From Psammoneis japonica (Eukaryota): a DNA stretch of 53,118 nucleotides. The stretch spans positions 186,001 through 239,118 of the forward strand of contig QPGO01000001.1 of the NCBI GenBank assembly GCA_008632985.1. The letters are read 5' to 3'. This document shows, one piece after another, positions 1 through 53,118 of the stretch (position 1 is its first letter; each line of letters opens with the position of its first letter). The position numbers and the translations under genes were made by a program. The notes beneath the pieces were generated by a model. The model had not been told where the DNA came from, ran no database searches, and was given only the letters and a program-made list of their open reading frames with translations.

Positions 1-1289
1 CGGGAAGAAGGCGCTCCACCTGGTTGATTTTTTCTTTGACATCATTCCCATCATTGGCAAAGCTGAGGGGCTTGTCAAGGCCCTTGTTGGCCACATGCTG
101 ATTGCTGGAAGAGAGCTTGATGCTTCAGAATGTGCGCTCAATGTGCTCTGTGTCCTCTCCATTGTGGCAAAATGCCAAAAGTTAATTTGCCAGGCTGACA
201 GAGTCATGGAGAAAAATGAGCATCTCAAGGCACTCAGAGAAGAGGTTCCCATCCTGAAGGGATGCCTTGCTCTGGTCAGCTGAGCAGAGACAGCCAAACG
301 TCAGGGCTGCAGGTTTGTGCTCAAAATGACACAGCTTGAAATTAAGAAAAACAGAGCTCTGTGTTGTTGAGGACAGACTCAAGGGCTTTGGACCACATTC
401 CCACAGAGGGCAGAGTGGAGCGGATGTCATTTGTTGGAATGGTGATGTGTTGCAGCACAAGTCTCTTGCAGCTCATTGTGTGATCTCGAGAGAGCCATCA
501 ACAAGAAACCAGCTGCAAGCAGCATTGGTTAATGTCTGCATTCCGAAGCAGTGGACAAGAACATTGGCTTCCTTTTTGCATGGATTGTTGATGGGGATCA
601 GCTTTTTAAAGGTTCCAAATGAGTGAAAAAAACACCTGCTCAGAAGGAAATCAAGGATTTTTGCTCAAAACTCACCCAAGAGCTTGGTCAACTGCACAAG
701 AACTTGACCACACCAAAGGGCAAAAAAAGGTCTCATTGTGAAGGTTGAACCACACTTTGATTGAGTTGCTGGGGTGATGGTTGGTGCAGAGATGCAGGAT
801 CCACATTGTTTGTGGTTGTGCAAATGTTGCATTTCATGGAGCGCTTGGCTGTTCTGATCATGACTGCAAATGCTGCCCTTCTTTCCAGAGCTGATGAGCC
901 CTCCTTTGGAATCTCAAAGGCTCTCTGAGACAGACAACATTCCCTCCAATTTCTTGTGCAGATGTGTGCTTGCATGCATTGCTCAAATTGAGCTGGCTCT
1001 CTCTAGAGAGTGTTGCGCGTCTTGCAACAAAACAGAAACCAAAAAGCAACAAGAACGGAAGGTGAATTGAGGCAAAGTGTTCTTTTCCTTGTTGCCTTTG
1101 TGGGACATGTCAACTTTGTGGTGTGTTGCCAATGGCACACTTTCATGGCCTGTGGCATGCCAGATGAAACACTGCCACAACAAAACCAGCACTCCCAAAA
1201 AAGCACAGCTGCGCATTTTACAACCACTCAGTTTGGCGACAATCCATGTGTCAGTGAAGTGGTTCTCGGATGCCAACAAGGACTCTCTG

Positions 1290-1900
1290 CTGTCAGAGCA
1301 TCCTTGTCATCCACCAACCCTTTGGCAATGCTTTTGTGCTGTTCAGCAAAAAAGCATTGTGCAGGGTGACCCACTTGGCATGGTGGCTCATGGACTGGGC
1401 CTTCTCCTGCTGGTGGTCCAAGAGCTGAATGAATGTTTTCAACAGGCTTTCACCCCATGGCATGCTGATGACACCACTGCAGCAAAAAAAGCTGACATCT
1501 CACAGGATTTTTTCTTGACTCTCAAAGATGAAGGCCCCAAGCATGGATGCTGCACTGCTGACAACTCCAAGAATGTCCTGGCAGTCCCAGGGTGCGACTT
1601 GGAAATGCCAGAGCATGCTTTGGAGACCTTGGCTTCACTGTCTGCCAAGGTGGCCACCACCTTGGAGGCTTTGTTGGAGAGACAGATGCACTCGATCTTT
1701 GGTTGATGGAAAAAGCCAATTCATGGACCTCGGTCATTGAAGGACTCACAAAAATTGTGATCAATCACCCACAGACTGCCTGTGCCAGTCTCCAAAAGTC
1801 CCCACAACACCAGTGGCAGCATGTCCAACATGTGGCAAAGGATTGTGATGAATCTTTCATGGAGGCAGAGCATGTGATCCAACACCAATTGGCAAGACCT
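1290..1900 (+). mobile_element. Degenerate non-LTR retrotransposon reverse-transcriptase fragment (copy 1)
   Basis: Translates to VQGDPLGMVAHGLGLL...PWHADD...EGPKHGC, then FGDLGFTVCQGGHHLGGFVG...PQTACASLQKS. These are the QGDPL and YADD RT motifs with Tyr replaced by His/Cys. Frameshifted. Confidence 0.8.
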
Positions 1901-2150
1901 TGGCTGATGACAACCCAAGACTGTCCCTGTCTGCCCTCCCAATCAAATTTGCAGGACCATCCATCCCTCATCCAATGGAGTCCACATCCCAAAAACCACA
2001 AAGTGAGCACTCTTGCATGCTCCCACATGATGGACTCACTTCGAGAAAACTACACCATGGCATAATGCATGCGATGTACGGTCTACAAATGAAAGGTGCT
2101 ACAAACACACAGTGTGACTGATGCAAGAGAATGTAACACAAAATGCATGT

Positions 2151-4171
2151 CTAACTGTCACTTATTGTGAAAGCGTGCGCGGATCCGGACTCCAAACCAT
2201 TGACGTCAGCCCCCCGTGCACCAACTCCAACGACGCTTCCATTTGCCGACAAGGACACGGACCATCCATATTCATCACCTATAGCCTTGTCATTTAAAGG
2301 ATCTCCAACTTGCTTCCATTCGTCTGCATTGCTGTCGTGCTGAAAGATTCGAACCTGACCCGCAAAGACCAACCCATTGACGTCATGCCAACGACTTCCG
2401 ACCGCCAAGACATTCCCATTGCCACTCAACGACACTGAGTAACCAAAATCATCACCAGGCTGTTGTGTCAAGAGAGTTTGGCCACGTTGATTCCATGTCA
2501 AAGTTGAGCGGTCGTACGAATAAACCAAAACTCTCTCGTCGCTTCCAGGTGCACCTGCGGCAACGATCAAGCCACTGTCGTCAAGAGAAACCGACAATCC
2601 AAACTCACCATTAACGACTTGTCCATTGATTGGATCGCCCAACAGATCCCATTTTGACAAGGCAGAATTGTATTCAAACACCGACACTTGACCTGCATTG
2701 CTTCCACCCGAATCATGACCATCTGCTAAAAACGCCGACAATGGTTCCCTGCGCATTCAAGGAAACGGAAGTGCCAAAACGATCATTAGCAGCTTGGCCA
2801 ATGAGTGTTTGTCCGAGTTGGTTCCAGGATGAGGAGCCGCGGTCGTATTGAAACAATCGAACCGATCCAGAATCAGCTCCATTTTCCGTGTCATCACCGT
2901 AAGCTCCCACGGCAAGAATGTCTCCCGCGTCCGAGAGCGACACGGAATCACCAAATAAATCACCAGCGTCTTGTCCAAGAATGTCACTGCCGAGTTGAAC
3001 CCAACTATCCGATGCCGAGTTGTATTCAAACACACGAACGTGACCGGCATTCAATCCGCCACTGTCATTTTCATCCGCTCCAACCGCAAGAATTGTGCCG
3101 TCGCCATTTAACGAAACAGACTCGCCAAATTCGTCACCGCCGGCTTGTCCAATCAATTCTTGGCCAATTTGTGTCCATTGTTGGGTACTTCGATTGTATC
3201 GTTGCACAACAACATAGCCGGGATTGGAAGAAGAAAAGGTCCATTGATCCGCTCCAATTGCCATGACACTGCCATCACGAGACAAGGAAATAGAATTGCC
3301 AAACTTATCATATTCATCTTTGCCGTGTAAGGCTTGACCGACGGGCTGCCAATCGGCGGGAATAACGTTCATTTGAGCTGTAGTTGGAGATTGAGTGGGA
3401 AATAATGTAGGTGGTGTAGTTGTCGTTGGCGCTCCATCCTTGTTCTTTCTGTGGTTACTCGTAGACACAGCAACTGGGGCAGCAACTGCTATTGAAACAA
3501 CCACCAGGGCAACAACTCCAAGTGTAATAATGACGCGTTTGCCACGTCGTTTTCTATCACTGCCATTCTCAGAACCGTCACCATCACTCGCTCGAGCACG
3601 CTCAACTTGTGCAAGAGGCGCAAATCGATCATTCTTTTCTCTTGCCCATATGCCACCTTCTTCGATTTCATTGACTGTTGTAATGTTGTGCTTGCCTCGT
3701 CCACGAAGTACCTCGCCTTCCTCGTCGATAGCAAAGGCCCCAGGAGCCATATCGGGTATACGTCGCAGATCTAAATCGTCGTCTTCTTCTTCCATGTCTA
3801 CACCTCCCTCATAATCGAACATCCCCTCAACTTCGTTAAGATTACAATGATTCACCCGACTGTTCTGATTCTCATGCCGATTCTCATTATTTTCCTTCTT
3901 TGAAGCTGGTGGTTCTACATCACCGTCTTGCTCTTGCCTAGCTTTTTTGTCGCATTTCTGCTTTATGCCTCAACTCATTTTGATGAATGATTCGCTTTTG
4001 ACGTCTCTCACTAGCGGCTTCATCCGCCTCGTTTGCCTCTTGTCTCAAAAATTCTTCTTGAACCAAGTCTTGAGATGCTTCAATTTCCCGTTTCTCCTCT
4101 CCGTCTTCTCTCATGCTGTCAGTACTATCATACCGCTTAGTCGGTGAGTCCTCGCTAGTAGAAGGAGTCAT
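2151..4171 (-). CDS. FG-GAP (integrin-alpha-like) repeat beta-propeller single-pass membrane protein, copy 1; two +1 homopolymer frameshifts (~2728, ~3945)
   Basis: ORFs 3938..4204, 2713..3855 and 2151..2756 join into a paralog of 8222..10279. Repeated FGxSVSLSxDGxxLAVGA motifs and a TM segment VIITLGVVALVVVSIAVAAPV. Removing one base from each homopolymer run restores the frame. Confidence 0.85.
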
Positions 4172-4509
4172 GGATGCTTTTGATTGTGAAATAACAAATA
4201 ACAAAGTCTGTCGAATCTATGAATGACAACAACTATCGCGTACGAAGCAGGTATGCGCAGGACCAAATGTCTTGAAATCGAGAACCCTTGTCAGCATGCT
4301 CATCATCAGACATCAGGGCAGTTAAGTGACACGAGGGTTCGCATCTTCCCATGGTGCACCAAAGGTGTCACTGACAATCATCACATGTTATTCGTCACGT
4401 CGATTGCTTTGCATCGAACGTTCCGTGTCGCGGCGCTGCAACGAAATGGCCTTTTTGTTGTCTCATTGTGATGCTCGTTGGGTCAGGGTCGGTCAGCGTT
4501 GATTATGGT

Positions 4510-5230
4510 GGGCGGGGGGCGGCGTGCCGGTTCACGCGCGACACCTGCCACGCAGCCGACGAACGCTGCGCTTTTTCTTTTTTTTTTCGCCTTTTTTTTT
4601 TCACACCAGCACACCATGGGAAAATGGTTCCCAATCTCACAGTGGACAATCACTCACTTTTCACTGTGCCCCACTTTTGCGAGCTTGGCCAAAGTCAGAT
4701 GTCCCAGATGGGAGTGGGCCACAGTGATCTCAAGCTGAAGTTGGCCACAGCCACAAAAACAGAACAGGGTGCATCAGCTCTGCCTTGCTTTGATGCACTG
4801 CACCCCACTCTGCACAGCACAACCAAGCTGCTGCATCACCAAGAGAAACAAAGTGTCCCAAGCAACCACAACCATCTTGAGAGTGATGAGCTGCAATTGC
4901 ATGGACAAAAATGATTTGCCCAACTGTTTTGGGTCTCTCACACCACCAGCTCTTGTGATTTTTCTTCTTCAAAGCTGGCGGTCCTGCACCACTGGTGTCT
5001 TTCTGCAAAAGTTGCTGCTCTCATCACAGTTGTGCATGTGCCATCAACTCCTCTTGATGAGAGATGATGCATTGTTCCCACCTGTCCTTGTTGTTGCTGT
5101 CACAGTTGCCATGCATCAAAGTGTTTCCCCTTTTCTTCTTTGGTGCAATTGCGCTTGTTGTTGCCATTGTTCATTGCTGTTGTTCCATGCTTCTTTTTGC
5201 TTCAAACACTTTTGGCAGCACATGTGAGGA
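4510..5230. repeat. TpA/CpG-depleted island of unknown origin (insertion in duplication unit 1)
   Basis: Almost no TA dinucleotides, TG/CA-rich, and absent from the equivalent position in unit 2. Confidence 0.5.
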
Positions 5231-5816
5231 CACAAGACTGAAAACACATGCACGCACCTGCATGATGTCCCCCAAGTGCAGCTGAAACACGAGGACCACA
5301 CCCCATGACTTGAGCGGGCAGGAGGTCTTCCAATTTGAGGGGTGTGGAGGAGCCCGCTTTCCCGGGTCATTGAGAAGGATCTCAGTCGCAGAGGTGCGAT
5401 CGAAATTGTTCCACCATTTTGTGGCTCCCTCTTTAGAATTGTGTCATTGGAACTCATTCTCTTGGACATGCTGTTTTTTTTTTTTTCAATTGAAGTGTTG
5501 CCCATGTGCATTGCGCCCGTCATTGAGGAGGATCTCAGTCACGGTTTCAATCCGAATTATCCCGCCATTTCGTAGCTTCCTCTCTAGAATTATGATGTTG
5601 GAACTAATTGTCTTGGACACGATGTTGTTTCCAAAAAGGTTTTCCTCAGAAAGAGAGAATGACAGTGGCTGGCATTCTGTGGCTGCACGGCAAGATTTTA
5701 AAAAACAATTTGAAAACATGGTGCGGTGGCCTTGGTTGAACCACATTCATTAACTTCCCCACTCACTCAAATCACAAACATGCACACACAAAATACAATG
5801 TTGTTTCACTCTCTTC

Positions 5817-6198
5817 TCAACATGCAATGTTTCCCTTTTTTGTTTCACACCACTCATTGACAAAACAACAAACAAGAAAGTACGATGCCGAAATGCTGAA
5901 ATCACACCAAACATGTCCACCAATGTCCTTCATGTCGGCACATTTGAGTGCCAGCAACCATCCCACACAAGTCGTCAAGATGGAACTGCCCCACACGGAC
6001 ACCGAATGGGCACACGGATTGGCCCGTTTGGCAGCCTTGTCCCACACAAACAATTGACAAATGGCCGATGCGAGATGCGCCAACGTGAAGACAATGGCAA
6101 AGGAATGTTGAATGGAACTCACACCCAACATTTCCACCGCCACCCATGCGGCAATGCCGGAAAACAACATGGAAAAGATCCAATTGTTGGCAGCCGGT
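5817..6198 (-). pseudogene. Truncated duplicate of the 3' end of the membrane-protein gene at 10815-12432, TpA-hypermutated
   Basis: Reads ...AHLASAICQLFVWDKAAKRANPCAHSV...GGHVWCDFSISASYFLVCCFVNEWCETKKGNIAC versus the source ...AYLVSAIYQLFVWDKATKRANPYAYSV...GGHVWYDFSISASYFLIYYFVNERYETKKGNIAY. Confidence 0.92.
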
Positions 6199-7369
6199 GC
6201 TGGAAGAGAGCTTGATGCTTCAGAATGTGCACTCAACATGCGCTGTGTCCTCTCCATTGTGGCAAAATGCAGAAAGTTGGTTCGCCAGGCTGACAGAGTC
6301 ATGGAGAAAAATGAGCATCTCAAGGCACTCAGAGACAAGGTTCCCATCCTGAAGGGATGCTTTGCTCTGGTCTGCCAAGCAGAGACAGCCAAAAATGCTG
6401 AACAATGTCAGGGCTGCAGGTTTGCACTCAAAATGACACAGCTTGAAATTAAGAAGAATGGAGCTCTCAGTGTCATTGAGGAAAGACTCAAGGGCTTTGG
6501 ACCACATTCCCACAGAGGGCAGAGCAGAGCGGATGCCATTTGTTGGAATGGTGATGTGTTGCAGCACAAGTCTTGCAGCTCATTGTGTGATCTCAAGAGA
6601 GCCATCAAGAAACCAGCTGCAAGCAACATTGGCCGGTGTCTGCATTTGGAAGCAGCAGACAAGAACATCAGCTTCCTTTTTGCATGGGTTGTTGATGGAG
6701 ATCAGCTTTTGAAAGGTTCCAAATCAGTGAAAAAACCACCTGCCCAGAAGGAAATCAAGGACAAATGCTCAAAACTCACCCAAGAGCTTGGTCAACTGCG
6801 CAAGAATTTGACCACACCAAAGGGCACAAAGGTCATTGTGAAGGTTGAACCACACTTTGATTGAGTTGCTGGGGCAATGGTTGTTGCAGAGATGCAGGAT
6901 CCACATTGTTTGTGGTTGTGAAAAAGCAGCATTTTGTGGAGCTCACTTGGCTCTGTTCTGATTACAACTGCAGATGCTGTCCTTCTTTCCAGAGCTGATG
7001 AGCCCTCCTTTGGAATCTCAAAGGCTTTCTGAGACAGATGACATTCCCTCCAAAATTTCTTGTGCAGATGTGTGCTTGCATTCACTGCTCAAATTGAGCT
7101 GGCTCTCTCCAGAGAGTGTTGCATTTCTTGCAAGAAAATAGAAACAAAAATCTGACAGGAATGGAAGGTGAATTGAGGCAAACTGTTCTTTTCCTTGCCT
7201 TTGTGGGAGTTGCAAATGACACACTTTCATGACCTGTGGCATGCCAGATGAAACACTGCCACAACAAAACCAGCACTCCTGAAAGAGCACAGCTGTGCAT
7301 TTTACAACCACTCAGTTTGGCATCAATCCATGTGTTGGTGAAGTGTTTTCTCCGATGCTGACAAGGACT

Positions 7370-7970
7370 CTCTGCCATTGGAGCATCCTTGTCATCCACC
7401 AACACTTTGGCAATGCCTTTGTGCTGTTCAGCAAAAAAGGCATCATGCAGGGTGACCCACTTGGCATGGCAGCTCATGGACTGGGCCTTCTCCCACTGGC
7501 CCAAGAGCTGAAGGAATGTTTTCAAGAGGCTTTCACCCTGTGGCATGCTGATGACTCTCCACTGAAGCAGAAAAAGCCAACACCCCACAGGATTTTTTCT
7601 TGACTCTCAAAGATGAAGGCCCCAAGCATGGATGCTGCACTGCTGACAACTCCAGTCCCAGGGTGCAACACTTGGAAATGCCAGAGCATGCTTTGGAGAC
7701 CTTGGCTTCACTGTCTGCCAAGGTGGCCACACCACCTTGGAGGCTTTGTTGGAGAGACAGATTCATGTGACCATTGGTTGATGGTAAAAGCCAAGTCATG
7801 GACCTCGGTCATTCAAGGACTCACAAAAATTGTGATTCGTCATCACCCACAGACTGCCTGCGCCAATCTCCAAAAGTCCCCACAACACCAGTGGCAGCAT
7901 GTCCAACATGTGGCAAAGGATTGTGATGAATCTTTCATGGAAGCAGAGCATGTGATCCAGCACCAATTGG
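7370..7970 (+). mobile_element. Degenerate non-LTR retrotransposon RT fragment (copy 2)
   Basis: SKKGIMQGDPLGMAAHGLGLLPLAQELKECFQEAFTLWHADD; duplicate of 1290-1900. Confidence 0.8.
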
Positions 7971-8221
7971 CAAGACCTTGGCTGATGACAACCCAAGACT
8001 GGCCCTGTCTGCCCTCCCAATCAAATTTGTAGGACCATCCATCCCTCATCCAATGGAGTCCACATCCCAAAACCACAAAGTGATTACATGCTCCCACATG
8101 ATGGACTCACTTCATGAAAACTACACCATGACATAATGCACGCGATGTACGGTCTACAAATGAAAGGTACTACAAAAACACAGTGTGACTGATGCAAGAG
8201 AATGTAACACAAAATGCATGT

Positions 8222-10279
8222 CTAATTGACATTTACTGTGAATGCGTGCGCGGATCCGGACTCCAAACCATTGACGTCAGCCCCCCGTGCACCAACTCCA
8301 ACAACGCTTCCATTTGCCGACAAGGACACGGACCATCCATATTCATCACCAATAGCCTTGCCATTTAAAGGATCTCCAACTTGCTTCCATTCGTCTGCAT
8401 TGCTGTCGTGCTGAAAGATCCGAACTTGACCCGCAAAGACCAACCCATTGACGTCATGCCATCGACTTCCGACCGCCAAGACATTCCCATTGCCACTCAA
8501 CGACACTGACCATCCAAACGAATCACCATCCTGTTGCGTCAAGAGAGTTTGGCCATGTTGATTCCATGTCAAAGTCGAGCGGTCGTACGAATAAACCAAA
8601 ACTCTCTCGTCGCTTCCAGGTGCACCCGCGGCAACGATCAAGCCGCTGTCGTCAAGAGAAACTGAACGTCCAAAACTACCAATTAAGACTTGTCCAGTGA
8701 TTGGACTGCCCAGCAAATCCCATCTTGACGGCGTAGAATAGTATTCGTACACCAACACTTGACCCGCATCGATTCCACCCGAATCATTCTCTTCTGCTCC
8801 AACGCCAACAATGGTTCCCTGCGCATTCAAAGAAACGGAAACACCAAAGGAATCAACAGGAGCTTGGCCAATAAGTGTTTGTCCGAGTTGGTTCCAGGAT
8901 GAGGAGCCACGGTTGTATCGAAACAATCGAACCGATCCAAAATCGAAGCCATTTTCCGTGTCATCCCCAGGAGCTCCCACGGCAAGAATATCGCCCGCCT
9001 CCGAGAGCGACACGGAAACACCAAATAAATCACCAGCTTTTTGTCCAAGAACATCGCTGCCGAGTTGGACCCAACGATCCGATGCCGAGTTGTATTCAAA
9101 CACACGAACGTGACCGGCATTCGTTCCGCCACTGTCATTTGCGTCAGCTCCAACCGCAAGAATTGTGCCGTCGCCATTTAACGAAACAGAATTGCCAAAA
9201 CTGTCGCCGCCCGCATGTCCAATCAATTCTTGGCCAATTTGTTCCCATTGTTGGATGCTTGGATTGTATCGTTGCACAACAACATAGCCGGGAGTGGAAG
9301 AAGAAGAGGACCATTGATACGCTCCAATGGCCATGACACTACCATCACGAGACAAGGAGACGGAATGGCCAAAATAATCAGCTGTAGCTTTGCCGTGCAT
9401 AACTTGCCCGACGGGCTGCCACTCAGCAGGAATAACGGTTACTTGAGCAGCAGTTGGAGATTGAGTGGGAGATAATGTAGGTGATGCTCTTGTCGTTGGC
9501 AATTCATTCTCATTCTTTTTGTTGTTACTCGTCAATAAAGCAACTGGGACAGCAACTGCTATCGAAACAACCACCAGGGCAACAACTGAAAGTGCTATAA
9601 TGAATCGTTTGCCACGTCGTCTTCTATCCTTGTCACCCTCAGAACCGTCACTACCCGCTTGGGCGCGCTCCACCGGTGCAAGAGGCGCAAATCGATCATT
9701 CTTTTCTCTCGCATATAGACCCCCTTCTTCGATTTCATTGACTGTTGTAATGTTGTGTTTGCCTCGTCCACGAAGTACCTCCCCTTCCTCGTCGATGGCA
9801 AAGGCCCCCGGAGCGATGTCGGGTATGCGTCGCAGATCTAGCTCATCTTCTTCATTGTCTACGCCTCCCTCATAATCGAACACCTCCTCTTCATCGCCAA
9901 GAGCACAATGACTTATCTGACTATGCTGGTTCTCGCGATGATTCTCATTATTTCCTCTCTTCTTTGATTTGTGAATCCTGCCACTGCGTCGGTTACTGTG
10001 ATTGTTTAAAGCTGATGGTGATTCTACCTGACCGTCTTCTTGCAAATGTTGTTGCTGCTCTCGTCGAAGTTTCGCATATGCCCTTAACTCATCTTGGTGA
10101 GAGATGCGTTTTTGTTCCCGCTTCCTGTTATTGTTGTGCTTGCTGTTAGAGTCGTCATGCGTCAAAGTGGAAGCGCCCCCCTTTTCTTTTTTCTTTTTGC
10201 TCTTGTTCGTTGCTTTCGTTTTGTGCTTCTTTTTGCTCGTCTCTTGTTTGGCAAGAGGTTTGTCAGAGTGATTCTCCAT
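8222..10279 (-). CDS. FG-GAP repeat beta-propeller single-pass membrane protein, copy 2 (intact 685-aa ORF)
   Basis: Charged N-terminus, PGAF motif, TM FIIALSVVALVVVSIAVAVPV, P/T-rich stalk, and six clear FG/YG-x-SVSL repeats. Confidence 0.9.
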   Translation of the reverse strand: MENHSDKPLAKQETSKKKHKTKATNKSKKKKEKGGASTLTHDDSNSKHNNNRKREQKRISHQDELRAYAKLRREQQQHLQEDGQVESPSALNNHSNRRSGRIHKSKKRGNNENHRENQHSQISHCALGDEEEVFDYEGGVDNEEDELDLRRIPDIAPGAFAIDEEGEVLRGRGKHNITTVNEIEEGGLYAREKNDRFAPLAPVERAQAGSDGSEGDKDRRRRGKRFIIALSVVALVVVSIAVAVPVALLTSNNKKNENELPTTRASPTLSPTQSPTAAQVTVIPAEWQPVGQVMHGKATADYFGHSVSLSRDGSVMAIGAYQWSSSSSTPGYVVVQRYNPSIQQWEQIGQELIGHAGGDSFGNSVSLNGDGTILAVGADANDSGGTNAGHVRVFEYNSASDRWVQLGSDVLGQKAGDLFGVSVSLSEAGDILAVGAPGDDTENGFDFGSVRLFRYNRGSSSWNQLGQTLIGQAPVDSFGVSVSLNAQGTIVGVGAEENDSGGIDAGQVLVYEYYSTPSRWDLLGSPITGQVLIGSFGRSVSLDDSGLIVAAGAPGSDERVLVYSYDRSTLTWNQHGQTLLTQQDGDSFGWSVSLSGNGNVLAVGSRWHDVNGLVFAGQVRIFQHDSNADEWKQVGDPLNGKAIGDEYGWSVSLSANGSVVGVGARGADVNGLESGSAHAFTVNVN

Positions 10280-10814
10280 GGTTGCTTAAAATCTGTTGTT
10301 GCATAAAGCGACATAGGAAGCAAACAGTATAATGCGGACACTTCGAATGGCACATGATGTATTGACTATTGACTGTGATGCGATGATGTATACTGTAAGA
10401 CTGTAAGGCTGAAGAAACGCGGATACACCCGCATGACGTCCCCCCTACATATAGATAGAAATGGACCCCGTTACCATCGCTACCACAACCTGTGTATGAG
10501 GCCTTCCGATTTAGGGGGTGGGAGGGAGCCCGCTTTCCCGGGTGCGATCCGAATTATTCCGCCATTTCGTCGCTTTCCTCCCTCTTTAGAATTATATCGT
10601 TGGAACTAATTGTCTTGGACATGATATGTTGTTTCCAAAGGTTTTGCTCACAAAGAGAGAATGACAGTGGCTGGCATTCTATCTACACGGCAAGATTTTA
10701 AAAAGCAATTTGAAAACATAATGCGGTAGCCTTGGTTGAACTATATTCATTAACTTCCCCACTCACTCAAATCACAATCACACACACAAAATACACTTTC
10801 GGCTTCCACTCTTC

Positions 10815-12432
10815 TTAATACGCAATGTTTCCCTTTTTCGTTTCATACCGTTCATTGACAAAATAATAAATAAGAAAGTACGATGCCGAAATGCTGAAAT
10901 CATACCAAACATGACCACCAATATCCTTCATATCGGTACATTTGAGTGCGAGTAACCATCCCACACAAGTCGTCAAGACGGAACTCCCCCACACGGAAAC
11001 CGAATAGGCATACGGATTGGCCCGTTTGGTGGCCTTGTCCCACACAAACAATTGATAAATGGCCGAAACGAGATAGGCCGAAGTAAAGACAATCGTAAAG
11101 GAATGTTGAATGGAACTGACACCCAACAATTCCACTGCACCCATGCGGTAATACCCGAAAATAGTATCGAAAAAATCCAATTGTTGGCGGCCGGTGGAAT
11201 ACCGGCTTCAAAAAAGACAAAGCATGTCAATCCAAACACGACATAATTGGTCAGAGTGGGTTGTGTAACGGGCGGAGCATCCGTCAGTAGTGCCAATAAA
11301 ATCCCCGCCAAACACGGTGCGACCCGTGCACGGAGTGTATTGGAATTCCGATTGGCCACCATGAGTCGTCGTTCTTCTTCGGGATTGATGCGTTTGCCTT
11401 CGAATTTATCGACAACATTTTGCAATTGTCGTACCGATCCCGAATTGACAAAGCGTGCCAAAAACAAGAGGAATGCAACGGAATTGCGCAAGACGTTATC
11501 GTTGGATACGGAAATACCCTTGCGTGTCAAATAACTCAATGCCCAATGAGCAATGCCATGTCCTGCGACACTGTACACTTTGATACTGGATAAAAAGAAA
11601 TCATCCAATCCCAATTTACCCAAATCACCCGTTTCACGCAATTTGAGAAGTGGCAGTGTAAACAACAAATCGGTATACAGCGACAACATGTGCGAATTGG
11701 TCTTTTCCTTTGTGGGATTGCTAATGCAAAATCCATCACAGACATAGCAGGGATCGAGTGTCCCAATATCCAATCCCGGTGGTACATCACACGGTCCCGG
11801 TGTACAGGGTCCTTGCAAATCAAAGGGTGTTCTCATTAACAGTAAAAAGGAAAGACAATCGTGACGTAATTGCCCAAATCACCCCATACAATATACTTGT
11901 CACGTTTGGGAATCACCACGGATTGAACATTGGTCTTGACATCTTCCAATGTTTCCGATACGGTTTTGCTTAAATCTTGTGTTTTGAATTTGTTCCAATT
12001 AAAACCACCACCATTGTTTGTAGTAGTAGAAGTAGTAGTTTGTCGTTTACGTTGATATTGAATCGAACTTCCGGTATCTTCTGTAACGTACTTGTTGGTT
12101 TCGGGTTTGTTATTGAACGTTGTATCACGACTACGACGATTCATGTTTTTGTTGTTGCGACGACCACCACTCGTAGTAGTTGTAGAAGAAAAACTTCCCG
12201 TATGAGTTCTGGGATTTTTATTTCGAGACTTGTTTTTGTTATTGTCATTATTACGTGCACCACCTCGTATTTCCGTAACACGCAATGATGCTGCTTGTCG
12301 GCGAGTAGATGACGTGTGGAGTGACGACGGTATGTTTGTCCAAGTAGTTGTACCGGCGGCGACACAAATCGGCAACAAGGCTACAAAGAATAACGCAAAG
12401 AGCTTATTCTTTATTCCCACTGCTTCTACCAT
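10815..12432 (-). CDS. Multi-pass membrane protein of unknown function (signal peptide; C-terminal GGHVWYD motif); two single-base frameshifts (~11845, ~11137)
   Basis: ORFs 11836..12432, 10973..11836 and 10815..11180 join. One extra T in the T-run gives VFPFLLLMRTP, and the duplicate at 5817-6198 supplies the base missing near 11137 (WVAVE). Confidence 0.75.
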
Positions 12433-12669
12433 GGTTGCTCACGTTATATGAATGATACGTAAGGGGATTGATAACAACAACACACAGCACTGTAACATCA
12501 ACAACAACGCGATGATGCCTTCAACAAGAAAAGATTTGGCGATTGATGGCCCATCATCGGCGGATAATGTGCGTACGTCATCGTTTCATTTCCAAAGCTA
12601 CATGTACGATTACATAAATACTTTAAAAAAAAATAATTGAAAAAGCACACACGCCGAAATGGCGCACCA

Positions 12670-14730
12670 TTACCACTGCCGCCGGCTGTGTGCATGCCAG
12701 ACGCACCCCCTGACGTCTCTACTTGCTCTCCACTGCTGCACCAGCGGAGCAGAGCTGGTCAGATGTCGAAATGTTTTGAAAATTCTTCTTTGTTTTGTCC
12801 ATTTTTAATGTGTGCATTCATTTGCTTTTGTGCGAGAGGCCGTGCTCAGAGGTGTGCTGGCAGATCCTCAAACTCAGCGCAGCTGCCCTCTGAGTTTCAG
12901 AAACCAGCTTTGCCTGCCATGAGCAGTTGCGACTGTCAGAGTGAATTTTTCATCACAGCCTTGTGCTTGTCTCTTGCAATCAAAATGTGCCCCCAGCTTT
13001 GGTCAAGAACAACTCTTTCCAGGGTGGTGCAGATTTCTGCGTGCGCGACAACCCACGAAATTGTTTCATGCTCCCCATTTTGCGAAGCTGAAGGCTTTCC
13101 ATTTTCAACATTCATGAGAGTGAAAATGCTCTAGGCATGTTCTTTAACATCTGTGGAGTGCACCTGGGCAAACCATCAATGATGCACCACAAGTGTGAAG
13201 GAGGAGATGCATTCGTAAAATTGCCTCTTTTTCTGTTGCCCGATCATTCATTTTTTTAATGCTCAACAAATTTTCTGCGGAGCTCGCACATGGAATTCTG
13301 TGGGCCCAATGTCACACGGAGTCCCACCCAAGACTGCAACCCGTCTGGCATGTGTCAATGGCTTGCAAGCAGTTTCATGTGTGTTGTGCCTTGCTGTGCT
13401 TTGAAATGGATTGACCACATTGAAACCTCACATGTCAATTGCACCATGCATGAGTTTGCAAGATGCAACATGCTGTTGATTGTGTTGCAACTCTTCAAGG
13501 CAATGCTGTTGAGAAAACGGCGCAACTGCAGAGCCACCATGGCAAGGTGGTTTCCAGATGCAGTGCACACCAATGGTGAATTTGTGCTGAAACTAAGTTG
13601 TGCTTGTCAAACCAGCATGGCTGCCACATGGTGCATCATGTGCCCACCAAACTCTGAGCTCTGAGTGGAGGGGCAGCAGCAAGAAAATTTTGATTTGGTG
13701 GGAAAAAATTACTCAGGACAGGCAGAGCAGAAAAGCAACAACATCAAGAGCTGCAAACAAGGCAGGAGTGCTGTGCACAATGAAAACAACAACACAGATG
13801 CTCCTCCACTGGGTTCTTGCAGACACACAGTCTCCCAAGTGAGACTGTCCAATGCACTGACATGGCAAGATCATGTGGTCACTCATTGTTAAAAGGAGCA
13901 AATGGGGATTTTGGCTTGACATGACATGGTGGTCACCCAGCTGTGGTGTCTGCAAATTTTGGGAAGTTTTGACACAATCGCGCTGCTTTGCCCTGTGCTG
14001 CTGCAAGGCAAACTCATGTGTGATGATGGCAAAATCACAAAAGCTGGCCTTGGACCAAGAAGACATGTGGGTGATCACAACAATGGTCCCTTGCCATTCC
14101 CAAAGTTGGCATCCTCCATTTTGGGCCTCTTGAGGAAGCAGCGGCTGGCACATCGGGGTTGTTCAGAGATGTGCAAGATGTGCTGCAAAGCTGAGCGGCA
14201 CCCTGCAGAGAGGCATCATGTTGGCTGGACACTGCCCAAGGCAACTGGGCACACCTGAGTCTGAAAGAAATTGTTCAATGCAGTGATCCTTGCCACAGAT
14301 TTGATTGCAGACTTTCTCAGCACCAGCGTCTGTGTGGTGCAAGCCTCCTGCCCGTGCCGCCAGGGGGGAGCAAGAGCCGCCTTTGCTGGAAGAGCAAAAG
14401 AACAAAAAAGACTGGAGATTCAGCGCTCCAAAAGGGGCTTTAACCACTGCAGTTGCCCTGCACAGATGCAGTGGTGCCTGGAGTCAAGGCCGGCAAAATC
14501 AGATTGATGCCAGGGCACCCATTTCTGAGAAGGAGGGTGGCTGCATCACTGGCTGTGCTGGGTTGGGAGGTGCCATCATGAGCATCAGTGACAGCATCAG
14601 CAACACCAGCGGTGACAAGTGTAAAGAGGAAAGTGCACTCAACAATCATCGTGGTGGAGTGAGGCATCAACAACAAGCGATCTGTTCTTGTGCGTTGTTG
14701 ACAATCTGGTTGTGTTCATGATCCGCGTTG
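12670..14730. repeat. TpA/CpG-depleted decayed repeat island, family not recognised
   Basis: Abrupt loss of TA relative to both flanking genes; only Cys/His/Gln-rich junk ORFs. Confidence 0.55.
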
Positions 14731-14981
14731 GTTTGGGTCGTGACATCTTTGTGTTGAATGTACGTATTCGCACCTGAGGAAAAATGATGTGGCGCGCAGA
14801 ACGACATCGAATGAGGCATGGATCACAAAACACGACTGGACGCACTTCATCAATCACGCGTTATTGCGGTTGCGGTGCGAGTTGATCTTTGTGTGATTTG
14901 TGATGGTCCACTCTGAAGGAAGAAAGCAGCACATTCCTATTTTATACACCGTAACGCTTGTCACACAACCCGCCAAGATCC

Positions 14982-16552
14982 ATGAGTACTTTCTCTCGAA
15001 AGCGCATCCTAAAAGGTACTGTAGGAATAGAATAACGTATCGTCTTTCATGCCGCTCGGCTCACTCTTTTGTCTTTTTTCAGATTGGATGGAAACGATGC
15101 AAGACGATGTTCCAAATGTATGGGCATGTCCCATCGATGAAAGCAACCTGTATCATTGGAGGGCCGTCGTTTTAGGTCCAGAGAATTCGCCGTACCAAGG
15201 TGGAACGTTCCTGCTGCATGTACAGTTCCCTCTTGGTTATCCATTAGTAGCTCCCAAGATTTGCTTTGTGACTCCAATTTTTCATTGCAACATTTAAGCG
15301 TTTAAAAAGGGAGAGATAGGATTGTGTGACATGAAATGGACTTCAATCTTGTCGATTGGTACGTTGCTCTTGTCGATTTACGGTCTCTTGGAAGATGATC
15401 CGAATCCAAATCAAGCCGTGAATGGAGCGGCTGCCAGACTTTATTTGAGCGATAAAGAAGGCTATAATCGCAAGGCAAGAGCCTGGACGAGACGATATGC
15501 TGTGCTACATGATCCATCTCTGCACAACAAGAAAAACGCAAAAGTCCAAGACGAAATAAGTGGTGTGGTATCTTGCACGAATCGCAAGCATGAAGAATGC
15601 ACGAATGAGGATCAGGCGAGAATAAGCAAGAATTCATCGACCACCATGGCGGAGATCCATGAAGTACACCCTGATTTCGCGTCCTCTTCACAGAGACTAG
15701 AAAAGGGTAAGCAACCAACGCGTTTGAAAATCATGCATTCGGAAAGTTCTTGGAACTCAAATGATGTTGTTTTGTTTGCGCTCTCTTCTACCCATAGAAT
15801 TTGGCGCTCTCCATCTGGGTGAGATACCTTGCGTATATGTGTCAACCACACGGCCCCACGACTTGCGCCAGTGGAGTGTCACTCTCTTGGGACCCCCTGA
15901 CACTCCCTACCAAGACGGCGTTTTCTTTGTAAGAGTTGATTTTTATCCAAACTACCCCTTGGACCCACCAAGGATTTGTTTCGAAGCACCCATTTACCAT
16001 TGCAACATTGTAGCTCATGTCTCTATCGAGCCGGACATGCTTGTACGATGGAATCCAAGCTTTTCCATGGGATCGGTGCTGTCATGCATTTATTCACTTT
16101 TGGCGGAACCGAATTATTGCATTTGCTTTTGCAATCAGAAGATTGCGATGCTCCATCAACAAGATAGGACCAAACATGATGAAATTGCCCGTGAATGGAC
16201 CTTGCGGCATGCAATGGTTTCAACCGCCGTCTCTCTGTCCACAACGACGACAACAAACGCAACGGCATGCAACCCTACGGAGCACCACGATGGAAGAAAA
16301 CCACTAGCAAAAGAGACGTTGGAATCGAGTAACGACAAAGTCGCAGCGACAGATTGTGGTGAACAGTATATTGTAACCCAAGGGGTAGCATCCCTGGATG
16401 CCACTCATTCATGGGACTTTGTTGAGGAAGTCAAAAATATCACGCTCAATGAAGGAGAAACGGAAACCCAAGATGGCTTAAACGAAGAGCGCCATTCTGA
16501 CCAACAAAGCTGTGGTAGCATCTCTGATGACTCACAATGGAGCATAGTTTAG
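14982..16552 (+). CDS. Protein with two tandem ubiquitin-conjugating (UBC/E2-like) domains; introns 15016-15082 and 15707-15797; in-frame TAA at 15295-15297 (possible pseudogene)
   Basis: Domain 1 reads MSTFSRKRILK|DWME...NLYHWRAVVLGPENSPYQGGTF...YPLVAPKICFVTPIFHCNI. Domain 2 reads RLEK|EFG...WSVTLLGPPDTPYQDGVF...YPLDPPRICFEAPIYHCNI. The GT..AG introns restore frame. Confidence 0.85.
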
Positions 16553-17264
16553 TGTATATCATGGCATAGTATGGTCTTCGCTGCCATGCGTTCCTCGTTG
16601 TGATCGACCGTCAAGTGAGGTGCCACGGTGATTTAGAGACAAACGGCTCGCTCCAGAGTCTTCTGCAGCCACAACAACTAAGCATAGCGGCATCAATCTA
16701 CACATGAGCCACTTAATTGGTTTAGAAAATAAATGACAGCGGGGTCGTTCAATGACAGCCATAGATAAGCAATGGATTGGTCTATCTAACTTCGTTTGGG
16801 ACATAATCATGTTTATCCACCAAGCCTTTCAAAAATACAAAATAAGGGTTAAGGTTGACCTCGATCCAATGAGATCTATCTGCCTGCAGGAGGAAGCTTG
16901 TTTCATGTTTTTTTTTTTTGAAGGAGAGCTTTCTTCATGATGTTTGCTTCCTCTTTATTTACTGCTCGTCAACGAGAGTCCTTTCTGAACGATGGGGAAT
17001 TGCCGCGCTTAGCTTCATGTGTGGGGTAGAGAGAGAGGCGTTGATATATGACGCTAGAGTATAACTTTAACATGTACTTGGAGCGTAGAGGGAAATTCGA
17101 CCGATGTTTAGGATCTCTATAGGCCTGCTACTAGCGAGAGGGCCTACACGTAGGAGGCTGCATTGGCGGAATGAATCCCTGGCATTCTTTTGTATGCATT
17201 GCAGGTGACAAAATACCAGCAGGAATATACAGTAAGTTGATGTTTAGAGAAAGTGATCTCGGGA

Positions 17265-19322
17265 CTACTGTGACTGAGGCTCGGGCCACTCGTCGATAAA
17301 GCATCCCTTGAAGCACCCTGTGGGAGCAGGAACCTCGTATGGGGCTTTCATGGAGTTGACAAAAGGCGATAATGCGCTTTCGTTAATGATGGTGGGGTAG
17401 CAACAATGAGGCCATTGAATTTCCAGTTGGGTAGGAACTCCTTGGCTGCCAAGTCCAAAAATGACTCGGTCCTCGTTGCCGCCATCTGGATCGGCGGTGT
17501 GGACCAAAGAATTGAGAACTCTCAACTGTGTCGTTGTAGACCGACTGGCACCCATGTTCTTGGCCGTGAGTTTCAGTACGGCTCCAATGGATTCAGCTGG
17601 TCCTGCTGTTCTATCCAGTCGTATTGCGATGAACTTGTTATTGCTGGTATCGCCAAAGGTATTCCGAAGCATTATGGATGATCCAAACTTGTGTCCAATG
17701 AGAACATCGACAAAGCCATCGTTATCCACGTCGGCAACTGTCGCTCCAATAGCCAATGCTGTTGACTCGTCACCCGTTGAGGCGTATCGATTGCAGATGA
17801 CAAATTGCTTCTTGTATCGTAGGTTCGCTTCTTGACAAACGGTCTTGGGGAACTTGTGTTTGCACTCTGTGTTTAAAGTCATCTTCTCAGAACTGATTGG
17901 AACATCATCGCACAAACCTGGTGGGCCGTTCATTAACGTTTGAGAGCTTAGAGCTCCCAGATTGTTAGTGAGGCGTTCCCATGTTCCATTGGGTTTATGC
18001 TCAAAAATGGCATGGAGTCCAGCTTTTCTGCAAATGAGAAGCATGTCCAGGACCCCGTCGTTGTTAAAGTCGGCCAACCTCATGCCGGCAGCTGCATCAG
18101 CATTTCCGCAGATGGATCTGGTGCTGAAGCTGTAGTCAGCTTCGCCAAGGGTGTTTTTGCATGTGTGCCATTCGTCGTCATCGACAATGCTGTCGCATCT
18201 TGCCTTTCGCGTTGTGGATAGATGGAAATCCACACGTTTGCTGTACATGATGGCTGTATCCACAATACCATCGTTATCAAAGTCCCCATTTGCAATGGTC
18301 TTTGCAAAATCTTGTCTCTTCTTTGTCTGACTCTCTAACTTGAGGAGGTGTAACGGGTCGATACGATAGACGGAGACTGTACCAATCGGAGATTTCCTGC
18401 AGACGTCGTTGGGCGAATTCTTATTGCACTCAGACGTCACAATCAATTCTCGAGCAAAGCCGTCTCCGTCTACATCTGTAAGAAGTGCGACCCCAGAGAA
18501 CTGTTTAAACTCATCGGCGGCCCTGACGAATTTGCGACCTCCAGTGTTGTGCTTTAGTCCACCTGGAACGACAATGTCGTCGGTTCGTTCTTGGTTTAAC
18601 GTAATAACGTCAAGCCTCCCGTCGCCGTCAACATCTAGCCAATACTGATGACGACCACGTTCATTATACCTCTCGTCATCGCGACCTTCTAATCCAGCCT
18701 CCTTCGCTGCCTCTTGGCCTCCAGATAGCTTGAACCCAAGGGGAGTGTTTGCTTTGACTCCCCAGAAAACAGCGTTGTCAAACACCTTTGATCTGCCGCC
18801 GCCTCTGCCACCGCCGGTCACCAAGTATAGATCCTTCAAACCATCACCATCAATGTCAAAAAACCCAGTGGAGTGCACATCAAGACACTTGCTTTGAACC
18901 TCGTCAGCCCACTCCAAAAAGCCGTCGCCGTTGTTGGCGGCGTACCACGCACCCGTGTCCCCGTTTCGTAATACGGCATCCCAGTCAATAAAGCATCCCC
19001 GCTTTTTAGATACTGGCCCGTATCTAGCCATACTAGGATCAGACCATCTGTTCGGATATTCATCAAAGATGTAGTGATTGTGATGAAACAAATCGAGCAC
19101 TCCGTCGTTGTTCCAGTCTGGCACAATGGGACTCCCGTACCCCAGAATCGGCAATTGCATGGCGAGGTCCGTCATTGGAGTAGCATTGTATCCTGGAAAC
19201 ACGTCAAACATGGTGCAATGCTTTTCTTTCAACAAGCGAGGTCGGGAAGTGATGAGTGTGCAACACAGCTCACCAAATGCCGATTGCGATAACAAGAACT
19301 GAGGGCAAGTGAAGCGTCGCAA
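17265..19322 (-). CDS. CRTAC1-like protein: FG-GAP/VCBS repeats + C-terminal ASPIC/UnbV-like region (paralog A; true 5' end uncertain)
   Basis: Repeated DxDGDGxxD / DFNNDG motifs; C-terminal ESIGAVLKL...EDRVIFGLG...LEIQWP. Confidence 0.8.
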   Translation of the reverse strand: MRRFTCPQFLLSQSAFGELCCTLITSRPRLLKEKHCTMFDVFPGYNATPMTDLAMQLPILGYGSPIVPDWNNDGVLDLFHHNHYIFDEYPNRWSDPSMARYGPVSKKRGCFIDWDAVLRNGDTGAWYAANNGDGFLEWADEVQSKCLDVHSTGFFDIDGDGLKDLYLVTGGGRGGGRSKVFDNAVFWGVKANTPLGFKLSGGQEAAKEAGLEGRDDERYNERGRHQYWLDVDGDGRLDVITLNQERTDDIVVPGGLKHNTGGRKFVRAADEFKQFSGVALLTDVDGDGFARELIVTSECNKNSPNDVCRKSPIGTVSVYRIDPLHLLKLESQTKKRQDFAKTIANGDFDNDGIVDTAIMYSKRVDFHLSTTRKARCDSIVDDDEWHTCKNTLGEADYSFSTRSICGNADAAAGMRLADFNNDGVLDMLLICRKAGLHAIFEHKPNGTWERLTNNLGALSSQTLMNGPPGLCDDVPISSEKMTLNTECKHKFPKTVCQEANLRYKKQFVICNRYASTGDESTALAIGATVADVDNDGFVDVLIGHKFGSSIMLRNTFGDTSNNKFIAIRLDRTAGPAESIGAVLKLTAKNMGASRSTTTQLRVLNSLVHTADPDGGNEDRVIFGLGSQGVPTQLEIQWPHCCYPTIINESALSPFVNSMKAPYEVPAPTGCFKGCFIDEWPEPQSQ

Positions 19323-19748
19323 AACCTTCTTCTCGTTCGAGGATGTGAGGCGATATTATTGACGAAATGTGCGGGCATAAATACCCCATCGCGGGAAATG
19401 TCCGCATTATCAATGGAGTCTTAGGACATATTCAATTATGTCCCAAGCCGTTATTTTACTTAACAAGATATTGGTGTGACAATGTCGAAGGATATTCAAC
19501 CCCTCGCAAGAGACACCAAGTTGATTGAGGGGAAATCCCCGATGGGAGATTTCACCAAGACCGTGAAGACAATGCTGGGGAAATGAAGGCCTATTGAACC
19601 CTTTCTTCTGTTCTTTTTCTCTCTAGAGAGAGAGTGACCTCGAAATATCGTACTACAACTACACCGGCTCAGCCTGTAAGAAAAAGCCTTTTAGAAAACT
19701 TTTTTAGAGAGCTATGCAGTCTATTGCACCTAGTTTATCCTTGCATGC

Positions 19749-21870
19749 CTATAATAAGCAGCTCGTGTCACAATCTTTTGGTGGACCAGGCAGTTCAAAA
19801 GGATTTTTCATTGAGCCTATGAAGTTCCTGAGCCTTGGTCCTCGAATAATTGTGGTTTCACAACAATGAGGCCACTGCACGGTGAGAGACAATGGAATGC
19901 CTGTCTTTCCAAGACCAAAAATTATTCGGTCTTCGCTTCCTCCATCCGCGCCAGAGACATGGCTCAACGAACTAATTACACGCATTTGGGTAGTTCGCTC
20001 TCTTGCGTTTTTTCCCATTCTTCTCGCCTTGAGCTTTACAATTGCGCCAATGGAAGCTGCTGCACCAGCTTTCTTGGTGACACGAATGGCAAGGAATTTG
20101 TTTTTGTTGCCCTGGTCTCCCAGCTTGTTTCGAAACATAGCCGCCGATCCAAATCGGTGACCTATAATCGCATCAACATAGCCGTCATTGTCTAGGTCTG
20201 CAACTGTTGCTCCTAAAGCAAATGCCGTGGTCTTGTTTCTTTCTTGGTTCTTTGCGTACTGACTGCAAAGAATGAATTGGATATTGTATCGGACCTTTTC
20301 GCAGGCTTCCTTGCTAAACTTGGACTCGCATTTTGTTCTTATTGAAACCTTGTCCGTCGTAGTTGGAATTCCATCGCAAAACCCTTTTGGACCTTGGGCT
20401 AGCCCAGCGTCGCCCATGCTACCCATTCCCATATTTGTGCCATCTTCGTTCTGGAATTGTCGCCAAGATCCATCTGGCAGTTGCTCCAAAAGGGCGTGGA
20501 GTCCGGGAGTAGCACACACTAGAAACAAATCAAGTCGCCCATCCAGATTGAAGTCGGCAAAGCGCATGGTGGCGGATGGCTCTTTGGTGCCACAAATCGG
20601 CCTGAGGTCAATCATGGCGTCTCGATCACCAATGGTCATGAGACATGTTCTTCGCTGCTTCGTGTCAACGATACTCGCACATTTCTCCTGACGAGCTGAA
20701 GACAAGTGAAAATAGATATCCTTGTCCCACTGCATTGCCACGTCTGCAATTCCGTCGTTATCAAAGTCAGCCGATGCAATCGACCTGACAAAATCATTTT
20801 TTTGTGGATGCATACTCTCTCGAACAAGGTATCGCTTCTTGTCGAGACTGTAGACCGACGCTGTTCCAGTTGGTGATCGTTCACAAATTTCGTTCATTTG
20901 TTTTACGTCTTTGGCCTTTTCGCATCCCGACATGACAATGACTTCACCTAAAAAATTATTGTGAAGCAAGAAGTCAGAAAAGCAACTGAAGTTAGCCCAA
21001 CAGGCATATAACTTGGCATTACTGGCGCAAGATATATTGCGTGGTGCTGCACTTACGCGCAAATCCATCACCGTCGACGTCGGTCAAGAGAGCGACACCC
21101 GAAAAGTCGTCAAATTCATTAGCGGCCTTTACAAATTTGCGTCCGCCCATGTTGAGGTTCAATTGACTTGGAACGGGTATTCGGTCGCTCCGTTCTTGAT
21201 TTAATGCCAACACGTCTAGTCGACCATCACCGTTGACGTCTAGCCAGTACTGATGACGACCGCGTTCATTCAGGTTGGTCTGGGTGTTTCGACCTTGCAA
21301 ACCGGCCTTTAACGCTTCGTCTCGACCACCCACCAATTGAAATCCTAGAGTAGAATTTGTTTCTTGTCCCCAAAATATCAAATTGTCATAGACAAAAGAT
21401 TTGCCTTGACCTCGACCGCCGCCCGTTGTCAGGTACATGTCCTTGACACCATCACCGTCAATATCTAAAATCGTTGTGGAATGGACATCAAAACATTTTG
21501 ACTTGGACGCATCCGTCCAATCCAACCACCCCCCTTCATTGGCTGGTCTCCAAGAATCACCGTCACGCACCACGGCGTCCCAATCCACAAAACATCCGCC
21601 CTTGATTCGTCCTGGACCGTAGCGTCGCATGCTGGGATCGGACCATCGCGACTCGTCATTGCTGAATACGTAGTGATTGTGATGCCACAAATCCGGCATT
21701 CCATCGTCGTTCCAATCCGGCGCGTATGGTGTAGAGTGATGGTACATTGGCAGTTGCATGGCCAATTCTGGTGTGGCATTGTATCCGGGGAATACTTCAA
21801 ACATGTCGTTGTTATTGTTTGGTGTTCTTGTCCCGTCTAGTGGCAGTTTTGTTTGAGAAAATGATTTCAC
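19749..21870 (-). CDS. CRTAC1-like FG-GAP/ASPIC-UnbV protein (paralog B), intron 20948-21056
   Basis: ORFs 21019..21870 and 19749..21071 join via a GTAAGT...TTTTAG intron to give DGFAREVIV, matching DGFARELIV of paralog A. Confidence 0.82.
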
Positions 21871-22596
21871 TACCTGTGAATGGAGTGGATTACAAGAGCA
21901 ATTCTTAAGTTTTGTTTGGTCAACGAACCTCGGCGCTCTTCTTCGGGGGGCGGGATCAGTTCAGTTTGTGAGGTGAAGGAACGTTTGGAGCTTCCGCCCA
22001 GGACGGAAGCGAACCGACAATTTAGTCATGTATTCGGATATGTCGGGTCGCGAATACCTGTACCTTCAACTTGGCATCGTATGCAGTGTAGGGTTCTGAA
22101 CTGATTCGATCGAATCATAAAAAAGTAAAAAGTACCGGTAAGATGGCCTACAGTACCGCATCCGACATGACTGATTGGACTTTCGTCTTTCTTTATCATT
22201 GATCAAGATTCGGCACTTTGCTGACTATCTCTGTTTGGAAAGTCATCTTTTGTTTGGTTCGATGAGTTGGTTCGTTTGCGAACGCTCAGAATTGTTCTAG
22301 ATCGATCCGCGCTGATTCAGTCATGCGAAAGAATGAAGGATGACTCATCAAGATTTTTTATGATTCCTGTCGAGAAATAGAAGTCGAATACTGTACTCTA
22401 TTGGTTCTTGTAGAAACGCACTGGTGATGGGGAATCTTCGTGAGTCAACAGTCTCGCACACCGTGTTTGAGTCACACTGTCTTTCCTCTGACACCCATCA
22501 CCGCGCGCTCACATTTTCAAGAACATTTCTTCTCACAATTTTGACAAGTAAACAAAGTTTGCCAACTCCAGAGTTATTCGATACAGCTTAGTCATC

Positions 22597-23142
22597 ATGC
22601 CTCCCTCCATCGAAAACAGCGACATGACGATGATGACGACTCCTCTTGGTTCCTTGAGCAAGCTTCAACGCCGTTTTCTCACGACGCCCAAGGTCTGTCA
22701 CGACAGTATCAACAAGATGGACGGTGACTACAATTTACCCAAGGACTTGGTAACCGACACTCGCAAAGAAATTGATCAAGCCAATCAATTCTTGCAACGC
22801 CAAGACACGTCTGTCCAAGAACGCCGCGCCGTCGAAACCAAGCTTCGTGTCATTCGTGCTCACTTGAATTCCACCAAGAAGCGTGATCCACAAAACCAAA
22901 TCAAGCACAATGCTGTGGAACTGGCAAGACGTGAATCGGGCGATTCTGTGGATAGCAACAGCAGCCGTAGCGAAGAACTGTCCAGGCTGAGCGCAACTCC
23001 TCTGATTGAAAGCCCCATGTCGTCTCTTGCCAATCTATACCGTGATAACAAGGGAAGCTTTGTTTCGAATGGATTATTTTCCTTGTCGGGACTCCAAGCT
23101 TCCAGAGACATTGTTGCTGCAGGAGACAGTTTCAAAAAGTAA
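22597..23142 (+). CDS. Hypothetical protein (181 aa)
   Basis: ATG-initiated ORF with normal composition and gene-like codon use; no recognised domain. Confidence 0.55.
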   Translation: MPPSIENSDMTMMTTPLGSLSKLQRRFLTTPKVCHDSINKMDGDYNLPKDLVTDTRKEIDQANQFLQRQDTSVQERRAVETKLRVIRAHLNSTKKRDPQNQIKHNAVELARRESGDSVDSNSSRSEELSRLSATPLIESPMSSLANLYRDNKGSFVSNGLFSLSGLQASRDIVAAGDSFKK

Positions 23143-23485
23143 ATGAGATGAAAGAGTTTTTAGAAAACTGCACTTAAAAAATAGGACTACACACTTCGGC
23201 TTGCAGCAATGAATCTTACGCTCTACTACTACACATGCTCTGCCAGGGGGTATTGTTGCCCCCCTTGCTCATGCGTGTACAAATGCAATGCTCTCAATCG
23301 CCCAGAGGTAATTCTCTTAATATTATTTTCACTCTTGACCATAAAATACTTGAGTACGCCGTTTCGTCCTGCTACAACTATCACTGCCATGAAAGTGTGT
23401 CACAAGAACTTTTCCATGAAAACAAGGGCACCCTCTTCTCGAATATGGATTGGGTGTATTCCTTTTAGCTTCTAGCCCTACTACT

Positions 23486-23509
23486 AGAGAGAGAGAGAGA
23501 GAGAGAGAG
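23486..23509. repeat. (AG)n microsatellite
   Basis: About 12 AG units seen directly. Confidence 0.9.
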
Positions 23510-24080
23510 GACTCCAAGCATCCAGAGCAGCAGAGGGCGGGAGGACCCAATCAGATCAGACAGATACCAAAGCGGTCGGTCCGTCAGTCGGTTCTTCGAA
23601 AGTCGCCCCACACCATCATTACCGTACCATACCAACAGGCCCCCGACAACTCTCACACGGCCACCGGCCACAGCGAGAACGCAACCAACATGAGCGCAGG
23701 GCAATGGAATCACTTCATTTCCGATGCTGTGACACCTTGAGTGACAAGAGGTTGTCCGAACCCTCGTGTCATTCAGTGCTAATGCCAACTGCGTCAGCGC
23801 CTTCCATTTCACATCGCTCGCACTCTCGCGACACACATTTTTTTCTCAATGCACCACGCAAAGAACATACCAGATTCCGTGTAGATTGCGATGAGAACCC
23901 TACTTCCCGCCATTTTTTCGTTCCTCTCGCAGTACGACAGCTCTCGTAGATTCTACAAGGTGTGTGACACGGCATGACTGAGCATCGCGCAGAAGAGTGA
24001 ATCGACTGTGCTTCTCATTCATCCTTCTCATATCTTTTTTCACTTTTTGCAGAATAACATCAGTCTTCATTACTGCCGGT

Positions 24081-26206
24081 ATGAACCGTTCCAACAACAA
24101 GAAAACGACTCCCTACAAGTACAGTGTCGACGACGACGACGACGACATGTGCGACAGACGCGGTGGTGCTAGTCGTGCTGGTAACTTGAAGGATTATCGA
24201 GATGAACAAACAAAAGAAGAAATTGAAGAATTTCGTGAATCTACCTATCGCGACGATGAGGAAGCTGCCCATGGTACGGAAAAGCGTTTGACTCCCCACT
24301 GTGTCGCCCATCGCCGTCGACAAGAACAACAACAACAACGAGAGGAAGAAGTTTTTATTTGGCATGAAGAACAAGCATTGGAGTTGGCTCCAAGAGCTGA
24401 TGGTGCAGTCGCTGGAGCTTTTGCCGTCGGTCAAGGCGGACAGGAAGTTCGACGAGGAAGGGACACTGACAACATTACACTCATGACGGCACCCGAAACT
24501 GTGTCTTCAGCTGACAATGATGATGACCCTCCTGCACTCGTCGAAGCGCATTTGGCAGAACCGAGAGAAGATGATGAGAATGTTCGGGCGCAAGTGACTC
24601 AAATGCAACAAGAGATCGCGCGTCTTCAACAATTGGTGCCCACAACACGACAAGCAGAGGCTGCCCAGGTTGTTTTAACGGTTTCCAATGGGGAGGAGCA
24701 GAATGCAGAGTCTGTAGACAACAATGAAGAGATCGGTAGCAAGCGTCGGCGTCGCAAACTCTTGGTTGTTTTCGGGGCTGTAGTGCTGGTCGTTGCTGCG
24801 ATTCTTGGAGCCATTGTTGGAGTGATGTCAGGAGGTGGTGGAGGAGAAAGCACCAATCACGCTTCTACGGGAGCTACGACCACTCCAGCTACGACCGTAG
24901 CTCCCACTCCAGCTGCTACAGCAGTGGCTCCCGCCACGCCCGCTTCTACAGTTGCTCCTACTACTCCAGCTCCTTCTCCAATCGCTCTGCTTCCGAACAG
25001 TCCGTGGAATCCCGTTGGTCAAGTCTTGCACGGCAAAGCTGCAAGAGATCATTTTGGCGATTCCGTATCCTTGTCGCGTAATGGTAGCATCATGGCTGTT
25101 GGAGCGGGTCAAGGTGGTGCTTCGTACAATCCCGGCCGTGTTTTTGTCTATCGATACAATCCCACTACCCAACAATGGACACAACTTGGGCAAGAATTGA
25201 TTGGACAAGCAGGCGGCGACGATTTTGGCGAATACCTTTCGTTGAATGGCGACGGCAATGTTCTTGCTGTCGGAGCTGATGGGAATGACAGTGGTGGAAG
25301 TGCTGCGGGTCATGTGCGAGTGTTTGAGTACGACTCTGCATCGGATCGCTGGGTGCAACTTGGTGGTGACATTCTTGGACAAGCTGCTTATGATGCTTTT
25401 GGTGTTTCCGTGTCGCTCTCAGACGCCGGAGACATTCTTGCCGTGGGAGCTTATTTGGGTGACACGAAAAATGGCAAGAATTCTGGATCCGTTGGTTTGT
25501 TCCAATACGACCGTGGCACATCTCCTGGAAGCAGCTCGGACAGAATCTGATTGGTGAAGCTAGTGAGGATCGTTTTGGTGTTTCCGTTTCCTTGAGTCAA
25601 TCGGGAACCATTGTTGGCATTGGAGCGTATTGGAATGATTCGGGTGGAAATCATGCCGGCCAATTGTCTGTATATGAATACAATTTTGTATCGTCAAGAT
25701 GGGATCTATTGGGCAGTCCAATGAATGGACAGGTTGTTAATGGCTATTTTGGGCAATCTGTTTCTCTTGACGACAGCGGTTTGATCATGGCCGTGGGTGC
25801 ACCTGGAGACGAAGGCGAGAGGCTTTTGGTTTATTCATACGATCGCTCGGAATCTAGATGGAATCAACGTGGCCAAACTCTGCTCACGCAACAACCCGGC
25901 AATGCGTTTGGTTGGTCCGTGTCGTTGAGTGGCAATGGAAACGTCTTGGCGGTCGGGAGTGATTCTCATGACGGCAATGGATTGACCAACGCGGGTCAAC
26001 TTCGAATCTTTCAGCATGACATCAATGCAAACGAATGGAAGCAAGTTGGAGATCCTATAAACGGCGAGGCTGAAGATGACTATTTTGGAAATTCCGTGTC
26101 GTTGTCGGCCGACGGGAGTGTCGTTGGAGTTGGTGCACATCGCACTGATGCCAATGGCTCTGATTCAGGATCCGCATATGCATTCACTGTATACTACAAC
26201 AATTAG
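24081..26206 (+). CDS. FG-GAP repeat beta-propeller single-pass membrane protein, copy 3; 1-nt frameshift near 25522
   Basis: ORFs 23997..25550 and 25592..26206 are collinear with 8222..10279. TM LLVVFGAVVLVVAAILGAIVG, T/P/A stalk. Adding one base restores DRGTSSWKQLGQNLIGEA. Confidence 0.85.
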
Positions 26207-27067
26207 AAATGCATTCTTGTATTTCATCCTTATTTTGCACCAATCGCACTGTATATTACAGTTCATCCTTCATTCTGTCGCAAACGCAGTGTTGCATCGA
26301 CGACAATCTGTAATTTTTTCACGCTTGATTCCTTGCGGAAAAACTAAGGTTTACACTGCCAAGAAGAAGGGTGTGTCACGATAAAACGATGTGACTTCAC
26401 TTTTTGAATACACCCCAAGAAGAAGAGAGACGCACTGCTAGTAGTATCTCGTCTCTTGCTCCGACAGTATCGGGTGGCGTGAATTGCTCTTTCGCTTTTG
26501 TACAATTACACTCTACTGTATCACAGCTCTACAATGCTAGCAAGGACACCATGGCCCTGAGAAGCCATCCCCATTTTAGTTGTACTCTTTGTATCATCGT
26601 CGTGAGGAAGTATCGTCGTCGCTACGCCGTCCTTTGGCTGCATGCTTGATTCCTGGTTGCAGTTCCGGAAACTCAGTTATCTGTTTCCCCTGTCTATGCA
26701 CAAGAGCTGTTTTCCGCATACGGTAGGTCAGCTGGTGGTCATCGAGATGCGGTGGCTCACAGGTTTAAGTCATTTGAGTTTGCTTGCAAGACTCTTGACT
26801 AGAATACAAGTTTACTCTTTGCCGAAGTATCTCTACTTTTTGACATTCTTAAGTATCTTCTCATTCTGAAGAAGAACTCGTTTTCGCATCCTTCTGACAC
26901 ATCTCCTTCTTCATGCTCTTTTTCGTATTCTTCTCGTCTGTCTCCCTCTTCATGCTATTGTGTGTCCTTCTCGCCCTTCTCTCTGTTCACACCCTTTGTT
27001 TTGCCCTTCATTTTCTTTCTCTTGGGCTTCTCGCCCTTCATGCTCTTTTTCGTATCCTACAACTTCT

Positions 27068-28301
27068 TCAGTCTCCAGTTTCCAAGCTCAAAAGAAGCAT
27101 GGCCTCAACAATCATATCCTTTTGCTCTAGGTGAAGGTCTCGCTGACGACGATACTCATCGTGCAAAAGGTCTTTGATGTGGGAATTCGTCATGTTCAAC
27201 ACATGTCCTGCCTGTGTCAACAAAGCGCTTCTTTTTTCTTTACGTCTCTGTCCGCCGAGCTCACAAGAATCATGGCCTTGATTATCATATCCTTCTGGTC
27301 CATAACGAGATGAGGGGCAATCTCCGCTAGATCAGACTCGATACTTCCATAACTTCCACACTCCATCATGTGAAGTAAGATATCCTCATTCGTAGTGGTT
27401 TTGCTGGTCATAGACTGGTAGATATTGTGAATATTGTTCACAAGTAGCTTTGTAGCCTCTTCATTTCGATCTTTAATCATTGCAATGCGAATCATTGCGC
27501 GAAGAAATGCAGTGTCTGGAGTGTTCGCGGCCGGTCGTTTTCTCATATTGTACTCATTGTGTACAACTTCTTTGAAATCAGCCTTTGTCATCTCCAAAAC
27601 TCTCCCCGCCTCCACCAACAATTCTGCCTCCTCTCGCTCTAAATCTCCGTCAGTCAAGCTGACAAAAACCATGGCTTTGAGTATCACATCCTTGTACCAC
27701 TTGCTGAGAAAAGGAACAAATTGCACGAGATCCGTCTCGATACTTCCATATGCCACACAGTACCTCGTCAGATCCAAGATCAGGTCAGTCTCAATCATCT
27801 TCCCAGTCAAAGACGTGTAGCCCTTTCGAACCTTATCCACTAACTGAGCCTCCTCGTTTGGAGAATGGCGAAGTCCAAAGCCCGCTTGGCCTTCGAATGG
27901 TCCCAGTCTAGAATATCGACTTGAAAATGGTTAGCACATCCTGCACACTTCACGTAGTCATCAAATGTGCGAGCGAGACAGAGCTTTACCACCCAGCAGT
28001 AGTGACAGTGCAACGAAATCTCCTTGTGCTTGTAGTGTTTTCTCTCTTGGCAAAACGGGCAAAAGAACGTGCCCTCGTCGACAACTTTTCGGAAAAAACG
28101 CTTGCCACAGTAGCATTCAGTTGTGAAACCGCTACTCCATTCCAAATTTTTATCGGGGATATCAACAAGAAATACATTTCTTTGCGGCGCTCCTTCTGGT
28201 GGGAGCTCTGCAGCAGCCTTTCTGCTCTTATGAATAGCTCGCGCATCCTGCGCTACACCGTAAACTCCCTCTAAATTAAGGTAAAGTTCGACTGCCTCCA
28301 T
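27068..28301 (-). CDS. Zinc-ribbon + repeated TerB-like helical domain protein; frameshifts near 27860 and 27220
   Basis: GTFFCPFCQERKHYKHK...YVKCAGCANHFQVDIL (two CxxC), followed by repeated units KDVILKAMVFVSLTDGDLEREEAELLVEAGRVLEM and KDMIIKAMILVSSADRDVKKKEA. Confidence 0.65.
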
Positions 28302-28539
28302 CAGGTCTTTTCAATCCGGCTTCCGTGTGTTATTGTGTGGTACGATAATAGTGTGGAGCTTCCTAATAATTGATTGACACTTGACACGCACGACACGGGG
28401 TTCGGGTTCGACAAAAAAATCAAAAATGTGAAGAATTGTGGCGATTTTGACTGACGCGCGCATGCAGATCTCATTCATGCGTCCACTCACACAACTGGGA
28501 GGTCTGTGTCATTCATGCGTCATGCGACACAGCCACGAC

Positions 28540-29012
28540 ACCAAGCACGGCAGGTGGTGGTGGTCGAGATGCTGTGGCTCACAGGTTTAGCTGTTGAGTT
28601 TGCGTGTCACAAGCCTCTTGACTGCAACACATGGCTGACTTCAGCATTGGTCAGTTGCAGCTGGTGTGGTCCATCGAGAGGCGGTTGCTCGCAGGTTCAT
28701 TTCAAGGCAGTCGAGGTGGCACAAAAAGTCCCTGCCCAGACTCTCTCGCCGCCAAAGTGCTGCTTCCTGCCTCCACCAACAAGTCTGCCTTTTCTTGGCC
28801 CAGTTGTCTGTCAACCAAAATGACAAGAGCAACTGCTTTGAGCATCGTGTCCTTGTGAAACTGGCCGAGAAATGGAGCAAACTCCACGAGATCCGTCTTG
28901 ACACTCTCCCATCTGCCACACAATGCCTCATCAGATCCAAGATCATGAGATCATGTCAGTCTCGATGCTGTTCCCAGTCAAAGACTTGCAACCTTTTCAA
29001 ACCTTGTGCACC
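28540..29012 (-). pseudogene. TpA-depleted partial duplicate of the TerB-like gene and its downstream flank
   Basis: 28760-29010 aligns with 27605-27840 (KDTMLKAVALV vs KDVILKAMVFV; RHCVA vs RYCVA). 28545-28630 aligns with 26720-26805. Confidence 0.75.
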
Positions 29013-29479
29013 ATCTGAGCCTCCCCGGTGGTGTGTCACACGCCAAATGCTCTGTTGCTTGCACGGCATGAATCATGTGGCGCCCATCATTGAACTGTGG
29101 CAGCACCTCTGGCATGCAGCCACTCAAGCTGTTGGGTGTGGGCAATGAAAGATGAGAGTTCTTGCTCCAACTTTGTTTCTGTTGATAAACTTGACAAATG
29201 CTTGACTGCCAACTGCAAAATCACAGGATCGTTTCTTGGCACTTTGGCTCTGCGAAGGTTGCCATCAACCACCAGGAATGGTGCACTGCAATGTTCTTGA
29301 GCAGCATCAGCCAGACATCCATGGTCACTGGAAAATCTAAAGTCACATCATGACATGGACAACACATCAAATTGCATGCATTGCAGTGGCTGGTGCATCC
29401 TCCACCAATTGATTTGCTTGCTCAATGTTCTGTGGGGCGAGGACAGGCGCACAAAGCAAAATGATCTGGATGTTGGTGA

Positions 29480-31080
29480 TGCATGTCACTCAGCACTCTG
29501 TTCACAAACTGGTGTTCTTGGATGATTGCTGAACAGCCACAGGACTCTGGATCTCCTTGAGCATTGAATGCTCAAAGGCAACTAAAATGACATGGATCAT
29601 CAACAACAGAGGAACAGAAAAGAGGTGGTTCTTCACAATGGCATGAAAAAAGAGACACCACAGCACCCAATTTGTCAGGTTCTTTGTCCTCCTCATGTGG
29701 CAACTCTGCCACACATTGATTGCCTTGAAACAAAAAAATTGCCCTTGTTCAGAGCACACTTCCCTTCCCCAGAAGGACCCATTTTTAAGGCAACAATCAA
29801 GAAAAACAATCAGCAAGCATGACATTGTCTTGGCCATCCACATGCTCAAAAGTTGGAGCAAAATTTTCCACGGAGCAAAAAGCCAAATTGTTGTGGTCAG
29901 CAAAGACAGTGCAGTCACCACCAAGTGACACAATTCAAAATTCTTTGAAGCACATTGCAGCTGCCAGCAACTCATCAAAGAGTTTTGTTGCACAGAACTG
30001 AGCTTGCGGGGTGCCAGCAGGCAATCAGCCTCTGCCATCTCACATGATCACTGCACCTGTTTGGCAGTTGGAGGAGTCAGCACAAATGTGGAATGGGTCA
30101 TTGTGATCAGGGCAAGCCCACAATGTGTCATCCAGCGCCAAACTCATCACATCATCACAGGCTTGCTTTTTGACAGCCACTCCAGTGCATCTGCTCCAAC
30201 TTGCTCTTGTCTGTCAACCACATGAGAGGAGTGAGTGTGTGAGACCAACATCATGGCCACATGTTGTGATGACAGCAGGTTGCTGTGCCAACAAATGGCC
30301 ACAGATGAGCAGTGTTCCAGGGAGGTGCCACTCACAGTGCTGCTCCCAGCTTTTTCTTCCACAGCCCAGCTCTGGTTGGCACCAACTGATGGCCTGGACA
30401 ACCCATCTCTTGGACACACCACTCACCACATGTCATTCTTTGAGTGGATTGACCTTGAGATCATTTTCCTCCTCCAGCCTGAACAACAACTCATCAAGAC
30501 AATGCAGCATGTGAGTGTCAAAATGTTTGTCAAACTGAGCAAGATGTGTCATCAACATGTGCTTCCACATCCAGTCCATTTGCCACTTGCTCAACAATGG
30601 ATTGGGCAACATCTGGCACCGTCTTCAAGCACATTGCAGGATGGCAGTGCCAAAACTTCCTGCATGGCATGACAATGCACAGTTCCTTGGGCTCTTCATC
30701 AAGCTTGCTGTGGCAGCAAAACGCAATTGGATCAAGCTTCATCAAAAAACTTGTGGCCTGATTGTTGGTGTGCAACATCTTGGATCACTGGCAATGAATG
30801 CACTTTGTGCTTGAGGACCTTGTTGAGTTCTCAAAAATCAGACACCCCCAGTGCACTCATCAATCCTTCTCGGGCACAACAAAAGTTTCTGCTGCCCACT
30901 CAGCTGGACCGACTGTGTCTCAAGTGTGCCAATGTCTGTCAGGTGTTGAAGCTCCATCTTCAAGACCGCCTCGTGAGTCTTGTGGCACATCATAAACTTT
31001 AGAGTGAAAACAGGCACAGCACTAGGATCAACTTCCAGTTTGGCCGTCTCATGAGGGCATTTTTGCTGAGGGTTCAATCG
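29480..31080 (-). mobile_element. Degenerate Ty3/gypsy pol remnant (RT and downstream region)
   Basis: KLEVDPSAVPVF...ELQHLTDIGTLE and FLMKLD...KLDEEPKELCIV...AMCLKTVPDVAQSIVEQV...DVEAHVDD (YxDD changed to HVDD). Broken frames; the left limit is approximate. Confidence 0.75.
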
Positions 31081-31327
31081 AACAACGTCTCGTGCTAGCC
31101 AAGCACCGTCTGTAGCTATCATCGCGTTGTCGAACCCTCGTCGGGGGGACTGAGCATGCATCCAGGGACATATTTGTACACAATGTGACAGAATTTTACC
31201 GTAAACTTTGGTATTTCTCTATTAAAAGTAGAAACTTATGCTCTACTACCCATACACACCCTGTGCGACCGTATCAGGTGGGTGGCGTGACTTGCTTTGT
31301 ACAAACACACTCTATATTATATCATCT

Positions 31328-32423
31328 CTACAATGGCTTTCCATCGGCTCCCAACAATCCCGTACTCTCATTCGTATCCTTTTTAATTTCTTGTCCATCG
31401 GCACCCAACAGGGTGGGTGTACCACCAATACCAGCCGTCAATACCTTGAGCAAGGATATTTTAAAGAATAGAGTCGATCCACCGGGAATGCGTCCATCCG
31501 GTGTTCCCTCCTCCCCATAGGCTTGTTCGGGAGGAATTCCCACCATGGCCGTTTCACCCTCGTGCATTTTGAGCAAACCATCACGCCAACCGGGAATGAC
31601 ACCCGCCAAGGGAAACGAGACGGGTTCCGGTTCTTGGCCGTTTTTTTGTTTTAGGAGGGTCGAATCAAACACGGTCCCATCCGGTAAGGTGCCATGATAG
31701 TGTACTTGGACCGTGGAGGATTGGGTCGGACGGACACCATCCGGGTTGGCTTCCAAGACATGCAACACGACGCCACTATCCAATTTCGTAGTACCCTCGG
31801 TTTCTTCCATTTGTTGCAACATTTCACGACCCGTATCCTCGAGACGTTGACGAATCGTGTCTCTGAAAGAATAAAAATTAAGAAAGAAAAACGAGGGATT
31901 GTTGTGAGTAAAATATGAAACGAAATTCAATATGGTACACATTACAATCAAGAACATCATAATCACAATTCCATCCATTCCACACATCAGTTTCACACTA
32001 TTACACTCACGCTCGTTGTGCAATTAATTTGTTTAATTCCTTTCCTCGTCGTCCCAACAATTCCGTTTGTCCCTTTTCCGATAAACGTCCAATCACGGTA
32101 TCCAACAAACCCTTGGCGACTTGAGTCAATTCTTCACCATTTTCGACAAGAGGCCGAATGTCACCCAGTTGTCGTGCCAAATTGACACCCAACGTGTACA
32201 TTAATTCCTCGTGTGAATCTGCCGCAACGGGAGCATTATCGACTGTGGGTTCTTTGCTGTCGGTAGTAGCATCAGCGGCATACAATACTACTCTTTGGGG
32301 ATTTTTATATTGACATTTTTGAATGATTGCAGTCGATTGTGGTGAAAAGGCAAGAGTGCTGCCTGTTGCTGCGAGCAACAACAAAAGTAGGGGTGAAACA
32401 ACAACAAACAATCGCAACATCAT
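31328..32423 (-). CDS. FKBP-type peptidyl-prolyl cis-trans isomerase, probably plastid-targeted; intron 31863-32010
   Basis: VQVHYHGTLPDGTVFDS...VIPGWRDGL...IPPEQAYG...IPGGSTLFFKISLL. The N-terminal signal peptide ends in LA-FSP (ASAFAP-like). The GTGAGT..TTTCAG intron gives QRA-DTIR. Confidence 0.92.
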
Positions 32424-32910
32424 TTTCGAGTGATGATGGGAAGAAAAGTGAGAACAAAAAATGAGCGACTGATGTGTTTTGGTTCCACGTGTCGGATGCG
32501 GTTCTTTCCCTCGCGCGTTGCGCTCGCGCGCAAGGCGAGGAGCACCTGATTTTCAAGCGCAGGGCCCCAATGCTGAACGCGCAATACACTTGCCACATTG
32601 ACTTTGGAGTGTGGGGGATCAATGATGATGGCTACTGCAAAAACAACGCGCTTCCCCGGAGTAAGTACAGTGTAAAAACGCGAAATGAAGGTTCCTAGTT
32701 GGCGTGAATACCATTATGATTTTGGTATGCATCTATATAAAGTATAAGCACGATATAGAGTACTCGAGTCTCGAGTAGCAAAACTCATGGAATGCACAGT
32801 GTCCCATTCTCTTGAAACCCAAAGCATTGGGAAACCGTCCGCTCTGTCTTGGGAAGGTTTCTCTTCCTTCTAGTAGTTGATGGGGTTCTACCCCGGCGTT
32901 CCTTGCGACA

Positions 32911-34023
32911 TTACAATGGGGGTACGTCACGAAGGTGGCATCCATCTTGCAGTGCGTAGCATTCATGCCATAGTGTTTTCTGCGGTTTCGTGTGTATGTA
33001 TGCTGTCGCCTCACCTTCAAAGAATATATACCATACGGGCTTGATATTGCTGTTGGCGGCATACTTGACAGTACAGTTTGGGTTATTCTCACACCCGCTG
33101 ATTCCAAAGATTTCCACATATTTAGCCTCAACGTCCACCCAGGTTCCATATGGTGACGTCTCAACACACGATACTACCGCCACTGATTCGGAGAACACAT
33201 CGAACCACCTTTCATTGTGTTTAAGGTCGAAAGTATGTGTCGACATTGCATCAAAGAGAGGAGTGGCATTCTGCGAACACTCCAGCCAATCTGGGGGTGT
33301 GAATTCCTTGGTGGGGGCGAACCATTCAACCCTGGAAGAATTGTATACTGAATGGAGTAGTGTCACTATCTCACTCACGTTGTTGACAAAGCTGTGCAAA
33401 TCATAAGAATACCTTTTTTCCACATTGGGATACGGTCCGGCGTAGTATAGTAGTACCGTTCCGTTACCCCCCAATTCCATGTTGATCCACGAAGAATCGC
33501 ATGCATCCCATATCTCCGCATCCGAATCACCCTCGGGGACTACAGGCCCCGGGGATTCCGTTTTCGGGTCTTCTCCCTCGGAGAATTCGCCCATGGCGCC
33601 CATGGTTGATACCGTGGCTACCGCTGCCGTGAGTAGAACAATGCAAATGAGTAAATCAATCAGGTAGCGACGTTCGATAGTGATTAATTTCCTGCGTGGA
33701 ACCAGGGTTGCCGCAATCACATTCTCATCGCCACCATCACGCACTTGCGTCGTACTACTGGAAACAGGAATCCCAGCAGTGCCCACGCACGCCGTTTCGA
33801 GAATGCTGCTGGTAAAGTCGTCTGCTGCTGCACGCCCAGGCTCACCGCCTTCTTCAAAGGCTCCGGGTTGCGAATCACTTGTAGTAGTATGTTCTGGTGG
33901 TTTCGGCTTTTCTGTGGCGGGGTCCATTTCGGGTTCATAGCACCTTAACGTTGATTCAATTTGGGGTTCGGGTTCCCAATCCTTGATTTTTTTGGACATT
34001 TTATCGCTCATCTTTGTATCCAA
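32911..34023 (-). CDS. Hypothetical single-pass membrane protein (PGAF motif, Cys-containing C-terminal domain)
   Basis: 370-aa ORF with TM LLICIVLLTAAVATV and normal composition. Confidence 0.7.
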   Translation of the reverse strand: MDTKMSDKMSKKIKDWEPEPQIESTLRCYEPEMDPATEKPKPPEHTTTSDSQPGAFEEGGEPGRAAADDFTSSILETACVGTAGIPVSSSTTQVRDGGDENVIAATLVPRRKLITIERRYLIDLLICIVLLTAAVATVSTMGAMGEFSEGEDPKTESPGPVVPEGDSDAEIWDACDSSWINMELGGNGTVLLYYAGPYPNVEKRYSYDLHSFVNNVSEIVTLLHSVYNSSRVEWFAPTKEFTPPDWLECSQNATPLFDAMSTHTFDLKHNERWFDVFSESVAVVSCVETSPYGTWVDVEAKYVEIFGISGCENNPNCTVKYAANSNIKPVWYIFFEGEATAYIHTKPQKTLWHECYALQDGCHLRDVPPL

Positions 34024-34639
34024 GAGCCAGAGGGCTTACGTCTATAAAACAGGAATTGTCTTGAAGGTATTTCAATAAGGTCAGAAATTTGTAGAGATGG
34101 ATCTATAACGCTTTCAGATGGATTGATTGAGATTGATGTCGTGTGGCAATGGCAAAAGGAATAAATAATAAAAATGTACCAGACCCGTGAACAGAAAGCG
34201 CGAACAGTGGTGTCACGATTCACTGATAAGACGCATTGATTGTGGTGGCGCAAATTCGAGAATTTTCCACATCATACTGTCATGATGATGTTGTGGTAAG
34301 CTGAGAACGTTCCATGTGTCTTTTGAGACATCTTGTCTATGATTTCAATCGTATGAAAGTGCATTGGGTAACCTAAGAACGTTCCCCGCGTTGTCTTTCC
34401 CGATGTTCATTCAATAATCTACAGTAAGTACCTCTACTCTGTACATACATACAGTTCTATGTGGCAGTACCAGAACATTACGGAAAATGACTTTTGAACA
34501 CACAGGTAGGTCATTTCAATGAATCATGTATGTCAAGTTGAACAAACATGACGATCAATGGTGGAACTCTAGATATGACATAAATGATTTATTGAGACGC
34601 TTTCTTTTGTAATGACTTGTTTTAATCTGATGTGTCCAA

Positions 34640-35780
34640 ACGTGCCACTTTCGGGCGGACATCACTGCTTTGCCCATTTCCCACTCTGCCAATGAACCTG
34701 TGGACCAATTGCACAATCTCTGCTCTCTCTCACTTGGTGGGCTGGCAACAGCGAGCTGCTGTGCCGGTGCATTTTGGCCCTGGAGAAACAGTTTCATGGC
34801 AGCAGATTGGCAAAATCCAGAAGCAACTGGGCAGCTTCAGATGGTCAAAGTCCAAAGCACCGTTTGGTGAGAGAGCCCAAAAGTGGGCACTTGTCATGCA
34901 ACAAAATCCATCCAAGTTAAGCCCCCCCCCTGCCTCAACAGGGCAGCTCAAAGCAGCCTTGCCAGAGGACTGGGCAGTCACACTGCAAGGCCCCTGCTGG
35001 GTGTCAGAGCGCTTCTTCTTCTCTTTTCAGCTGTCCGTGCGTGGCTTTTCAACTGCTGCAGCGGCAGATTTCAGCAAAAAGGAAAGAGCGGTGCAAAGAC
35101 AAAGATCTTTTGTTCTTCTCTGTTGCATGAGCTCACCAGGGCTGCAGTCTTGACCACCCAATTGAGACCTCTTCCTCCACAGCTTTCTCAGGGTGGTGCT
35201 TCCCAAGTCTCTTGCATTGTTCAGAGTCACTCGTGTGCTCAAATCATCTCATGGGTGCACTGCACTCCCATGGAATGCAGCCTGAACAACCTCTTTTGGA
35301 GAGGATTGTGTGTGGGCTGATCCACCTGGACATGGCTGCTCATGTCACAAATCGTGCTTGATTGACCATGGGGGAGTCACACTCAAGGAGACAAACAGCA
35401 AGATCACACCTCCACACCTCTTTTGTCAGAGCACCTTGATCTGCTTGAATGAATGGCAAAAAAGAGGATTGTGTGCAATGCTCAAATTGGACAGGGTGCC
35501 AGCACATGTTGTTCTTGGGATTCTCTGTTGGAGAGCTGCTGTTGTCAAGCCACCCACATGGGCCCAACCACTGGGCAAACACCTTCCAACATTCACCAAC
35601 AGCCATCTTCTAGACTGCCCATGTGACCAGTTTTGTTTGAAACCACCTGATGTTCCAATTGAATCCATTTTGTGTCTTGCCGAGAAGCACAGATGCTTGC
35701 AAGGCTGTCAGCTCCCATTGGCAATCGAATTGTCAAAATCACAGATGATCTCTCTCGATGTTTGTTGCCGCAACAGAAGT
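34640..35780. repeat. TpA/CpG-depleted decayed repeat island, family not recognised
   Basis: Near-absence of TA between normal-composition flanks. Confidence 0.55.
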
Positions 35781-36032
35781 TTCAATTTGATGTACCCTGC
35801 ACCGTACGTAGGGCTACCGCAGTACCGGCACTCTAACGCAGTGTAAACACCAAAAATGCGGTTACGAAGTCAGTTGTCTACTAGTAGAGACTATCACTAC
35901 ATGGATAGTCCCACCCATGACCAGCAAGCAGTGAGTGGATATAGAAACACGCGTCGTGACGGGTGAGAGGATCGTTATGAAAAGAAGTTTAATGTTTACA
36001 AGAGAGTAACGTAACCAAGAACGTGCTCTACA

Positions 36033-38353
36033 CTACACTTCCGATACAGCTGCACTCAAGTTGTAGAAAAAATTGTTCATCACATTTCTCACACCTTGAT
36101 CAGAGATAAGACCAAACCGTGTATCCGTGCTTGAATGGAGAAAGAACCGTGTATATGTCGGAGCCGTGAAACTCATGCTTGCAACTTTTGCGTCTTCTCC
36201 CCAAAAATTCTTACACACGAGTCTCTTTTCTTCTCTACCACCGATGTCTTTCCACACTTTCATCCCCTTATTCAATCGTTCGGGCTTTGGAAACTGATTG
36301 AATGAGCAATCGAATCCGAATGAAAACTCACGTGAGTCTTCTTGAACGATATGAATCGGGCTCCTTTTGCCATGATCACTACCGACTCCTTTGCTGGACA
36401 ATGCCTCGTCCGCTGTCCGATTCAACAACAGTTCAAAATATCCCTGCAAATCATATTTAGGCAAGGTCGCATCCTTCTTGCCATTACGGATGTCTTCCAG
36501 CAACTCATTCTCGAGGTTTCGAATATCCTGAACAGTTGCTTTGTCCAAAGAGAATATATCACCAAAGCAATGGTTCCTCCTTTTCCCAAGGTGATAACCG
36601 TAGACCCAAGGTACTGCAGCATTCACGGCTGCTCTGTCAAATATAACTGTGTCTAGATCAACCCACACTGGTTGAGGCTGTCCGTCAACCAAATACTCTT
36701 CGAAAACGTCAAGCTTTGCTCTTGATAGTGCAAGCCACATGTTCTTGACCTTGTATGGGTTGTCCCAATATGATTCCTCAATGTCATGAAAAACTAGTCC
36801 GCTCATTGCGGTCCCCATTGTTGTTAACCCTTGAGACCCCTCAAGAATGTACGACGCTCGTGCTTTCTCGGGTGGCTGCAAATGCAAAAGCGACAATGAT
36901 ATTGACATGTGAGATGACTACCGTTCGCAGGAAAACGGACTGCCGTTAGAAGTCGAACTCACCAGATTTGAGTGCACATGAAGCTGAACAGCACAGCCAT
37001 GCGATCTCACGAGTGACGAATACAAAATGCGAAGAGCTCTGCCTGCCTCTTGCACAGACCACCGAGACGTCTCTGTTGAAACAGCAAAAGTTACAAACAC
37101 TGGGGCTTCATCGATGTCGCACGGAGTTTCCAACCTCTGAGCGTACGGCAATTCTTGTATAACCTCTTGATGATGCACCCATTGCCTTTGTCTGAAAATG
37201 GCAACACAGGGAGTTTCTTTCTATACTTGGGATCAGAAAAGTCAATCGTTTTATGCAGACGACATTTATGGTAGTTCGGTGCTTCGTGCTGGTGTTCCCT
37301 GCAGATTTTGCTCGCGGATTTGTAGTCGTAGTCTTTCAACGGAACTATTTGCTCTTTCCAGTTTCCATACTTCTTCAAAATCACCCTCTTTTGCGACGTG
37401 TATAGCTCTGCGGCGGCAATCTTGGCTTGGGAATGGACGTAATCCGTCTCTGGGCTTGGTTGGAAAACAGACAGCTTGTCAACGGAGCTGCAGCATGAAA
37501 TGACGGCATCTCGCACTGCGTCATGTACCAGTTGATGCTGCGGATGACCATACTCGCCCTCTGGCCCATGCGTGATGATCTTTTCCCACTCTCTACTACA
37601 GACCAGGTTTCGAATGCGCTGGTGGATATGATCTTCCAACTCGGTCATTTTAGGTGAGTCCTTCCCATCTAGGAACTCAGCATGAGTGCCCAAATGCCTC
37701 TGGACGGCCATGAATTCCTGGAATCGTTCCGACGTGTGACGGCCTTTAGTACAGGTCGCAACCACGTGAGCTTTGTTTCCCTCCTTGAGCAAATACTCCC
37801 CTCCCCACAGTAGGTCATCGTCTGGGTGTGCAACTACCATCAACACAGAACGCTTTTCAATGCCCTTGGTAGTTAGGAGTGCATCGCCTTTGATGTTATT
37901 CGCCATGTCGCTCTTATTGTCGTGAACGGCCTTGTAGTTGATACTGTCTGTTGCAGAGCCAAGAGCATAGCCACTCGCTTTCATTTGAACAGCCACTTTT
38001 TCCTTGGAGATCGCCGTGTCGCTTGTCATATCGTTCGCCTTGTCGCTCTCATTGTCATGCATGGTCTTGTAGTTGATGCTGTTTGCAGCAGAGCTGAGAA
38101 CACTCGCTGACATGTTTTTCTTGGAGCTTTCTCTCTCAATTCTTGTTGACTCCGACGTATCCTGCACCGAGTGCCGCGGCTTGTTATCGCTGCTATTATT
38201 TTTTGCTGATGGTGTCTGGGTTATGAAGTGTGCTAACATGTGATTGCTGTTGAGCAAGGAGAATACGTAGCCAAAGCAAATAGCATAGAGAAACTTGACA
38301 AACAGACTCGGGCCGATCATTTCCCCGGTCTGGAGGCTTTGGCGACTTTTCAT
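36033..38353 (-). CDS. Type II membrane protein: PIG-L/LmbE-family de-N-acetylase domain fused to a putative DxD glycosyltransferase-like domain; frameshift ~37180, probable intron ~36876-36940
   Basis: VLMVVAHPDDDLLWGG and IITHGPEGEYGHPQHQLVH are PIG-L motifs. The C-terminal part reads WLALSRAKLDVF...VWVDLDT. N-terminal TM and a two-copy ~43-aa stem repeat (SINYKxxHDNxSDxAN). Confidence 0.7.
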
Positions 38354-38829
38354 GGTCTGGGTGCTATCGATCGTGGTGTTCCAGGAACCGTATGTAAACC
38401 TTGTTGTGATCTGGTTTTGTGTGCCAACTTTTCGCGCAAGAGACTTGCTCACTTTTTTCCACGATCTTTCAGCCGTTTTCGTTCTGATTCCCACAATCTT
38501 ATATTCATAGACATATGAATTTAATATTGCTTTTGGAATTTCTTAATTTTACAACTTAAGCGATACTAATAGAATATTATAAATTAAAGCCTGGATGCTA
38601 GTGTACTCCGTTACAAGACAAATTAATGTATACATTTCCCAACATTATTTAAATAGATCCGCCACTTCGAAAATTTCAAAATCTCAAATTTTCAAAAATA
38701 ACGAAGGTTCCGAACGATGATCACACATTACCGCGCCGGTAGAAACGCACGTAGAAATCTATCTGTGACGCCCTCCACAAAATTTTGAGGGACATCCACG
38801 CGACTAACAAAGCGCGTCAAATTTTGTAA

Positions 38830-40600
38830 CACCCATCACAACCACTGGCAGCATCTGAGATTTGTTCATGCGATGATGACGCCCCAACCATGAAGACCAA
38901 GCCTTGTCAAATGCTTCAAATGAAAAGGCACTGGCTTCCTCACCGCAAAATGATCCAGAGTCATTTCTTCAGCAGCCAGCTCGAACCATTTGAAATGCTC
39001 CGACAGCTGCACCACTCGAAGCCCACCCAGCGAAGCATGGCAAGTGCCTGCTTTGAAACAACAAAAGAGTGCCATTGGGATCTTCTTTGCTAGATGGGAA
39101 GCAAACTGATTGTTCCACCAAACCACAAAATGCATGACACCCAGAGTCACCTGATGGAAGTCTGCTTTGCCTGCACAAAATTCCGCCAAACAAAGAGGGG
39201 CTCGGCGGCAAAGGTTTTGAAAAGACAAAGTGCCACAGAGTGTCATTTTCTACATTTCAATTGAGTGCATGCACCTTGAGTTTTATGACCATGAACTGTC
39301 AAACAATGTGATGAGCTGGAACTTGGAGACAAGAAGAGCGTTGTTTGCAGGGGCGGCACCCGATGGAAAAGCAACTTTTTCTGGCTCATTGCTGTGAATG
39401 GTCTTTGTGACAACATCTCACATGAGAATCTTTGCATTGTTCTACAAATGTTGGAATGGGAGCATGCAGAAATAAACCTTGGCATGCCACTCTCTGATGG
39501 CCAGGGGCTGACAGTGGTCTTCCCATCCTCGACCATTGGGCTGCTGAGAATTGAGCAACAGCTGAAATGATTGTTTGTGTTTGCTTGTGATGGGTCAATC
39601 CATGTTGGCTCTCATTTTCTGTTGCTGCTGTTGCACTTTGCTTTTTCTTGCACAGTCATGAGTTCAGTCAAGAGCGGCACTTTGTTGATTGGAGATGGAG
39701 GCATTGTTCTTTCAAAAGCATCCCGGTCGGCACAATGCTGCATTTGGCAGAACATGAAAAGTGCCACAAGAGTGTGCAAACACACACCTTGTTCATTGCA
39801 GCATCCACAGCATGAAAAAAGGCACAACAAAAACTGTTTGGCATCAGCATCAAACCCCAAGTAAAATCTGCAGCCTTCCTGTGTCTTCTTTTGCTCCGCC
39901 AATTGCAGGTTTGATGATGCTGCTTCCACCATCTTCATGGATGGAATGCAACAGAGTTTTAATGGCCAAACCAAATTGCCTTTGGCAAGTGTCTTGAAGA
40001 TGCAGAACTCCATCACATCAATGAGCAAACTGTGACCTTGCAACAGCAAGAAACCTTGTTCAACAAGGTTGTGTTCATTGCCTTTTTGGTGTAATTTTTC
40101 AACCAAGCTTGGCAGCGTTGAGTCAAGCTCTGACACGTGATCACAGTGACAACTGTGATCCCAACCCATGGCATTGTCCACTGGCACAATGACCTCATGA
40201 ACCATGAAGGCTGGGATTCTTCTGCTTGATGTTCCAAACAGGTGCATCAAAAAAGAAAAAAAGGAAGCGAAAATGTTTTTGCTGCACAGGGGCCTCTGCT
40301 TGCAAGGCAGCTGTTGTGCCAAAGTGTTTTGGTCCACACTGAAAGAAGCTTTTGAGGTGCAGCCAGCGTGCTGCTTTGCATGTGCAAAAAGATGCTGCAA
40401 CTGCCATGCTCAAGTTGAAGTTGCCCCCTTCTTGTGGAAAGTCCATTGTGACATGTTCACAAGTGATGCAGCGCATGTGACGTCTCCATTTTTTCTCTCA
40501 CTCTTGTTGCACTTCACACACCATTTGTTTCCATTCCGCCTGTTTTCATTGTTCCAGAAGAGAGAGCTCTCACCTTGTGACTTGTGAGATGAAGATGTTC
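38830..40600. repeat. TpA/CpG-depleted decayed sequence, family not recognised
   Basis: Abrupt TA loss after ~38830; junk ORFs only. Confidence 0.5.
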
Positions 40601-41249
40601 TCACCCTGTTGTTGTGTTGCTCTTGTCATCTGGGTCACGTCTGATCAGAGCTTGGTGATCAAGTGCTGCACAGAACTTTTTGAGCCTTGTCTCAGTGACA
40701 GCGACATTCATTGTGATGCATCAGCAAGCAATGTGCAGACAGAGCAGAGCTTGATTTGGTCCAAGTTCTTGGGGTTTTGCTCTCATGTCCCCATGATTTG
40801 TGATGTGAACGGTGAATGTCATGCTTCCTTTGAGTGAAATGACAGTGTGAGTGTGTCTCAGCACAGTGTTGACAAGACCAGGTCACACCTTGGTCTGTCT
40901 GCTGAGATCCGAGCTGCTTGCACTTTGCTCCTGTTGTCTTTGCATTTGGAAATGTCAAGAGCCAGTGAGTCTGGTCTGTCAATTTCCAACTTCACAACTG
41001 TTGGGTCTTGTTGGTGTTGTCACTTGGTGTTGTTCCAAGCCAACACAGGCAAATCTGGCAAGGAAGGCAGAGTTTGCTGCATTGATTTCATGCATGTTTG
41101 TTCCAGCATGACAGCAGTGAATTTCAACTGTTTTCAGTTTTTGGCCAGGCCAGCCATCAGTGTCTTTCCTTTTGTCATGTTTGGGGTGACAAGCACCTGT
41201 GAGAAAGACGAAACTGCCGTTGCACTGATGACACAGATTGGAGCTGATG

Positions 41250-43080
41250 GAGAAGACAGAACTTTCCTCAAAAGAAAACTTTGGTCAGCTCACTCCTCCT
41301 GTGGGGAATGATGACTTGATCACATCCACCACCACTTGCGTGCCAACCGGTTGCCTCCTCTGCACATCACCCAGCTGTTTGAATTGGAGCTGCAACAGTG
41401 TTGCTCACACAAACTCCCAGCTCAGCTCATTCAGTCACATTTCCCACCACATTGCCAACCTTGATCACATGTTGGAAGCCAAGTGTGTTGAAAGTGTCAA
41501 CCAGGGATGTGAGAATTTCAAAATCAACAAAGACTGCCATGTCAAGATGCCCATGACAAAGGCATGCCTTTCTGGGCAGTGCCCATCTGAAGCAGAATGG
41601 TGCAAGACAGACCCCGGCTGCAGCATCTCTCCTTGCCAAGAACCGGGTGGAAAGATGAAAGGAGGCCATGTTGCCCTTTTTGTCATTTTGGGCTTTGTTG
41701 TCTTTGTTGCCATTTTCTGTGGCATTCATGCATGTCATGTGGCAAAGCAAAAGAAGCGTTGCCAAAAAATCTTTGCCAAGTGAGTTGCAGCAACAATGAG
41801 TGTGTGTTCATCTGACTTGTTCCAGACTTAGGTGCCCTCACGCGCGAAAAAATGACCCTTTTCGCATGAAACGCGCGGTCCACACTTGCGGTACCATTTT
41901 CGATAGTAAAAACATAACAATTTTCAAATGTGTTGTTATGGGTACATACAGAAAGGTCTTGTGCGTGTACCCATGTATTCGAAACTGTCGATGGACTCAG
42001 TTGTTAGTCCCTAAATTGTACCGCAAGTTGAGAGCTCTGTTTTCCGAGGAGCGATTTATAGATGTCTAAATGTGTGTAGAAACGTATAAAATATTATTCT
42101 TATATATAAATTAACCCTCCAACATAACATAATTAATCTTTGGTTACAATGCGCGAATACAACTTTGATTCAACGGATCGAATAAAACATACGTTGATTT
42201 ATAAGTTTCGGACGACGTGAGAAGAAGGGTAGCTCAGCCCACGCAATGGCGTCGACTTCGGACCATTTTTCACTGTTTAAGAGGCATAAACAATTGAGAC
42301 ACTTGAATCCGTCGAATATATTGAGGAAGTATACATGGTAATGGCAAAGAAATTGTCCTTAGAGGCAAATTGTGAGTGAATTGAGGCTCAATTGTTGTTG
42401 CTGACAGATTTAGTATTATTGTGCCGCGCTGCAACCTGTAACAAGCATTTTCACTATTGTTGTTGATGCCATAGACTATATCAAATACGGAGGTCCTCGT
42501 CATGACATTAAATTTTCCATAAGGCTGAAAAAAGTGGGCCGTCATGGTCACTGAAAGCCATGGCCGGTTTGGCTGTTTGTTTGTTCGAGTTTATTCTGTT
42601 TATTTTACTTATAAGCAATTAATATGATCAATATGATGAAATATGTACGATGTTGTATAAAGCATAAAAAAATTTTTTTCTGCGAAAAGGGGCATGTGCG
42701 CGCCACCTAAGTCTGGAACAAGTCATCTGCACACAGTTTGTCTCCCAAGGCTCTGGCATCAGAGAGTTCAAAAAGATTGATGAAACAGGCAGTGGAAGAA
42801 AAATCACAAAAGAGGAGCTCTGGGCATTTCTCAGCACTGGCAAGGCTGGAAAAATGTCTGAGTCTGATTTCAATGCATTGTGGCAAGTCATTGACAGCAA
42901 TGACAGTGGGAGTGTGGTGCGTTTTGCTTTCAGTCCAGTCTTGCACACAGGAAAAAATGCATTTTTTGGTTTCCCACAGTTTCTTGAAACTTTCAGCTTG
43001 CAGGATTTCCTTGAGTTCTGTGCATTCTTGGATGGCTGTGTGGATGGGTGCAATGCCGCGAGAGTGAATTGCACCATGTC
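41250..43080 (+). pseudogene. Decayed host-type gene for a membrane protein with C-terminal EF-hands, interrupted by a MITE
   Basis: ...EWCKTDPGCSISPCQEP...TM(VALFVILGFVVFVAIFCGI)...KIFAK*VAATMSV / SAHSLSPKALAS...FKKIDETGSGRKITKEELWAFL...DFNALWQVIDSNDSGSV...DFLEFCAFL. Removing 41814-42724 plus one TSD restores continuity. The 5' limit is uncertain. Confidence 0.7.
41814..42724. mobile_element. Non-autonomous DNA transposon (MITE-like, 911 bp) with 21-bp TIRs and 4-bp TSD ATCT
   Basis: GACTTGTTCCAGACTTAGGTG at 41814 and its reverse complement CACCTAAGTCTGGAACAAGTC ending at 42724. ATCT lies at 41810-41813 and 42725-42728. AT-rich non-coding interior. Confidence 0.9.
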
Positions 43081-43105
43081 TGTTTCCAAACTTTCCATTT
43101 GTCAC

Positions 43106-43381
43106 TGACAGAAAATGAAGGCAAATGGCAAGAATTCAAACAACAACTCCTTGCTGCTGTCCAAACAGCAGATGAGTCTCCGCTCAGAGACCGTCACAGG
43201 AGCCGAAAGACGTGCAAGTCGGTGCAATCGGGCTACTGTCATTGTTCTTGTGAGCCTTGTGGCTCGAAAGCAAACTACATCGCGCGTGAACGCGCGGAAC
43301 CAAAGCACACAAAACTGTGCACGGTAAACTAAACAGCGCGCGACACTTCGCGCGCACCCAAATCCTGTTCAAATCCTGTCA
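43106..43381 (-). repeat. 3' LTR (TpA-mutated copy)
   Basis: Direct repeat of 49942-50217; adjacent to a short purine-rich tract (minus strand AAACTGGGGAG, 43382-43392). Confidence 0.95.
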
Positions 43382-46300
43382 CTCCCCAGTTTGCTTGAGG
43401 AGCCACAGAAACAGATTCGACTTCGGATGGAATGAAGTTCCAGAACATGAGGGGGCGGAGAAGGTCCCAGATTTGGGAGCAACCCCAATGCTTGCTGAGA
43501 ATGTCAGCAGGGTTGCGGGAGCCTTCGATGAAGTGGAACTCAAGGCAACCAGAGGCAATTGCCTCACGCACACGGTGGAACGATGGTGCGGTGTGTCGCT
43601 TGTGTAACTTGGAGTGCGGGATGGTGGCACTGTCCACAGCCGACTTGTTGTCACCGAACATGTAACTGACGTTGCGGATCGGGACGCCAAGGTGGCGCAG
43701 GGTGATGCGCAGGTCGACAATCTGCTCAACACAAGTCCTTGCGGCAACAAATTCAGACCCGCAGGTTGCAGTCTCCATGGTGGCTTGTTTCTCAGAGAAC
43801 CAATCAGCCGGGAATTTGTTGAGGAAGTGGAGCATTCCCATGACAGAGCGTCCGGTGAGCATGCAATGGCACAAGTTTGCATCGACGCAGTGGGTGGCAG
43901 TGACGAACTTGCCAAGGGGCAGTGGAGCGTCCTTCGGGATCATCTCTTCTGCTTCACCATGCATGGAATGCATCCATTCATGGGCCGGAGCAGGGAGATC
44001 CGAACAGTCGGGTTCTTCCGTGCGAACGCGGAGAGCACCGTGTCGCATCTTGGAGAGGCACCCACAGACACGTTTGGCACGGTCCAAGTGGCCTTGACGG
44101 GGCGCAGCTCGGAAGCTAGAGAGTGACATGACGGCCGTGGTGATGTCAATTCGACCAAGGGACACTGCCCATTGGAGTGAACCAACAAGAGACTGGAACT
44201 TGTGAATGCCATCGGGTCCCAGCAGTTCGGAAGTGTCCAGTTCGGGGTGGTCACCCTTCTCTAGAGGTGACAGGGCGTTGGTGGCAGGTTTCTCCCCAAA
44301 CAGTCGGGCACAGCTGTCGACCATGCGCTCGATGTACTTGCGCGGAGACAGGCACAAGGTTCCGTCGGGTTCCCGGGAAAAGTCGCAACCCAGATGGAAC
44401 TCAATGGGTCCCGCACCCTTGAGCTTGAACTTGTGCTTTTCCGTGAGAGTGTCGACGAAAGATTGAGGGTCCTTCATGGCAATGGCGAGGTCATCCACAT
44501 AAATGGCAATGTGTTCACAGTGGTCGCCGTTCCTGCGCATCCAAATGTCGGGTTCGGCGCGGCAGGGGAAGAAGCCTTCAGCTCGCAGGCAGTCGGCGAA
44601 GCGCTCGTGCCAGCGGAGACCGGAGCTGCGCAGTCCATGCAGTGCCTTGTGGATGACAAGGATGTGTCCTTCGAGTTTGCCGAACTCGGGTCCAGCTGCA
44701 ATGTGAAGCTTCTCCTTGGTGGTGGCTTCAAGGCAGGCATTGCCAATGTCGGTGGCCCATGTCTCCAACTCGTTGAGTTCGGCCAGGAAAATCATCAGCC
44801 GAAGGCCACGGAGGGAGACTGCTCCGGAGCAGACACTGTCGACAGGTACGTCCGTGAGGTGCCCGTCGGCTGCGAGTCATGCCTTGTGGCGACCGTCGTG
44901 TTTCACGTCGCACACCAGGTGCACTCGGATCTTCTTGTGTCCCGCAGGAGGAGTGGAAGACTTGAAGGGCCCGCAGTCATGGAAGACTTCGTATTCGTCG
45001 AGTTGGTCCATCTCGAGATTAGTTGCGTCTCCCCACTTGCGGTTGCCGTTGCGTTCGTCTGGTGACATGGCGTGTTTGCAGTTCCGGGGAACTTCGTGTC
45101 CATGCTTGTAGCGAGGTGCAGTGCAGAAGGAGTGAAGCTTGGCTTGGTTGGCCATGCGAAATGGCTTCTTTTGGCGCCTCGCGATGGTGCGGAACCGCTT
45201 CCAGCCATCCGTGTCGAGGAGTCCGTTCTCTCGTGCATGGATGGCACAGGTGACGGGGTCGTCCTTGGCGATGATGGCAAGAGGCTCGGACGTGATCTCC
45301 CCACTTTCCCATTCAAGCATGATGTTGTAGCTGGAGCCTTTCCAGGTTGGGTCGTGAGGCTTCAGAGGTCCTTCGTGCGACACGATGCGTCGAAATTTCC
45401 AAACAGTGGTGTCTTCGTCTTCTTGCTCAATGTGATTCATGATGTCATTGCAGGCAAGGACTTCCTCGCATTCGTCATTGTTGACAGAGCAGACGAACTC
45501 AGTGAGCTCGGGATTGCCGTTCACTTTCCATTCGTGGTCTTCGACGGCCTTGACGATGCGAGCTCTGTGGCGTTGTCCGTCCTCTTGTGGCTGCATGAGG
45601 AAGGTACGTCCAATGATGTCTTGCGGATCGAAAACTGGCATCTTGGGTGTCCTGATCTCCCCATCAGGAGAGTCGACGGGGTTGTCGTCATGGCGAGATT
45701 TGATGATGGGTTCAGGTGGCTCCCCATCAGGAGGATCAAGATGCAGGTTTCGAACGGCAGGATCGGGGGCAGCGGATCGGACGTTGGACCGGCAGAGGAT
45801 CTTCTGAGTCTCGTCAGATAGAATCTTGAAGGTCATCTGGTGGCCGACGTGCTCAGCAATGCCAACGAAGCGTCCACGCAACTCATGGGATTCGGACGGC
45901 CAATCGGAGTCATCGAGGTGGAAGCACACGGGTTCCCACCAATGAATGCGAAGCAACGGGCTGATGTCCGGGGTGGAGCCAGTGAGAGTCTCGAGGGGCG
46001 TGCGCCAGTGGAGACGTGGGGACGCTGCATGGTTGAGCATGAAGCACACGTGCATGAGCGCCAGCAGCCATGCATGGGCGGGCGAACCAAAACGATCCAT
46101 GACAGTGTTCGCCATGCGCTTCACGGTCTGGTGTCGACGTTCGGCAAAGTTTTGGTGTTGCTGGTGAGGCTCACTTTGCCAGCTAGAGATGAAGAGGGCG
46201 CGCAGGATCCCGAGCACTTTGTTGCTGATCTCAACTTGAGCACGGTCGCCAATGAGTTTGGATGGGGCACCACGTTCACGGATCTGATCCTCGAGTGTGT

Positions 46301-48998
46301 TGACAAACTCTTTGTCCGTCTCAGTGCCACAGACGTCAGTGACGGTAGACTCGGTGCCAACAAACAGTTGGGCGCTGGTGCAACCAGAGTCGACGGCCGG
46401 GGTGTCGGCATGAACGGTGTCAGTGGCGATGGGCTCGTTGCGGCGGTGCACATTAAGGGCGGGGTTGGGTGATTTGCAGGCCTTGCGAAGGTGTGTGCCG
46501 GCGGGCATGCGGGCGCACTGCGTGGTGCAGTCAAAAGTACGACGGACCGCATCGGCAGGCAGGAAGCCAAAGCAAGGCCGAAGAGACTCGAAGGGGGGGT
46601 CCTTGGGCTGCACAGTGCGCTCCGGAGGTGGAACGTCATCGCCCTGGGGGCCAATCGCATGCAGATGACACTCATAGAACACGTCGTTGTTCGGAATGAG
46701 GTGATCATCGAGGGCGGACGCGTGATTGGCAGACAAGGAAGCGGACAAGATGGTCTCGTTGACAACGACACGATGACGGTAGTTGCCGCATTCATCAAAC
46801 AGGTTGGCAGTGGGATCGTCCAGCAGGTCAGAGATCGCGTCGCACCACTGGTCGTCGTCAGTGACAGAGTGATCGAGGACGGAAGGGTCCCATGTGTCAT
46901 CACCGGTGAGGATGACATGGGGCAGGGTGTCCCATTCGGCGTCAGTGTAAGGTCGCATGGCAACACAAGGCAGGCCAGCCTTGATGTCAATGGGGATGAC
47001 ATAGCCATCAGGAGTGGCAATGCATTGCAAGCCGTTGGGCACCTTGACAGAGCGATCGTTGACATCCTGTTTGCACCATTCGAGCTGGCCGCAGGAATGG
47101 ATGGTCTTGCCCTTTCCCGTGCATGCGTGCTGATGGAGGATGGCGATGACGGGACCACGCTGGGTCTCAATGACGGCACCAGCGGTGACAATGGGGATGT
47201 CCACCAATTGATGATCGTCAATGCCCTGAACGTCGACTTGGCGAGAGGTGCGTGCAATGACGCGAACGTCGTCGCCAGCAATGCCGCCGTTGGCCCCATG
47301 ATCGACCAGAGCGCCAGTGCGTGTGGATCGATGAGCAGAGGCAGAGCAAATGACATTGTGGTTGTCAACGCGGCGGCAAGTGCGGCCGTTAAGTTCCATG
47401 TCATCTGCAGAAGCTGGCGGGGCAGAGGAAGCGGCGGATGGCCCCGGTCAACTGGCAGTGGGGGCTTGGTTAGGAGACAACAGACGTTGCAGATCACCGG
47501 GTGGCAGTGGCTTGCGCTTGGTGAGGTGCGCCAGGATGGGATCATCCGAAGTGGCGTCCACATGTGGGGCGGAGTCACCAAAGTCAGCAGGAGTCGTGTT
47601 GGACAAGTTGACATCACCGTCACTCCCAAGGCGTTGGTCGTGAAGGTTGGCCGTAACAGACTCATGGCAGTTGCTGGCTCGCGGGTTGCGGGGAGGTGGA
47701 CGAGAATGCTCAAGGATGATCGCCTTGGAGGAATCGGGCAACGAATCCCAGAGCCGTTGGTGGTCAGGAGGGAGACGTCTCCATTGGACACCGGCGAGGC
47801 TGGGACCGCGGGTGCAGGCAGCATTGGCTTGAAGGACGTCAACGTCGCTGTCAATGTCGTAGAACACATCGTCGGACGGTTCCTCGGAGCAGACGTCGTG
47901 TGCGTGTGTGGCGCGTCGGGGAGCTCGAGGTGTCGTCTTGGGTTGAAACGTGCTGTCGTGCTGAGCTGCCGCGGAGAGGAGCAAGCCACAGTGTTGATCG
48001 CATGTGAGGCTCTTGCCACTCTGCGTGCGATGCTGATCAGCTTGGTTCTTGACAGCACGGAGTTCCTCGACAGGGTGCACGGCATTCTCGAGCATGACGC
48101 GCTTCTGTCCTTCAGAGAAGTGGTCACTGGCCGGGATGAGTGCCTCGCACTTGCGCAACTGATCTTGCCAATGAAGGATGAACCCGTGGGTCGGACCTTT
48201 CCAAGTGCCATCACCAAGACGCGCGGTGGTGAGGTGCGTGAGCAGGGTGGAGGACTCGACAGATGCGCGGGTGGAGGCAAGCGCGCACTCAGACAAGGAG
48301 CGGCAGACGGTCTGTGCGTCAGAAGACCCCACATTTTCGCGAATGAGAGCCTTGCCCTTGTCGGTGAGAAGGATGCGTTCGAAGACGGCGAACATGCACT
48401 TTTGCTGTTCAGCAAAGAGCAGTTTGTCTTCGGGGCTGGTCGGTTTGTACTGCGAGTCTAGAATGCACTCGACGTCTTGGGCACGGGCTTGTGCCACAAG
48501 TGAGGTGTGCCAAGTGTGCCACTGCTTGTCGGATTTGAGAGCCGTGAAAGCGGTGGGGTCACGCTTGATGCCTCGCTTGAAGTCCCGCACCGGGTCGCGT
48601 GCCTCAGTCGGGTTGGTGACATGTGGAGGTGCAAGGGGTGAGCTGCCGATGGACACGGAAGACATGCAGTCGGGGCTGAGGCGGCAGGCAAGGAACTCGT
48701 CATGCGTGAACAAAGAGGAGTCGTTGGCAACGTCAAGACCTTTGTGTGCTTTGACAATGCACAGACTGGCCAGTGCTGCCAACATGTTCTTGTGACCACG
48801 GGGCAAAGGGATTGCATTAGCGCCGTTGTCGCACTCAAGCGAGTCGATTTGGGACGGCATGAACGTGAACAGTTCCTGATGTGAGTCCGTGCCGTCTTGG
48901 GCCAAAGCCAAACGAAGAGGACTCCCAGCACCTTGGGCAAGCACGGTTCCAACCACGTGCTCGAAACCATCGGTTTGTTGCTGACGAGTGAGAACCAT
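43329..48998 (-). pseudogene. gag-pol polyprotein in a single frame, with two TGA nonsense codons (47448-47450, 44877-44879) and pervasive Tyr->Cys/His
   Basis: Gag FKRGIKRD; protease LVDHGANGG; integrase ATDT..., QQHQNFAERRHQT; RT KHDGRHKA*LAADGHLT, TDIGNACLEA, YVDD; RNase H DANL, GSEF, GDNKS, NPADILSK. The ORF pieces share one frame. Confidence 0.93.
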
Positions 48999-49926
48999 GG
49001 CAGACAAAAAAAATGGTGTCAGGACAATCAATTCTGGTTGGGAAGCGAAGGTAGACTCGAAACTTGGGTGAGAACAGACTTGACTTGAAGTGGACTTGAC
49101 TTGAAATCTTGAACTGTCTTAAAATCAGAAGTTGCCGGGCTTTGTTATCCCGTTCGTTGTCAAGTGCTAAACTTCCCATCCGGTCCGCAGAGTTGTGCCG
49201 GCACGTCCGAACCCGCAGCTGGCGGCGCTTTGGGTTGCTTGCGAGCGGAGCAGCGGGTTGTAAACCCCTGCAGGCAAGCTGACCAGAGGTGGACAAGACC
49301 CCCGAACCGTTCTCATTTTACATCGGTTGGATTTCCCGATCAGGCTGGCCAGTTGACGTGGGCGTTGGGCGCTGTGGACGAACGAACAAACGCGGGAAAG
49401 CACCCTCGCCCCAACGCAGGCTGCAATCACGGCTGCTTGCTCTCACAGTCGTCCTCGTGGACCTAGTAGAACTGTAGAGCACCAGCAGTCCGGGGTAGAT
49501 CAGGTGCAATGGACTCGGTGTGCTTGTAGAGTGGCAGCAAAACCGCAGTCCGAAGAGTGGGTACAGGTTCTTGGCCGTGAAGATATGTATATATATATAT
49601 GTCTTCAGCGACGAAGATCCTTGAATATGTAGGGTTCTTGACCGTTAACCGATGAATAGGTATATCAAGGGATGAGGATCAAGGATAGACTTGGATATGA
49701 CCGTTGAATGTATGTCTTCAGCGATCAAAGGTTGTATAATCAATCCAGATATCCAGCGGTAAGGAGACTTGACGGTGACGTTAACTTCCTGCCGATGCCC
49801 TGGTATTGAATGCGTGTAGACTTGCCGATGTATGTAGAATATATACGGAGGTCCACGTAGAATTAAAAATAGCGTCGTTGGTAAATCAACGACGACGATG
49901 GCGGTTGCTCAATGGGTTGACAATGA

Positions 49927-49941
49927 GCAAGACTGTTAATC
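49927..49941 (-). promoter_or_regulatory. Putative primer-binding site complementary to a tRNA-Asn(GUU) anticodon arm
   Basis: Lies immediately inside the 5' LTR. Minus strand reads GATTAACAGTCTTGC; plus strand GA-CTGTTAA-TC resembles an anticodon stem-loop. Confidence 0.55.
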
Positions 49942-50217
49942 TGATAGAAAATGAAGGCAAATGGCAAGAATTCAAACAATAACTCCTTACTGCTGTCCAA
50001 ATAGCAGATGAGTCTCCGCTCAGAGACCGTTACAGGAGCCGAAAGACGTGTAAGTCGGTATAATCGGGCTACTGTTATTATTCTTGTGAGCCTTGTGGCT
50101 CGAAAGCAAACTACATCGCGCGTGAACGCGCGGAACTAAAGCACACAAAACTGTGCACGGTAAACTAAACAGCGCGCGACACTTCGCGCGCACCTAAATC
50201 CTGTTCAAATCCTGTCA
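49942..50217 (-). repeat. 5' LTR (retains 16 TpA)
   Basis: Direct repeat of 43106-43381, followed by the TSD. Confidence 0.95.
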
Positions 50218-51386
50218 GTCACATTCAATTGCAGAGAGGAGTGCCAGTGTGCTGACTCAAAGGATGGACTCAGAGTTTTTGTTGCAGAAAGACCTTGGAG
50301 GCATTGAAGAAAACAAAGAAGAAAAAGGATGAGATTTTGCATGGTGACTTGTGACATCCTGTGTTCCTCCATCCTTGGTGCTTGCATGTGTTGCAGCAAA
50401 AATTTGCAAATGGTGTCTGTTGCATGAGACAATTTTTGGAGGCAACTCTGTTCATTGGCTTGCTGGAGGCAAGGAGTCTTCATTGACAATGCCGCCTGAA
50501 GCAAACCCAAATGCAAAGATGACACCCAAAATCACACAGCCATCCCAGCAACGTGTGAGAGAGAGCACACTCAACTGAAAACATCAAAAAAAGAAGCATG
50601 ACTTCCTGACAAACACTGTGTTTTGCAATCAAAACCAACTGGGACAAGTGCTCCATTCCAAAAAAATGTTGAGTCATTTGATTGACTCCTGTCACACCCA
50701 AGCAACCTCTGTGCTGTTGACATCAAAACCAAGCATCAGGGTGTCAGGCAGGCTGTCACTTCAAAAGATGGCACACATGGAATGTGACAGTGAGAAGAGC
50801 TTTCAGTTGTTCTCCAAAATTTGATGTCAAATTTGTGCAAGTCATGACTCGTGCATGACCTTTTGCATTGACAATTGTTGGTGCCTTGCTGTTGCTGACA
50901 GAGAGTGGGCTTTGCTCTTGGCAGTGAGTCCAATCATCTCACAATTGTTCACCGCCATTGTTGGTCAGCCAATTGACCAGAACAACCTGGATTTTGACAG
51001 GAGTGTCACGTGTCTTCTCTTGCAATTGAGGCATGCAACAACAATGTGTGAAGCATGTCATTTTTCTTTTGGACAAAAGCATGAGAATGAATGACAATTT
51101 TGTAGAGACTGCAGCAGAACTGGTCATGACAGACCACTGCACGCTAGACCAAATGCAGACCACGAATCTTCTTTAAATAAAATGACGTGGCAGATGAATC
51201 TTGCAACAATCTTGGTTTGCATTTGTGTGTTCATGAATGCCACAAAATGTGCTTTGACGCTTGCTGTTTGCTCATGACGTCTCTGTCACGCCAGGATTTT
51301 TGGTGAGCCAACAACAAACAACACATGCACCGCAGTGCACACAGTGGTGGCTTGCACTTGTTTGTTGTCAACTTGTCGTTTCACAC

Positions 51387-53118
51387 ATGATGTCAAACAC
51401 CAATGAAGGTTCATCTGTCCTTTTGTCCTCAGATCATGAGGCAGACAAAAGTGATGACAATGATTTGTCAAGCTCCCAGCAAGAGCTGTTGGAAAACAAT
51501 GACAATGCAATTTCTGATGCACACGGAGATGACAGTGGTGCAACTGACTCTGCTCAGTTTACCTCCTCTCAACCAGCGCTTCCACCCCCTCCCTCTCTTA
51601 AAAAGGTCTCAATGCCTTCATTTGTGAACAATTGTGGGGAGCATTCTGAAGCACACCCTCTCAAAGAGCAGAGCAAGGAACTTCTCAAGAAGAGCTGGTC
51701 AGCTGAGGATCTCACACAAGAGATCATTAAACTTGCTCCCACAGAAGAAGACATCTCCAATGCCAACAAGAACCAACGATCTCCAGATTCTTTCAAGACA
51801 AAGCGCAAGCTTGTGTTTCCTGTTGGTCGTCACTTTGCCAGCTGCAAGCAGTTGCACCAAGCTGCCATCCAGTTTCTTGACATGTGGGCCATTTCTTGTG
51901 TTCATGATGGGAAGCAAATTGTTTGTCACTTCAGTGATGCCAAGTCAGATGCGTGCAAAGAGAAAAAAAGAAAGCCTTTGGATCAATTGCAAGGCAGTGG
52001 CAGCCGCAGGTGCCAGAAGCAGTCCATGAAAGAGCAGCGCAAATGTCCATTTGTGATTCGGCACTCTCTTGTCAACAAGCATGTCAACCCTCAATTGGGT
52101 GCAACAAAACCAGGCATTTTTCACCTTGTGAAGATTGCCGCAGCAAACTGTCACCATTCTCATGACCTCAACACGGTTTTCCACCGCAAGGCAAAAGAGA
52201 CCAGTGGCAACCTCCAACCAAATCTTGCTTGTCTTGAGTCAGTGATTGATCGGATTGAGTCAAATCCATCAGTGGAGCCCAGGGAACTGCGGCCATTGTT
52301 GCAGAAGCACATGCCAGTCCATGCCTCAATGGATGCAACCTTCATAAAAAATTTCAAGCATCGTGTCCAAACATGGTTGATCAATGCAGACCCCCAGGAG
52401 CGTCAGGTTGCAGCTCAGTTTGCAGAAGACCTGGCAAAGAAATGCCGAAAGAGTGCAGCTGATGAATTCATCATCAGTGACTCAACCATTGCTCGAAAGA
52501 ATCTACATGCCATGCTTCGACGTGTGATGCAGGAGGACTCATCCACTTGGAATGCACTTCATTTTCTTGAAGCCATGAAAGAATCAAACCATGGATTTGA
52601 CTTCCGATTGATGCGTGATGACAATGGCAGACCAGAAGCAGTTTGCTGCATGAACCTTGAAATGAAACGTGACCTCAAGAGGCACAGTGATGCACTCCAC
52701 CTAGATGCTCAGAAGCGACAGCACAACAAGGCTGGTTGGCCACACATTGGTCCGGCAGTGAAGGACTCTGAGATGAAACCTCGTGCTGTTGCAGAAGGCC
52801 TCTGCCTGGAGGAGGATCACAAGCACTGTCATTTCATTCTTGAGTCCATGGAAAGCATCATGGAAAACAAGTGGCAAATCTCAGATGTTGGGATCATCTT
52901 TGCTGACCAGCACCCAACCAGTGGCTCCACACACTTTCAATGAGGTTTGGCCAAACCCTGACAATTTTGGCATTTTCCATTGTGAAAAGATGAAGGACTG
53001 CCTCCGGATAATGCTGCAGTGCAGCACAGAGGAAGAATGGGCCCATGCATTCAATGAGGCCAAAGTGCATGTTGCTGATGATGCTCAGAAAACCTGCATT
53101 CTGCGAGACATTTTCTCT
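51387..53118 (+). mobile_element. Mutator/MULE-like transposase pseudogene, runs off the window end
   Basis: GFDFRLMRDDNGRPEAVCCM...RHSDALHLDAQKRQHNKAGWPHIGPAVKD...IIFADQ resembles the MULE/FAR1 DDE core, with an upstream KCPFVIR...HHSH motif. No Tyr in the 560-aa ORF; frameshift near 52920. Confidence 0.75.

Follow-up and report, generated by a model that had tools for sequence, protein, structure and literature searches.

Probable targeted TpA-to-TpG/CpA hypermutation of silenced transposon- and pseudogene-derived DNA in a likely diatom

Why do long blocks of transposon- and pseudogene-derived DNA almost lack the dinucleotide TA, while the genes beside them keep it? The question is raised by a contiguous stretch of 53 kb, analysed here as a whole and called the window. 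It probably comes from a diatom; among the 120 matches listed for its FKBP gene, all 7 named hits belong to diatoms. A preliminary description of the sequence had proposed a repeat-targeted conversion of TpA to TpG or CpA. Our analysis makes it probable that DNA-level hypermutation of this kind acts locally on silenced DNA derived from transposable elements (TEs) and pseudogenes and leaves genes alone.

Extent and borders of TpA depletion

Our own segmentation delimited nine TA-depleted domains (Table 1), which together cover 24,247 bp, or 46% of the window, and give way abruptly, within tens of bases, to the surrounding DNA. They contain 107 TA against about 1,018 expected (observed/expected ratio, o/e, 0.07), a deficit with a binomial probability by chance of about 1e-300, compared with 1,212 TA in the 28,871 bp outside them. 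TA is somewhat under-represented in genes as well, so that their earlier description as normal in TA holds relative to the blocks but not for the gene o/e itself, which is only 0.59. In 500-bp windows, TA o/e ranges from 0.00 to 0.14 in the blocks originally delineated and from 0.3 to 0.95 in gene regions. Those blocks agree with our domains to about 50-200 bp, the second being divided by a TA-bearing island at 5573-5751. Twenty-five runs of 300 bp or more contain no TA, the longest (1,737 bp) lying in domain 7; in 30 first-order Markov simulations using the window's dinucleotide frequencies, such runs averaged 0.43 and never exceeded 3. The near-absence of TA from the TE- and pseudogene-derived blocks is thus confirmed as real.

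Table 1. Features of the window (positions in the window; CG, CA and TG values are o/e)
Feature	Position	Strand	Evidence
TA-depleted domain 1	1-2076		8 TA, TA o/e 0.06, CG o/e 0.16, CA 1.65, TG 1.84
Segmental duplicate of 6198-9967 (depleted part and FG-GAP gene part)	103-3903	+	87.8% identity over 3.8 kb
TA-depleted domain 2	4324-5572		4 TA, TA o/e 0.05, CG 0.58
Depleted host-sequence fragment, copy of 10536-11196	5539-6199	+	87% identity
TA-depleted domain 3	5752-8121		9 TA, TA o/e 0.06, CG 0.19
Normal-composition parent of 5539-6199	10536-11196	+	37 TA
TA-depleted domain 4	12672-14764		12 TA, TA o/e 0.09, CG 0.33
TA-depleted domain 5	28365-31022		8 TA, TA o/e 0.05, CG 0.28
TA-depleted domain 6	34591-35804		5 TA, TA o/e 0.07, CG 0.25
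TA-depleted domain 7	38761-41903 (to 41802 if ended before the TIR element)		12 TA, TA o/e 0.05, CG 0.29
MITE-like element bounded by TIRs, within depleted DNA, itself not TA-depleted	41803-42735		TIR, composition, word depth
Copia-type LTR retrotransposon in older depleted block	43105-50220	-	LTR pair, RVT_2, empty site
3' LTR, hypermutated	43105-43384	-	13 differences from 5' LTR
Copia body, TA-depleted, CpG-retaining	43385-49145	-	domain 42659-49145: TA o/e 0.12, CG o/e 0.88, GC 0.56
5' LTR and ~0.8-kb leader, spared	49146-50220	-	59 TA in 1,075 bp; TA o/e 0.95 at 49501-50000
TA-depleted domain 9	50221-53118 (domain 50162-53118)		13 TA, TA o/e 0.06, CG 0.30
MULE-like (Mutator/FAR1-type) transposase relic	51258-52940	+	homologs, Tyr loss

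Substitution spectrum, sequence context and CpG decay

The direction of change was read from five polarised parent/copy pairs, in which 55 of 69 parental TA have become CA or TG, 13 are kept and one is TC; the reverse case, TA in the depleted copy facing non-TA in the parent, occurs once. This single case lies in the host-sequence fragment at 5539-6199, where the parent's 37 TA appear as 17 CA, 12 TG and 8 unchanged. Conversion is complete (4/4) in 4997-5201 of domain 2, a decayed copy of 10034-10237, and affects 8/9 and 2/3 parental TA in the domain 5 segments 28551-28631 and 28763-29027, copied from 26729-26808 and 27602-27856. Across the polarised pairs, the older of which share 72-87% identity and carry numerous other substitutions besides the TA changes, A→G is far from equal between contexts: it reaches 40% at TpA (55/137) against 6.6% at ApA (18/271), 5.9% at CpA (12/203) and 4.8% at GpA (9/188). 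The proposed TpA-specific change on either strand is borne out. The two products are balanced, TG making up 0.45-0.54 of CA+TG across the nine blocks. Erasure is most complete where T follows the TA or A precedes it, and the contexts that survive best are TTAA, CTAA and CTAG. Error-prone repair of the pol-eta WA→WG type, earlier put forward as a candidate, fails because ApA shows no elevation.

The blocks are also depleted in CpG, a feature on which the preliminary description is silent. Eight of the nine domains have a CpG o/e between 0.16 and 0.58, the exception being the copia domain, and C→T in the polarised pairs affects 23 of 147 CpG sites compared with 2-7.5% in other contexts. By domain counts, losses of about 911 TA and 544 CG (1,455 together) face a gain of 1,386 CA+TG. 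Since copia has lost TA with its CpG intact, the two processes are separable; CpG decay is a distinct and slower process, which we attribute to deamination of 5-methylcytosine (5mC) in the same silenced blocks, with TA loss coming earlier.

Targets, spared elements and timing

The copia-type element carries an LTR pair (the 5' LTR at 49941-50220) of 95.4% identity, an RVT_2 domain match in an ORF at 43332-44876 on the minus strand, and an empty site: a contig from one sequencing run (X1) connects 43100 with 50218 and leaves out 7,117 bp, 5 letters being shared. The Atlas clusters closest to it are likewise copia-type and come from Bacillariophyta, a further lead towards a diatom source. Twelve of the 13 LTR differences fall at TA (nine TA→CA, three TA→TG), leaving 4 TA in the 3' LTR against 16 in its unmutated twin, while all 20 CG are kept. 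TA loss is fast relative to ordinary substitution, with 12 of 16 TA changed against one other change in 280 bp, in a family so abundant (13,255 X1 contigs placed on 20 kb) that the mutated/unmutated junction and the LTR asymmetry could be an assembly or polishing chimera. The empty-site contig also indicates that domain 9 was contiguous with 42736-43104 before the copia insertion.

Within domain 9, the MULE-like relic has 585 homologs at E ≤ 0.001; in a domain scan of nine of them, three match ZSWIM1-3 RNaseH-like, one above Pfam's cutoff. Its ORF lacks tyrosine in all 561 residues, whereas the homologs contain 3.4%. At eight Tyr-conserved columns, the relic has His at five, Cys at one and Phe at two, i.e., Tyr→His/Cys at 6/8, with Phe, Trp, Pro and Arg preserved alongside. 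Four environmental relatives have normal TA (o/e 0.63-0.80). Of the element classes originally named, copia stands, MULE stands in part, and gypsy and LINE gained no support: the blocks contain 181 stop-to-stop ORFs of 70 aa or more, and none of the 109 that were scanned has a matching domain at E ≤ 0.001. The DNA hit in the window consists of TE relics and host-sequence fragments, with no viral gene recognised.

Paired copies illustrate both the confinement of the process and its timing. Domain 1 is paralogous to 6198-8100 (92% identity) and belongs to a segmental duplication whose FG-GAP gene parts retain 56 and 55 TA and 111 and 113 CG. CA↔TG discordant sites, some of which may derive from ancestral CG, number 23 in the depleted parts against 3 in the gene parts. 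Both strands are hit, as are host-gene fragments and the MULE-like relic, and the two LTRs and the duplicate copies have separated from each other; the process therefore acts on DNA, after integration or duplication, and not on an RNA intermediate, as had been proposed. Its restriction to TE-derived and pseudogene blocks is likewise borne out.

Unmutated young insertions are situated within depleted DNA. The TIR element has a 32-nt terminal inverted repeat (91% complementary) and a second, 20-nt pair, a TA o/e of 0.89 (window 42001-42500), and a summed X1 word depth of 4,442-10,400 compared with 34-75 on its low-copy flanks. This element, the 5' 1.1 kb of copia and two 1.86-kb gene duplicates of 88% identity are all unmutated, and depletion extends to blocks whose copy number now seems low, so "repeat-targeted" was too simple a label. 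Nor does a simple silencing-domain model explain why the TIR element and copia's 5' end were spared. Conversion is possibly still ongoing: TA↔CA/TG accounts for 4 of 9 listed single-base differences between X1 and the window in depleted low-copy blocks and for 2 of 14 in normal parts.

Comparison with known systems and possible mechanism

The preliminary description knew of no process that erases TpA in repeats, a statement now outdated. Mettrop et al. (bioRxiv 10.64898/2026.01.13.699255) describe how NCLDV and virophage DNA integrated in Bigelowiella natans undergoes hypermutation of TpA to TpG/CpA. In the mutation-accumulation lines of that preprint, 11 of 15 of which were active, two viral regions gained 231 de novo mutations, of which 230 were A→G or T→C, each of these on TpA; an ADAT2-like adenine deaminase was proposed without proof. 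The process in the window is the same kind, run near saturation. Shared features are nearly exclusive A→G/T→C change, strictly at TpA and on both strands; discrete regions of foreign origin in an otherwise normal genome, with, over the long term, a low share of TpA and a high one of CpA+TpG; TE-type Pfam domains, enriched in the TpA-depleted coding sequences of B. natans; and apparently non-constitutive activity. The systems differ in lineage (B. natans is a chlorarachniophyte of the Rhizaria, whereas the named homologs here are from diatoms), in extent (124 clusters in ~95 Mb against 46% of 53 kb), in completeness (a TpA content of still 3.3-9.2% in the viral regions against a saturated signature here) and in targets (viral DNA there, TE relics and host-sequence fragments here). 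Events were observed de novo in B. natans, whereas ours are deduced from paralogs and one run; the window further shows CpG decay in the same places, a preference for certain flanks, and spared elements nested in depleted DNA.

Fungal RIP resembles the process in that it, too, inactivates mobile DNA where it lies: its transitions are dense, tied to a sequence context, present on both strands and sharply delimited, and they heavily skew dinucleotide indices. RIP, however, is a C→T process, mainly at CpA, that creates TpA, whereas here A→G destroys it. Creation of TpA by RIP is also stated by Mettrop et al. (10.64898/2026.01.13.699255). Duplication alone is no trigger here, as the gene duplicates illustrate. 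In silenced repeats, deamination of 5mC likewise produces TpG and CpA, and it is evident in eight of nine domains, but CpG decay cannot remove TA, as the copia element makes plain. APOBEC3/AID enzymes share the use of editing as defence and dinucleotide specificity. Their substrate is C, which gives G→A in the plus strand, and they work mostly in single-stranded cDNA before integration and strand-asymmetrically, in contrast to the post-integration, two-stranded A→G seen here. Adenine deamination itself is the chemistry of TadA, ADAT2/3 and TadA-derived DNA base editors. tRNA A34 follows an invariant U33, giving a native 5'-UA context; the preferred 3' T here is unlike the anticodon context.

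It is quite possible, though the balance falls slightly short of even, that in the chemical step an enzyme deaminates adenine to hypoxanthine at 5'-TpA-3'. A regex for a deaminase zinc motif found none across the window, in keeping with the earlier remark that no effector gene is visible there. Read as T→C, the TA→CA change would also follow if a TET/JBP-type enzyme oxidised or hypermodified the T of TpA (to 5hmU, 5fU or a glycosylated form) so that it mispaired with G; by symmetry, pair, flank and context data fit a T- or an A-directed enzyme equally, both models making the TG product depend on the 3' flank and CA on the 5' one. 5-Formyluracil favours A:T→G:C, and the 5hmU of dinoflagellates is enriched at TpA. 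We nevertheless regard a modified thymine as rather unlikely: because polymerases read stable 5hmU as T, this route needs an additional mutagenic step, and the sole study of the phenomenon proposes an A-deaminase, albeit likewise unproven. Lower still we rate a by-product of heterochromatin repair or replication (e.g., error-prone patch synthesis or TpA-favouring biased mismatch repair) with no dedicated defence. The coincidence of depletion with CpG decay in most domains suggests methylated, silent chromatin, diatom TEs carry 5mC via DNMT5a (PMC9998398), and no effector is known. Yet the pol-eta WA motif fails, borders are sharp, young insertions within depleted DNA are unmutated, the rate in the LTR is extreme, and activity in only some B. 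natans lines better fits a regulated process.

It is very unlikely that TA is actually present and was lost to miscalling of a modified base or to unpolished repeats, even though high-copy elements such as copia are prone to consensus chimeras. X1 is possibly the source of the assembly, with its library type off record, and its agreement with the window then gives no independent support. It contains 0.81 of the words sampled from a stretch 57% depleted, and its contigs (word depth 34-60) match low-copy depleted blocks with 0-1 base differences per 1.6-1.9 kb, unlike noisy long reads. Contig record 2 differs over 34345-35977 (domain 6) by one other letter and two gaps, and record 5 over 39823-41712 (domain 7) not at all; two depleted blocks being reproduced almost exactly, a long-read basecalling artefact is unlikely. 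CA and TG products also occur within one copy, copies differ at the same sites, Tyr→His/Cys stands beside preserved residues at the protein level, the same blocks show CpG decay, and Illumina NovaSeq data from B. natans give an identical spectrum. ADAR-like editing of RNA from TEs, made permanent by reverse transcription into the genome, would suit the best-dated target, a retrotransposon, and ADAR is known to prefer A→G at sites with a 5' U (10.64898/2026.01.13.699255, Discussion). This reading is already contradicted and has only a slight chance of being right, since both strands are hit about equally, a DNA-transposon relic and host-sequence fragments are hit too, ApA is not elevated, and the copies of a chromosomal duplication diverged independently. 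Both LTRs of a retrotransposon are moreover copied from one template in reverse transcription, so RNA editing cannot produce the LTR difference. Also contradicted, and next to impossible, is a native composition, whether always TA-poor foreign DNA or selection against TA; the genes are mildly TA-poor too, but conversions are direct in the polarised pairs (55 forward, 1 reverse), the MULE-like relatives have normal TA, and one copia LTR kept the TA its twin lost.

Under adenine deamination, then, A in TpA would be deaminated to hypoxanthine and read as G, on either strand, within silenced transposon- and pseudogene-derived DNA. A silencing mark or guide, rather than copy number alone, may recruit the activity, which is probably episodic; TpA conversion would come first and the slower CpG→TpG/CpA decay of the same blocks would follow. 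Apart from this window, the TpA→TpG/CpA pattern has so far been reported only for an unrelated alga, in a single preprint of 2026. The window, probably from a diatom, would make a second, distant lineage with the process, here with a saturated signature.

TA depletion and the fate of lost dinucleotides

The window (GC 48%) has an observed/expected ratio (o/e) of 0.37 for TA and of 1.42 for both CA and TG. Segmentation by TA density delimited nine depleted domains (see the table). They make up 45.6% of the window (24,247 bp) and contain 107 TA at an o/e of 0.07. The remaining 28,871 bp contain 1,212 TA at an o/e of 0.59, and at this normal density approximately 1,018 TA would be expected in the domains (binomial P(≤107) ~1e-300). 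In 25 places TA is missing for 300 bp or more, and for up to 1,737 bp; in 30 first-order Markov simulations with the dinucleotide frequencies of the window, such gaps numbered 0.43 on average and never more than 3. The domain edges are abrupt. A 180-bp TA gap is followed past 35793 by a TA every 5–15 bp, and the edges at 12671, 28367, 31023, 41904, and 42658 are equally sharp. The TA deficit is localised, not diffuse, and the preliminary description, which had reported blocks nearly devoid of TA, placed their limits correctly to about 50–200 bp.

Coordinates of the features discussed
Feature	Position	Strand	Remarks
TA-depleted domain	1-2076
TA-depleted domain	4324-5572
TA-depleted domain	5752-8121
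TA-depleted domain	12672-14764
TA-depleted domain	28365-31022
TA-depleted domain	34591-35804
TA-depleted domain	38761-41903
TA-depleted domain	42659-49145
TA-depleted domain	50162-53118
Pair 1	normal 10536-11196; depleted 5539-6199
Pair 2	normal 10034-10237; depleted 4997-5201
Pair 3	normal 27602-27856; depleted 28763-29027
Pair 4	normal 26729-26808; depleted 28551-28631
Pair 5	normal 49941-50220; depleted 43105-43384		copia LTRs
Copia-type LTR retrotransposon	43105-50220	minus	280-bp LTRs 95.4% identical; RVT_2 E 3e-18; copia-type leads in the Atlas cluster resource
MITE-like element	41803-42735		~930 bp; 32-nt terminal inverted repeat; TA- and CpG-rich; TA o/e ~0.9
MULE-like ORF	51258-52940	plus
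Segmental duplication	103-3903; 6198-9967
FG-GAP gene duplicates	2041-3903; 8101-9967
FG-GAP repeat gene	2151-3855
FG-GAP repeat gene	8222-10279
FG-GAP repeat gene	17265-19322
FG-GAP repeat gene	19749-21870
FG-GAP repeat gene	23997-26206
E2 ubiquitin-conjugating domain ORF	15322-16552
TerB-domain ORF	27217-27840
PIG-L ORF	37091-38494		GlcNAc-PI de-N-acetylase family

Inside the domains the o/e values of CA, TG, and CG are 1.69, 1.65, and 0.48, versus 1.20, 1.23, and 0.98 outside. With the outside counts scaled to domain length, the loss amounts to ~911 TA and ~544 CG (1,455 together) and the gain in CA plus TG to 1,386, a balance expected if both TA and CG were converted to CA or TG. A self-comparison of the window yielded five pairs, each with a parent in normal DNA and a second member inside a depleted domain. 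CA or TG replaced 55 of the 69 parental TA, 13 were kept, and one became TC, with both CA and TG products present in every pair; in the reverse direction, a single TA in the depleted members stands opposite a parental non-TA. Pooled over strands, A→G per adenine reached 40% at TpA (55/137), with 18/271 at ApA, 12/203 at CpA, and 9/188 at GpA. For C→T, the rates were 15.6% at CpG (23/147) and 2–7.5% at cytosines elsewhere.

These per-context rates point to two context-specific processes, A→G at TpA and C→T at CpG. A general drift from A to G is absent, since A→G outside TpA is not commoner than C→T outside CpG. The contrast of 40% at TpA with 5–7% in other contexts bears out the TpA→TpG/CpA hypermutation proposed in the preliminary description. 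Its suggestion of a pol-eta-type error (WA→WG), which would raise A→G at TpA and ApA together, fails because ApA is not elevated (6.6%, versus 5.9% at CpA and 4.8% at GpA). The spectrum also differs from that of fungal RIP, which changes C to T at CpA or other CpN and creates TpA: in the window TA is destroyed, and C→T at CpA is found at only 4 of 201 sites.

The bases flanking TA influence its survival. Counted in domains/normal DNA, the rarest survivors are ATAT (0/110), CTAT (0/58), GTAT (1/109), and ATAC (1/94), and the commonest are TTAA (20/71), CTAA (8/31), and CTAG (10/44). The target adenine requires a 5' T, with a 3' T best and a 3' A worst. Moreover, the product tracks the flank in the polarised pairs, a 3' T giving 10 TG and 5 CA and a 3' A giving 2 TG and 16 CA.

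Mutation of chromosomal DNA, the copia element, and CpG decay

The retrotransposon is assigned to Ty1/copia by its LTR pair, short target-site duplication, and RVT_2 match. Its integrase and gag were recognised neither by Pfam (E≤0.5) nor by a PDB sequence search, which gave no hits for the 856-aa copia ORF. Reverse transcription yields identical LTRs. Here the two differ at 13 positions, and 12 of these, all in the 3' LTR, are TA→CA (9) or TA→TG (3), so that this youngest pair is changed almost exclusively by T→C or A→G; the older pairs carry ordinary substitutions too. In the 3' LTR, 12 of 16 TA have changed against one other change in 280 bp, and 20 of 20 CG are intact. CpG is also depleted in eight of the nine domains, but the copia domain combines a TA o/e of 0.12 with a CG o/e of 0.88. 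These data indicate that TA erasure is much faster than ordinary substitution and comes before CpG decay. TA loss and CpG decay are separable processes, the latter being attributed to probable 5mC deamination in silenced DNA. Diatom transposable elements are methylated at 5mC via DNMT5a, according to a published study (PMC9998398).

In X1, one of three public sequencing runs compared with the window, a contig bridges 43100 to 50218 and omits 7,117 bp, with five letters matching either side at this empty site. Because the contig joins both flanks, copia-free DNA exists at the locus, and the evidence points to a young insertion. The insertion is polymorphic, heterozygous, or missing from the X1 sample. 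The target may have been a decayed host-gene fragment: the depleted stretch 42736-43104 contains a frame with a weak EF-hand match (E 6.6e-4, under the cutoff). The rank-1 Atlas cluster nearest the hypermutated copia ORF is from Bacillariophyta (score 0.98) and has 91 members, with proteins of ~881 aa and no common Pfam domain. Similarly degraded copia ORFs may be annotated as proteins in other diatom genomes.

Both strands are affected. TG makes up 0.45–0.54 of CA+TG in nine blocks, both products occur in each copy, and no consistent block-level strand bias was found. In a runs test for strand-coordinated patches, one pair reached p=0.04, and two further pairs and a set of 23 discordant sites fell short of significance. 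The discordant sites, with CA in one copy opposite TG in the other, lie in the depleted parts of the segmental duplication, versus 3 in its gene parts, which indicates that the copies mutated independently after duplication. Some of them may have descended from CG.

The last domain carries a MULE-like ORF of 561 aa with 585 homologs at E≤0.001. The ZSWIM1-3 RNaseH-like domain was matched by three of nine scanned homologs, one of them above the Pfam cutoff, and a Pfam scan of 28 long ORFs at E≤0.5 gave no more than weak hints, for the MULE-like ORF. The consensus of a 14-sequence alignment contains a CxC...CxH block, which we take to be a SWIM-type zinc finger. Together, the homologs, the ZSWIM1-3 matches, and the SWIM-type block argue for a relic of a MULE-like DNA transposase. 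The ORF contains no tyrosine (3.4% in the homologs). Of its residues at eight columns of conserved Tyr, five are His, one is Cys, and two are Phe; most of the conserved Phe, Trp, Pro, Arg, and Leu positions are retained. A metagenome scan with the ORF as query found no relative; with query P0126, four loci were found, environmental relatives of the MULE-like gene with a TA o/e of 0.63–0.80.

ADAR-type editing of an RNA intermediate would act on one strand. In the window both strands are changed, and a DNA-transposon relic and chromosomal duplicates are among the targets; host-sequence fragments are affected as well in the paired copies. The strand balance, LTR difference, duplication discordance, MULE-like relic, and host-sequence fragments confirm that the process works on chromosomal DNA, as had been proposed from the first reading. 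By these five DNA-level lines of evidence, RNA editing followed by retrocopying is excluded as a general cause.

The depletion also affects annotation. Depleted DNA cannot contain TAA or TAG, so that long spurious ORFs arise on both strands. At 44877-48461, overlapping ORFs of 840, 764, and 656 aa on both strands lack domain hits, and gene finders would predict spurious genes there. Domain searches fail in the depleted blocks because codons that contain TA, among them those for Tyr and Ile, are rewritten. Pfam recognised RVT_2 alone in 109 block ORFs (E≤0.001), the Spexin and EF-hand_8 matches being under their cutoffs. Rfam and tRNA scans of the window gave no hits.

Read support, spared elements, and neighbouring genes

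X1 contains 0.81 of the sampled words of 34001-44000, a stretch that is 57% depleted by our segmentation. Aligned to the last 20 kb of the window, X1 contigs match 39823-41712 exactly and differ from 34345-35977 by one letter and two gaps; X1 may be the source sample of the window. A long-read basecalling artefact is unlikely, because exact contigs of 1.6–1.9 kb are atypical of noisy long reads, and the protein-level Tyr signature and the CA-versus-TG discordance between copies also speak against it. Runs X2 and X3 contain next to no window words, X3 covering the copia element only, and no RNA run with window words was found among the runs listed.

Among the 41 listed of 280 single-base differences between X1 and the window, nine fall in depleted blocks of low word depth, four of them TA↔CA/TG and two CG↔CA/TG. 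The window has CA and X1 has TA at 38808, 38908, and 38917; at 39444 the window has TA and X1 has TG. In the normal parts, 2 of 14 listed differences are TA↔CA/TG. The counts are small, but TA is about tenfold rarer in the depleted blocks, and the excess there may be a sign of recent activity. The word depth of X1 contigs, a poor measure, is ~34 on the depleted stretches 34345-35977 and 39823-41712 and 52–60 on genes at 33119-34149 and 35948-38641. An X1 gene contig differs from the window at seven bases. These observations could reflect a heterozygous diploid in which the haplotypes differ more from each other in the depleted blocks.

The hypermutation had been described as repeat-targeted, a rule too simple for several features of the window. 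The MITE-like element is unmutated though nested inside depleted DNA. Its family is abundant, with a summed X1 word depth of 4,442–10,400 on the element, versus 34–75 in its flanks; these sums are not copy numbers. Mutation of the copia element extends from the 3' LTR to ~49,145, but the 5' LTR and the next ~0.8 kb (49146-50220) retain 59 TA, with old depleted DNA in the flanks. As the copia family is very abundant (13,255 X1 contigs), an assembly or polishing chimera or gene conversion at ~49,145 is possible. The FG-GAP gene duplicates keep 56 and 55 TA, so duplication as such did not act as the trigger that it is in fungal RIP, although 87.7% is their identity of today. Conversely, depletion is complete in old domains whose word depth is now low. 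Thus, copy number is neither sufficient nor presently necessary. Targeting could depend on insertion age under episodic activity, on element length or transcription, or on recruitment by a guide. Episodic activity would fit the two unmutated nested insertions, as other explanations might. No convincing terminal repeats were found at the ends of four older blocks.

The domain-bearing ORFs in the window are long and uninterrupted, which suits a diatom more than B. natans, whose genes are rich in introns. At least five FG-GAP repeat genes are clustered, two of them also with ASPIC/UnbV, and one gene pair lies within the 3.8-kb segmental duplication. In a collection of 5.8 billion proteins, the best relatives of the gene at 8222-10279 are Bacteroidota proteins with a T9SS sorting domain (≤44% identity); judging from this similarity, the family may be of bacterial origin and expanded in the eukaryote. 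The full E2 ORF is preceded by a partial second E2 fragment in a different frame and has a single relative in the same collection, at 36% identity, which is unusual for E2. As neither this ORF nor the FG-GAP gene has an identical or near-identical protein there, the collection does not include the genome of the window. For the PIG-L ORF, the closest Atlas clusters are bacterial. An FKBP gene has matches of up to 72% identity; among the 120 matches listed, the seven named are all diatoms (Seminavis, Epithemia, Cylindrotheca, Pseudictyota, and the truncated names Thala-, Nitzsc-, and Pseud-). With the Bacillariophyta cluster of the copia ORF as a further lead, the source is probably a diatom or a close relative of diatoms.

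Precedent, mechanism, and significance

A process of this kind has been reported in the chlorarachniophyte Bigelowiella natans (Mettrop et al., bioRxiv 10.64898/2026.01.13.699255). In that study, 231 of 302 nuclear single-nucleotide mutations in mutation-accumulation lines fell in integrated NCLDV and virophage regions, 230 of the 231 were A→G or T→C, and 230 of 230 were at TpA. The rate was ~1000-fold above background, and 11 of 15 lines were active. Across the genome, the authors count 124 depleted clusters and 324 TpA-depleted CDS, in which reverse-transcriptase and DDE domains are enriched; an ADAT2-like adenine deaminase is their unproven candidate. The depleted domains of the window are likewise discrete, and copia and MULE-like origins are shown among them; host-sequence fragments are affected too, and no viral genes were recognised. 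The preliminary description knew of no process that erases TpA in repeats, a statement outdated by this preprint, with which its own independent inference agrees. In our literature search, which mostly covered sources outside subscription journals, TpA erasure in repeats was found only in this preprint and not for diatoms. The TA depletion of the window is real and striking: it is a new and saturated instance, probably in a diatom, of a process for which one 2026 preprint is the sole source.

We propose that an enzyme, recruited locally, converts TpA in double-stranded chromosomal DNA. Its recruitment probably relies on the same silenced state that leads to CpG methylation. This state cannot account for all of the targeting, because nested elements are spared. 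tRNA A34 deaminases target an adenine that follows the invariant U33. By analogy, the likeliest chemical step would be deamination of adenine to hypoxanthine, for which the chances seem nearly even. A six-frame search of the window for the deaminase zinc motif H(A/V)E...PCxxC gave no match. The main rival is a modification directed at thymine. The present data fit an A-directed and a T-directed step alike, but the sole study of the phenomenon points to adenine deamination (bioRxiv 10.64898/2026.01.13.699255), and we consider the thymine route rather unlikely. That the changes are a by-product of repair is improbable.

Read jointly, the two cases would represent a TpA-specific DNA-editing defence present in diatoms and chlorarachniophytes, and therefore old or widespread within SAR, which here would remove TA from practically all mobile DNA that is silenced and be recruited with sequence precision, by a guide or by homology, instead of by spreading chromatin. 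We hold this reading tentatively. Signs of such precision are the borders within tens of bases, the unmutated nested young insertions, and a copia element mutated over 6 kb with its 5' LTR and leader spared.

A natural TpA-specific editor of adenine (or thymine) in double-stranded DNA would be of interest for base editing. TpA erasure of foreign DNA has been described in one preprint only (bioRxiv 10.64898/2026.01.13.699255). A phylogenetically distant and saturated second case would mean that the process is not peculiar to one alga or to viral insertions. It would also enable phylogenetic profiling, in which genes common to both lineages and absent from signature-free relatives would be effector candidates, and it would bring the question to diatoms, in which knock-outs, methylomes, and small-RNA data are feasible.

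Follow-up and report, generated by a model that had tools for sequence, protein, structure and literature searches.

Loss of TpA from one copy of a tandemly duplicated gene fragment and an adjoining retroelement relic in Psammoneis japonica

The window analysed here is a stretch of 53,118 nucleotides from Psammoneis japonica (contig QPGO01000001.1, positions 186,001 to 239,118). It contains a tandem duplication of ~6.1 kb, visible in repeat families spaced ~6100 and ~5000 bases apart and in the alignment of unit 1 to unit 2. Four parts were co-duplicated: a reverse-transcriptase-like relic, an FG-GAP gene, an intergenic spacer, and the last ~127 codons of a membrane-protein gene with their 3' flank. 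The last of these pairs (5550-6199 and 10550-11196) forms one end of the duplication; its truncated member is referred to as copy A, its counterpart within the source gene as copy B. The features are as follows (o/e, observed over expected dinucleotide content).

103 to 2050, plus strand: reverse-transcriptase-like relic, copy 1, at the start of duplication unit 1 (from repeat spacing and unit alignment)
2051 to 4504, minus strand: FG-GAP paralogue 1, its ORF split near 2713-2756, with normal TpA and CpG
4504 to 8084, no strand: TA-free, CpG-poor domain of 3.6 kb holding copy A (TpA o/e 0.03 in 4504-5549 and 0.05 in 6199-8084)
4997 to 5201, minus strand: decayed orphan of the FG-GAP gene that corresponds to its 5' coding end, inside the depleted domain (79% identity to 10034-10237)
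5550 to 5816, minus strand: non-coding 3' flank of copy A, depleted in part only (TpA o/e 0.34)
5817 to 6199, minus strand: copy A, truncated duplicate covering ~127 codons at the 3' end of the membrane-protein gene, with TGA as its stop (TpA o/e 0.04)
6198 to 6199, no strand: junction of the tandem duplication, with a 2-base microhomology (TG) common to 103-104 and 11195-11196
6199 to 8084, plus strand: reverse-transcriptase-like relic, copy 2, abutting copy A (TpA o/e 0.05, CpG o/e 0.08)
8085 to 10285, minus strand: FG-GAP repeat gene, paralogue 2, with a 687-codon ORF at 8222-10285 (PF14312, E 2.8e-33) and normal TpA and CpG
10550 to 10814, minus strand: 3' flank of the source gene (15 TpA, o/e 0.61)
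10815 to 11196, minus strand: copy B, the part of the source gene that was duplicated (22 TpA, o/e 0.75, a normal content)
10815 to 12438, minus strand: whole source gene, a conserved protein with relatives in diatoms (from ORFs and homologues)
43105 to 43384, no strand: 5' LTR of a retrotransposon (4 TpA; its twin, 49941-50220, has 17)

Copy A is a product of tandem DNA duplication and not of retrocopying. The homologues of the source gene include nine of 395-432 aa, and a Pfam search of the gene and of copy A found no family. In the window sequence the frame of the source gene is broken by 1-base gaps near 11138 and 11854, behind each of which the contigs from the sample's own reads (hereafter read contigs) insert one base. 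Restoring the base behind 11138 removes the frameshift of the window and gives an open frame of 354 codons, 11878 to 10815. A second run of the same sample, its kind guessed as 'DNA?', gave contigs that cover 17 of the 30 bins, namely 2101-4620 and 7981-12600, and none on 1-2100 and 4621-7980, absent cover being uninformative here; a further run gave no contigs.

The assignment of the relic comes from a feature search, in which the ORF at 1071-1706 of its twin groups with reverse-transcriptase clusters (0.96 and 0.94), and from a GDPLGM...HADD motif that was read by eye. A Pfam search at E up to 1 returned chance-level matches only, a homologue search among 1685 longer-protein candidates gave none at E <= 0.001, and tblastn of the relic ORFs against positions 11001-53118 of the window gave no match.

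Copy and source align over 642 bases, of which 562 are identical, with 10 gap columns. A sequence-only reading of the window had pointed to a series of replaced tyrosines in the copy, and the peptides and strings that it quoted are indeed present in both copies; its coordinates omit ~265 bases of homologous 3' flank. The peptide pairs (source/copy) are AYL/AHL, IYQ/ICQ, PYAY/PCAH, VWYD/VWCD, IYYF/VCCF, RYE/WCE and AY*/AC*. At the DNA level AAATAATAAATAAG in the source corresponds to AAACAACAAACAAG in the copy, and ATATCCTTCATATCGGTAC to ATGTCCTTCATGTCGGCAC, while the stop codon is TAA (10815-10817) in the source and TGA (5817-5819) in the copy.

The largest class among the 80 substitutions comprises 29 at TpA of the source, a dinucleotide that makes up 74 of the 642 aligned bases. 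The copy keeps 8 of the 37 source TpA and has TG (12) or CA (17) at the other 29, whereas the reverse case, TpA in the copy and TG or CA in the source, does not occur (29 vs 0, two-sided binomial p 3.7e-9). For TpA, the earlier observation that only the promoterless copy is altered holds over the whole alignment. The other classes are 8 changes at source CpG to TG or CA in the copy (reverse 2), 10 further transitions with a weak base in the source and a strong one in the copy against 4 in the opposite sense, and 27 transversions. A rough ratio from these pair counts puts the rate of change at TpA at ~20 times the background per base.

The depletion is uneven within the copy (p 0.004). In the coding part 21 of the 22 source TpA are now TG or CA, the sole TpA being left at 5881, whereas in the non-coding flank 8 of 15 are lost and 7 kept. 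The flank is nevertheless fully asymmetric (8 vs 0), so that non-coding TA sites, which the sequence-only reading had proposed to compare, are not lost equally from the two copies. No sequence-context rule separating kept from lost TpA is apparent among the 37 source sites.

The loss of TpA is accompanied by a pattern typical of methylated-CpG decay (CpG to TpG or CpA in the putatively silenced copy), which does not explain it. In the gene pair alone the asymmetry of the CpG changes is 8 vs 2 (p 0.11). In the decayed FG-GAP segment at 4997-5201, compared with 10034-10237, the CpG changes are 7 vs 0 and the TpA changes 3 vs 0, bringing the totals to 15 vs 2 for CpG (p 0.002) and 32 vs 0 for TpA. 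Within the copy, TpA was lost more often than CpG (29/37 vs 8/25, p 5e-4).

The depletion is confined to a region, as TpA o/e is 0.03-0.05 in the domain and 0.43-0.75 in the adjoining genes. In both units the TpA-normal stretch starts at homologous places, with the first TpA at 2051 in unit 1 and at 8085/8122 in unit 2, just beyond the 3' end of each FG-GAP ORF. A few TpA remain in the depleted domain, at 5558-5881, 6450, 6963, 7139, 7303, 7785 and 8030. From its position and its CpG decay, we infer that 4504-8084 is silent, that is heterochromatic or untranscribed. The kept TpA of the flank, at 5558-5605, directly adjoin the fully depleted block on their left, which is hard to reconcile with a simple spreading of the depletion from that side or from both.

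The direction of change follows from the homologues, as the sequence-only reading had suggested it might be decided. Among 19 homologous proteins Tyr is invariant (19/19, 19/19 and 18/18) at three sites that read His, His and Cys in the copy, so that the change was from TA to TG or CA in the copy and Cys or His is not ancestral at these positions. Two more positions carry Tyr in 14/18 and 11/19 homologues; three of the tyrosines of the source are not conserved among the homologues. At the IYQ/ICQ position Cys occurs in 3/19 distant homologues, and this position is therefore not decisive alone. These protein comparisons establish the direction independently of any transposon consensus.

One duplication event has thus left three sequence pairs, identical at birth and later of different fates, which amounts to a clean natural experiment. 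The FG-GAP pair (1.9 kb, three times longer than the gene pair) shares 35 TpA between its copies, shows changes of 14 vs 10, and has a TpA o/e of 0.46 and 0.43; neither copy is depleted, and the pair differs from the membrane-protein gene pair in Fisher's test (1e-4). Since the FG-GAP genes belong to the same duplication, homology alone is not the trigger. The retrotransposon LTRs at 43105 and 49941 are the second pair in the window of which one partner only is affected: all 12 internal differences are TA versus CA (9) or TG (3), with CpG at 20 vs 20. The sequence-only reading had held that targeting follows local chromatin or transcription state rather than homology pairing. The FG-GAP and LTR pairs bear out its rejection of pairing, whereas aiming by chromatin or transcription state goes beyond what they show; judging by position, such a state may do the aiming.

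The process has spared the source gene with its flank as well as the two FG-GAP paralogues, which indicates that its aim is set by the location of the DNA and not by sequence pairing. The explanation that fits best, and which we consider probable, is that a duplicated gene fragment in a silent domain was hit by a regional TpA mutator. The tandem duplication would have left the fragment of the membrane-protein gene without a promoter and placed it in the putatively silent 3.6-kb domain (4504-8084), continuous with the relic. There the mutator would convert TpA to TpG or CpA, i.e. A:T to G:C at TpA on either strand, and would have removed 29 of the 37 TpA at about four times the speed of the CpG decay of the same DNA. 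Its aim would be set by residence in a silent, probably methylated repeat domain, with no pairing of similar sequences. The chemistry may be an enzymatic deamination of adenine in DNA, by analogy with what has been proposed for Bigelowiella natans.

Differential repair and selection on haplotypes are both possible sources of the asymmetry. In the former case lesions at TpA would arise everywhere, open or expressed chromatin would be repaired well, and silent DNA alone would accumulate changes. Such aimed repair predicts the same pattern as aimed mutation, including sharp domain limits at gene ends, and the idea that the epigenome recruits repair to gene bodies, by way of MSH6-Tudor fusions, has been described (bioRxiv 10.1101/2024.10.15.618488). 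However, TpA is retained in the promoter and spacer DNA (10286-10549, o/e 1.13) as well as in the source flank (10550-10814, o/e 0.61), both of them probably untranscribed, and in B. natans the rate varied between lines, which its authors read as a sign of a regulated process (bioRxiv 10.64898/2026.01.13.699255). We therefore regard aimed repair as unlikely, if still deserving of some weight.

Selection would come into play if a trigger by homology, as in repeat-induced point mutation (RIP), struck both partners and mutated alleles of an essential source gene and of both FG-GAP genes were purged together with linked neutral sites. The source gene is conserved and is intact in the read contigs. 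Changes on the same strand form 10 runs where 15.1 are expected (z -1.98), hinting at multi-site events, and if hits arrive in bursts selection could purge whole mutated source haplotypes, flank included. Yet both FG-GAP paralogues escaped although one of them would be redundant, the LTRs were identical at birth and one of them is affected, and the depletion comes in degrees (8/15 vs 21/22) and is not all-or-none. The giant-virus target in B. natans, moreover, is single-copy (bioRxiv 10.64898/2026.01.13.699255). Taken together, these observations make a homology trigger improbable.

It could also be supposed that the changes are an artefact, in which long-read base calling misread modified bases at the TpA and CpG of silent DNA and the errors were kept in the consensus. 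Between the window and the read contigs there are four 1-base indels in 12.6 kb, which do suggest a long-read consensus with residual errors. Throughout copy A and the relic, the contigs that put these indels right carry exactly the sequence of the window: they contain 0.99 of the words sampled from 5300-6700, and they show no difference from the window over 4579-9142. Because they differ from it elsewhere they are not a copy of the window sequence; they come from the same sample, with the platform not on record, and are hence not fully independent. Each site is, moreover, cleanly resolved to TG or CA, and B. natans shows the same signature in Illumina data (bioRxiv 10.64898/2026.01.13.699255), which leaves very little room for a miscalling. 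As to a reversed direction, in which the source gained TpA from CpA or TpG by a RIP-like C-to-T change and the copy kept the old state, an alignment of two copies alone cannot give polarity, but the tyrosines that the homologues share with the source refute it, and the TpA content of the source is ordinary for a gene (o/e 0.61-0.75).

The nearest likeness is found in mutation-accumulation lines of B. natans, in which A:T to G:C changes were observed at TpA only (Mettrop et al., bioRxiv 10.64898/2026.01.13.699255). The targets there are integrated giant-virus and virophage DNA, with a rate ~1000 times the background, and the larger of the two regions is an integrated giant virus, present as a single copy, that is transcriptionally silent (bioRxiv 10.64898/2026.01.13.699255). 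Both cases show near-exclusive A:T to G:C change at TpA, confined to a region, with a loss of TpA and a gain of CpA and TpG, and in the present case, too, a second copy is not required (no reverse cases, an undepleted FG-GAP pair, one LTR affected). The two systems differ in several respects. B. natans is a chlorarachniophyte in which viral DNA is the target, whereas here a diatom-like stramenopile has lost TpA from a host-gene fragment and a retroelement relic. Silent or foreign DNA is the expected target in the B. natans type, and the fragment here, host-derived, promoterless and adjoining the relic, may be silent. The depletion is far more complete here (TpA o/e 0.03-0.05, versus a Rho of 0.45 in the B. 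natans viral region) and is accompanied by CpG decay, and the process is deduced from sequence and not followed in mutation-accumulation lines. Full-text literature searches found the signature solely in the B. natans preprint, whose supplements might cover other species, and in the passages checked, publications holding both 'diatom' and 'hypermutation' were unrelated to it.

RIP in Neurospora and other ascomycetes likewise acts regionally, causing transitions at a specific dinucleotide and ruining repeated sequences and copied genes. It depends on a RID/DNMT4-type enzyme and on a premeiotic stage. Diatoms have relatives of DNMT4, and their transposons are 5mC-methylated via DNMT5a (PMC9998398). 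RIP changes C:G to T:A, mostly at CpA, thereby creating TpA, and mutates both repeat partners (RIPCAL, PMC2621366). Here the direction is opposite, with TpA down to an o/e of 0.04, one partner is mutated (29 vs 0), and the co-duplicated FG-GAP genes escape. Deamination of 5mC would account for the changes of CpG to TpG or CpA that occur in the depleted domain (8 vs 2 in the gene pair, 15 vs 2 once 4997-5201 is included), but it cannot yield TG or CA from TA and is the slower process here (8/25 CpG vs 29/37 TpA).

The outcome of adenosine deaminases is A-to-G, with T or U preferred before the edited A (quoted by Mettrop et al., bioRxiv 10.64898/2026.01.13.699255). The changes described here, in contrast to RNA editing of the ADAR type, are fixed in genomic DNA that derives from a DNA-level duplication; they are also seen in contigs of a run that was only guessed to be DNA. 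ADAR acts on double-stranded RNA and leaves the genome unchanged, whereas for ADAT2/TadA activity on DNA has been reported.

Whether the parallel with B. natans reflects a common system is, in our judgement, nearly an even question, with the balance slightly against it. Diatoms and chlorarachniophytes would then share a chromatin-domain-guided DNA adenine-editing defence, in which the TpA of silenced domains, host or foreign, is rewritten without sensing of homology and faster than 5mC decays. Such a defence, if true, would mirror RIP and add to the genome defences of the SAR supergroup an arm not yet described. What the present locus itself shows is that host DNA is affected once it finds itself in the wrong neighbourhood, sequence similarity being neither needed nor sufficient for an erasure of TpA that runs about fourfold ahead of CpG decay. 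If the process is enzymatic, it would represent a naturally occurring editor of adenine in DNA that takes its aim from chromatin, with a bearing on genome defence and mutation-rate heterogeneity in major marine primary producers as well as on base-editing enzymology. Finally, the changes of Tyr to Cys or His and of TAA or TAG to TGA make dead copies look open-framed, and the signature therefore matters for annotation.

The duplicated gene end is present in two copies:

5550-6199, copy A, truncated duplicate
10550-11196, - strand, copy B, final ~127 codons and ~265 bases of 3' flank of the source gene (a conserved membrane-protein gene reaching ~12438)

The copies are identical at 562 of 642 aligned bases, with 10 gap columns, and the similarity of copy A to copy B ends at 6199. 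The strings and peptides quoted in the sequence-only reading, including the stop codons (TAA in copy B, TGA in copy A), were all found in the sequence.

Classes of the 80 substitutions between copies A and B
B has TpA where A has TG (12) or CA (17): 29
B has CpG where A has TG/CA: 8
A has CpG where B has TG/CA: 2
Remaining transitions, weak in B and strong in A: 10
Remaining transitions, strong in B and weak in A: 4
Transversions: 27

TpA in copy A facing TG or CA in copy B was found at 0 sites (binomial probability of the 29 versus 0 split 3.7e-9), which bears out the earlier claim that only copy A was altered. Copy A retains 8 of the 37 TpA of copy B. In the coding part 21 were lost and 1 kept, in the non-coding flank 8 were lost and 7 kept, with 0 reverse cases in either; non-coding sites, proposed beforehand as a check, were thus lost unequally as well. 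A cluster of nine surviving TpA lies at 5558-5881, inside an otherwise TA-free domain. TpA loss in copy A (29/37) exceeds CpG loss (8/25; p 5e-4), and by our arithmetic -ln of the fraction kept is 1.53 versus 0.39, about fourfold. The 41 other differences in roughly 500 other positions amount to about 4% per lineage, and we calculate a per-base rate at TpA in copy A ~20-fold over other positions. Successive outcomes in copy A group into fewer same-strand runs than expected (10 versus 15.1, z -1.98), a weak hint of multi-site single-strand events.

A larger tandem duplication includes the A/B pair at one of its ends, with direct repeats ~6100 bases apart (103-3900 versus 6198-9961) and ~5000 bases apart (5576-6082 versus 10578-11080). 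The unit-to-unit alignment displays two units (unit 1, 103-6199; unit 2, 6199-11196), both including an element poor in TA and CG, an FG-GAP repeat gene (- strand; PF14312, E 2.8e-33), a spacer and the gene fragment. The junction TG at 6198-6199 equals 103-104 and 11195-11196, a 2-base microhomology in keeping with what duplication at the DNA level should leave. Unit 1 contains ~1 kb of specific DNA (3970-4996) without counterpart in unit 2, which lies between the main part of FG-GAP paralogue 1 and the former 5' end of that gene. In its first half, up to ~4504, the insert has normal TpA, is rich in CpG and possibly represents a new 5' end; the second half is TA-free, and the limit of the depletion lies within this insert. 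The adjacent 4997-5201 is a decayed counterpart of the FG-GAP 5' coding end (10034-10237; 79% identical), with TpA changes 3 versus 0 and CpG changes 7 versus 0. Unit 2 has a single copy (10498-10634) of a short sequence of ~110-150 bases that includes ...CCGAATTAT.CCGCCATTTCGT..., and unit 1 has two in tandem (5322-5481 and 5519-5630), the extra copy being TA-poor.

TpA positions and observed/expected (o/e) values delimit a TA-free stretch at 4504-8084:

4504-5549, left neighbour, TpA o/e 0.03, CpG o/e 0.42
copy A, coding part, TpA o/e 0.04
copy A, flank, TpA o/e 0.34
element within 4504-8084, TpA o/e 0.05, CpG o/e 0.08
genes adjoining 4504-8084, TpA o/e 0.43-0.75
10286-10549, spacer, TpA o/e 1.13

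TpA-normal DNA starts at homologous places in both units (first TpA 2051 and 8085/8122), just past the ends of the FG-GAP ORFs (2151 and 8222). For the element, a Pfam search gave no match and a homologue search found none. A feature-based look-up connected its ORF 1071-1706 to two reverse-transcriptase clusters, one at 0.96 (173 shared features, Bacillariophyta the commonest taxon) and one at 0.94 (RVT_1 in 86% of members). By eye, the element ORFs contain GDPLGM...HADD, in which HADD would be a YADD box with Tyr changed to His; the element appears reverse-transcriptase-like, short of proof. Further blocks at 13001-14500, 29001-31000, 39001-42000 and 50001-53118 have TpA o/e 0.01-0.18, CpG o/e 0.13-0.51 and an excess of CA+TG.

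The best reading is a regional mutator, which would convert A:T to G:C at TpA in a silent, probably methylated domain, the duplication having presumably placed a promoterless gene fragment there. Targeting by chromatin or transcription state, as proposed earlier, is plausible. The chemistry may be adenine deamination in DNA, as proposed for Bigelowiella natans with an ADAT2 homologue as candidate. In the B. natans preprint (Mettrop et al., bioRxiv 10.64898/2026.01.13.699255), the changes are, as here, only on TpA, almost only A:T to G:C, and regional; the larger target is single-copy and silent, and therefore homology is not required there. Our case differs in the host lineage, the target (a relic of a retroelement and a piece of a host gene), the completeness and the accompanying CpG decay. 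Compared with RIP the chemistry is reversed, and one partner is spared, whereas RIP mutates both sequences (RIPCAL abstract, PMC2621366). A full-text literature search did not find this signature described in diatoms. An alternative is that repair, rather than damage, is aimed.

In another alternative, homology would trigger the hits, and selection would then remove source alleles that had been mutated. The FG-GAP pair (2013-3900 versus 8084-9961) was born in the same duplication event and differs by 228 substitutions in ~1875 positions, with 35 TpA and 82 CpG retained in both copies. Its changes are symmetric (TpA 14 versus 10, CpG 21 versus 19; TpA o/e 0.46 and 0.43), and therefore a longer duplicate of the same age escaped attack (29:0 versus 14:10, Fisher's test 1e-4). 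Sites where one copy has TG and its partner CA, as would arise if the two copies independently resolved a single ancestral TpA or CpG, number 23 in the element pair (103-2000 versus 6198-8072; both depleted, 6 TpA each), versus 3 in the FG-GAP and 1 in the gene pair; part of the erosion thus post-dates the duplication, in both element copies. A second case of a single partner being hit is an LTR pair (43105-43384 versus 49941-50220), in which all 12 internal differences are TA versus CA (9) or TG (3), with TpA 4 versus 17 and CpG 20 versus 20. The undepleted FG-GAP pair and the one-sided LTR pair support independence from homology, in line with the earlier argument against pairing. FG-GAP paralogue 1 carries, relative to paralogue 2, a 1-base indel that divides it into two ORFs overlapping each other (2151-2756, 2713-3969), and it is nonetheless TpA- and CpG-normal; the read contigs list no indel at 2713-2756, where cover comes from many similar contigs. 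The retrotransposon interior (43001-49000; GC 0.56-0.60, TpA o/e 0.07-0.17, CpG o/e 0.75-0.96) fits TpA loss before CpG decay in young elements.

A base-calling artefact is a third alternative. X1, a sequencing run from the same sample, contains 0.99 of the words sampled from 5300-6700, and its contigs equal the window throughout 4579-9142. Over the rest of 1-12600 the contigs depart from it at four 1-base indels and 29 listed substitutions, and hence constitute a separate read-out agreeing on copy A, albeit not a fully independent one, since the sample is the same and the platform is not on record.

The upstream 301 codons of the source gene (10815-12438, - strand) matched 9 proteins with lengths of 395-432 aa, at 34-44% identity. 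The family comprises ~400-aa proteins without Pfam domain, with conserved motifs CYVCDGFC and NSHMLSLY and a hydrophobic C-terminus rich in Tyr; among the hits, one MMETSP0009 record alone has an organism label, with a name beginning 'Gram'. Searching the whole library with the final 106 codons yielded 19 proteins at E <= 0.001 (14 of them <= 1e-10). Both copies were aligned with 19 homologues (P0001-P0019), leaving out the four weakest (P0020-P0023).

Homologue residues where copy B has Tyr and copy A has His or Cys (position in B: Tyr; others)
21: 19/19; none
44: 19/19; none
78: 18/18; none
90: 14/18; Phe
27: 11/19; Cys 3, Thr 3, Phe 1, His 1
91: 8/18; various
42: 1/19; various
97: 0/17; various
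106: 0/4; various

Because Tyr is invariant at positions 21, 44 and 78, the change is TA to TG/CA in copy A, as first proposed, and the reverse direction is refuted outright, alone among the four alternatives. The Cys or His in orthologues that would have spoken for it was absent from the conserved positions and partly present at one variable position.

In the window the frame of copy B is broken near 11138, where ORFs 10815-11207 and 10973-11878 overlap. X1 contigs, in which the source gene is intact, insert a single base after 11138 and another after 11854, so that the window breaks are consensus errors or one allele. The first gives a 354-codon frame that stays open between 11878 and the TAA at 10815; the second would join ORF 11836-12438 to the rest of the gene. 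Over 944 bases, 9 substitutions and 1 indel separate the window from the read contig that covers the source gene (11129-11156 and the 11854 region). At 11153, a TA/TG difference, and 11156 the contig has the bases of copy A, which could reflect the alternative allele, conversion by copy A over a short tract, or a consensus error.

Follow-up and report, generated by a model that had tools for sequence, protein, structure and literature searches.

The two long terminal repeats (LTRs) of one retrotransposon, lying within the 53,118-nt stretch of DNA analysed here (the window), differ from each other at TpA dinucleotides and nowhere else, which raises the question of what kind of process could have altered one copy so selectively. 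The reading that we favor, with a probability of roughly 0.8, is that the element, together with other blocks derived from transposable elements (TEs), was mutated in place at the DNA level, at TpA only, by a process targeted in cis for which adenine deamination is the likeliest chemistry. The comparisons described below support a fast DNA-editing process that would be aimed at mobile DNA.

The copia element and its two LTRs

The element at positions 43106-50217, on the minus strand, is a Ty1/copia LTR retrotransposon with a 5-bp target-site duplication (Table 1). As in other Ty1/copia elements, direct LTRs bounded by TG..CA (starting with TGACAG in the left copy and TGATAG in the right, and finishing with CTGTCA), a 5-bp duplication and a putative polypurine tract are all present. 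The orientation was deduced from the purine tract beside the left LTR and from the order of the ORFs and, with the element reading along the minus strand, the right LTR is its own 5′ LTR. The 5′ and 3′ labels given to the LTRs by the original prediction hold in this orientation; the order in which it placed the two copies is also correct for the element, but not for window coordinates, where the copy rich in TA lies to the right.

Table 1. Coordinates of the element, its parts and the purged blocks of the window
Feature	Position	Strand	Remarks
TpA/CpG-purged block	1..2050		Sharp end about 100 bp past adjoining FG-GAP ORF; the paralogue ends at the homologous position
TpA/CpG-purged block	4505..8029		Paralogous to 10536-11196 (TA-normal) at 5539-6199, which is purged, and to 103-2050 at 6198-8029
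TpA/CpG-purged block	12807..14760		Dinucleotide composition
TpA/CpG-purged block	28368..30992		Includes 28763-29027, the purged paralogue of 27602-27856 (TA-normal)
TpA/CpG-purged block	34624..35792		Dinucleotide composition
TpA/CpG-purged block	38828..41828		No Pfam match above cut-off
Purged block, left side of insertion	42709..43105		Weak sub-threshold EF-hand matches (42668-43105, E 7e-4)
Target-site duplication GTCAC, left copy	43101..43105		Identical 5-mer at 50218-50222
TpA-purged tract of element	43106..49051		TA o/e 0.12 (32 TA in 5946 bp), GC 57.5%
Left LTR (element's 3′ LTR)	43106..43381	-	TpA-purged: 4 TA, 28 CA, 20 TG, 20 CG, GC 51.1%
Last ORF piece, copia-type reverse transcriptase/RNase H region	43329..44876	-	Pfam RVT_2 3e-18; 2607 homologues
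Purine-rich tract	43382..43394	-	Ends GGGGAG on minus strand, abuts 3′ LTR; putative polypurine tract
Middle ORF piece, same frame	44877..47447	-	Ended by in-frame TGA 44877-44879, Arg in homologues
First ORF piece, gag-like by position	47448..49118	-	Ended by in-frame TGA 47448-47450
Transition zone inside 5′ UTR	49052..49463		6 TA in 412 bp
Spared part of 5′ UTR	49464..49941	-	Normal TA density, 6-11 TA per 100 bp over most
Right LTR (element's 5′ LTR)	49942..50217	-	Spared: 16 TA, 19 CA, 17 TG, 20 CG, GC 46.7%
Target-site duplication GTCAC, right copy	50218..50222		Identical 5-mer at 43101-43105
Purged block hosting insertion, right side	50218..53118		TpA/CpG-purged
MULE/ZSWIM-type transposase relic	51258..52940	+	561-aa frame: no Tyr, 33 His, 17 Cys

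The coding region consists of three collinear ORF pieces on the minus strand, as for a single gag-pol frame, and the RVT_2 domain sits in the last of them. The frame of this last piece overshoots its expected end and runs into the LTR, where it is stopped by a TAG at 43329-43331. The middle piece, presumed from copia gene order to be the protease/integrase part, gave no Pfam match at E<=0.01, nor was any Pfam match obtained for the first piece, whose start is likely an ATG near 48996-48998, or for integrase or gag parts. The copia elements of diatoms and marine protists likewise carry RVT_2, and the element is 53-68% identical to the 40 homologues aligned, the only named close one being a EukProt protein of Cylindrotheca fusiformis (66% identity). 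Unlike these relatives, the copy in the window is dead, with its Tyr codons converted, two in-frame TGA codons and its natural stop lost.

Alignment of the LTRs with MAFFT gave 276 columns with no gaps and 12 substitutions, as the original prediction had stated. At all 12 sites the right copy has TA, while the left copy has CA (nine sites) or TG (three sites) on the plus strand, and a script recount, which found no difference outside TA dinucleotides, agreed with the earlier figures of 16 TA in one copy and 4 in the other. In this one LTR pair, 12 changes were thus counted in the 32 TpA positions and none in the 244 others (hypergeometric P=7e-13 for all differences falling within 32 of 276 positions; P=1.7e-9 when the test was confined to the 147 A/T positions). 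The CpGs, which had been described as identical, are so: none of the 20 in each copy differs, and the pair shows no decay of the kind expected from CpG methylation (CpG to TpG/CpA). LTR-like pairs in related elements were ordinary, with TA-type differences making up 2 of 20 (L006), 3 of 19 (L021) and 2 of 16 (L018). An exact 31-base stretch of the LTR had no match in metagenome contigs.

Both LTRs carry, at 43162/49998, a CA that is present in only about 1.4% of the family read depth. Because this rare variant is common to both and the target-site duplications are identical, the locus represents a single insertion whose LTRs diverged in place. Given such in-place, TpA-only change, the claim that LTR-divergence dating is invalid for this element was upheld.

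Direction and extent of the TpA loss within the element

A change from TA to CA or TG, rather than the reverse, is supported by the Tyr codons lost from the reverse transcriptase (RT), by the read depth of the family and by the continuity of the changed LTR with an interior that is TA-poor over about 5.9 kb. The earlier view that the change was fast and strictly TpA-specific, followed integration and spared CpG is likewise supported. For the 12 LTR sites themselves, this polarity would follow from the element interior and from family depth at other sites.

In the RT, only 3 of the 18 conserved Tyr columns have been kept, the losses being to Cys (nine), His (four) and Phe (two), while the other conserved columns were fully kept (Arg 22/22, Pro 19/19, His 14/14, and Trp 9/9). 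Similarly, of the 31 Tyr of a homologue (P0001), 5 are kept here, with 10 replaced by His and 11 by Cys. Among 79 related loci used for comparison, 77 kept 18-29 of these positions; the exceptions were L075 and L076, the latter a metagenome contig from a separate database search in which a related copia element is in the same Tyr-lost state. A bias according to the transcribed strand, considered because of the 9:3 ratio in the LTR, was dropped, since Tyr losses were nine Cys versus four His in one test and 11 versus 10 in the other. Local sequence context explains part of the strand choice at TpA changes.

All of the read evidence stems from contigs of a single sample in a single study; this sample is probably the one that was assembled, so that the contigs are not independent of the assembly. 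In these data, most of the family depth has TA where the copy has CA (91% at 43793 and 98.6% at 49998), and TA is also found at sites where the copy has TG (57% at 43674 and 49% at 43694). At 43584/5, however, the copy has TG against CA in about 96% of the family depth. Part of the interior TpA loss may therefore have been inherited rather than acquired after the insertion, and partly purged copies seem to keep multiplying, because both LTRs share CA at the site that is 98.6% TA and because of the TG at 43584/5. The copy also lacks CpGs that are present in the family at 43321, 43921, 43964, and 43981. When contig depths are summed, the element exceeds its flanks about a thousandfold, an indication that the copia family is very large.

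The TpA-purged tract begins with the left LTR, covers the coding region and is followed, inside the 5′ UTR, by a short transition zone. It has o/e ratios of 0.91 for CG, 1.54 for CA, and 1.32 for TG, and the spared end of the element 0.82 for TA, 0.93 for CA, and 1.23 for TG.

Purged blocks elsewhere in the window

About one-third of the window is made up of discrete blocks that are almost without TA and poor in CG. Over 17.6 kb of purged blocks, the o/e ratios were 0.05 for TA, 0.25 for CG, 1.75 for CA, 1.81 for TG, and 1.01 for TC, and that of TA was 0.57 over 27.5 kb of genic blocks and 0.39-1.39 in 15 spacers adjoining genes. The genes of the window are long uninterrupted ORFs, and the intronless genes adjoining the purged blocks are of normal composition. 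The idea that the TA-free blocks are host exons and the TA-normal ones TEs was rejected, because the host domains recognized by Pfam (FG-GAP, UQ_con, FKBP_C, PIG-L, and TerB) lie in TA-normal blocks. Searches with host genes gave no named relatives: PIG-L had 17 matches of at most 61% identity, E2 had none at a threshold of 1e-30, and two atlas look-ups yielded broad families only. None of the ORFs of the purged blocks searched against Pfam (8 and a further 26) had a match above the curated cut-off, and tblastn of 287 proteins against the window revealed no further copia or MULE relics.

The purged block to the right of the insertion hosts the MULE-type relic, in which none of nine conserved Tyr columns has been kept (five are His, two Cys, and two Phe) and whose read depth is 3-5 times that of the flanks. 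Purged sequences could also be compared with paralogues inside the window. The segment 5539-6199 has 9 TA versus 37 in its paralogue 10536-11196, and 29 of the 84 substitutions between them are CA/TG versus TA, one-directional by copy. In the duplication 103-3903/6198-9967, CA-versus-TG sites number 23 in the purged halves versus 3 in the genic halves.

A high-depth element with terminal inverted repeats (TIR), at 41803-42735, has a normal TA content (o/e 0.82) although it is inside a purged block. Since both this element and the 5′ end of the copia element are unpurged, repeat status is not sufficient for targeting. CpG depletion, at o/e 0.25 in the old purged blocks, appears as a slower companion signal to TpA loss.

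Proposed process and its relation to known systems

Spectrum, direction, regional confinement and behavior in cis can be read from the sequence comparisons themselves, and the following course of events would account for them. The copia element would have inserted into transposon-derived DNA that was already degraded. After the insertion, a DNA-level process would have altered TpA only, giving TpG, or CpA if the other strand was struck; in terms of the duplex, an A:T pair would become G:C, and the base concerned could equally well be the A or the T of TpA. The struck tract would comprise the 3′ end of the element (the left LTR), the coding region and the 5′ UTR up to a point some 480-890 bp inside it, with the first part of the UTR and the 5′ LTR being spared. 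In the discrete TE-derived blocks, the same process would be near completion, with the adjoining genes and short spacers left untouched. The most likely chemistry would be the enzymatic deamination of adenine to hypoxanthine at 5′-TA-3′ in silenced foreign DNA; replication would then turn the hypoxanthine into a stable G, a mechanism that has been proposed for Bigelowiella natans. Because two identical LTRs 6.8 kb apart met opposite fates, targeting must be in cis and not by sequence homology as in repeat-induced point mutation (RIP), and position, tract or chromatin domain may be what is recognized. We infer an enzyme with some link to chromatin, which may have acted in one burst or in many.

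A different chemistry, which would leave spectrum and targeting as they are, starts from the other base: in silenced TE DNA an enzyme, perhaps of the TET/JBP type, would modify the T of TpA, for instance by oxidizing it to 5-hydroxymethyluracil (5hmU) or a derivative, and the modified base would mispair with G to give T to C. As T to C and A to G at TpA are indistinguishable on duplex DNA, every sequence result fits T modification equally well. In a dinoflagellate, 5hmU replaces thymine preferentially in TA and TC, and the enzyme producing it takes part in silencing TEs (PMC11572971); this TE-directed modification, with its preference for T in TA, resembles the target seen here. In the available part of that source, however, 5hmU is an epigenetic silencing mark rather than a source of fixed mutations, there is no sign of it causing fixed T to C changes at such a scale, and the TC steps that it also favors are undepleted in the purged blocks. 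T modification is, on balance, unlikely. No TET/JBP or deaminase gene was found within the window. A sequencing or assembly artefact, in which modified or damaged TpA was misread or the assembly was mis-polished, would gain weight from the single origin of the read evidence, yet contigs built independently from one public run matched the purged unique flank 39823-41712 with no differences over 1890 bp, and symmetric TpA modification would be expected to give mixed CA/TG reads and so to break such contigs. Purged paralogues also carry fixed CA-versus-TG differences, and metagenome contig L076 shows the same state, which makes an artefact very improbable.

The remaining alternatives concern the history of the two LTRs. 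With many potential donors in a family that appears so large, and with family copies differing at many TA/CA/TG sites, gene conversion or recombination with another family member could have supplied either the right 0.8-1.2 kb or the left LTR and interior. The identical target-site duplications exclude a crossover between loci, though, the LTRs are identical at all non-TpA positions, and the rare CA that they share makes a random donor unlikely; moreover, a TpA process would still be needed for the difference between donor and recipient, and we regard such a chimera as improbable. Editing before integration, by an ADAR-type activity (A to I) on retrotransposon RNA or an APOBEC-type one on cDNA, may be considered because most differences among family copies are transitions (A>G 134, T>C 124, C>T 113, and G>A 101 in run X1, against 5-16 for each type of transversion). 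Reverse transcription makes both LTRs from one template, so editing at that stage cannot make them differ. The changes also struck both strands (9 versus 3 in the LTR; nine Cys versus four His in the RT), the signature is also carried by blocks that are not retroelements, among them the relic of a DNA transposase, and the TpA context fits neither of the APOBEC rules, GG/GA or TC/CC. ADARs do prefer a 5′ U, which matches TpA (10.64898/2026.01.13.699255, available text), but the points against editing before integration make it barely credible. No more credible is the opposite polarity, with CA/TG ancestral and C to T change at CpA (G to A at TpG) in the right LTR and adjoining UTR. It would accord with RIP, the classic CpA to TpA process on repeats, and with the left copy, in which each of the 12 differing positions is the C of a CpA or the G of a TpG (P=9e-7 when only C/G positions are considered). 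The family depth, however, is mostly TA where the copy has CA, and the TA-poor state destroys conserved Tyr codons and therefore cannot be that of a working element. In addition, the spared end is ordinary in composition, without TA excess or CA/TG loss, and the purged regions are GC-enriched, the opposite of the outcome of RIP.

So far, the hypermutation of invading DNA at TpA alone is known from one 2026 preprint on a single alga, with the enzyme unnamed. What is new here is the process acting on an LTR retrotransposon, which provides a built-in clock and control in the form of twin sequences struck 12 versus 0 times, a split that shows targeting to be positional rather than homology-based. 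The window also displays the end state, blocks with almost no TA beside untouched genes, and gives the first hints of a wider sequence preference around TpA. In such genomes, LTR-divergence dating and Kimura-distance repeat landscapes would both be misleading, as would gene prediction, because such genomes lose TAA and TAG stops as well as Tyr and come to contain long false ORFs. Should the organism be other than the one in the preprint, the process would not be peculiar to a single species, and the deaminase or T-modifying enzyme could be tracked down by comparative genomics. We tentatively suggest, at somewhat less than even odds, that this is a second eukaryote, possibly diatom-like by its copia relatives, in which a TpA-specific editing defense acting in cis has erased nearly all TpA from TEs and has a preference among neighboring bases. 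There are hints that an A followed by another A makes a poor target and that TTAA and CTAG survive. Were this so, a "reverse RIP" by adenine or thymine editing may be a widespread and overlooked genome defense of marine protists, and the comparison of genomes with and without the signature could identify the enzyme.

Among known systems, fungal RIP is a burst-like process in which dinucleotide-specific transitions in the repeats of ascomycetes wreck coding capacity and distort LTR dating. RIP converts CpA to TpA and leaves AT-rich products, whereas here the change is the opposite, TpA to CpA/TpG, with GC-enriched and almost TA-free products; RIP also depends on homology and strikes both repeat copies, in contrast to the 12:0 split between otherwise identical LTRs. 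In animals, the deaminases APOBEC3 and ADAR defend against retroelements by hypermutating their cDNA or RNA. This takes place ahead of integration and on a single strand, which leaves the LTRs identical. Here, unlike in these systems, the LTRs differ, both strands were struck, the changes appear to be post-integration and DNA-transposon relics are affected.

The genes of B. natans are intron-rich, with which the long uninterrupted ORFs of the window would not fit. It is in this alga that TpA-only hypermutation has been described, in integrated viruses (Mettrop et al., bioRxiv 10.64898/2026.01.13.699255, 2026 preprint), and judging by titles and abstracts, no other description was found in the literature. 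According to the available text of the preprint, de novo mutations are almost all A to G/T to C and all at TpA, the rate in integrated virus regions is about 6e-7 per site per generation, TpA-depleted coding sequences are enriched in RT and DDE domains, and the o/e of TA is 0.45 for the whole NCLDV region, with 124 clusters genome-wide. The likeness to the present case extends to transitions almost only (here 12/12 in the LTRs, with Tyr to Cys/His dominating the losses) and to TpA as the only target. In both cases, discrete foreign or mobile blocks are struck (here the copia element and the MULE-type relic were identified) while the rest of the genome is normal, and the long-term result is low TpA with high CpA and TpG, RT and DDE-transposase sequences being among those depleted in B. 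natans.

The two cases also differ. In B. natans, a rate far above background is known from de novo mutations, and here the process is known from sequence comparison alone. Giant-virus and virophage inserts are the targets there, and an LTR retrotransposon and a MULE-type transposase relic here, where a boundary inside one element parts identical LTRs. The purge is far deeper in the window (TA o/e 0.05 over about one-third of it versus 0.45 in the NCLDV region). CpG, which goes unmentioned in the available text of the preprint, is co-depleted in the old blocks here, so either two overlapping processes or a different process may be at work. Overall, we read this as the same kind of process as in B. 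natans, more extensive and probably in another organism.

The LTR pair and the structure of the element

Pairwise alignment of the two LTRs of the Ty1/copia element (43106–43381 and 49942–50217) gave 276 aligned columns, with no gaps and 12 differing positions. At all 12, the right LTR has TA, while the left LTR has CA at nine and TG at three, and the right and left copies contain 16 and 4 TA dinucleotides, respectively. The original prediction, in which the pair differed by 12 gap-free substitutions confined to TA, with these same counts, was thus borne out by the alignment and by recounting. It had also described the CpGs as unchanged, and none of the 20 present in each LTR differs. The chance that 12 random differences would all fall inside the 32 TA-forming positions of the 276 is 7e-13, or 1.7e-9 if only the 147 A/T positions are considered. 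Because the whole of the LTR divergence (K=0.043, 12 of 276) comes from TpA sites, and the other 244 positions are identical (244/244), it is uninformative on the age of the insertion, and the earlier statement that LTR dating is invalid here was correct. As the element lies on the minus strand, the TA-rich right copy is its 5' LTR; the 5' and 3' labels originally assigned were right in the orientation of the element, although the examples given with them put the TA form first, despite its coming from the second coordinate range.

Features of the copia element and purged blocks (TA nearly absent, CG poor) in the window
Feature	Position	Strand	Basis or remark
LTR termini			begin TGACAG/TGATAG, end CTGTCA; sequence
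Target-site duplication GTCAC	both flanks of element		5 bp, identical copies
ORF piece 1	47448–49118	minus	collinear, one frame; no Pfam match; putative gag, by copia gene order only
ORF piece 2	44877–47447	minus	collinear, one frame; no Pfam match; putative protease/integrase, by copia gene order only
ORF piece 3	43329–44876	minus	Pfam RVT_2 at 3e-18
Purine tract ending GGGGAG	adjoins left LTR	minus	
Purged block	1–2050		TA/CG counts along window
Purged block	4505–8029		TA/CG counts along window
Purged block	12807–14760		TA/CG counts along window
Purged block	28368–30992		TA/CG counts along window
Purged block	34624–35792		TA/CG counts along window
Purged block	38828–41828		TA/CG counts along window
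Purged block	42709–43105		TA/CG counts along window
Purged block	50218–53118		TA/CG counts along window

The third ORF piece, encoding the reverse transcriptase (RT), has 2607 homologues, of which the best 120 listed are 54–69% identical; the sole organism-named sequence among those listed is a EukProt entry from the diatom Cylindrotheca fusiformis (66%). This copy of the element is dead: its frame is interrupted by two TGA stops, one at a column with Arg as the consensus of the homologues, and the RT frame overruns its expected end into the LTR, as far as a TAG at 43329–43331.

The loss of TA extends from the left LTR to 49051, with only 32 TA in 5946 bp (observed/expected ratio, o/e, 0.12 for TA, 1.54 for CA, and 1.32 for TG), against a TA o/e of 0.82 from 49052 to the right end. 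The switch is gradual, with six TA over 49052–49463 and dense TA from 49464. Since the likely gag ATG is near 48996, after a leader of 945 nt, the spared part consists of the 5' LTR and roughly the first half of the leader, where a short (TA)n run is found at 49584–49598. In a set of 79 related metagenomic copia loci, the median TA o/e is 0.72, and only one locus (L076, 0.02) is below the element.

Direction of change and related copies

In an alignment of the RT with 40 homologues, 18 columns have Tyr in at least 70% of the sequences, and at these the element has Tyr 3 times, Cys 9, His 4, and Phe 2. Conserved columns of other residues were kept throughout in the same alignment (Arg 22/22, Pro 19/19, His 14/14, Trp 9/9). 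Tyr to Cys (TAY to TGY) and Tyr to His (TAY to CAY) are exactly the two types of change seen in the LTR. Tyr was also followed by tblastn, using a natural homologue (P0001) as the query against the 79 loci and the element. The element keeps 5 of the 31 Tyr positions of the query, with His at 10 and Cys at 11; 77 of the 79 loci keep 18–29 of about 31, with His plus Cys not above five. The exceptions are L076 (1/31) and L075 (15/31), the latter also intermediate in TA (o/e 0.33). L076 is a related copia RT on a 2766-bp public metagenome contig with three TA in all and a CG o/e of 0.44, and its TA and Tyr state therefore places the same purge in at least one environmental sample.

By both Tyr tests, the TA-poor state is the derived one, the polarity at the 12 LTR sites being read from the interior Tyr codons and from family depth elsewhere. 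The latter was obtained from the contigs of one public sequencing run, with 40 of the 580 differing places listed and depth summed over contigs, which is not a copy count. The element has CA where the family depth is mostly TA at 43793 (91%) and 49998 (98.6%), and TG where it is TA at 43674 (57%) and 43694 (49%); the opposite case is 43235, TA in the element and TG in 60% of the depth. The CA common to both LTRs (43162/49998) is carried by only about 1.4% of the family depth, and at 43584/5 the element has TG versus CA in about 96%. From these two observations, part of the TpA loss of the interior may have been inherited from a partly purged parent.

The stretch is contained in four runs of one sample from one study, none of them recorded as RNA. 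Contigs of the run used here cover the unique flanks at a depth of about 35–60, and one matches the purged segment 39823–41712 with no differences. The assembly was probably made from this same sample, whose reads thus exclude a polishing error yet are not independent. Over the element, the summed contig depth, which is not a copy number, reaches 68,000–166,000, about a thousand times that of the flanks, suggesting a very large family. Differences among its copies were A>G at 134 places, T>C at 124, C>T at 113, and G>A at 101, with 5–16 places for each type of transversion. In another contig of the same run (460 letters), letters 106–460 align from 50218, the first base past the element, to 50574, and letters 1–105 are unplaced; the contig may stem from an empty-site allele or from a different flank.

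LTR pairs were sought by self-comparison of those of the 79 loci that are at least 5.5 kb long, and terminal or internal direct repeats were found in 16 of them. Several end repeats of 111–147 bp may be assembly overlaps. The longer diverged pairs showed ordinary spectra, with TA-type differences at 2 of 20 (L006, 537 bp), 3 of 19 (L021, 642 bp), and 2 of 16 (L018, 330 bp) sites. Among the pairs compared, that of the window is the only one with 12/12.

Purged and normal blocks of the window

The purged blocks amount to 17.6 kb, with o/e values of 0.05 for TA, 0.25 for CG, 1.75 for CA, and 1.81 for TG, against 0.57 for TA and 0.97 for CG in the remaining 27.5 kb. The TA-normal blocks carry long uninterrupted ORFs with normal Tyr content and Pfam domains (FG-GAP_2, FG-GAP_3/UnbV_ASPIC, UQ_con, FKBP_C, PIG-L, and TerB). 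In the TA-free blocks, the ORFs are nearly devoid of Tyr, and none of those scanned gave a Pfam match above the curated cut-off. That the TA-free blocks are exons is therefore wrong. Fifteen non-ORF spacers beside genes have a TA o/e of 0.39–1.39, so the purged blocks are discrete segments and not simply all of the noncoding DNA. As TAA and TAG are impossible in TA-free DNA, TGA is the only stop left there. Long overlapping ORFs occur in several frames of purged DNA (for example, 46124–48457, minus, and 46473–48458, plus) and would mislead gene finders.

Internal duplications allow copies of the same sequence to be compared. The segment 5539–6199 has 9 TA, versus 37 in its paralogue 10536–11196, and 29 of the 84 substitutions between them are CA/TG in the former and TA in the latter, with none in the reverse direction. 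The duplication 103–3903/6198–9967 (87.8% identity over 3.8 kb) took an FG-GAP gene and its purged neighbor block together, and the purged part of either copy gives way to normal sequence at equivalent positions, about 100 bp past the end of the ORF. Divergence is higher in the genic (12.1%) than in the purged halves (7.8%), and sites with CA in one copy and TG in the other number 23 in the purged and 3 in the genic halves. Such sites are expected if an ancestral TA (or CG) was resolved twice, independently; the purge therefore postdates the duplication in part and proceeded on its own in either copy, within the same borders. A third FG-GAP paralogue, inverted and 78% identical to 2109–3351/8180–9422, is at 25004–26252.

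To the right of the element, a frame of 561 aa (51258–52940) contains 33 His and 17 Cys but not a single Tyr. An exhaustive search returned 585 homologues (best 4.5e-89), and 3 of the 8 scanned matched the Pfam ZSWIM1-3 RNaseH-like domain (E up to 0.001; one above the curated cut-off), the core of a MULE-type transposase. In an alignment with 23 homologues, Tyr is conserved in nine columns, and the frame has lost it in all of them (His 5, Cys 2, Phe 2). Contig depth here is 3–5 times that of the single-copy flanks. The copia element thus entered an older, already purged DNA-transposon relic.

Inside a purged block, a 933-bp element (41803–42735) has 32-nt terminal inverted repeats (TIRs), 91% complementary, and normal TA (o/e 0.82) and CG. 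Its contig depth is about 5,000–10,000 versus about 55 in the flanks, which makes it a MITE-like family of high depth; either it is very young or it is no target. An apparent GT..AG intron containing this element adjoins a purged frame (42668–43105) whose matches to EF-hand are below threshold (E 7e-4 to 4e-3), perhaps a gene fragment that has undergone hypermutation and that a transposon could have captured.

Mechanism and comparison with known systems

The changes are made at the DNA level, at TpA only, on both strands and in discrete blocks, and those of the LTR came after integration; the interpretation first proposed holds, and the finding is real. At equal odds, the 12:0 split between the LTRs has a probability of 5e-4. 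As these were identical in sequence yet received 12 hits and none, the targeting acts in cis. Guides that act by sequence recognition, such as small RNAs or homology sensing of the RIP type, would have been unable to distinguish the two LTRs, whereas a tract, a spreading chromatin state, or position-dependent exposure could, and a single tract ending inside the 5' leader would fit an altered LTR continuous with the purged interior. The chemistry would be deamination of adenine to hypoxanthine. Exploratory counts also point to a neighbor effect. Compared with unpurged DNA, TTAA is 3.8-fold and CTAG 3.6-fold overrepresented among the 88 TA left in the purged zones, none of which lies in ATAT. 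At 48 polarized sites, an A with another A after it was the changed base in 4 cases and the one passed over in 17, and the TAT strand was preferred by 17 to 8. The loss of CpG is much slower than that of TpA (CG o/e 0.91 in the element, which is without four CpGs present in the family, versus 0.25 in the old blocks), and the simplest fit would be that methylated CpGs decay in the ordinary way within these same silenced domains.

A change on the T side of TpA cannot be told apart by sequence from one on the A side, and in dinoflagellates 5hmU is reported to silence TEs and to stand in for T with a preference for TA and TC (PMC11572971); TC, however, is not depleted here. A RIP-like process of reverse polarity runs counter to both the Tyr tests and the composition. 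Editing before integration cannot make the two LTRs differ, and it leaves the transposase relic unexplained. Gene conversion from another copy is unlikely, given that the pair is identical at the non-TpA positions and shares the rare CA, and it would still require a TpA process. An artefact is improbable in view of the clean independent contigs, the fixed CA-versus-TG differences between paralogues, and the state of L076.

The genes of Bigelowiella natans are intron-rich, and the long uninterrupted genes of the window would argue against that alga; the process described here is probably that of another organism. In mutation-accumulation lines of B. natans, 231 of the 302 nuclear point mutations were reported in two integrated virus regions, almost all of them A to G or T to C and all of these on TpA, at about 6e-7 per site per generation versus 3.5e-10 elsewhere, and in only some of the lines (bioRxiv 10.64898/2026.01.13.699255). 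Its authors also list 324 TpA-depleted CDS, enriched in reverse-transcriptase and DDE-endonuclease domains, and propose that an ADAT2-like enzyme deaminates adenine in DNA (10.64898/2026.01.13.699255). No further description of such a process was found in the literature searched, as judged by titles and abstracts. Both cases share the mutational spectrum, the restriction to foreign DNA, and the signature left over the long term; unlike in B. natans, the purge of the window is far deeper and more widespread, its targets are transposons, and CpG is co-depleted in the old blocks, CpG being without mention in the text of the preprint (10.64898/2026.01.13.699255). The case is best regarded as a further and unusually clear example of TpA-targeted hypermutation of foreign DNA, a process described only recently, with near-complete end states.

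Follow-up and report, generated by a model that had tools for sequence, protein, structure and literature searches.

Mobile DNA of Psammoneis japonica loses its TpA dinucleotides in place, within limited domains and distributively, by transitions that run 25–40 times faster than the loss of CpG, and we hold this pattern and its kinetics with high confidence. The losses affect both strands, arose independently in each copy after insertion, and are switched on by domain, not by insertion. The window, that is the whole stretch of DNA analysed (53,118 nucleotides of contig QPGO01000001.1, with positions counted from its first letter), belongs to a genome of 91.4 Mb in 597 contigs, which has a eukaryotic layout of repeat blocks alternating with gene islands and a gene content that gives a diatom-like impression. 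A preliminary description of this stretch had proposed that TpA loss precedes CpG loss; the observation behind it is confirmed, and its reading as a whole is partly supported.

The window contains a copia element on the minus strand (43106–50217), with LTRs of 276 bp; a 5-bp target duplication, GTCAC, flanks it left and right (Table 1). Its assignment to Ty1/copia follows from a TG...CA LTR pair, the 5-bp duplication, and an RVT_2 domain (PF07727, E = 3e-18, within 43332–44876) at the 3′ end of one ORF. As first described, the interior (43400–49400) is TA-poor and CpG-rich, with 34 TA (TpA o/e 0.13) and 442 CG (CpG o/e 0.89), having lost 127 of 161 TpA (79%) and 20 of 447 CpG (4.5%). This description does not extend to the 5′ UTR and 5′ LTR (~49500–50217), where TpA is retained (o/e 1.04 in 49400–49940 and 0.82 in the 5′ LTR). 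The two LTRs differ at 12 positions, all of them TpA losses, corresponding to 12/16 TpA versus 0/20 CpG sites (p = 1.5e-6), and TA is depleted at codon junctions (12 observed vs 93.8 expected, p ~2e-26). The two in-frame TGA codons had been read as CpG changes, in agreement with the CpG kept at both positions in most copies of the family (Table 1). A contig of 1890 nt from the X1 run shows 0 differences to the TA-erased block 39823–41712, which speaks against a base-calling artefact in that block; as this run may be the source sample itself, the match verifies the letters and does not count as an independent sample. That one haplotype lacks the insertion was not accepted as proof that the element is young, because one X1 contig also lacks the erased block 39849–41683.

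Table 1. Positions of the copia element, its flanks and neighbouring features in the window
Feature	Position	Strand	Remark
Non-coding inverted-repeat element, 911 bp, MITE-like	41814–42724		4-bp duplication ATCT; TpA and CpG intact; X1 empty site
Old host sequence left of copia insertion	42725–43100		0 TA, 3 CG; joins right flank at empty site
Left target-site duplication GTCAC	43101–43105		X1 empty-site contig connects 43100 to 50218
3′ LTR, TpA-hit	43106–43381	−	4 TA remain, 20 CpG kept
gag-pol single frame, Ty1/copia, interrupted by 2 TGA	43329–49118	−	RVT_2 at frame end
In-frame TGA (KA*L) on CpG position	44877–44879	−	CpG kept in 16/19 copies
Other in-frame TGA on CpG position	47448–47450	−	CpG kept in 17/19 copies
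5′ UTR part spared by TpA process	49500–49941	−	Likewise in 11 other copies (12/19)
5′ LTR, TpA intact	49942–50217	−	16 TA
Right target-site duplication GTCAC	50218–50222		Matches left duplication
Old host sequence right of copia insertion	50223–51100		0 TA, 5 CG
ORF 561 aa, low-copy repeat	51258–52943	+	TA o/e 0.05, CG 0.32 (intermediate class)

The older flanks lack TA and nearly lack CG, as had been noted: 42725–43105 has 0 TA (o/e 0.00) and 3 CG (o/e 0.16), and 50219–51100 has 0 TA (o/e 0.00) and 5 CG (o/e 0.12). Five further blocks of the window are likewise poor in both (TA o/e 0.04–0.09, CG o/e 0.15–0.29), and gene regions show values of 0.54–0.68 and 0.93–0.97, respectively. The 561-aa ORF, which may be MULE-like, gave zero matches in Pfam. 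Sampling 246 kb around the copia site in 487 segments of 500 bp, we found TA o/e <0.15 in 214 of them, with CpG o/e <0.3 in 120 of these TpA-poor segments and at least 0.7 in 30, and none of the 487 combined a TpA o/e of at least 0.4 with CpG <0.45. The TpA–CpG path is L-shaped, as the preliminary description implied. The process is confined to regions of mobile or foreign DNA and spares genes; one-way TA loss is absent from a duplicated pair of FG-GAP genes (10 vs 12).

In order to establish the direction and timing of the changes, we scored the best 20 of 761 genome candidates of the copia family and used 19 full-length copies, including that of the window (one split copy was dropped), all 19 with matching target duplications. 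Among them, TA, TG and CA are all present at 139 positions and all four states at none, which identifies TA as the ancestral state. Pairs of an intact and an affected sequence show one-way TA loss (89 vs 1, and 23 vs 0 for the duplicates 5570–6085 and 10570–11085). The 19 LTR pairs present 141 one-sided TpA losses, 36 differences of TG against CA, 23 at CpG and 8 other substitutions, and TG or CA outcomes are common to different copies no more often than under permutation. From the LTR-pair differences and the unshared outcomes it follows that the changes arose after insertion, in chromosomal DNA.

Per copy, 56–84% of the 161 interior TpA were lost versus 2.9–7.6% of the 447 CpG, giving a TpA:CpG dose ratio of ~25 (range 19–36), and the two doses are correlated across copies (r = 0.67, p = 0.002). 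The TpA process is therefore faster, as proposed. The word 'precedes', however, is better replaced by 'much faster': private CpG loss reaches 0.0145 per site and copy, ~13-fold the ~0.001 seen for other G>A, and since young copies already carry this excess, both processes run at once at very different speeds, so that their order is one of rate. A>G outside TpA occurs at ~0.002 per site per copy, and each transversion class at 0.0001–0.0003. In the 12 copies with a spared 5′ region, this region lost ~19% of its TpA versus 70% elsewhere, and CpG loss is low there too (7/528 vs 252/5364). The other seven copies lost ~70% of TpA in the 5′ region and only 5/308 CpG, which shows that the coupling between the two losses is not strict.

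Two further families bear on the onset of the process. A younger copia family (F0) is represented by 13 full-length copies, three of which (L147, L148 and L152) were dropped as probable chimeras because their target duplications do not match and their right flanks are shared. Five of the ten kept copies are affected along only part of their length, the position of these domains being biased by selection of the partly affected copies on RT score. TpA was lost at 589/768 sites (77%) in affected zones and 24/492 (5%) in cold zones, and since age is identical along a single copy, it is the compartment that decides. This overturns the use of TpA loss as an insertion clock, which the preliminary description had suggested, and also the notion, derived from the RT region, that this family is TpA-immune. 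The domain edges are graded. As had been proposed, CpG loss occurs in the same compartments: private losses amount to 37/1894 in affected versus 7/1129 in cold zones (~3-fold, p = 0.0025), an enrichment that rests largely on copy L157 (16/1383 vs 5/983 without it, p = 0.12). An earlier within-copy test on eight copies (p ~1e-8) was replaced by this one, from which the three chimeras are removed. Transversions (5/14736 affected, 3/10021 cold) and non-CpG G>A (13/6290 and 6/4081) are alike in both kinds of zone, and the TpA:CpG dose ratio in affected domains is 37.

The second family comprises copies of the MITE-like element at 41814–42724, which served as a near-unmutated reference; the best 40 of 133 candidates were scored and 39 rows analysed. 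Its distribution is bimodal, with core TpA loss of 0–7% in 31/39 rows, 80–96% in 8/39, and none in between. Affected rows have lost 6–39% of their CpG, one of them having 80% TpA loss with CpG lost at only 2/36, and carry more private background changes than intact ones (mean 3.4 vs 1.1, p = 0.005). Many intact copies lie within erased flanks, and near-identical copies remain intact. The better picture is therefore that of a domain switch, after which a fast and a slow process act together.

The mutational signature is narrow. Among ~4,560 calls at former TpA only 8 non-transition states were found, and specificity for TpA is >100-fold above that for other A. In both copia families, TpA followed by C or T is lost at a 2.4- to 4-fold higher rate than TpA followed by A, the preference being TAC and TAT over TAG and TAA. 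Strand runs are absent (1105 vs 1101 expected in the 19 copies, 336 vs 340 in the younger family), and after a context fit the strand bias is 1.11 (95% 0.92–1.32) and 0.95 (0.77–1.10), respectively; a raw bias of 0.74 vs 0.49 is gone after this fit. Off-target A>G is raised ~2.7-fold in affected zones of the younger family (33/6552 vs 9/4811 in cold zones, p = 0.007), mostly ahead of C or T. TpA loss does not depend on the distance to CpG (rho −0.04, p = 0.64), in line with the proposal that it is distinct from CpG loss. Neither a general error-prone polymerase nor processive editing of single strands would be expected to leave such a signature.

The same signature has so far been measured in one other alga only, Bigelowiella natans, where, according to the main text of the preprint (bioRxiv 10.64898/2026.01.13.699255), TpA hypermutation strikes integrated viral DNA in two viral regions. 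There it is described as changing TpA to TpG or CpA only, on both strands of foreign-DNA regions, without being always active, at a rate of ~1000 times background per generation in mutation-accumulation lines; TpA-poor genes are enriched in TE domains, and an ADAT2-type deaminase is proposed as the agent, though not shown. The words 'CpG' and 'diatom' are absent from that main text, and CpG timing is thus not part of the account. The transitions, their occurrence on both strands and the confinement to foreign or mobile DNA with genes spared are also found here. The process is switchable here as well, as seen in the bimodal MITE-like family and the partial domains, which is analogous to, but not the same test as, variation from line to line. 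In contrast, the targets here are LTR and inverted-repeat elements on a large scale (the 214 of 487 segments given above), and we add the rate relative to CpG, the 3′ context and the partly affected copies.

After insertion, mobile DNA is thus struck over an unbroken domain that measures from hundreds of bases up to several kilobases. Within it, TpA turns into TpG or CpA one site at a time, regardless of strand and by transitions only, at a dose 25–40 times that of CpG loss of the same DNA. Such a dose leaves young targets TA-poor and CG-rich, and old ones without both. We propose that these domains probably consist of silenced, CG-methylated chromatin, by analogy with diatom transposons, which are described as CG-methylated with involvement of DNMT5 (PMC9998398), and this state would also start the slower decay of 5mCpG. 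CpG loss itself is probably 5mC deamination, which would account for the slow clock: the C>T excess is CpG-specific (0.0145 vs ~0.001), as this process predicts, and is enriched in the same domains. 5mCpG deamination is unable, however, to yield A>G at TpA. For that step, an enzyme of the TadA/ADAT fold may deaminate the A of TpA, and replication would then read the resulting hypoxanthine as G, a chemistry to which we give an even chance; the complete chain, from domain targeting through TpA transitions and silenced chromatin to adenine deamination, we consider slightly favoured overall.

A TadA/ADAT-type adenine deaminase fits best as the enzyme, although the sequence pattern would suit attack on the A or on the opposite T alike. 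TadA-derived adenine base editors, as characterised in PMC8989541, favour a 5′ T and a 3′ C, disfavour a 3′ A, and likewise produce A>G almost without transversions, so that the context agrees in direction; they are engineered, however, act on a single-strand window, and have a 25–52% preference for 5′ T, far weaker than the TpA specificity observed here. In the genome we found genes for a TadA-like (L089), an ADAT2-like (L092) and two editase-domain proteins (L136, L138), which resemble ordinary tRNA or nucleotide enzymes, ADAT2-like genes being ordinary tRNA editors, as well as a gene for endonuclease V. No candidate stands out from these look-ups; the scanned ORF pieces of the deaminase genes, in which introns are not resolved, contain no chromatin-binding domain, and a weak search of the genome found no AAG-family glycosylase. 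More tentatively, and on the doubtful side, this lineage may possess a dedicated natural TpA-specific DNA adenine deaminase that silent chromatin recruits as it spreads and that defends the whole genome against transposons. Such a defence would be common to distant SAR algae such as Bigelowiella, would leave promoter-like 5′ LTRs alone, and would write a record in two rates that dates silencing and not insertion.

With the same domains and kinetics, a different chemistry might operate. A dinucleotide-specific enzyme could modify the A or the T of TpA, leaving a mark that, like 5mC at CpG, is lost by decay or causes miscoding; alternatively, the A could be excised by a glycosylase, with a translesion polymerase then inserting C opposite the gap. 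The near-absolute specificity for a palindromic dinucleotide, with equal strands and no runs, does resemble recognition by a methyltransferase, the genome has several genes of the C5-methyltransferase family (27 matches), and diatom DNMT4, related to RID of fungi, is described as being without known function (PMC9998398). We nevertheless consider this unlikely, as the look-ups, which covered C5-methyltransferases, deaminases, endonuclease V and AAG-family glycosylases, identified no such enzyme, and the abasic-bypass version predicts transversions, in conflict with the eight non-transition states at former TpA.

RIP of ascomycetes also inactivates transposon copies in place by dinucleotide-specific transitions, changing C to T so that TpA is made from CpA, and it mutates both homologous partners on pairing, in strand-coordinated runs. 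The process described here is RIP-like in effect, being a dinucleotide-specific transition hypermutation in place with neighbouring genes spared, and three features of RIP are lacking: the direction is opposite, TpA being lost; one LTR or one duplicate is affected alone and near-identical MITE-like copies escape; and strand runs are absent. Pulses of this kind, in which repeats that pair by homology set off mutation from time to time, for instance at sex, so that TpA is lost in bursts, would explain the bimodal MITE-like family, the similar loss in all 19 copies, and the non-zero intercept of TpA on CpG dose (0.61 ± 0.17), which rate differences among sites can also produce. We regard them as improbable given the single affected partners (12 vs 0 in the LTR pair, 23 vs 0 in the duplicates), the intact near-identical copies, the absence of strand-coordinated runs and the graded domain edges; moreover, the target in B. 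natans is reported in the preprint to be single-copy and to mutate in clonal lines (bioRxiv 10.64898/2026.01.13.699255).

Both losses could in principle stem from one process, if an error-prone polymerase of the Pol eta type acted in repair patches begun at damaged methyl-CpG; in its favour, affected zones show an excess of CpG loss as well as of off-target A>G. Pol eta-type polymerases favour the WA motif, whereas A>G after A (0.0023) is no higher here than after C or G (0.0025 and 0.0020), which largely refutes this idea; transversions are unchanged in affected zones and the distance to CpG is without effect, and we deem the explanation very improbable. Least probable of all is a non-genomic cause (biased codon use, editing at the reverse-transcription stage, or an error of sequencing or assembly). 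The chimeric appearance of 3/13 younger-family copies and the assembly-based view of that family's partial domains give it some room. It was rejected for the main pattern, as the LTRs differ within a single copy, non-coding MITE-like copies are affected, codon-junction TA is depleted, the X1 contig matches an erased block without a single difference, and the private mutation rate is the same in cold and affected zones.

No report of TpA hypermutation in diatoms was found in the literature searched, which took in few subscription papers. The present data extend this hypermutation to a second, probably distant lineage and to ordinary transposons, and beyond the properties given in the B. natans preprint they add the rate relative to CpG decay, the 3′ context, the lack of processivity and the onset by domain. 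A natural DNA adenine deaminase of such specificity, if true, would be of wide interest. There is also a practical consequence: as 177 of the 208 differences within the 19 LTR pairs are of the TpA type, dating by LTR divergence will be wrong in such genomes unless TpA sites are removed.

Within the tandem duplication (see table), TpA has been erased, that is, rewritten to TG or CA, in both copies of the non-coding block, with 23 TG-versus-CA differences, and it is spared in the duplicated FG-GAP gene that adjoins this block. In another duplicate pair, at 5570-6085 and 10570-11085 of the window, a single partner was hit, with TpA losses of 23 versus 0 and CpG losses of 7 versus 1.

Coordinates of the features described
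Feature	Position	Strand	Remarks
Tandem duplication	window 1-4000 and 6100-10300		~6.1 kb
MITE-like element, high-copy	window 41814-42724		911 bp; 4-bp duplication
Low-copy repeat ORF	window 51258-52943		TA 0.05, CG 0.32
Deaminase domain and DIOX_N/2OG-Fe(II) oxygenase, single open frame	L091:313-1785	(-)	

Among 30 otherwise intact copies of the MITE-like element, the first two TpA sites, at positions 16 and 79, were lost in 13 and 12, respectively, and the counterpart at the opposite end in none (0/30); the edge effect is confined to one side. The full-length copy L019 of the copia family in the window shows the reverse sparing, its 5' LTR being hit and its 3' LTR, which adjoins gene-like DNA, retaining TpA. 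Three copies of a second, younger copia family (L147, L148, and L152) have mismatched target duplications and right flanks common to other copies, and appear to be assembly chimeras or recombinants.

The TpA-erased block at 39849-41683, the MITE-like element, and the copia element at 43106-50217 each look to be present on a single haplotype, since contigs of sequencing run X1 skip each of them.

The low-copy repeat ORF has three additional copies (92-94%) and gave no match in a Pfam search. The deaminase-oxygenase frame is predicted to be probably metabolic. Several C5-methyltransferase gene duplicates (L077-L079, L083, and L086, on contigs C301, C297, and C28 of the genome studied) are themselves TpA-erased, with 0-5 TA per kb, whereas the remaining C5-methyltransferase matches have about 25-47.
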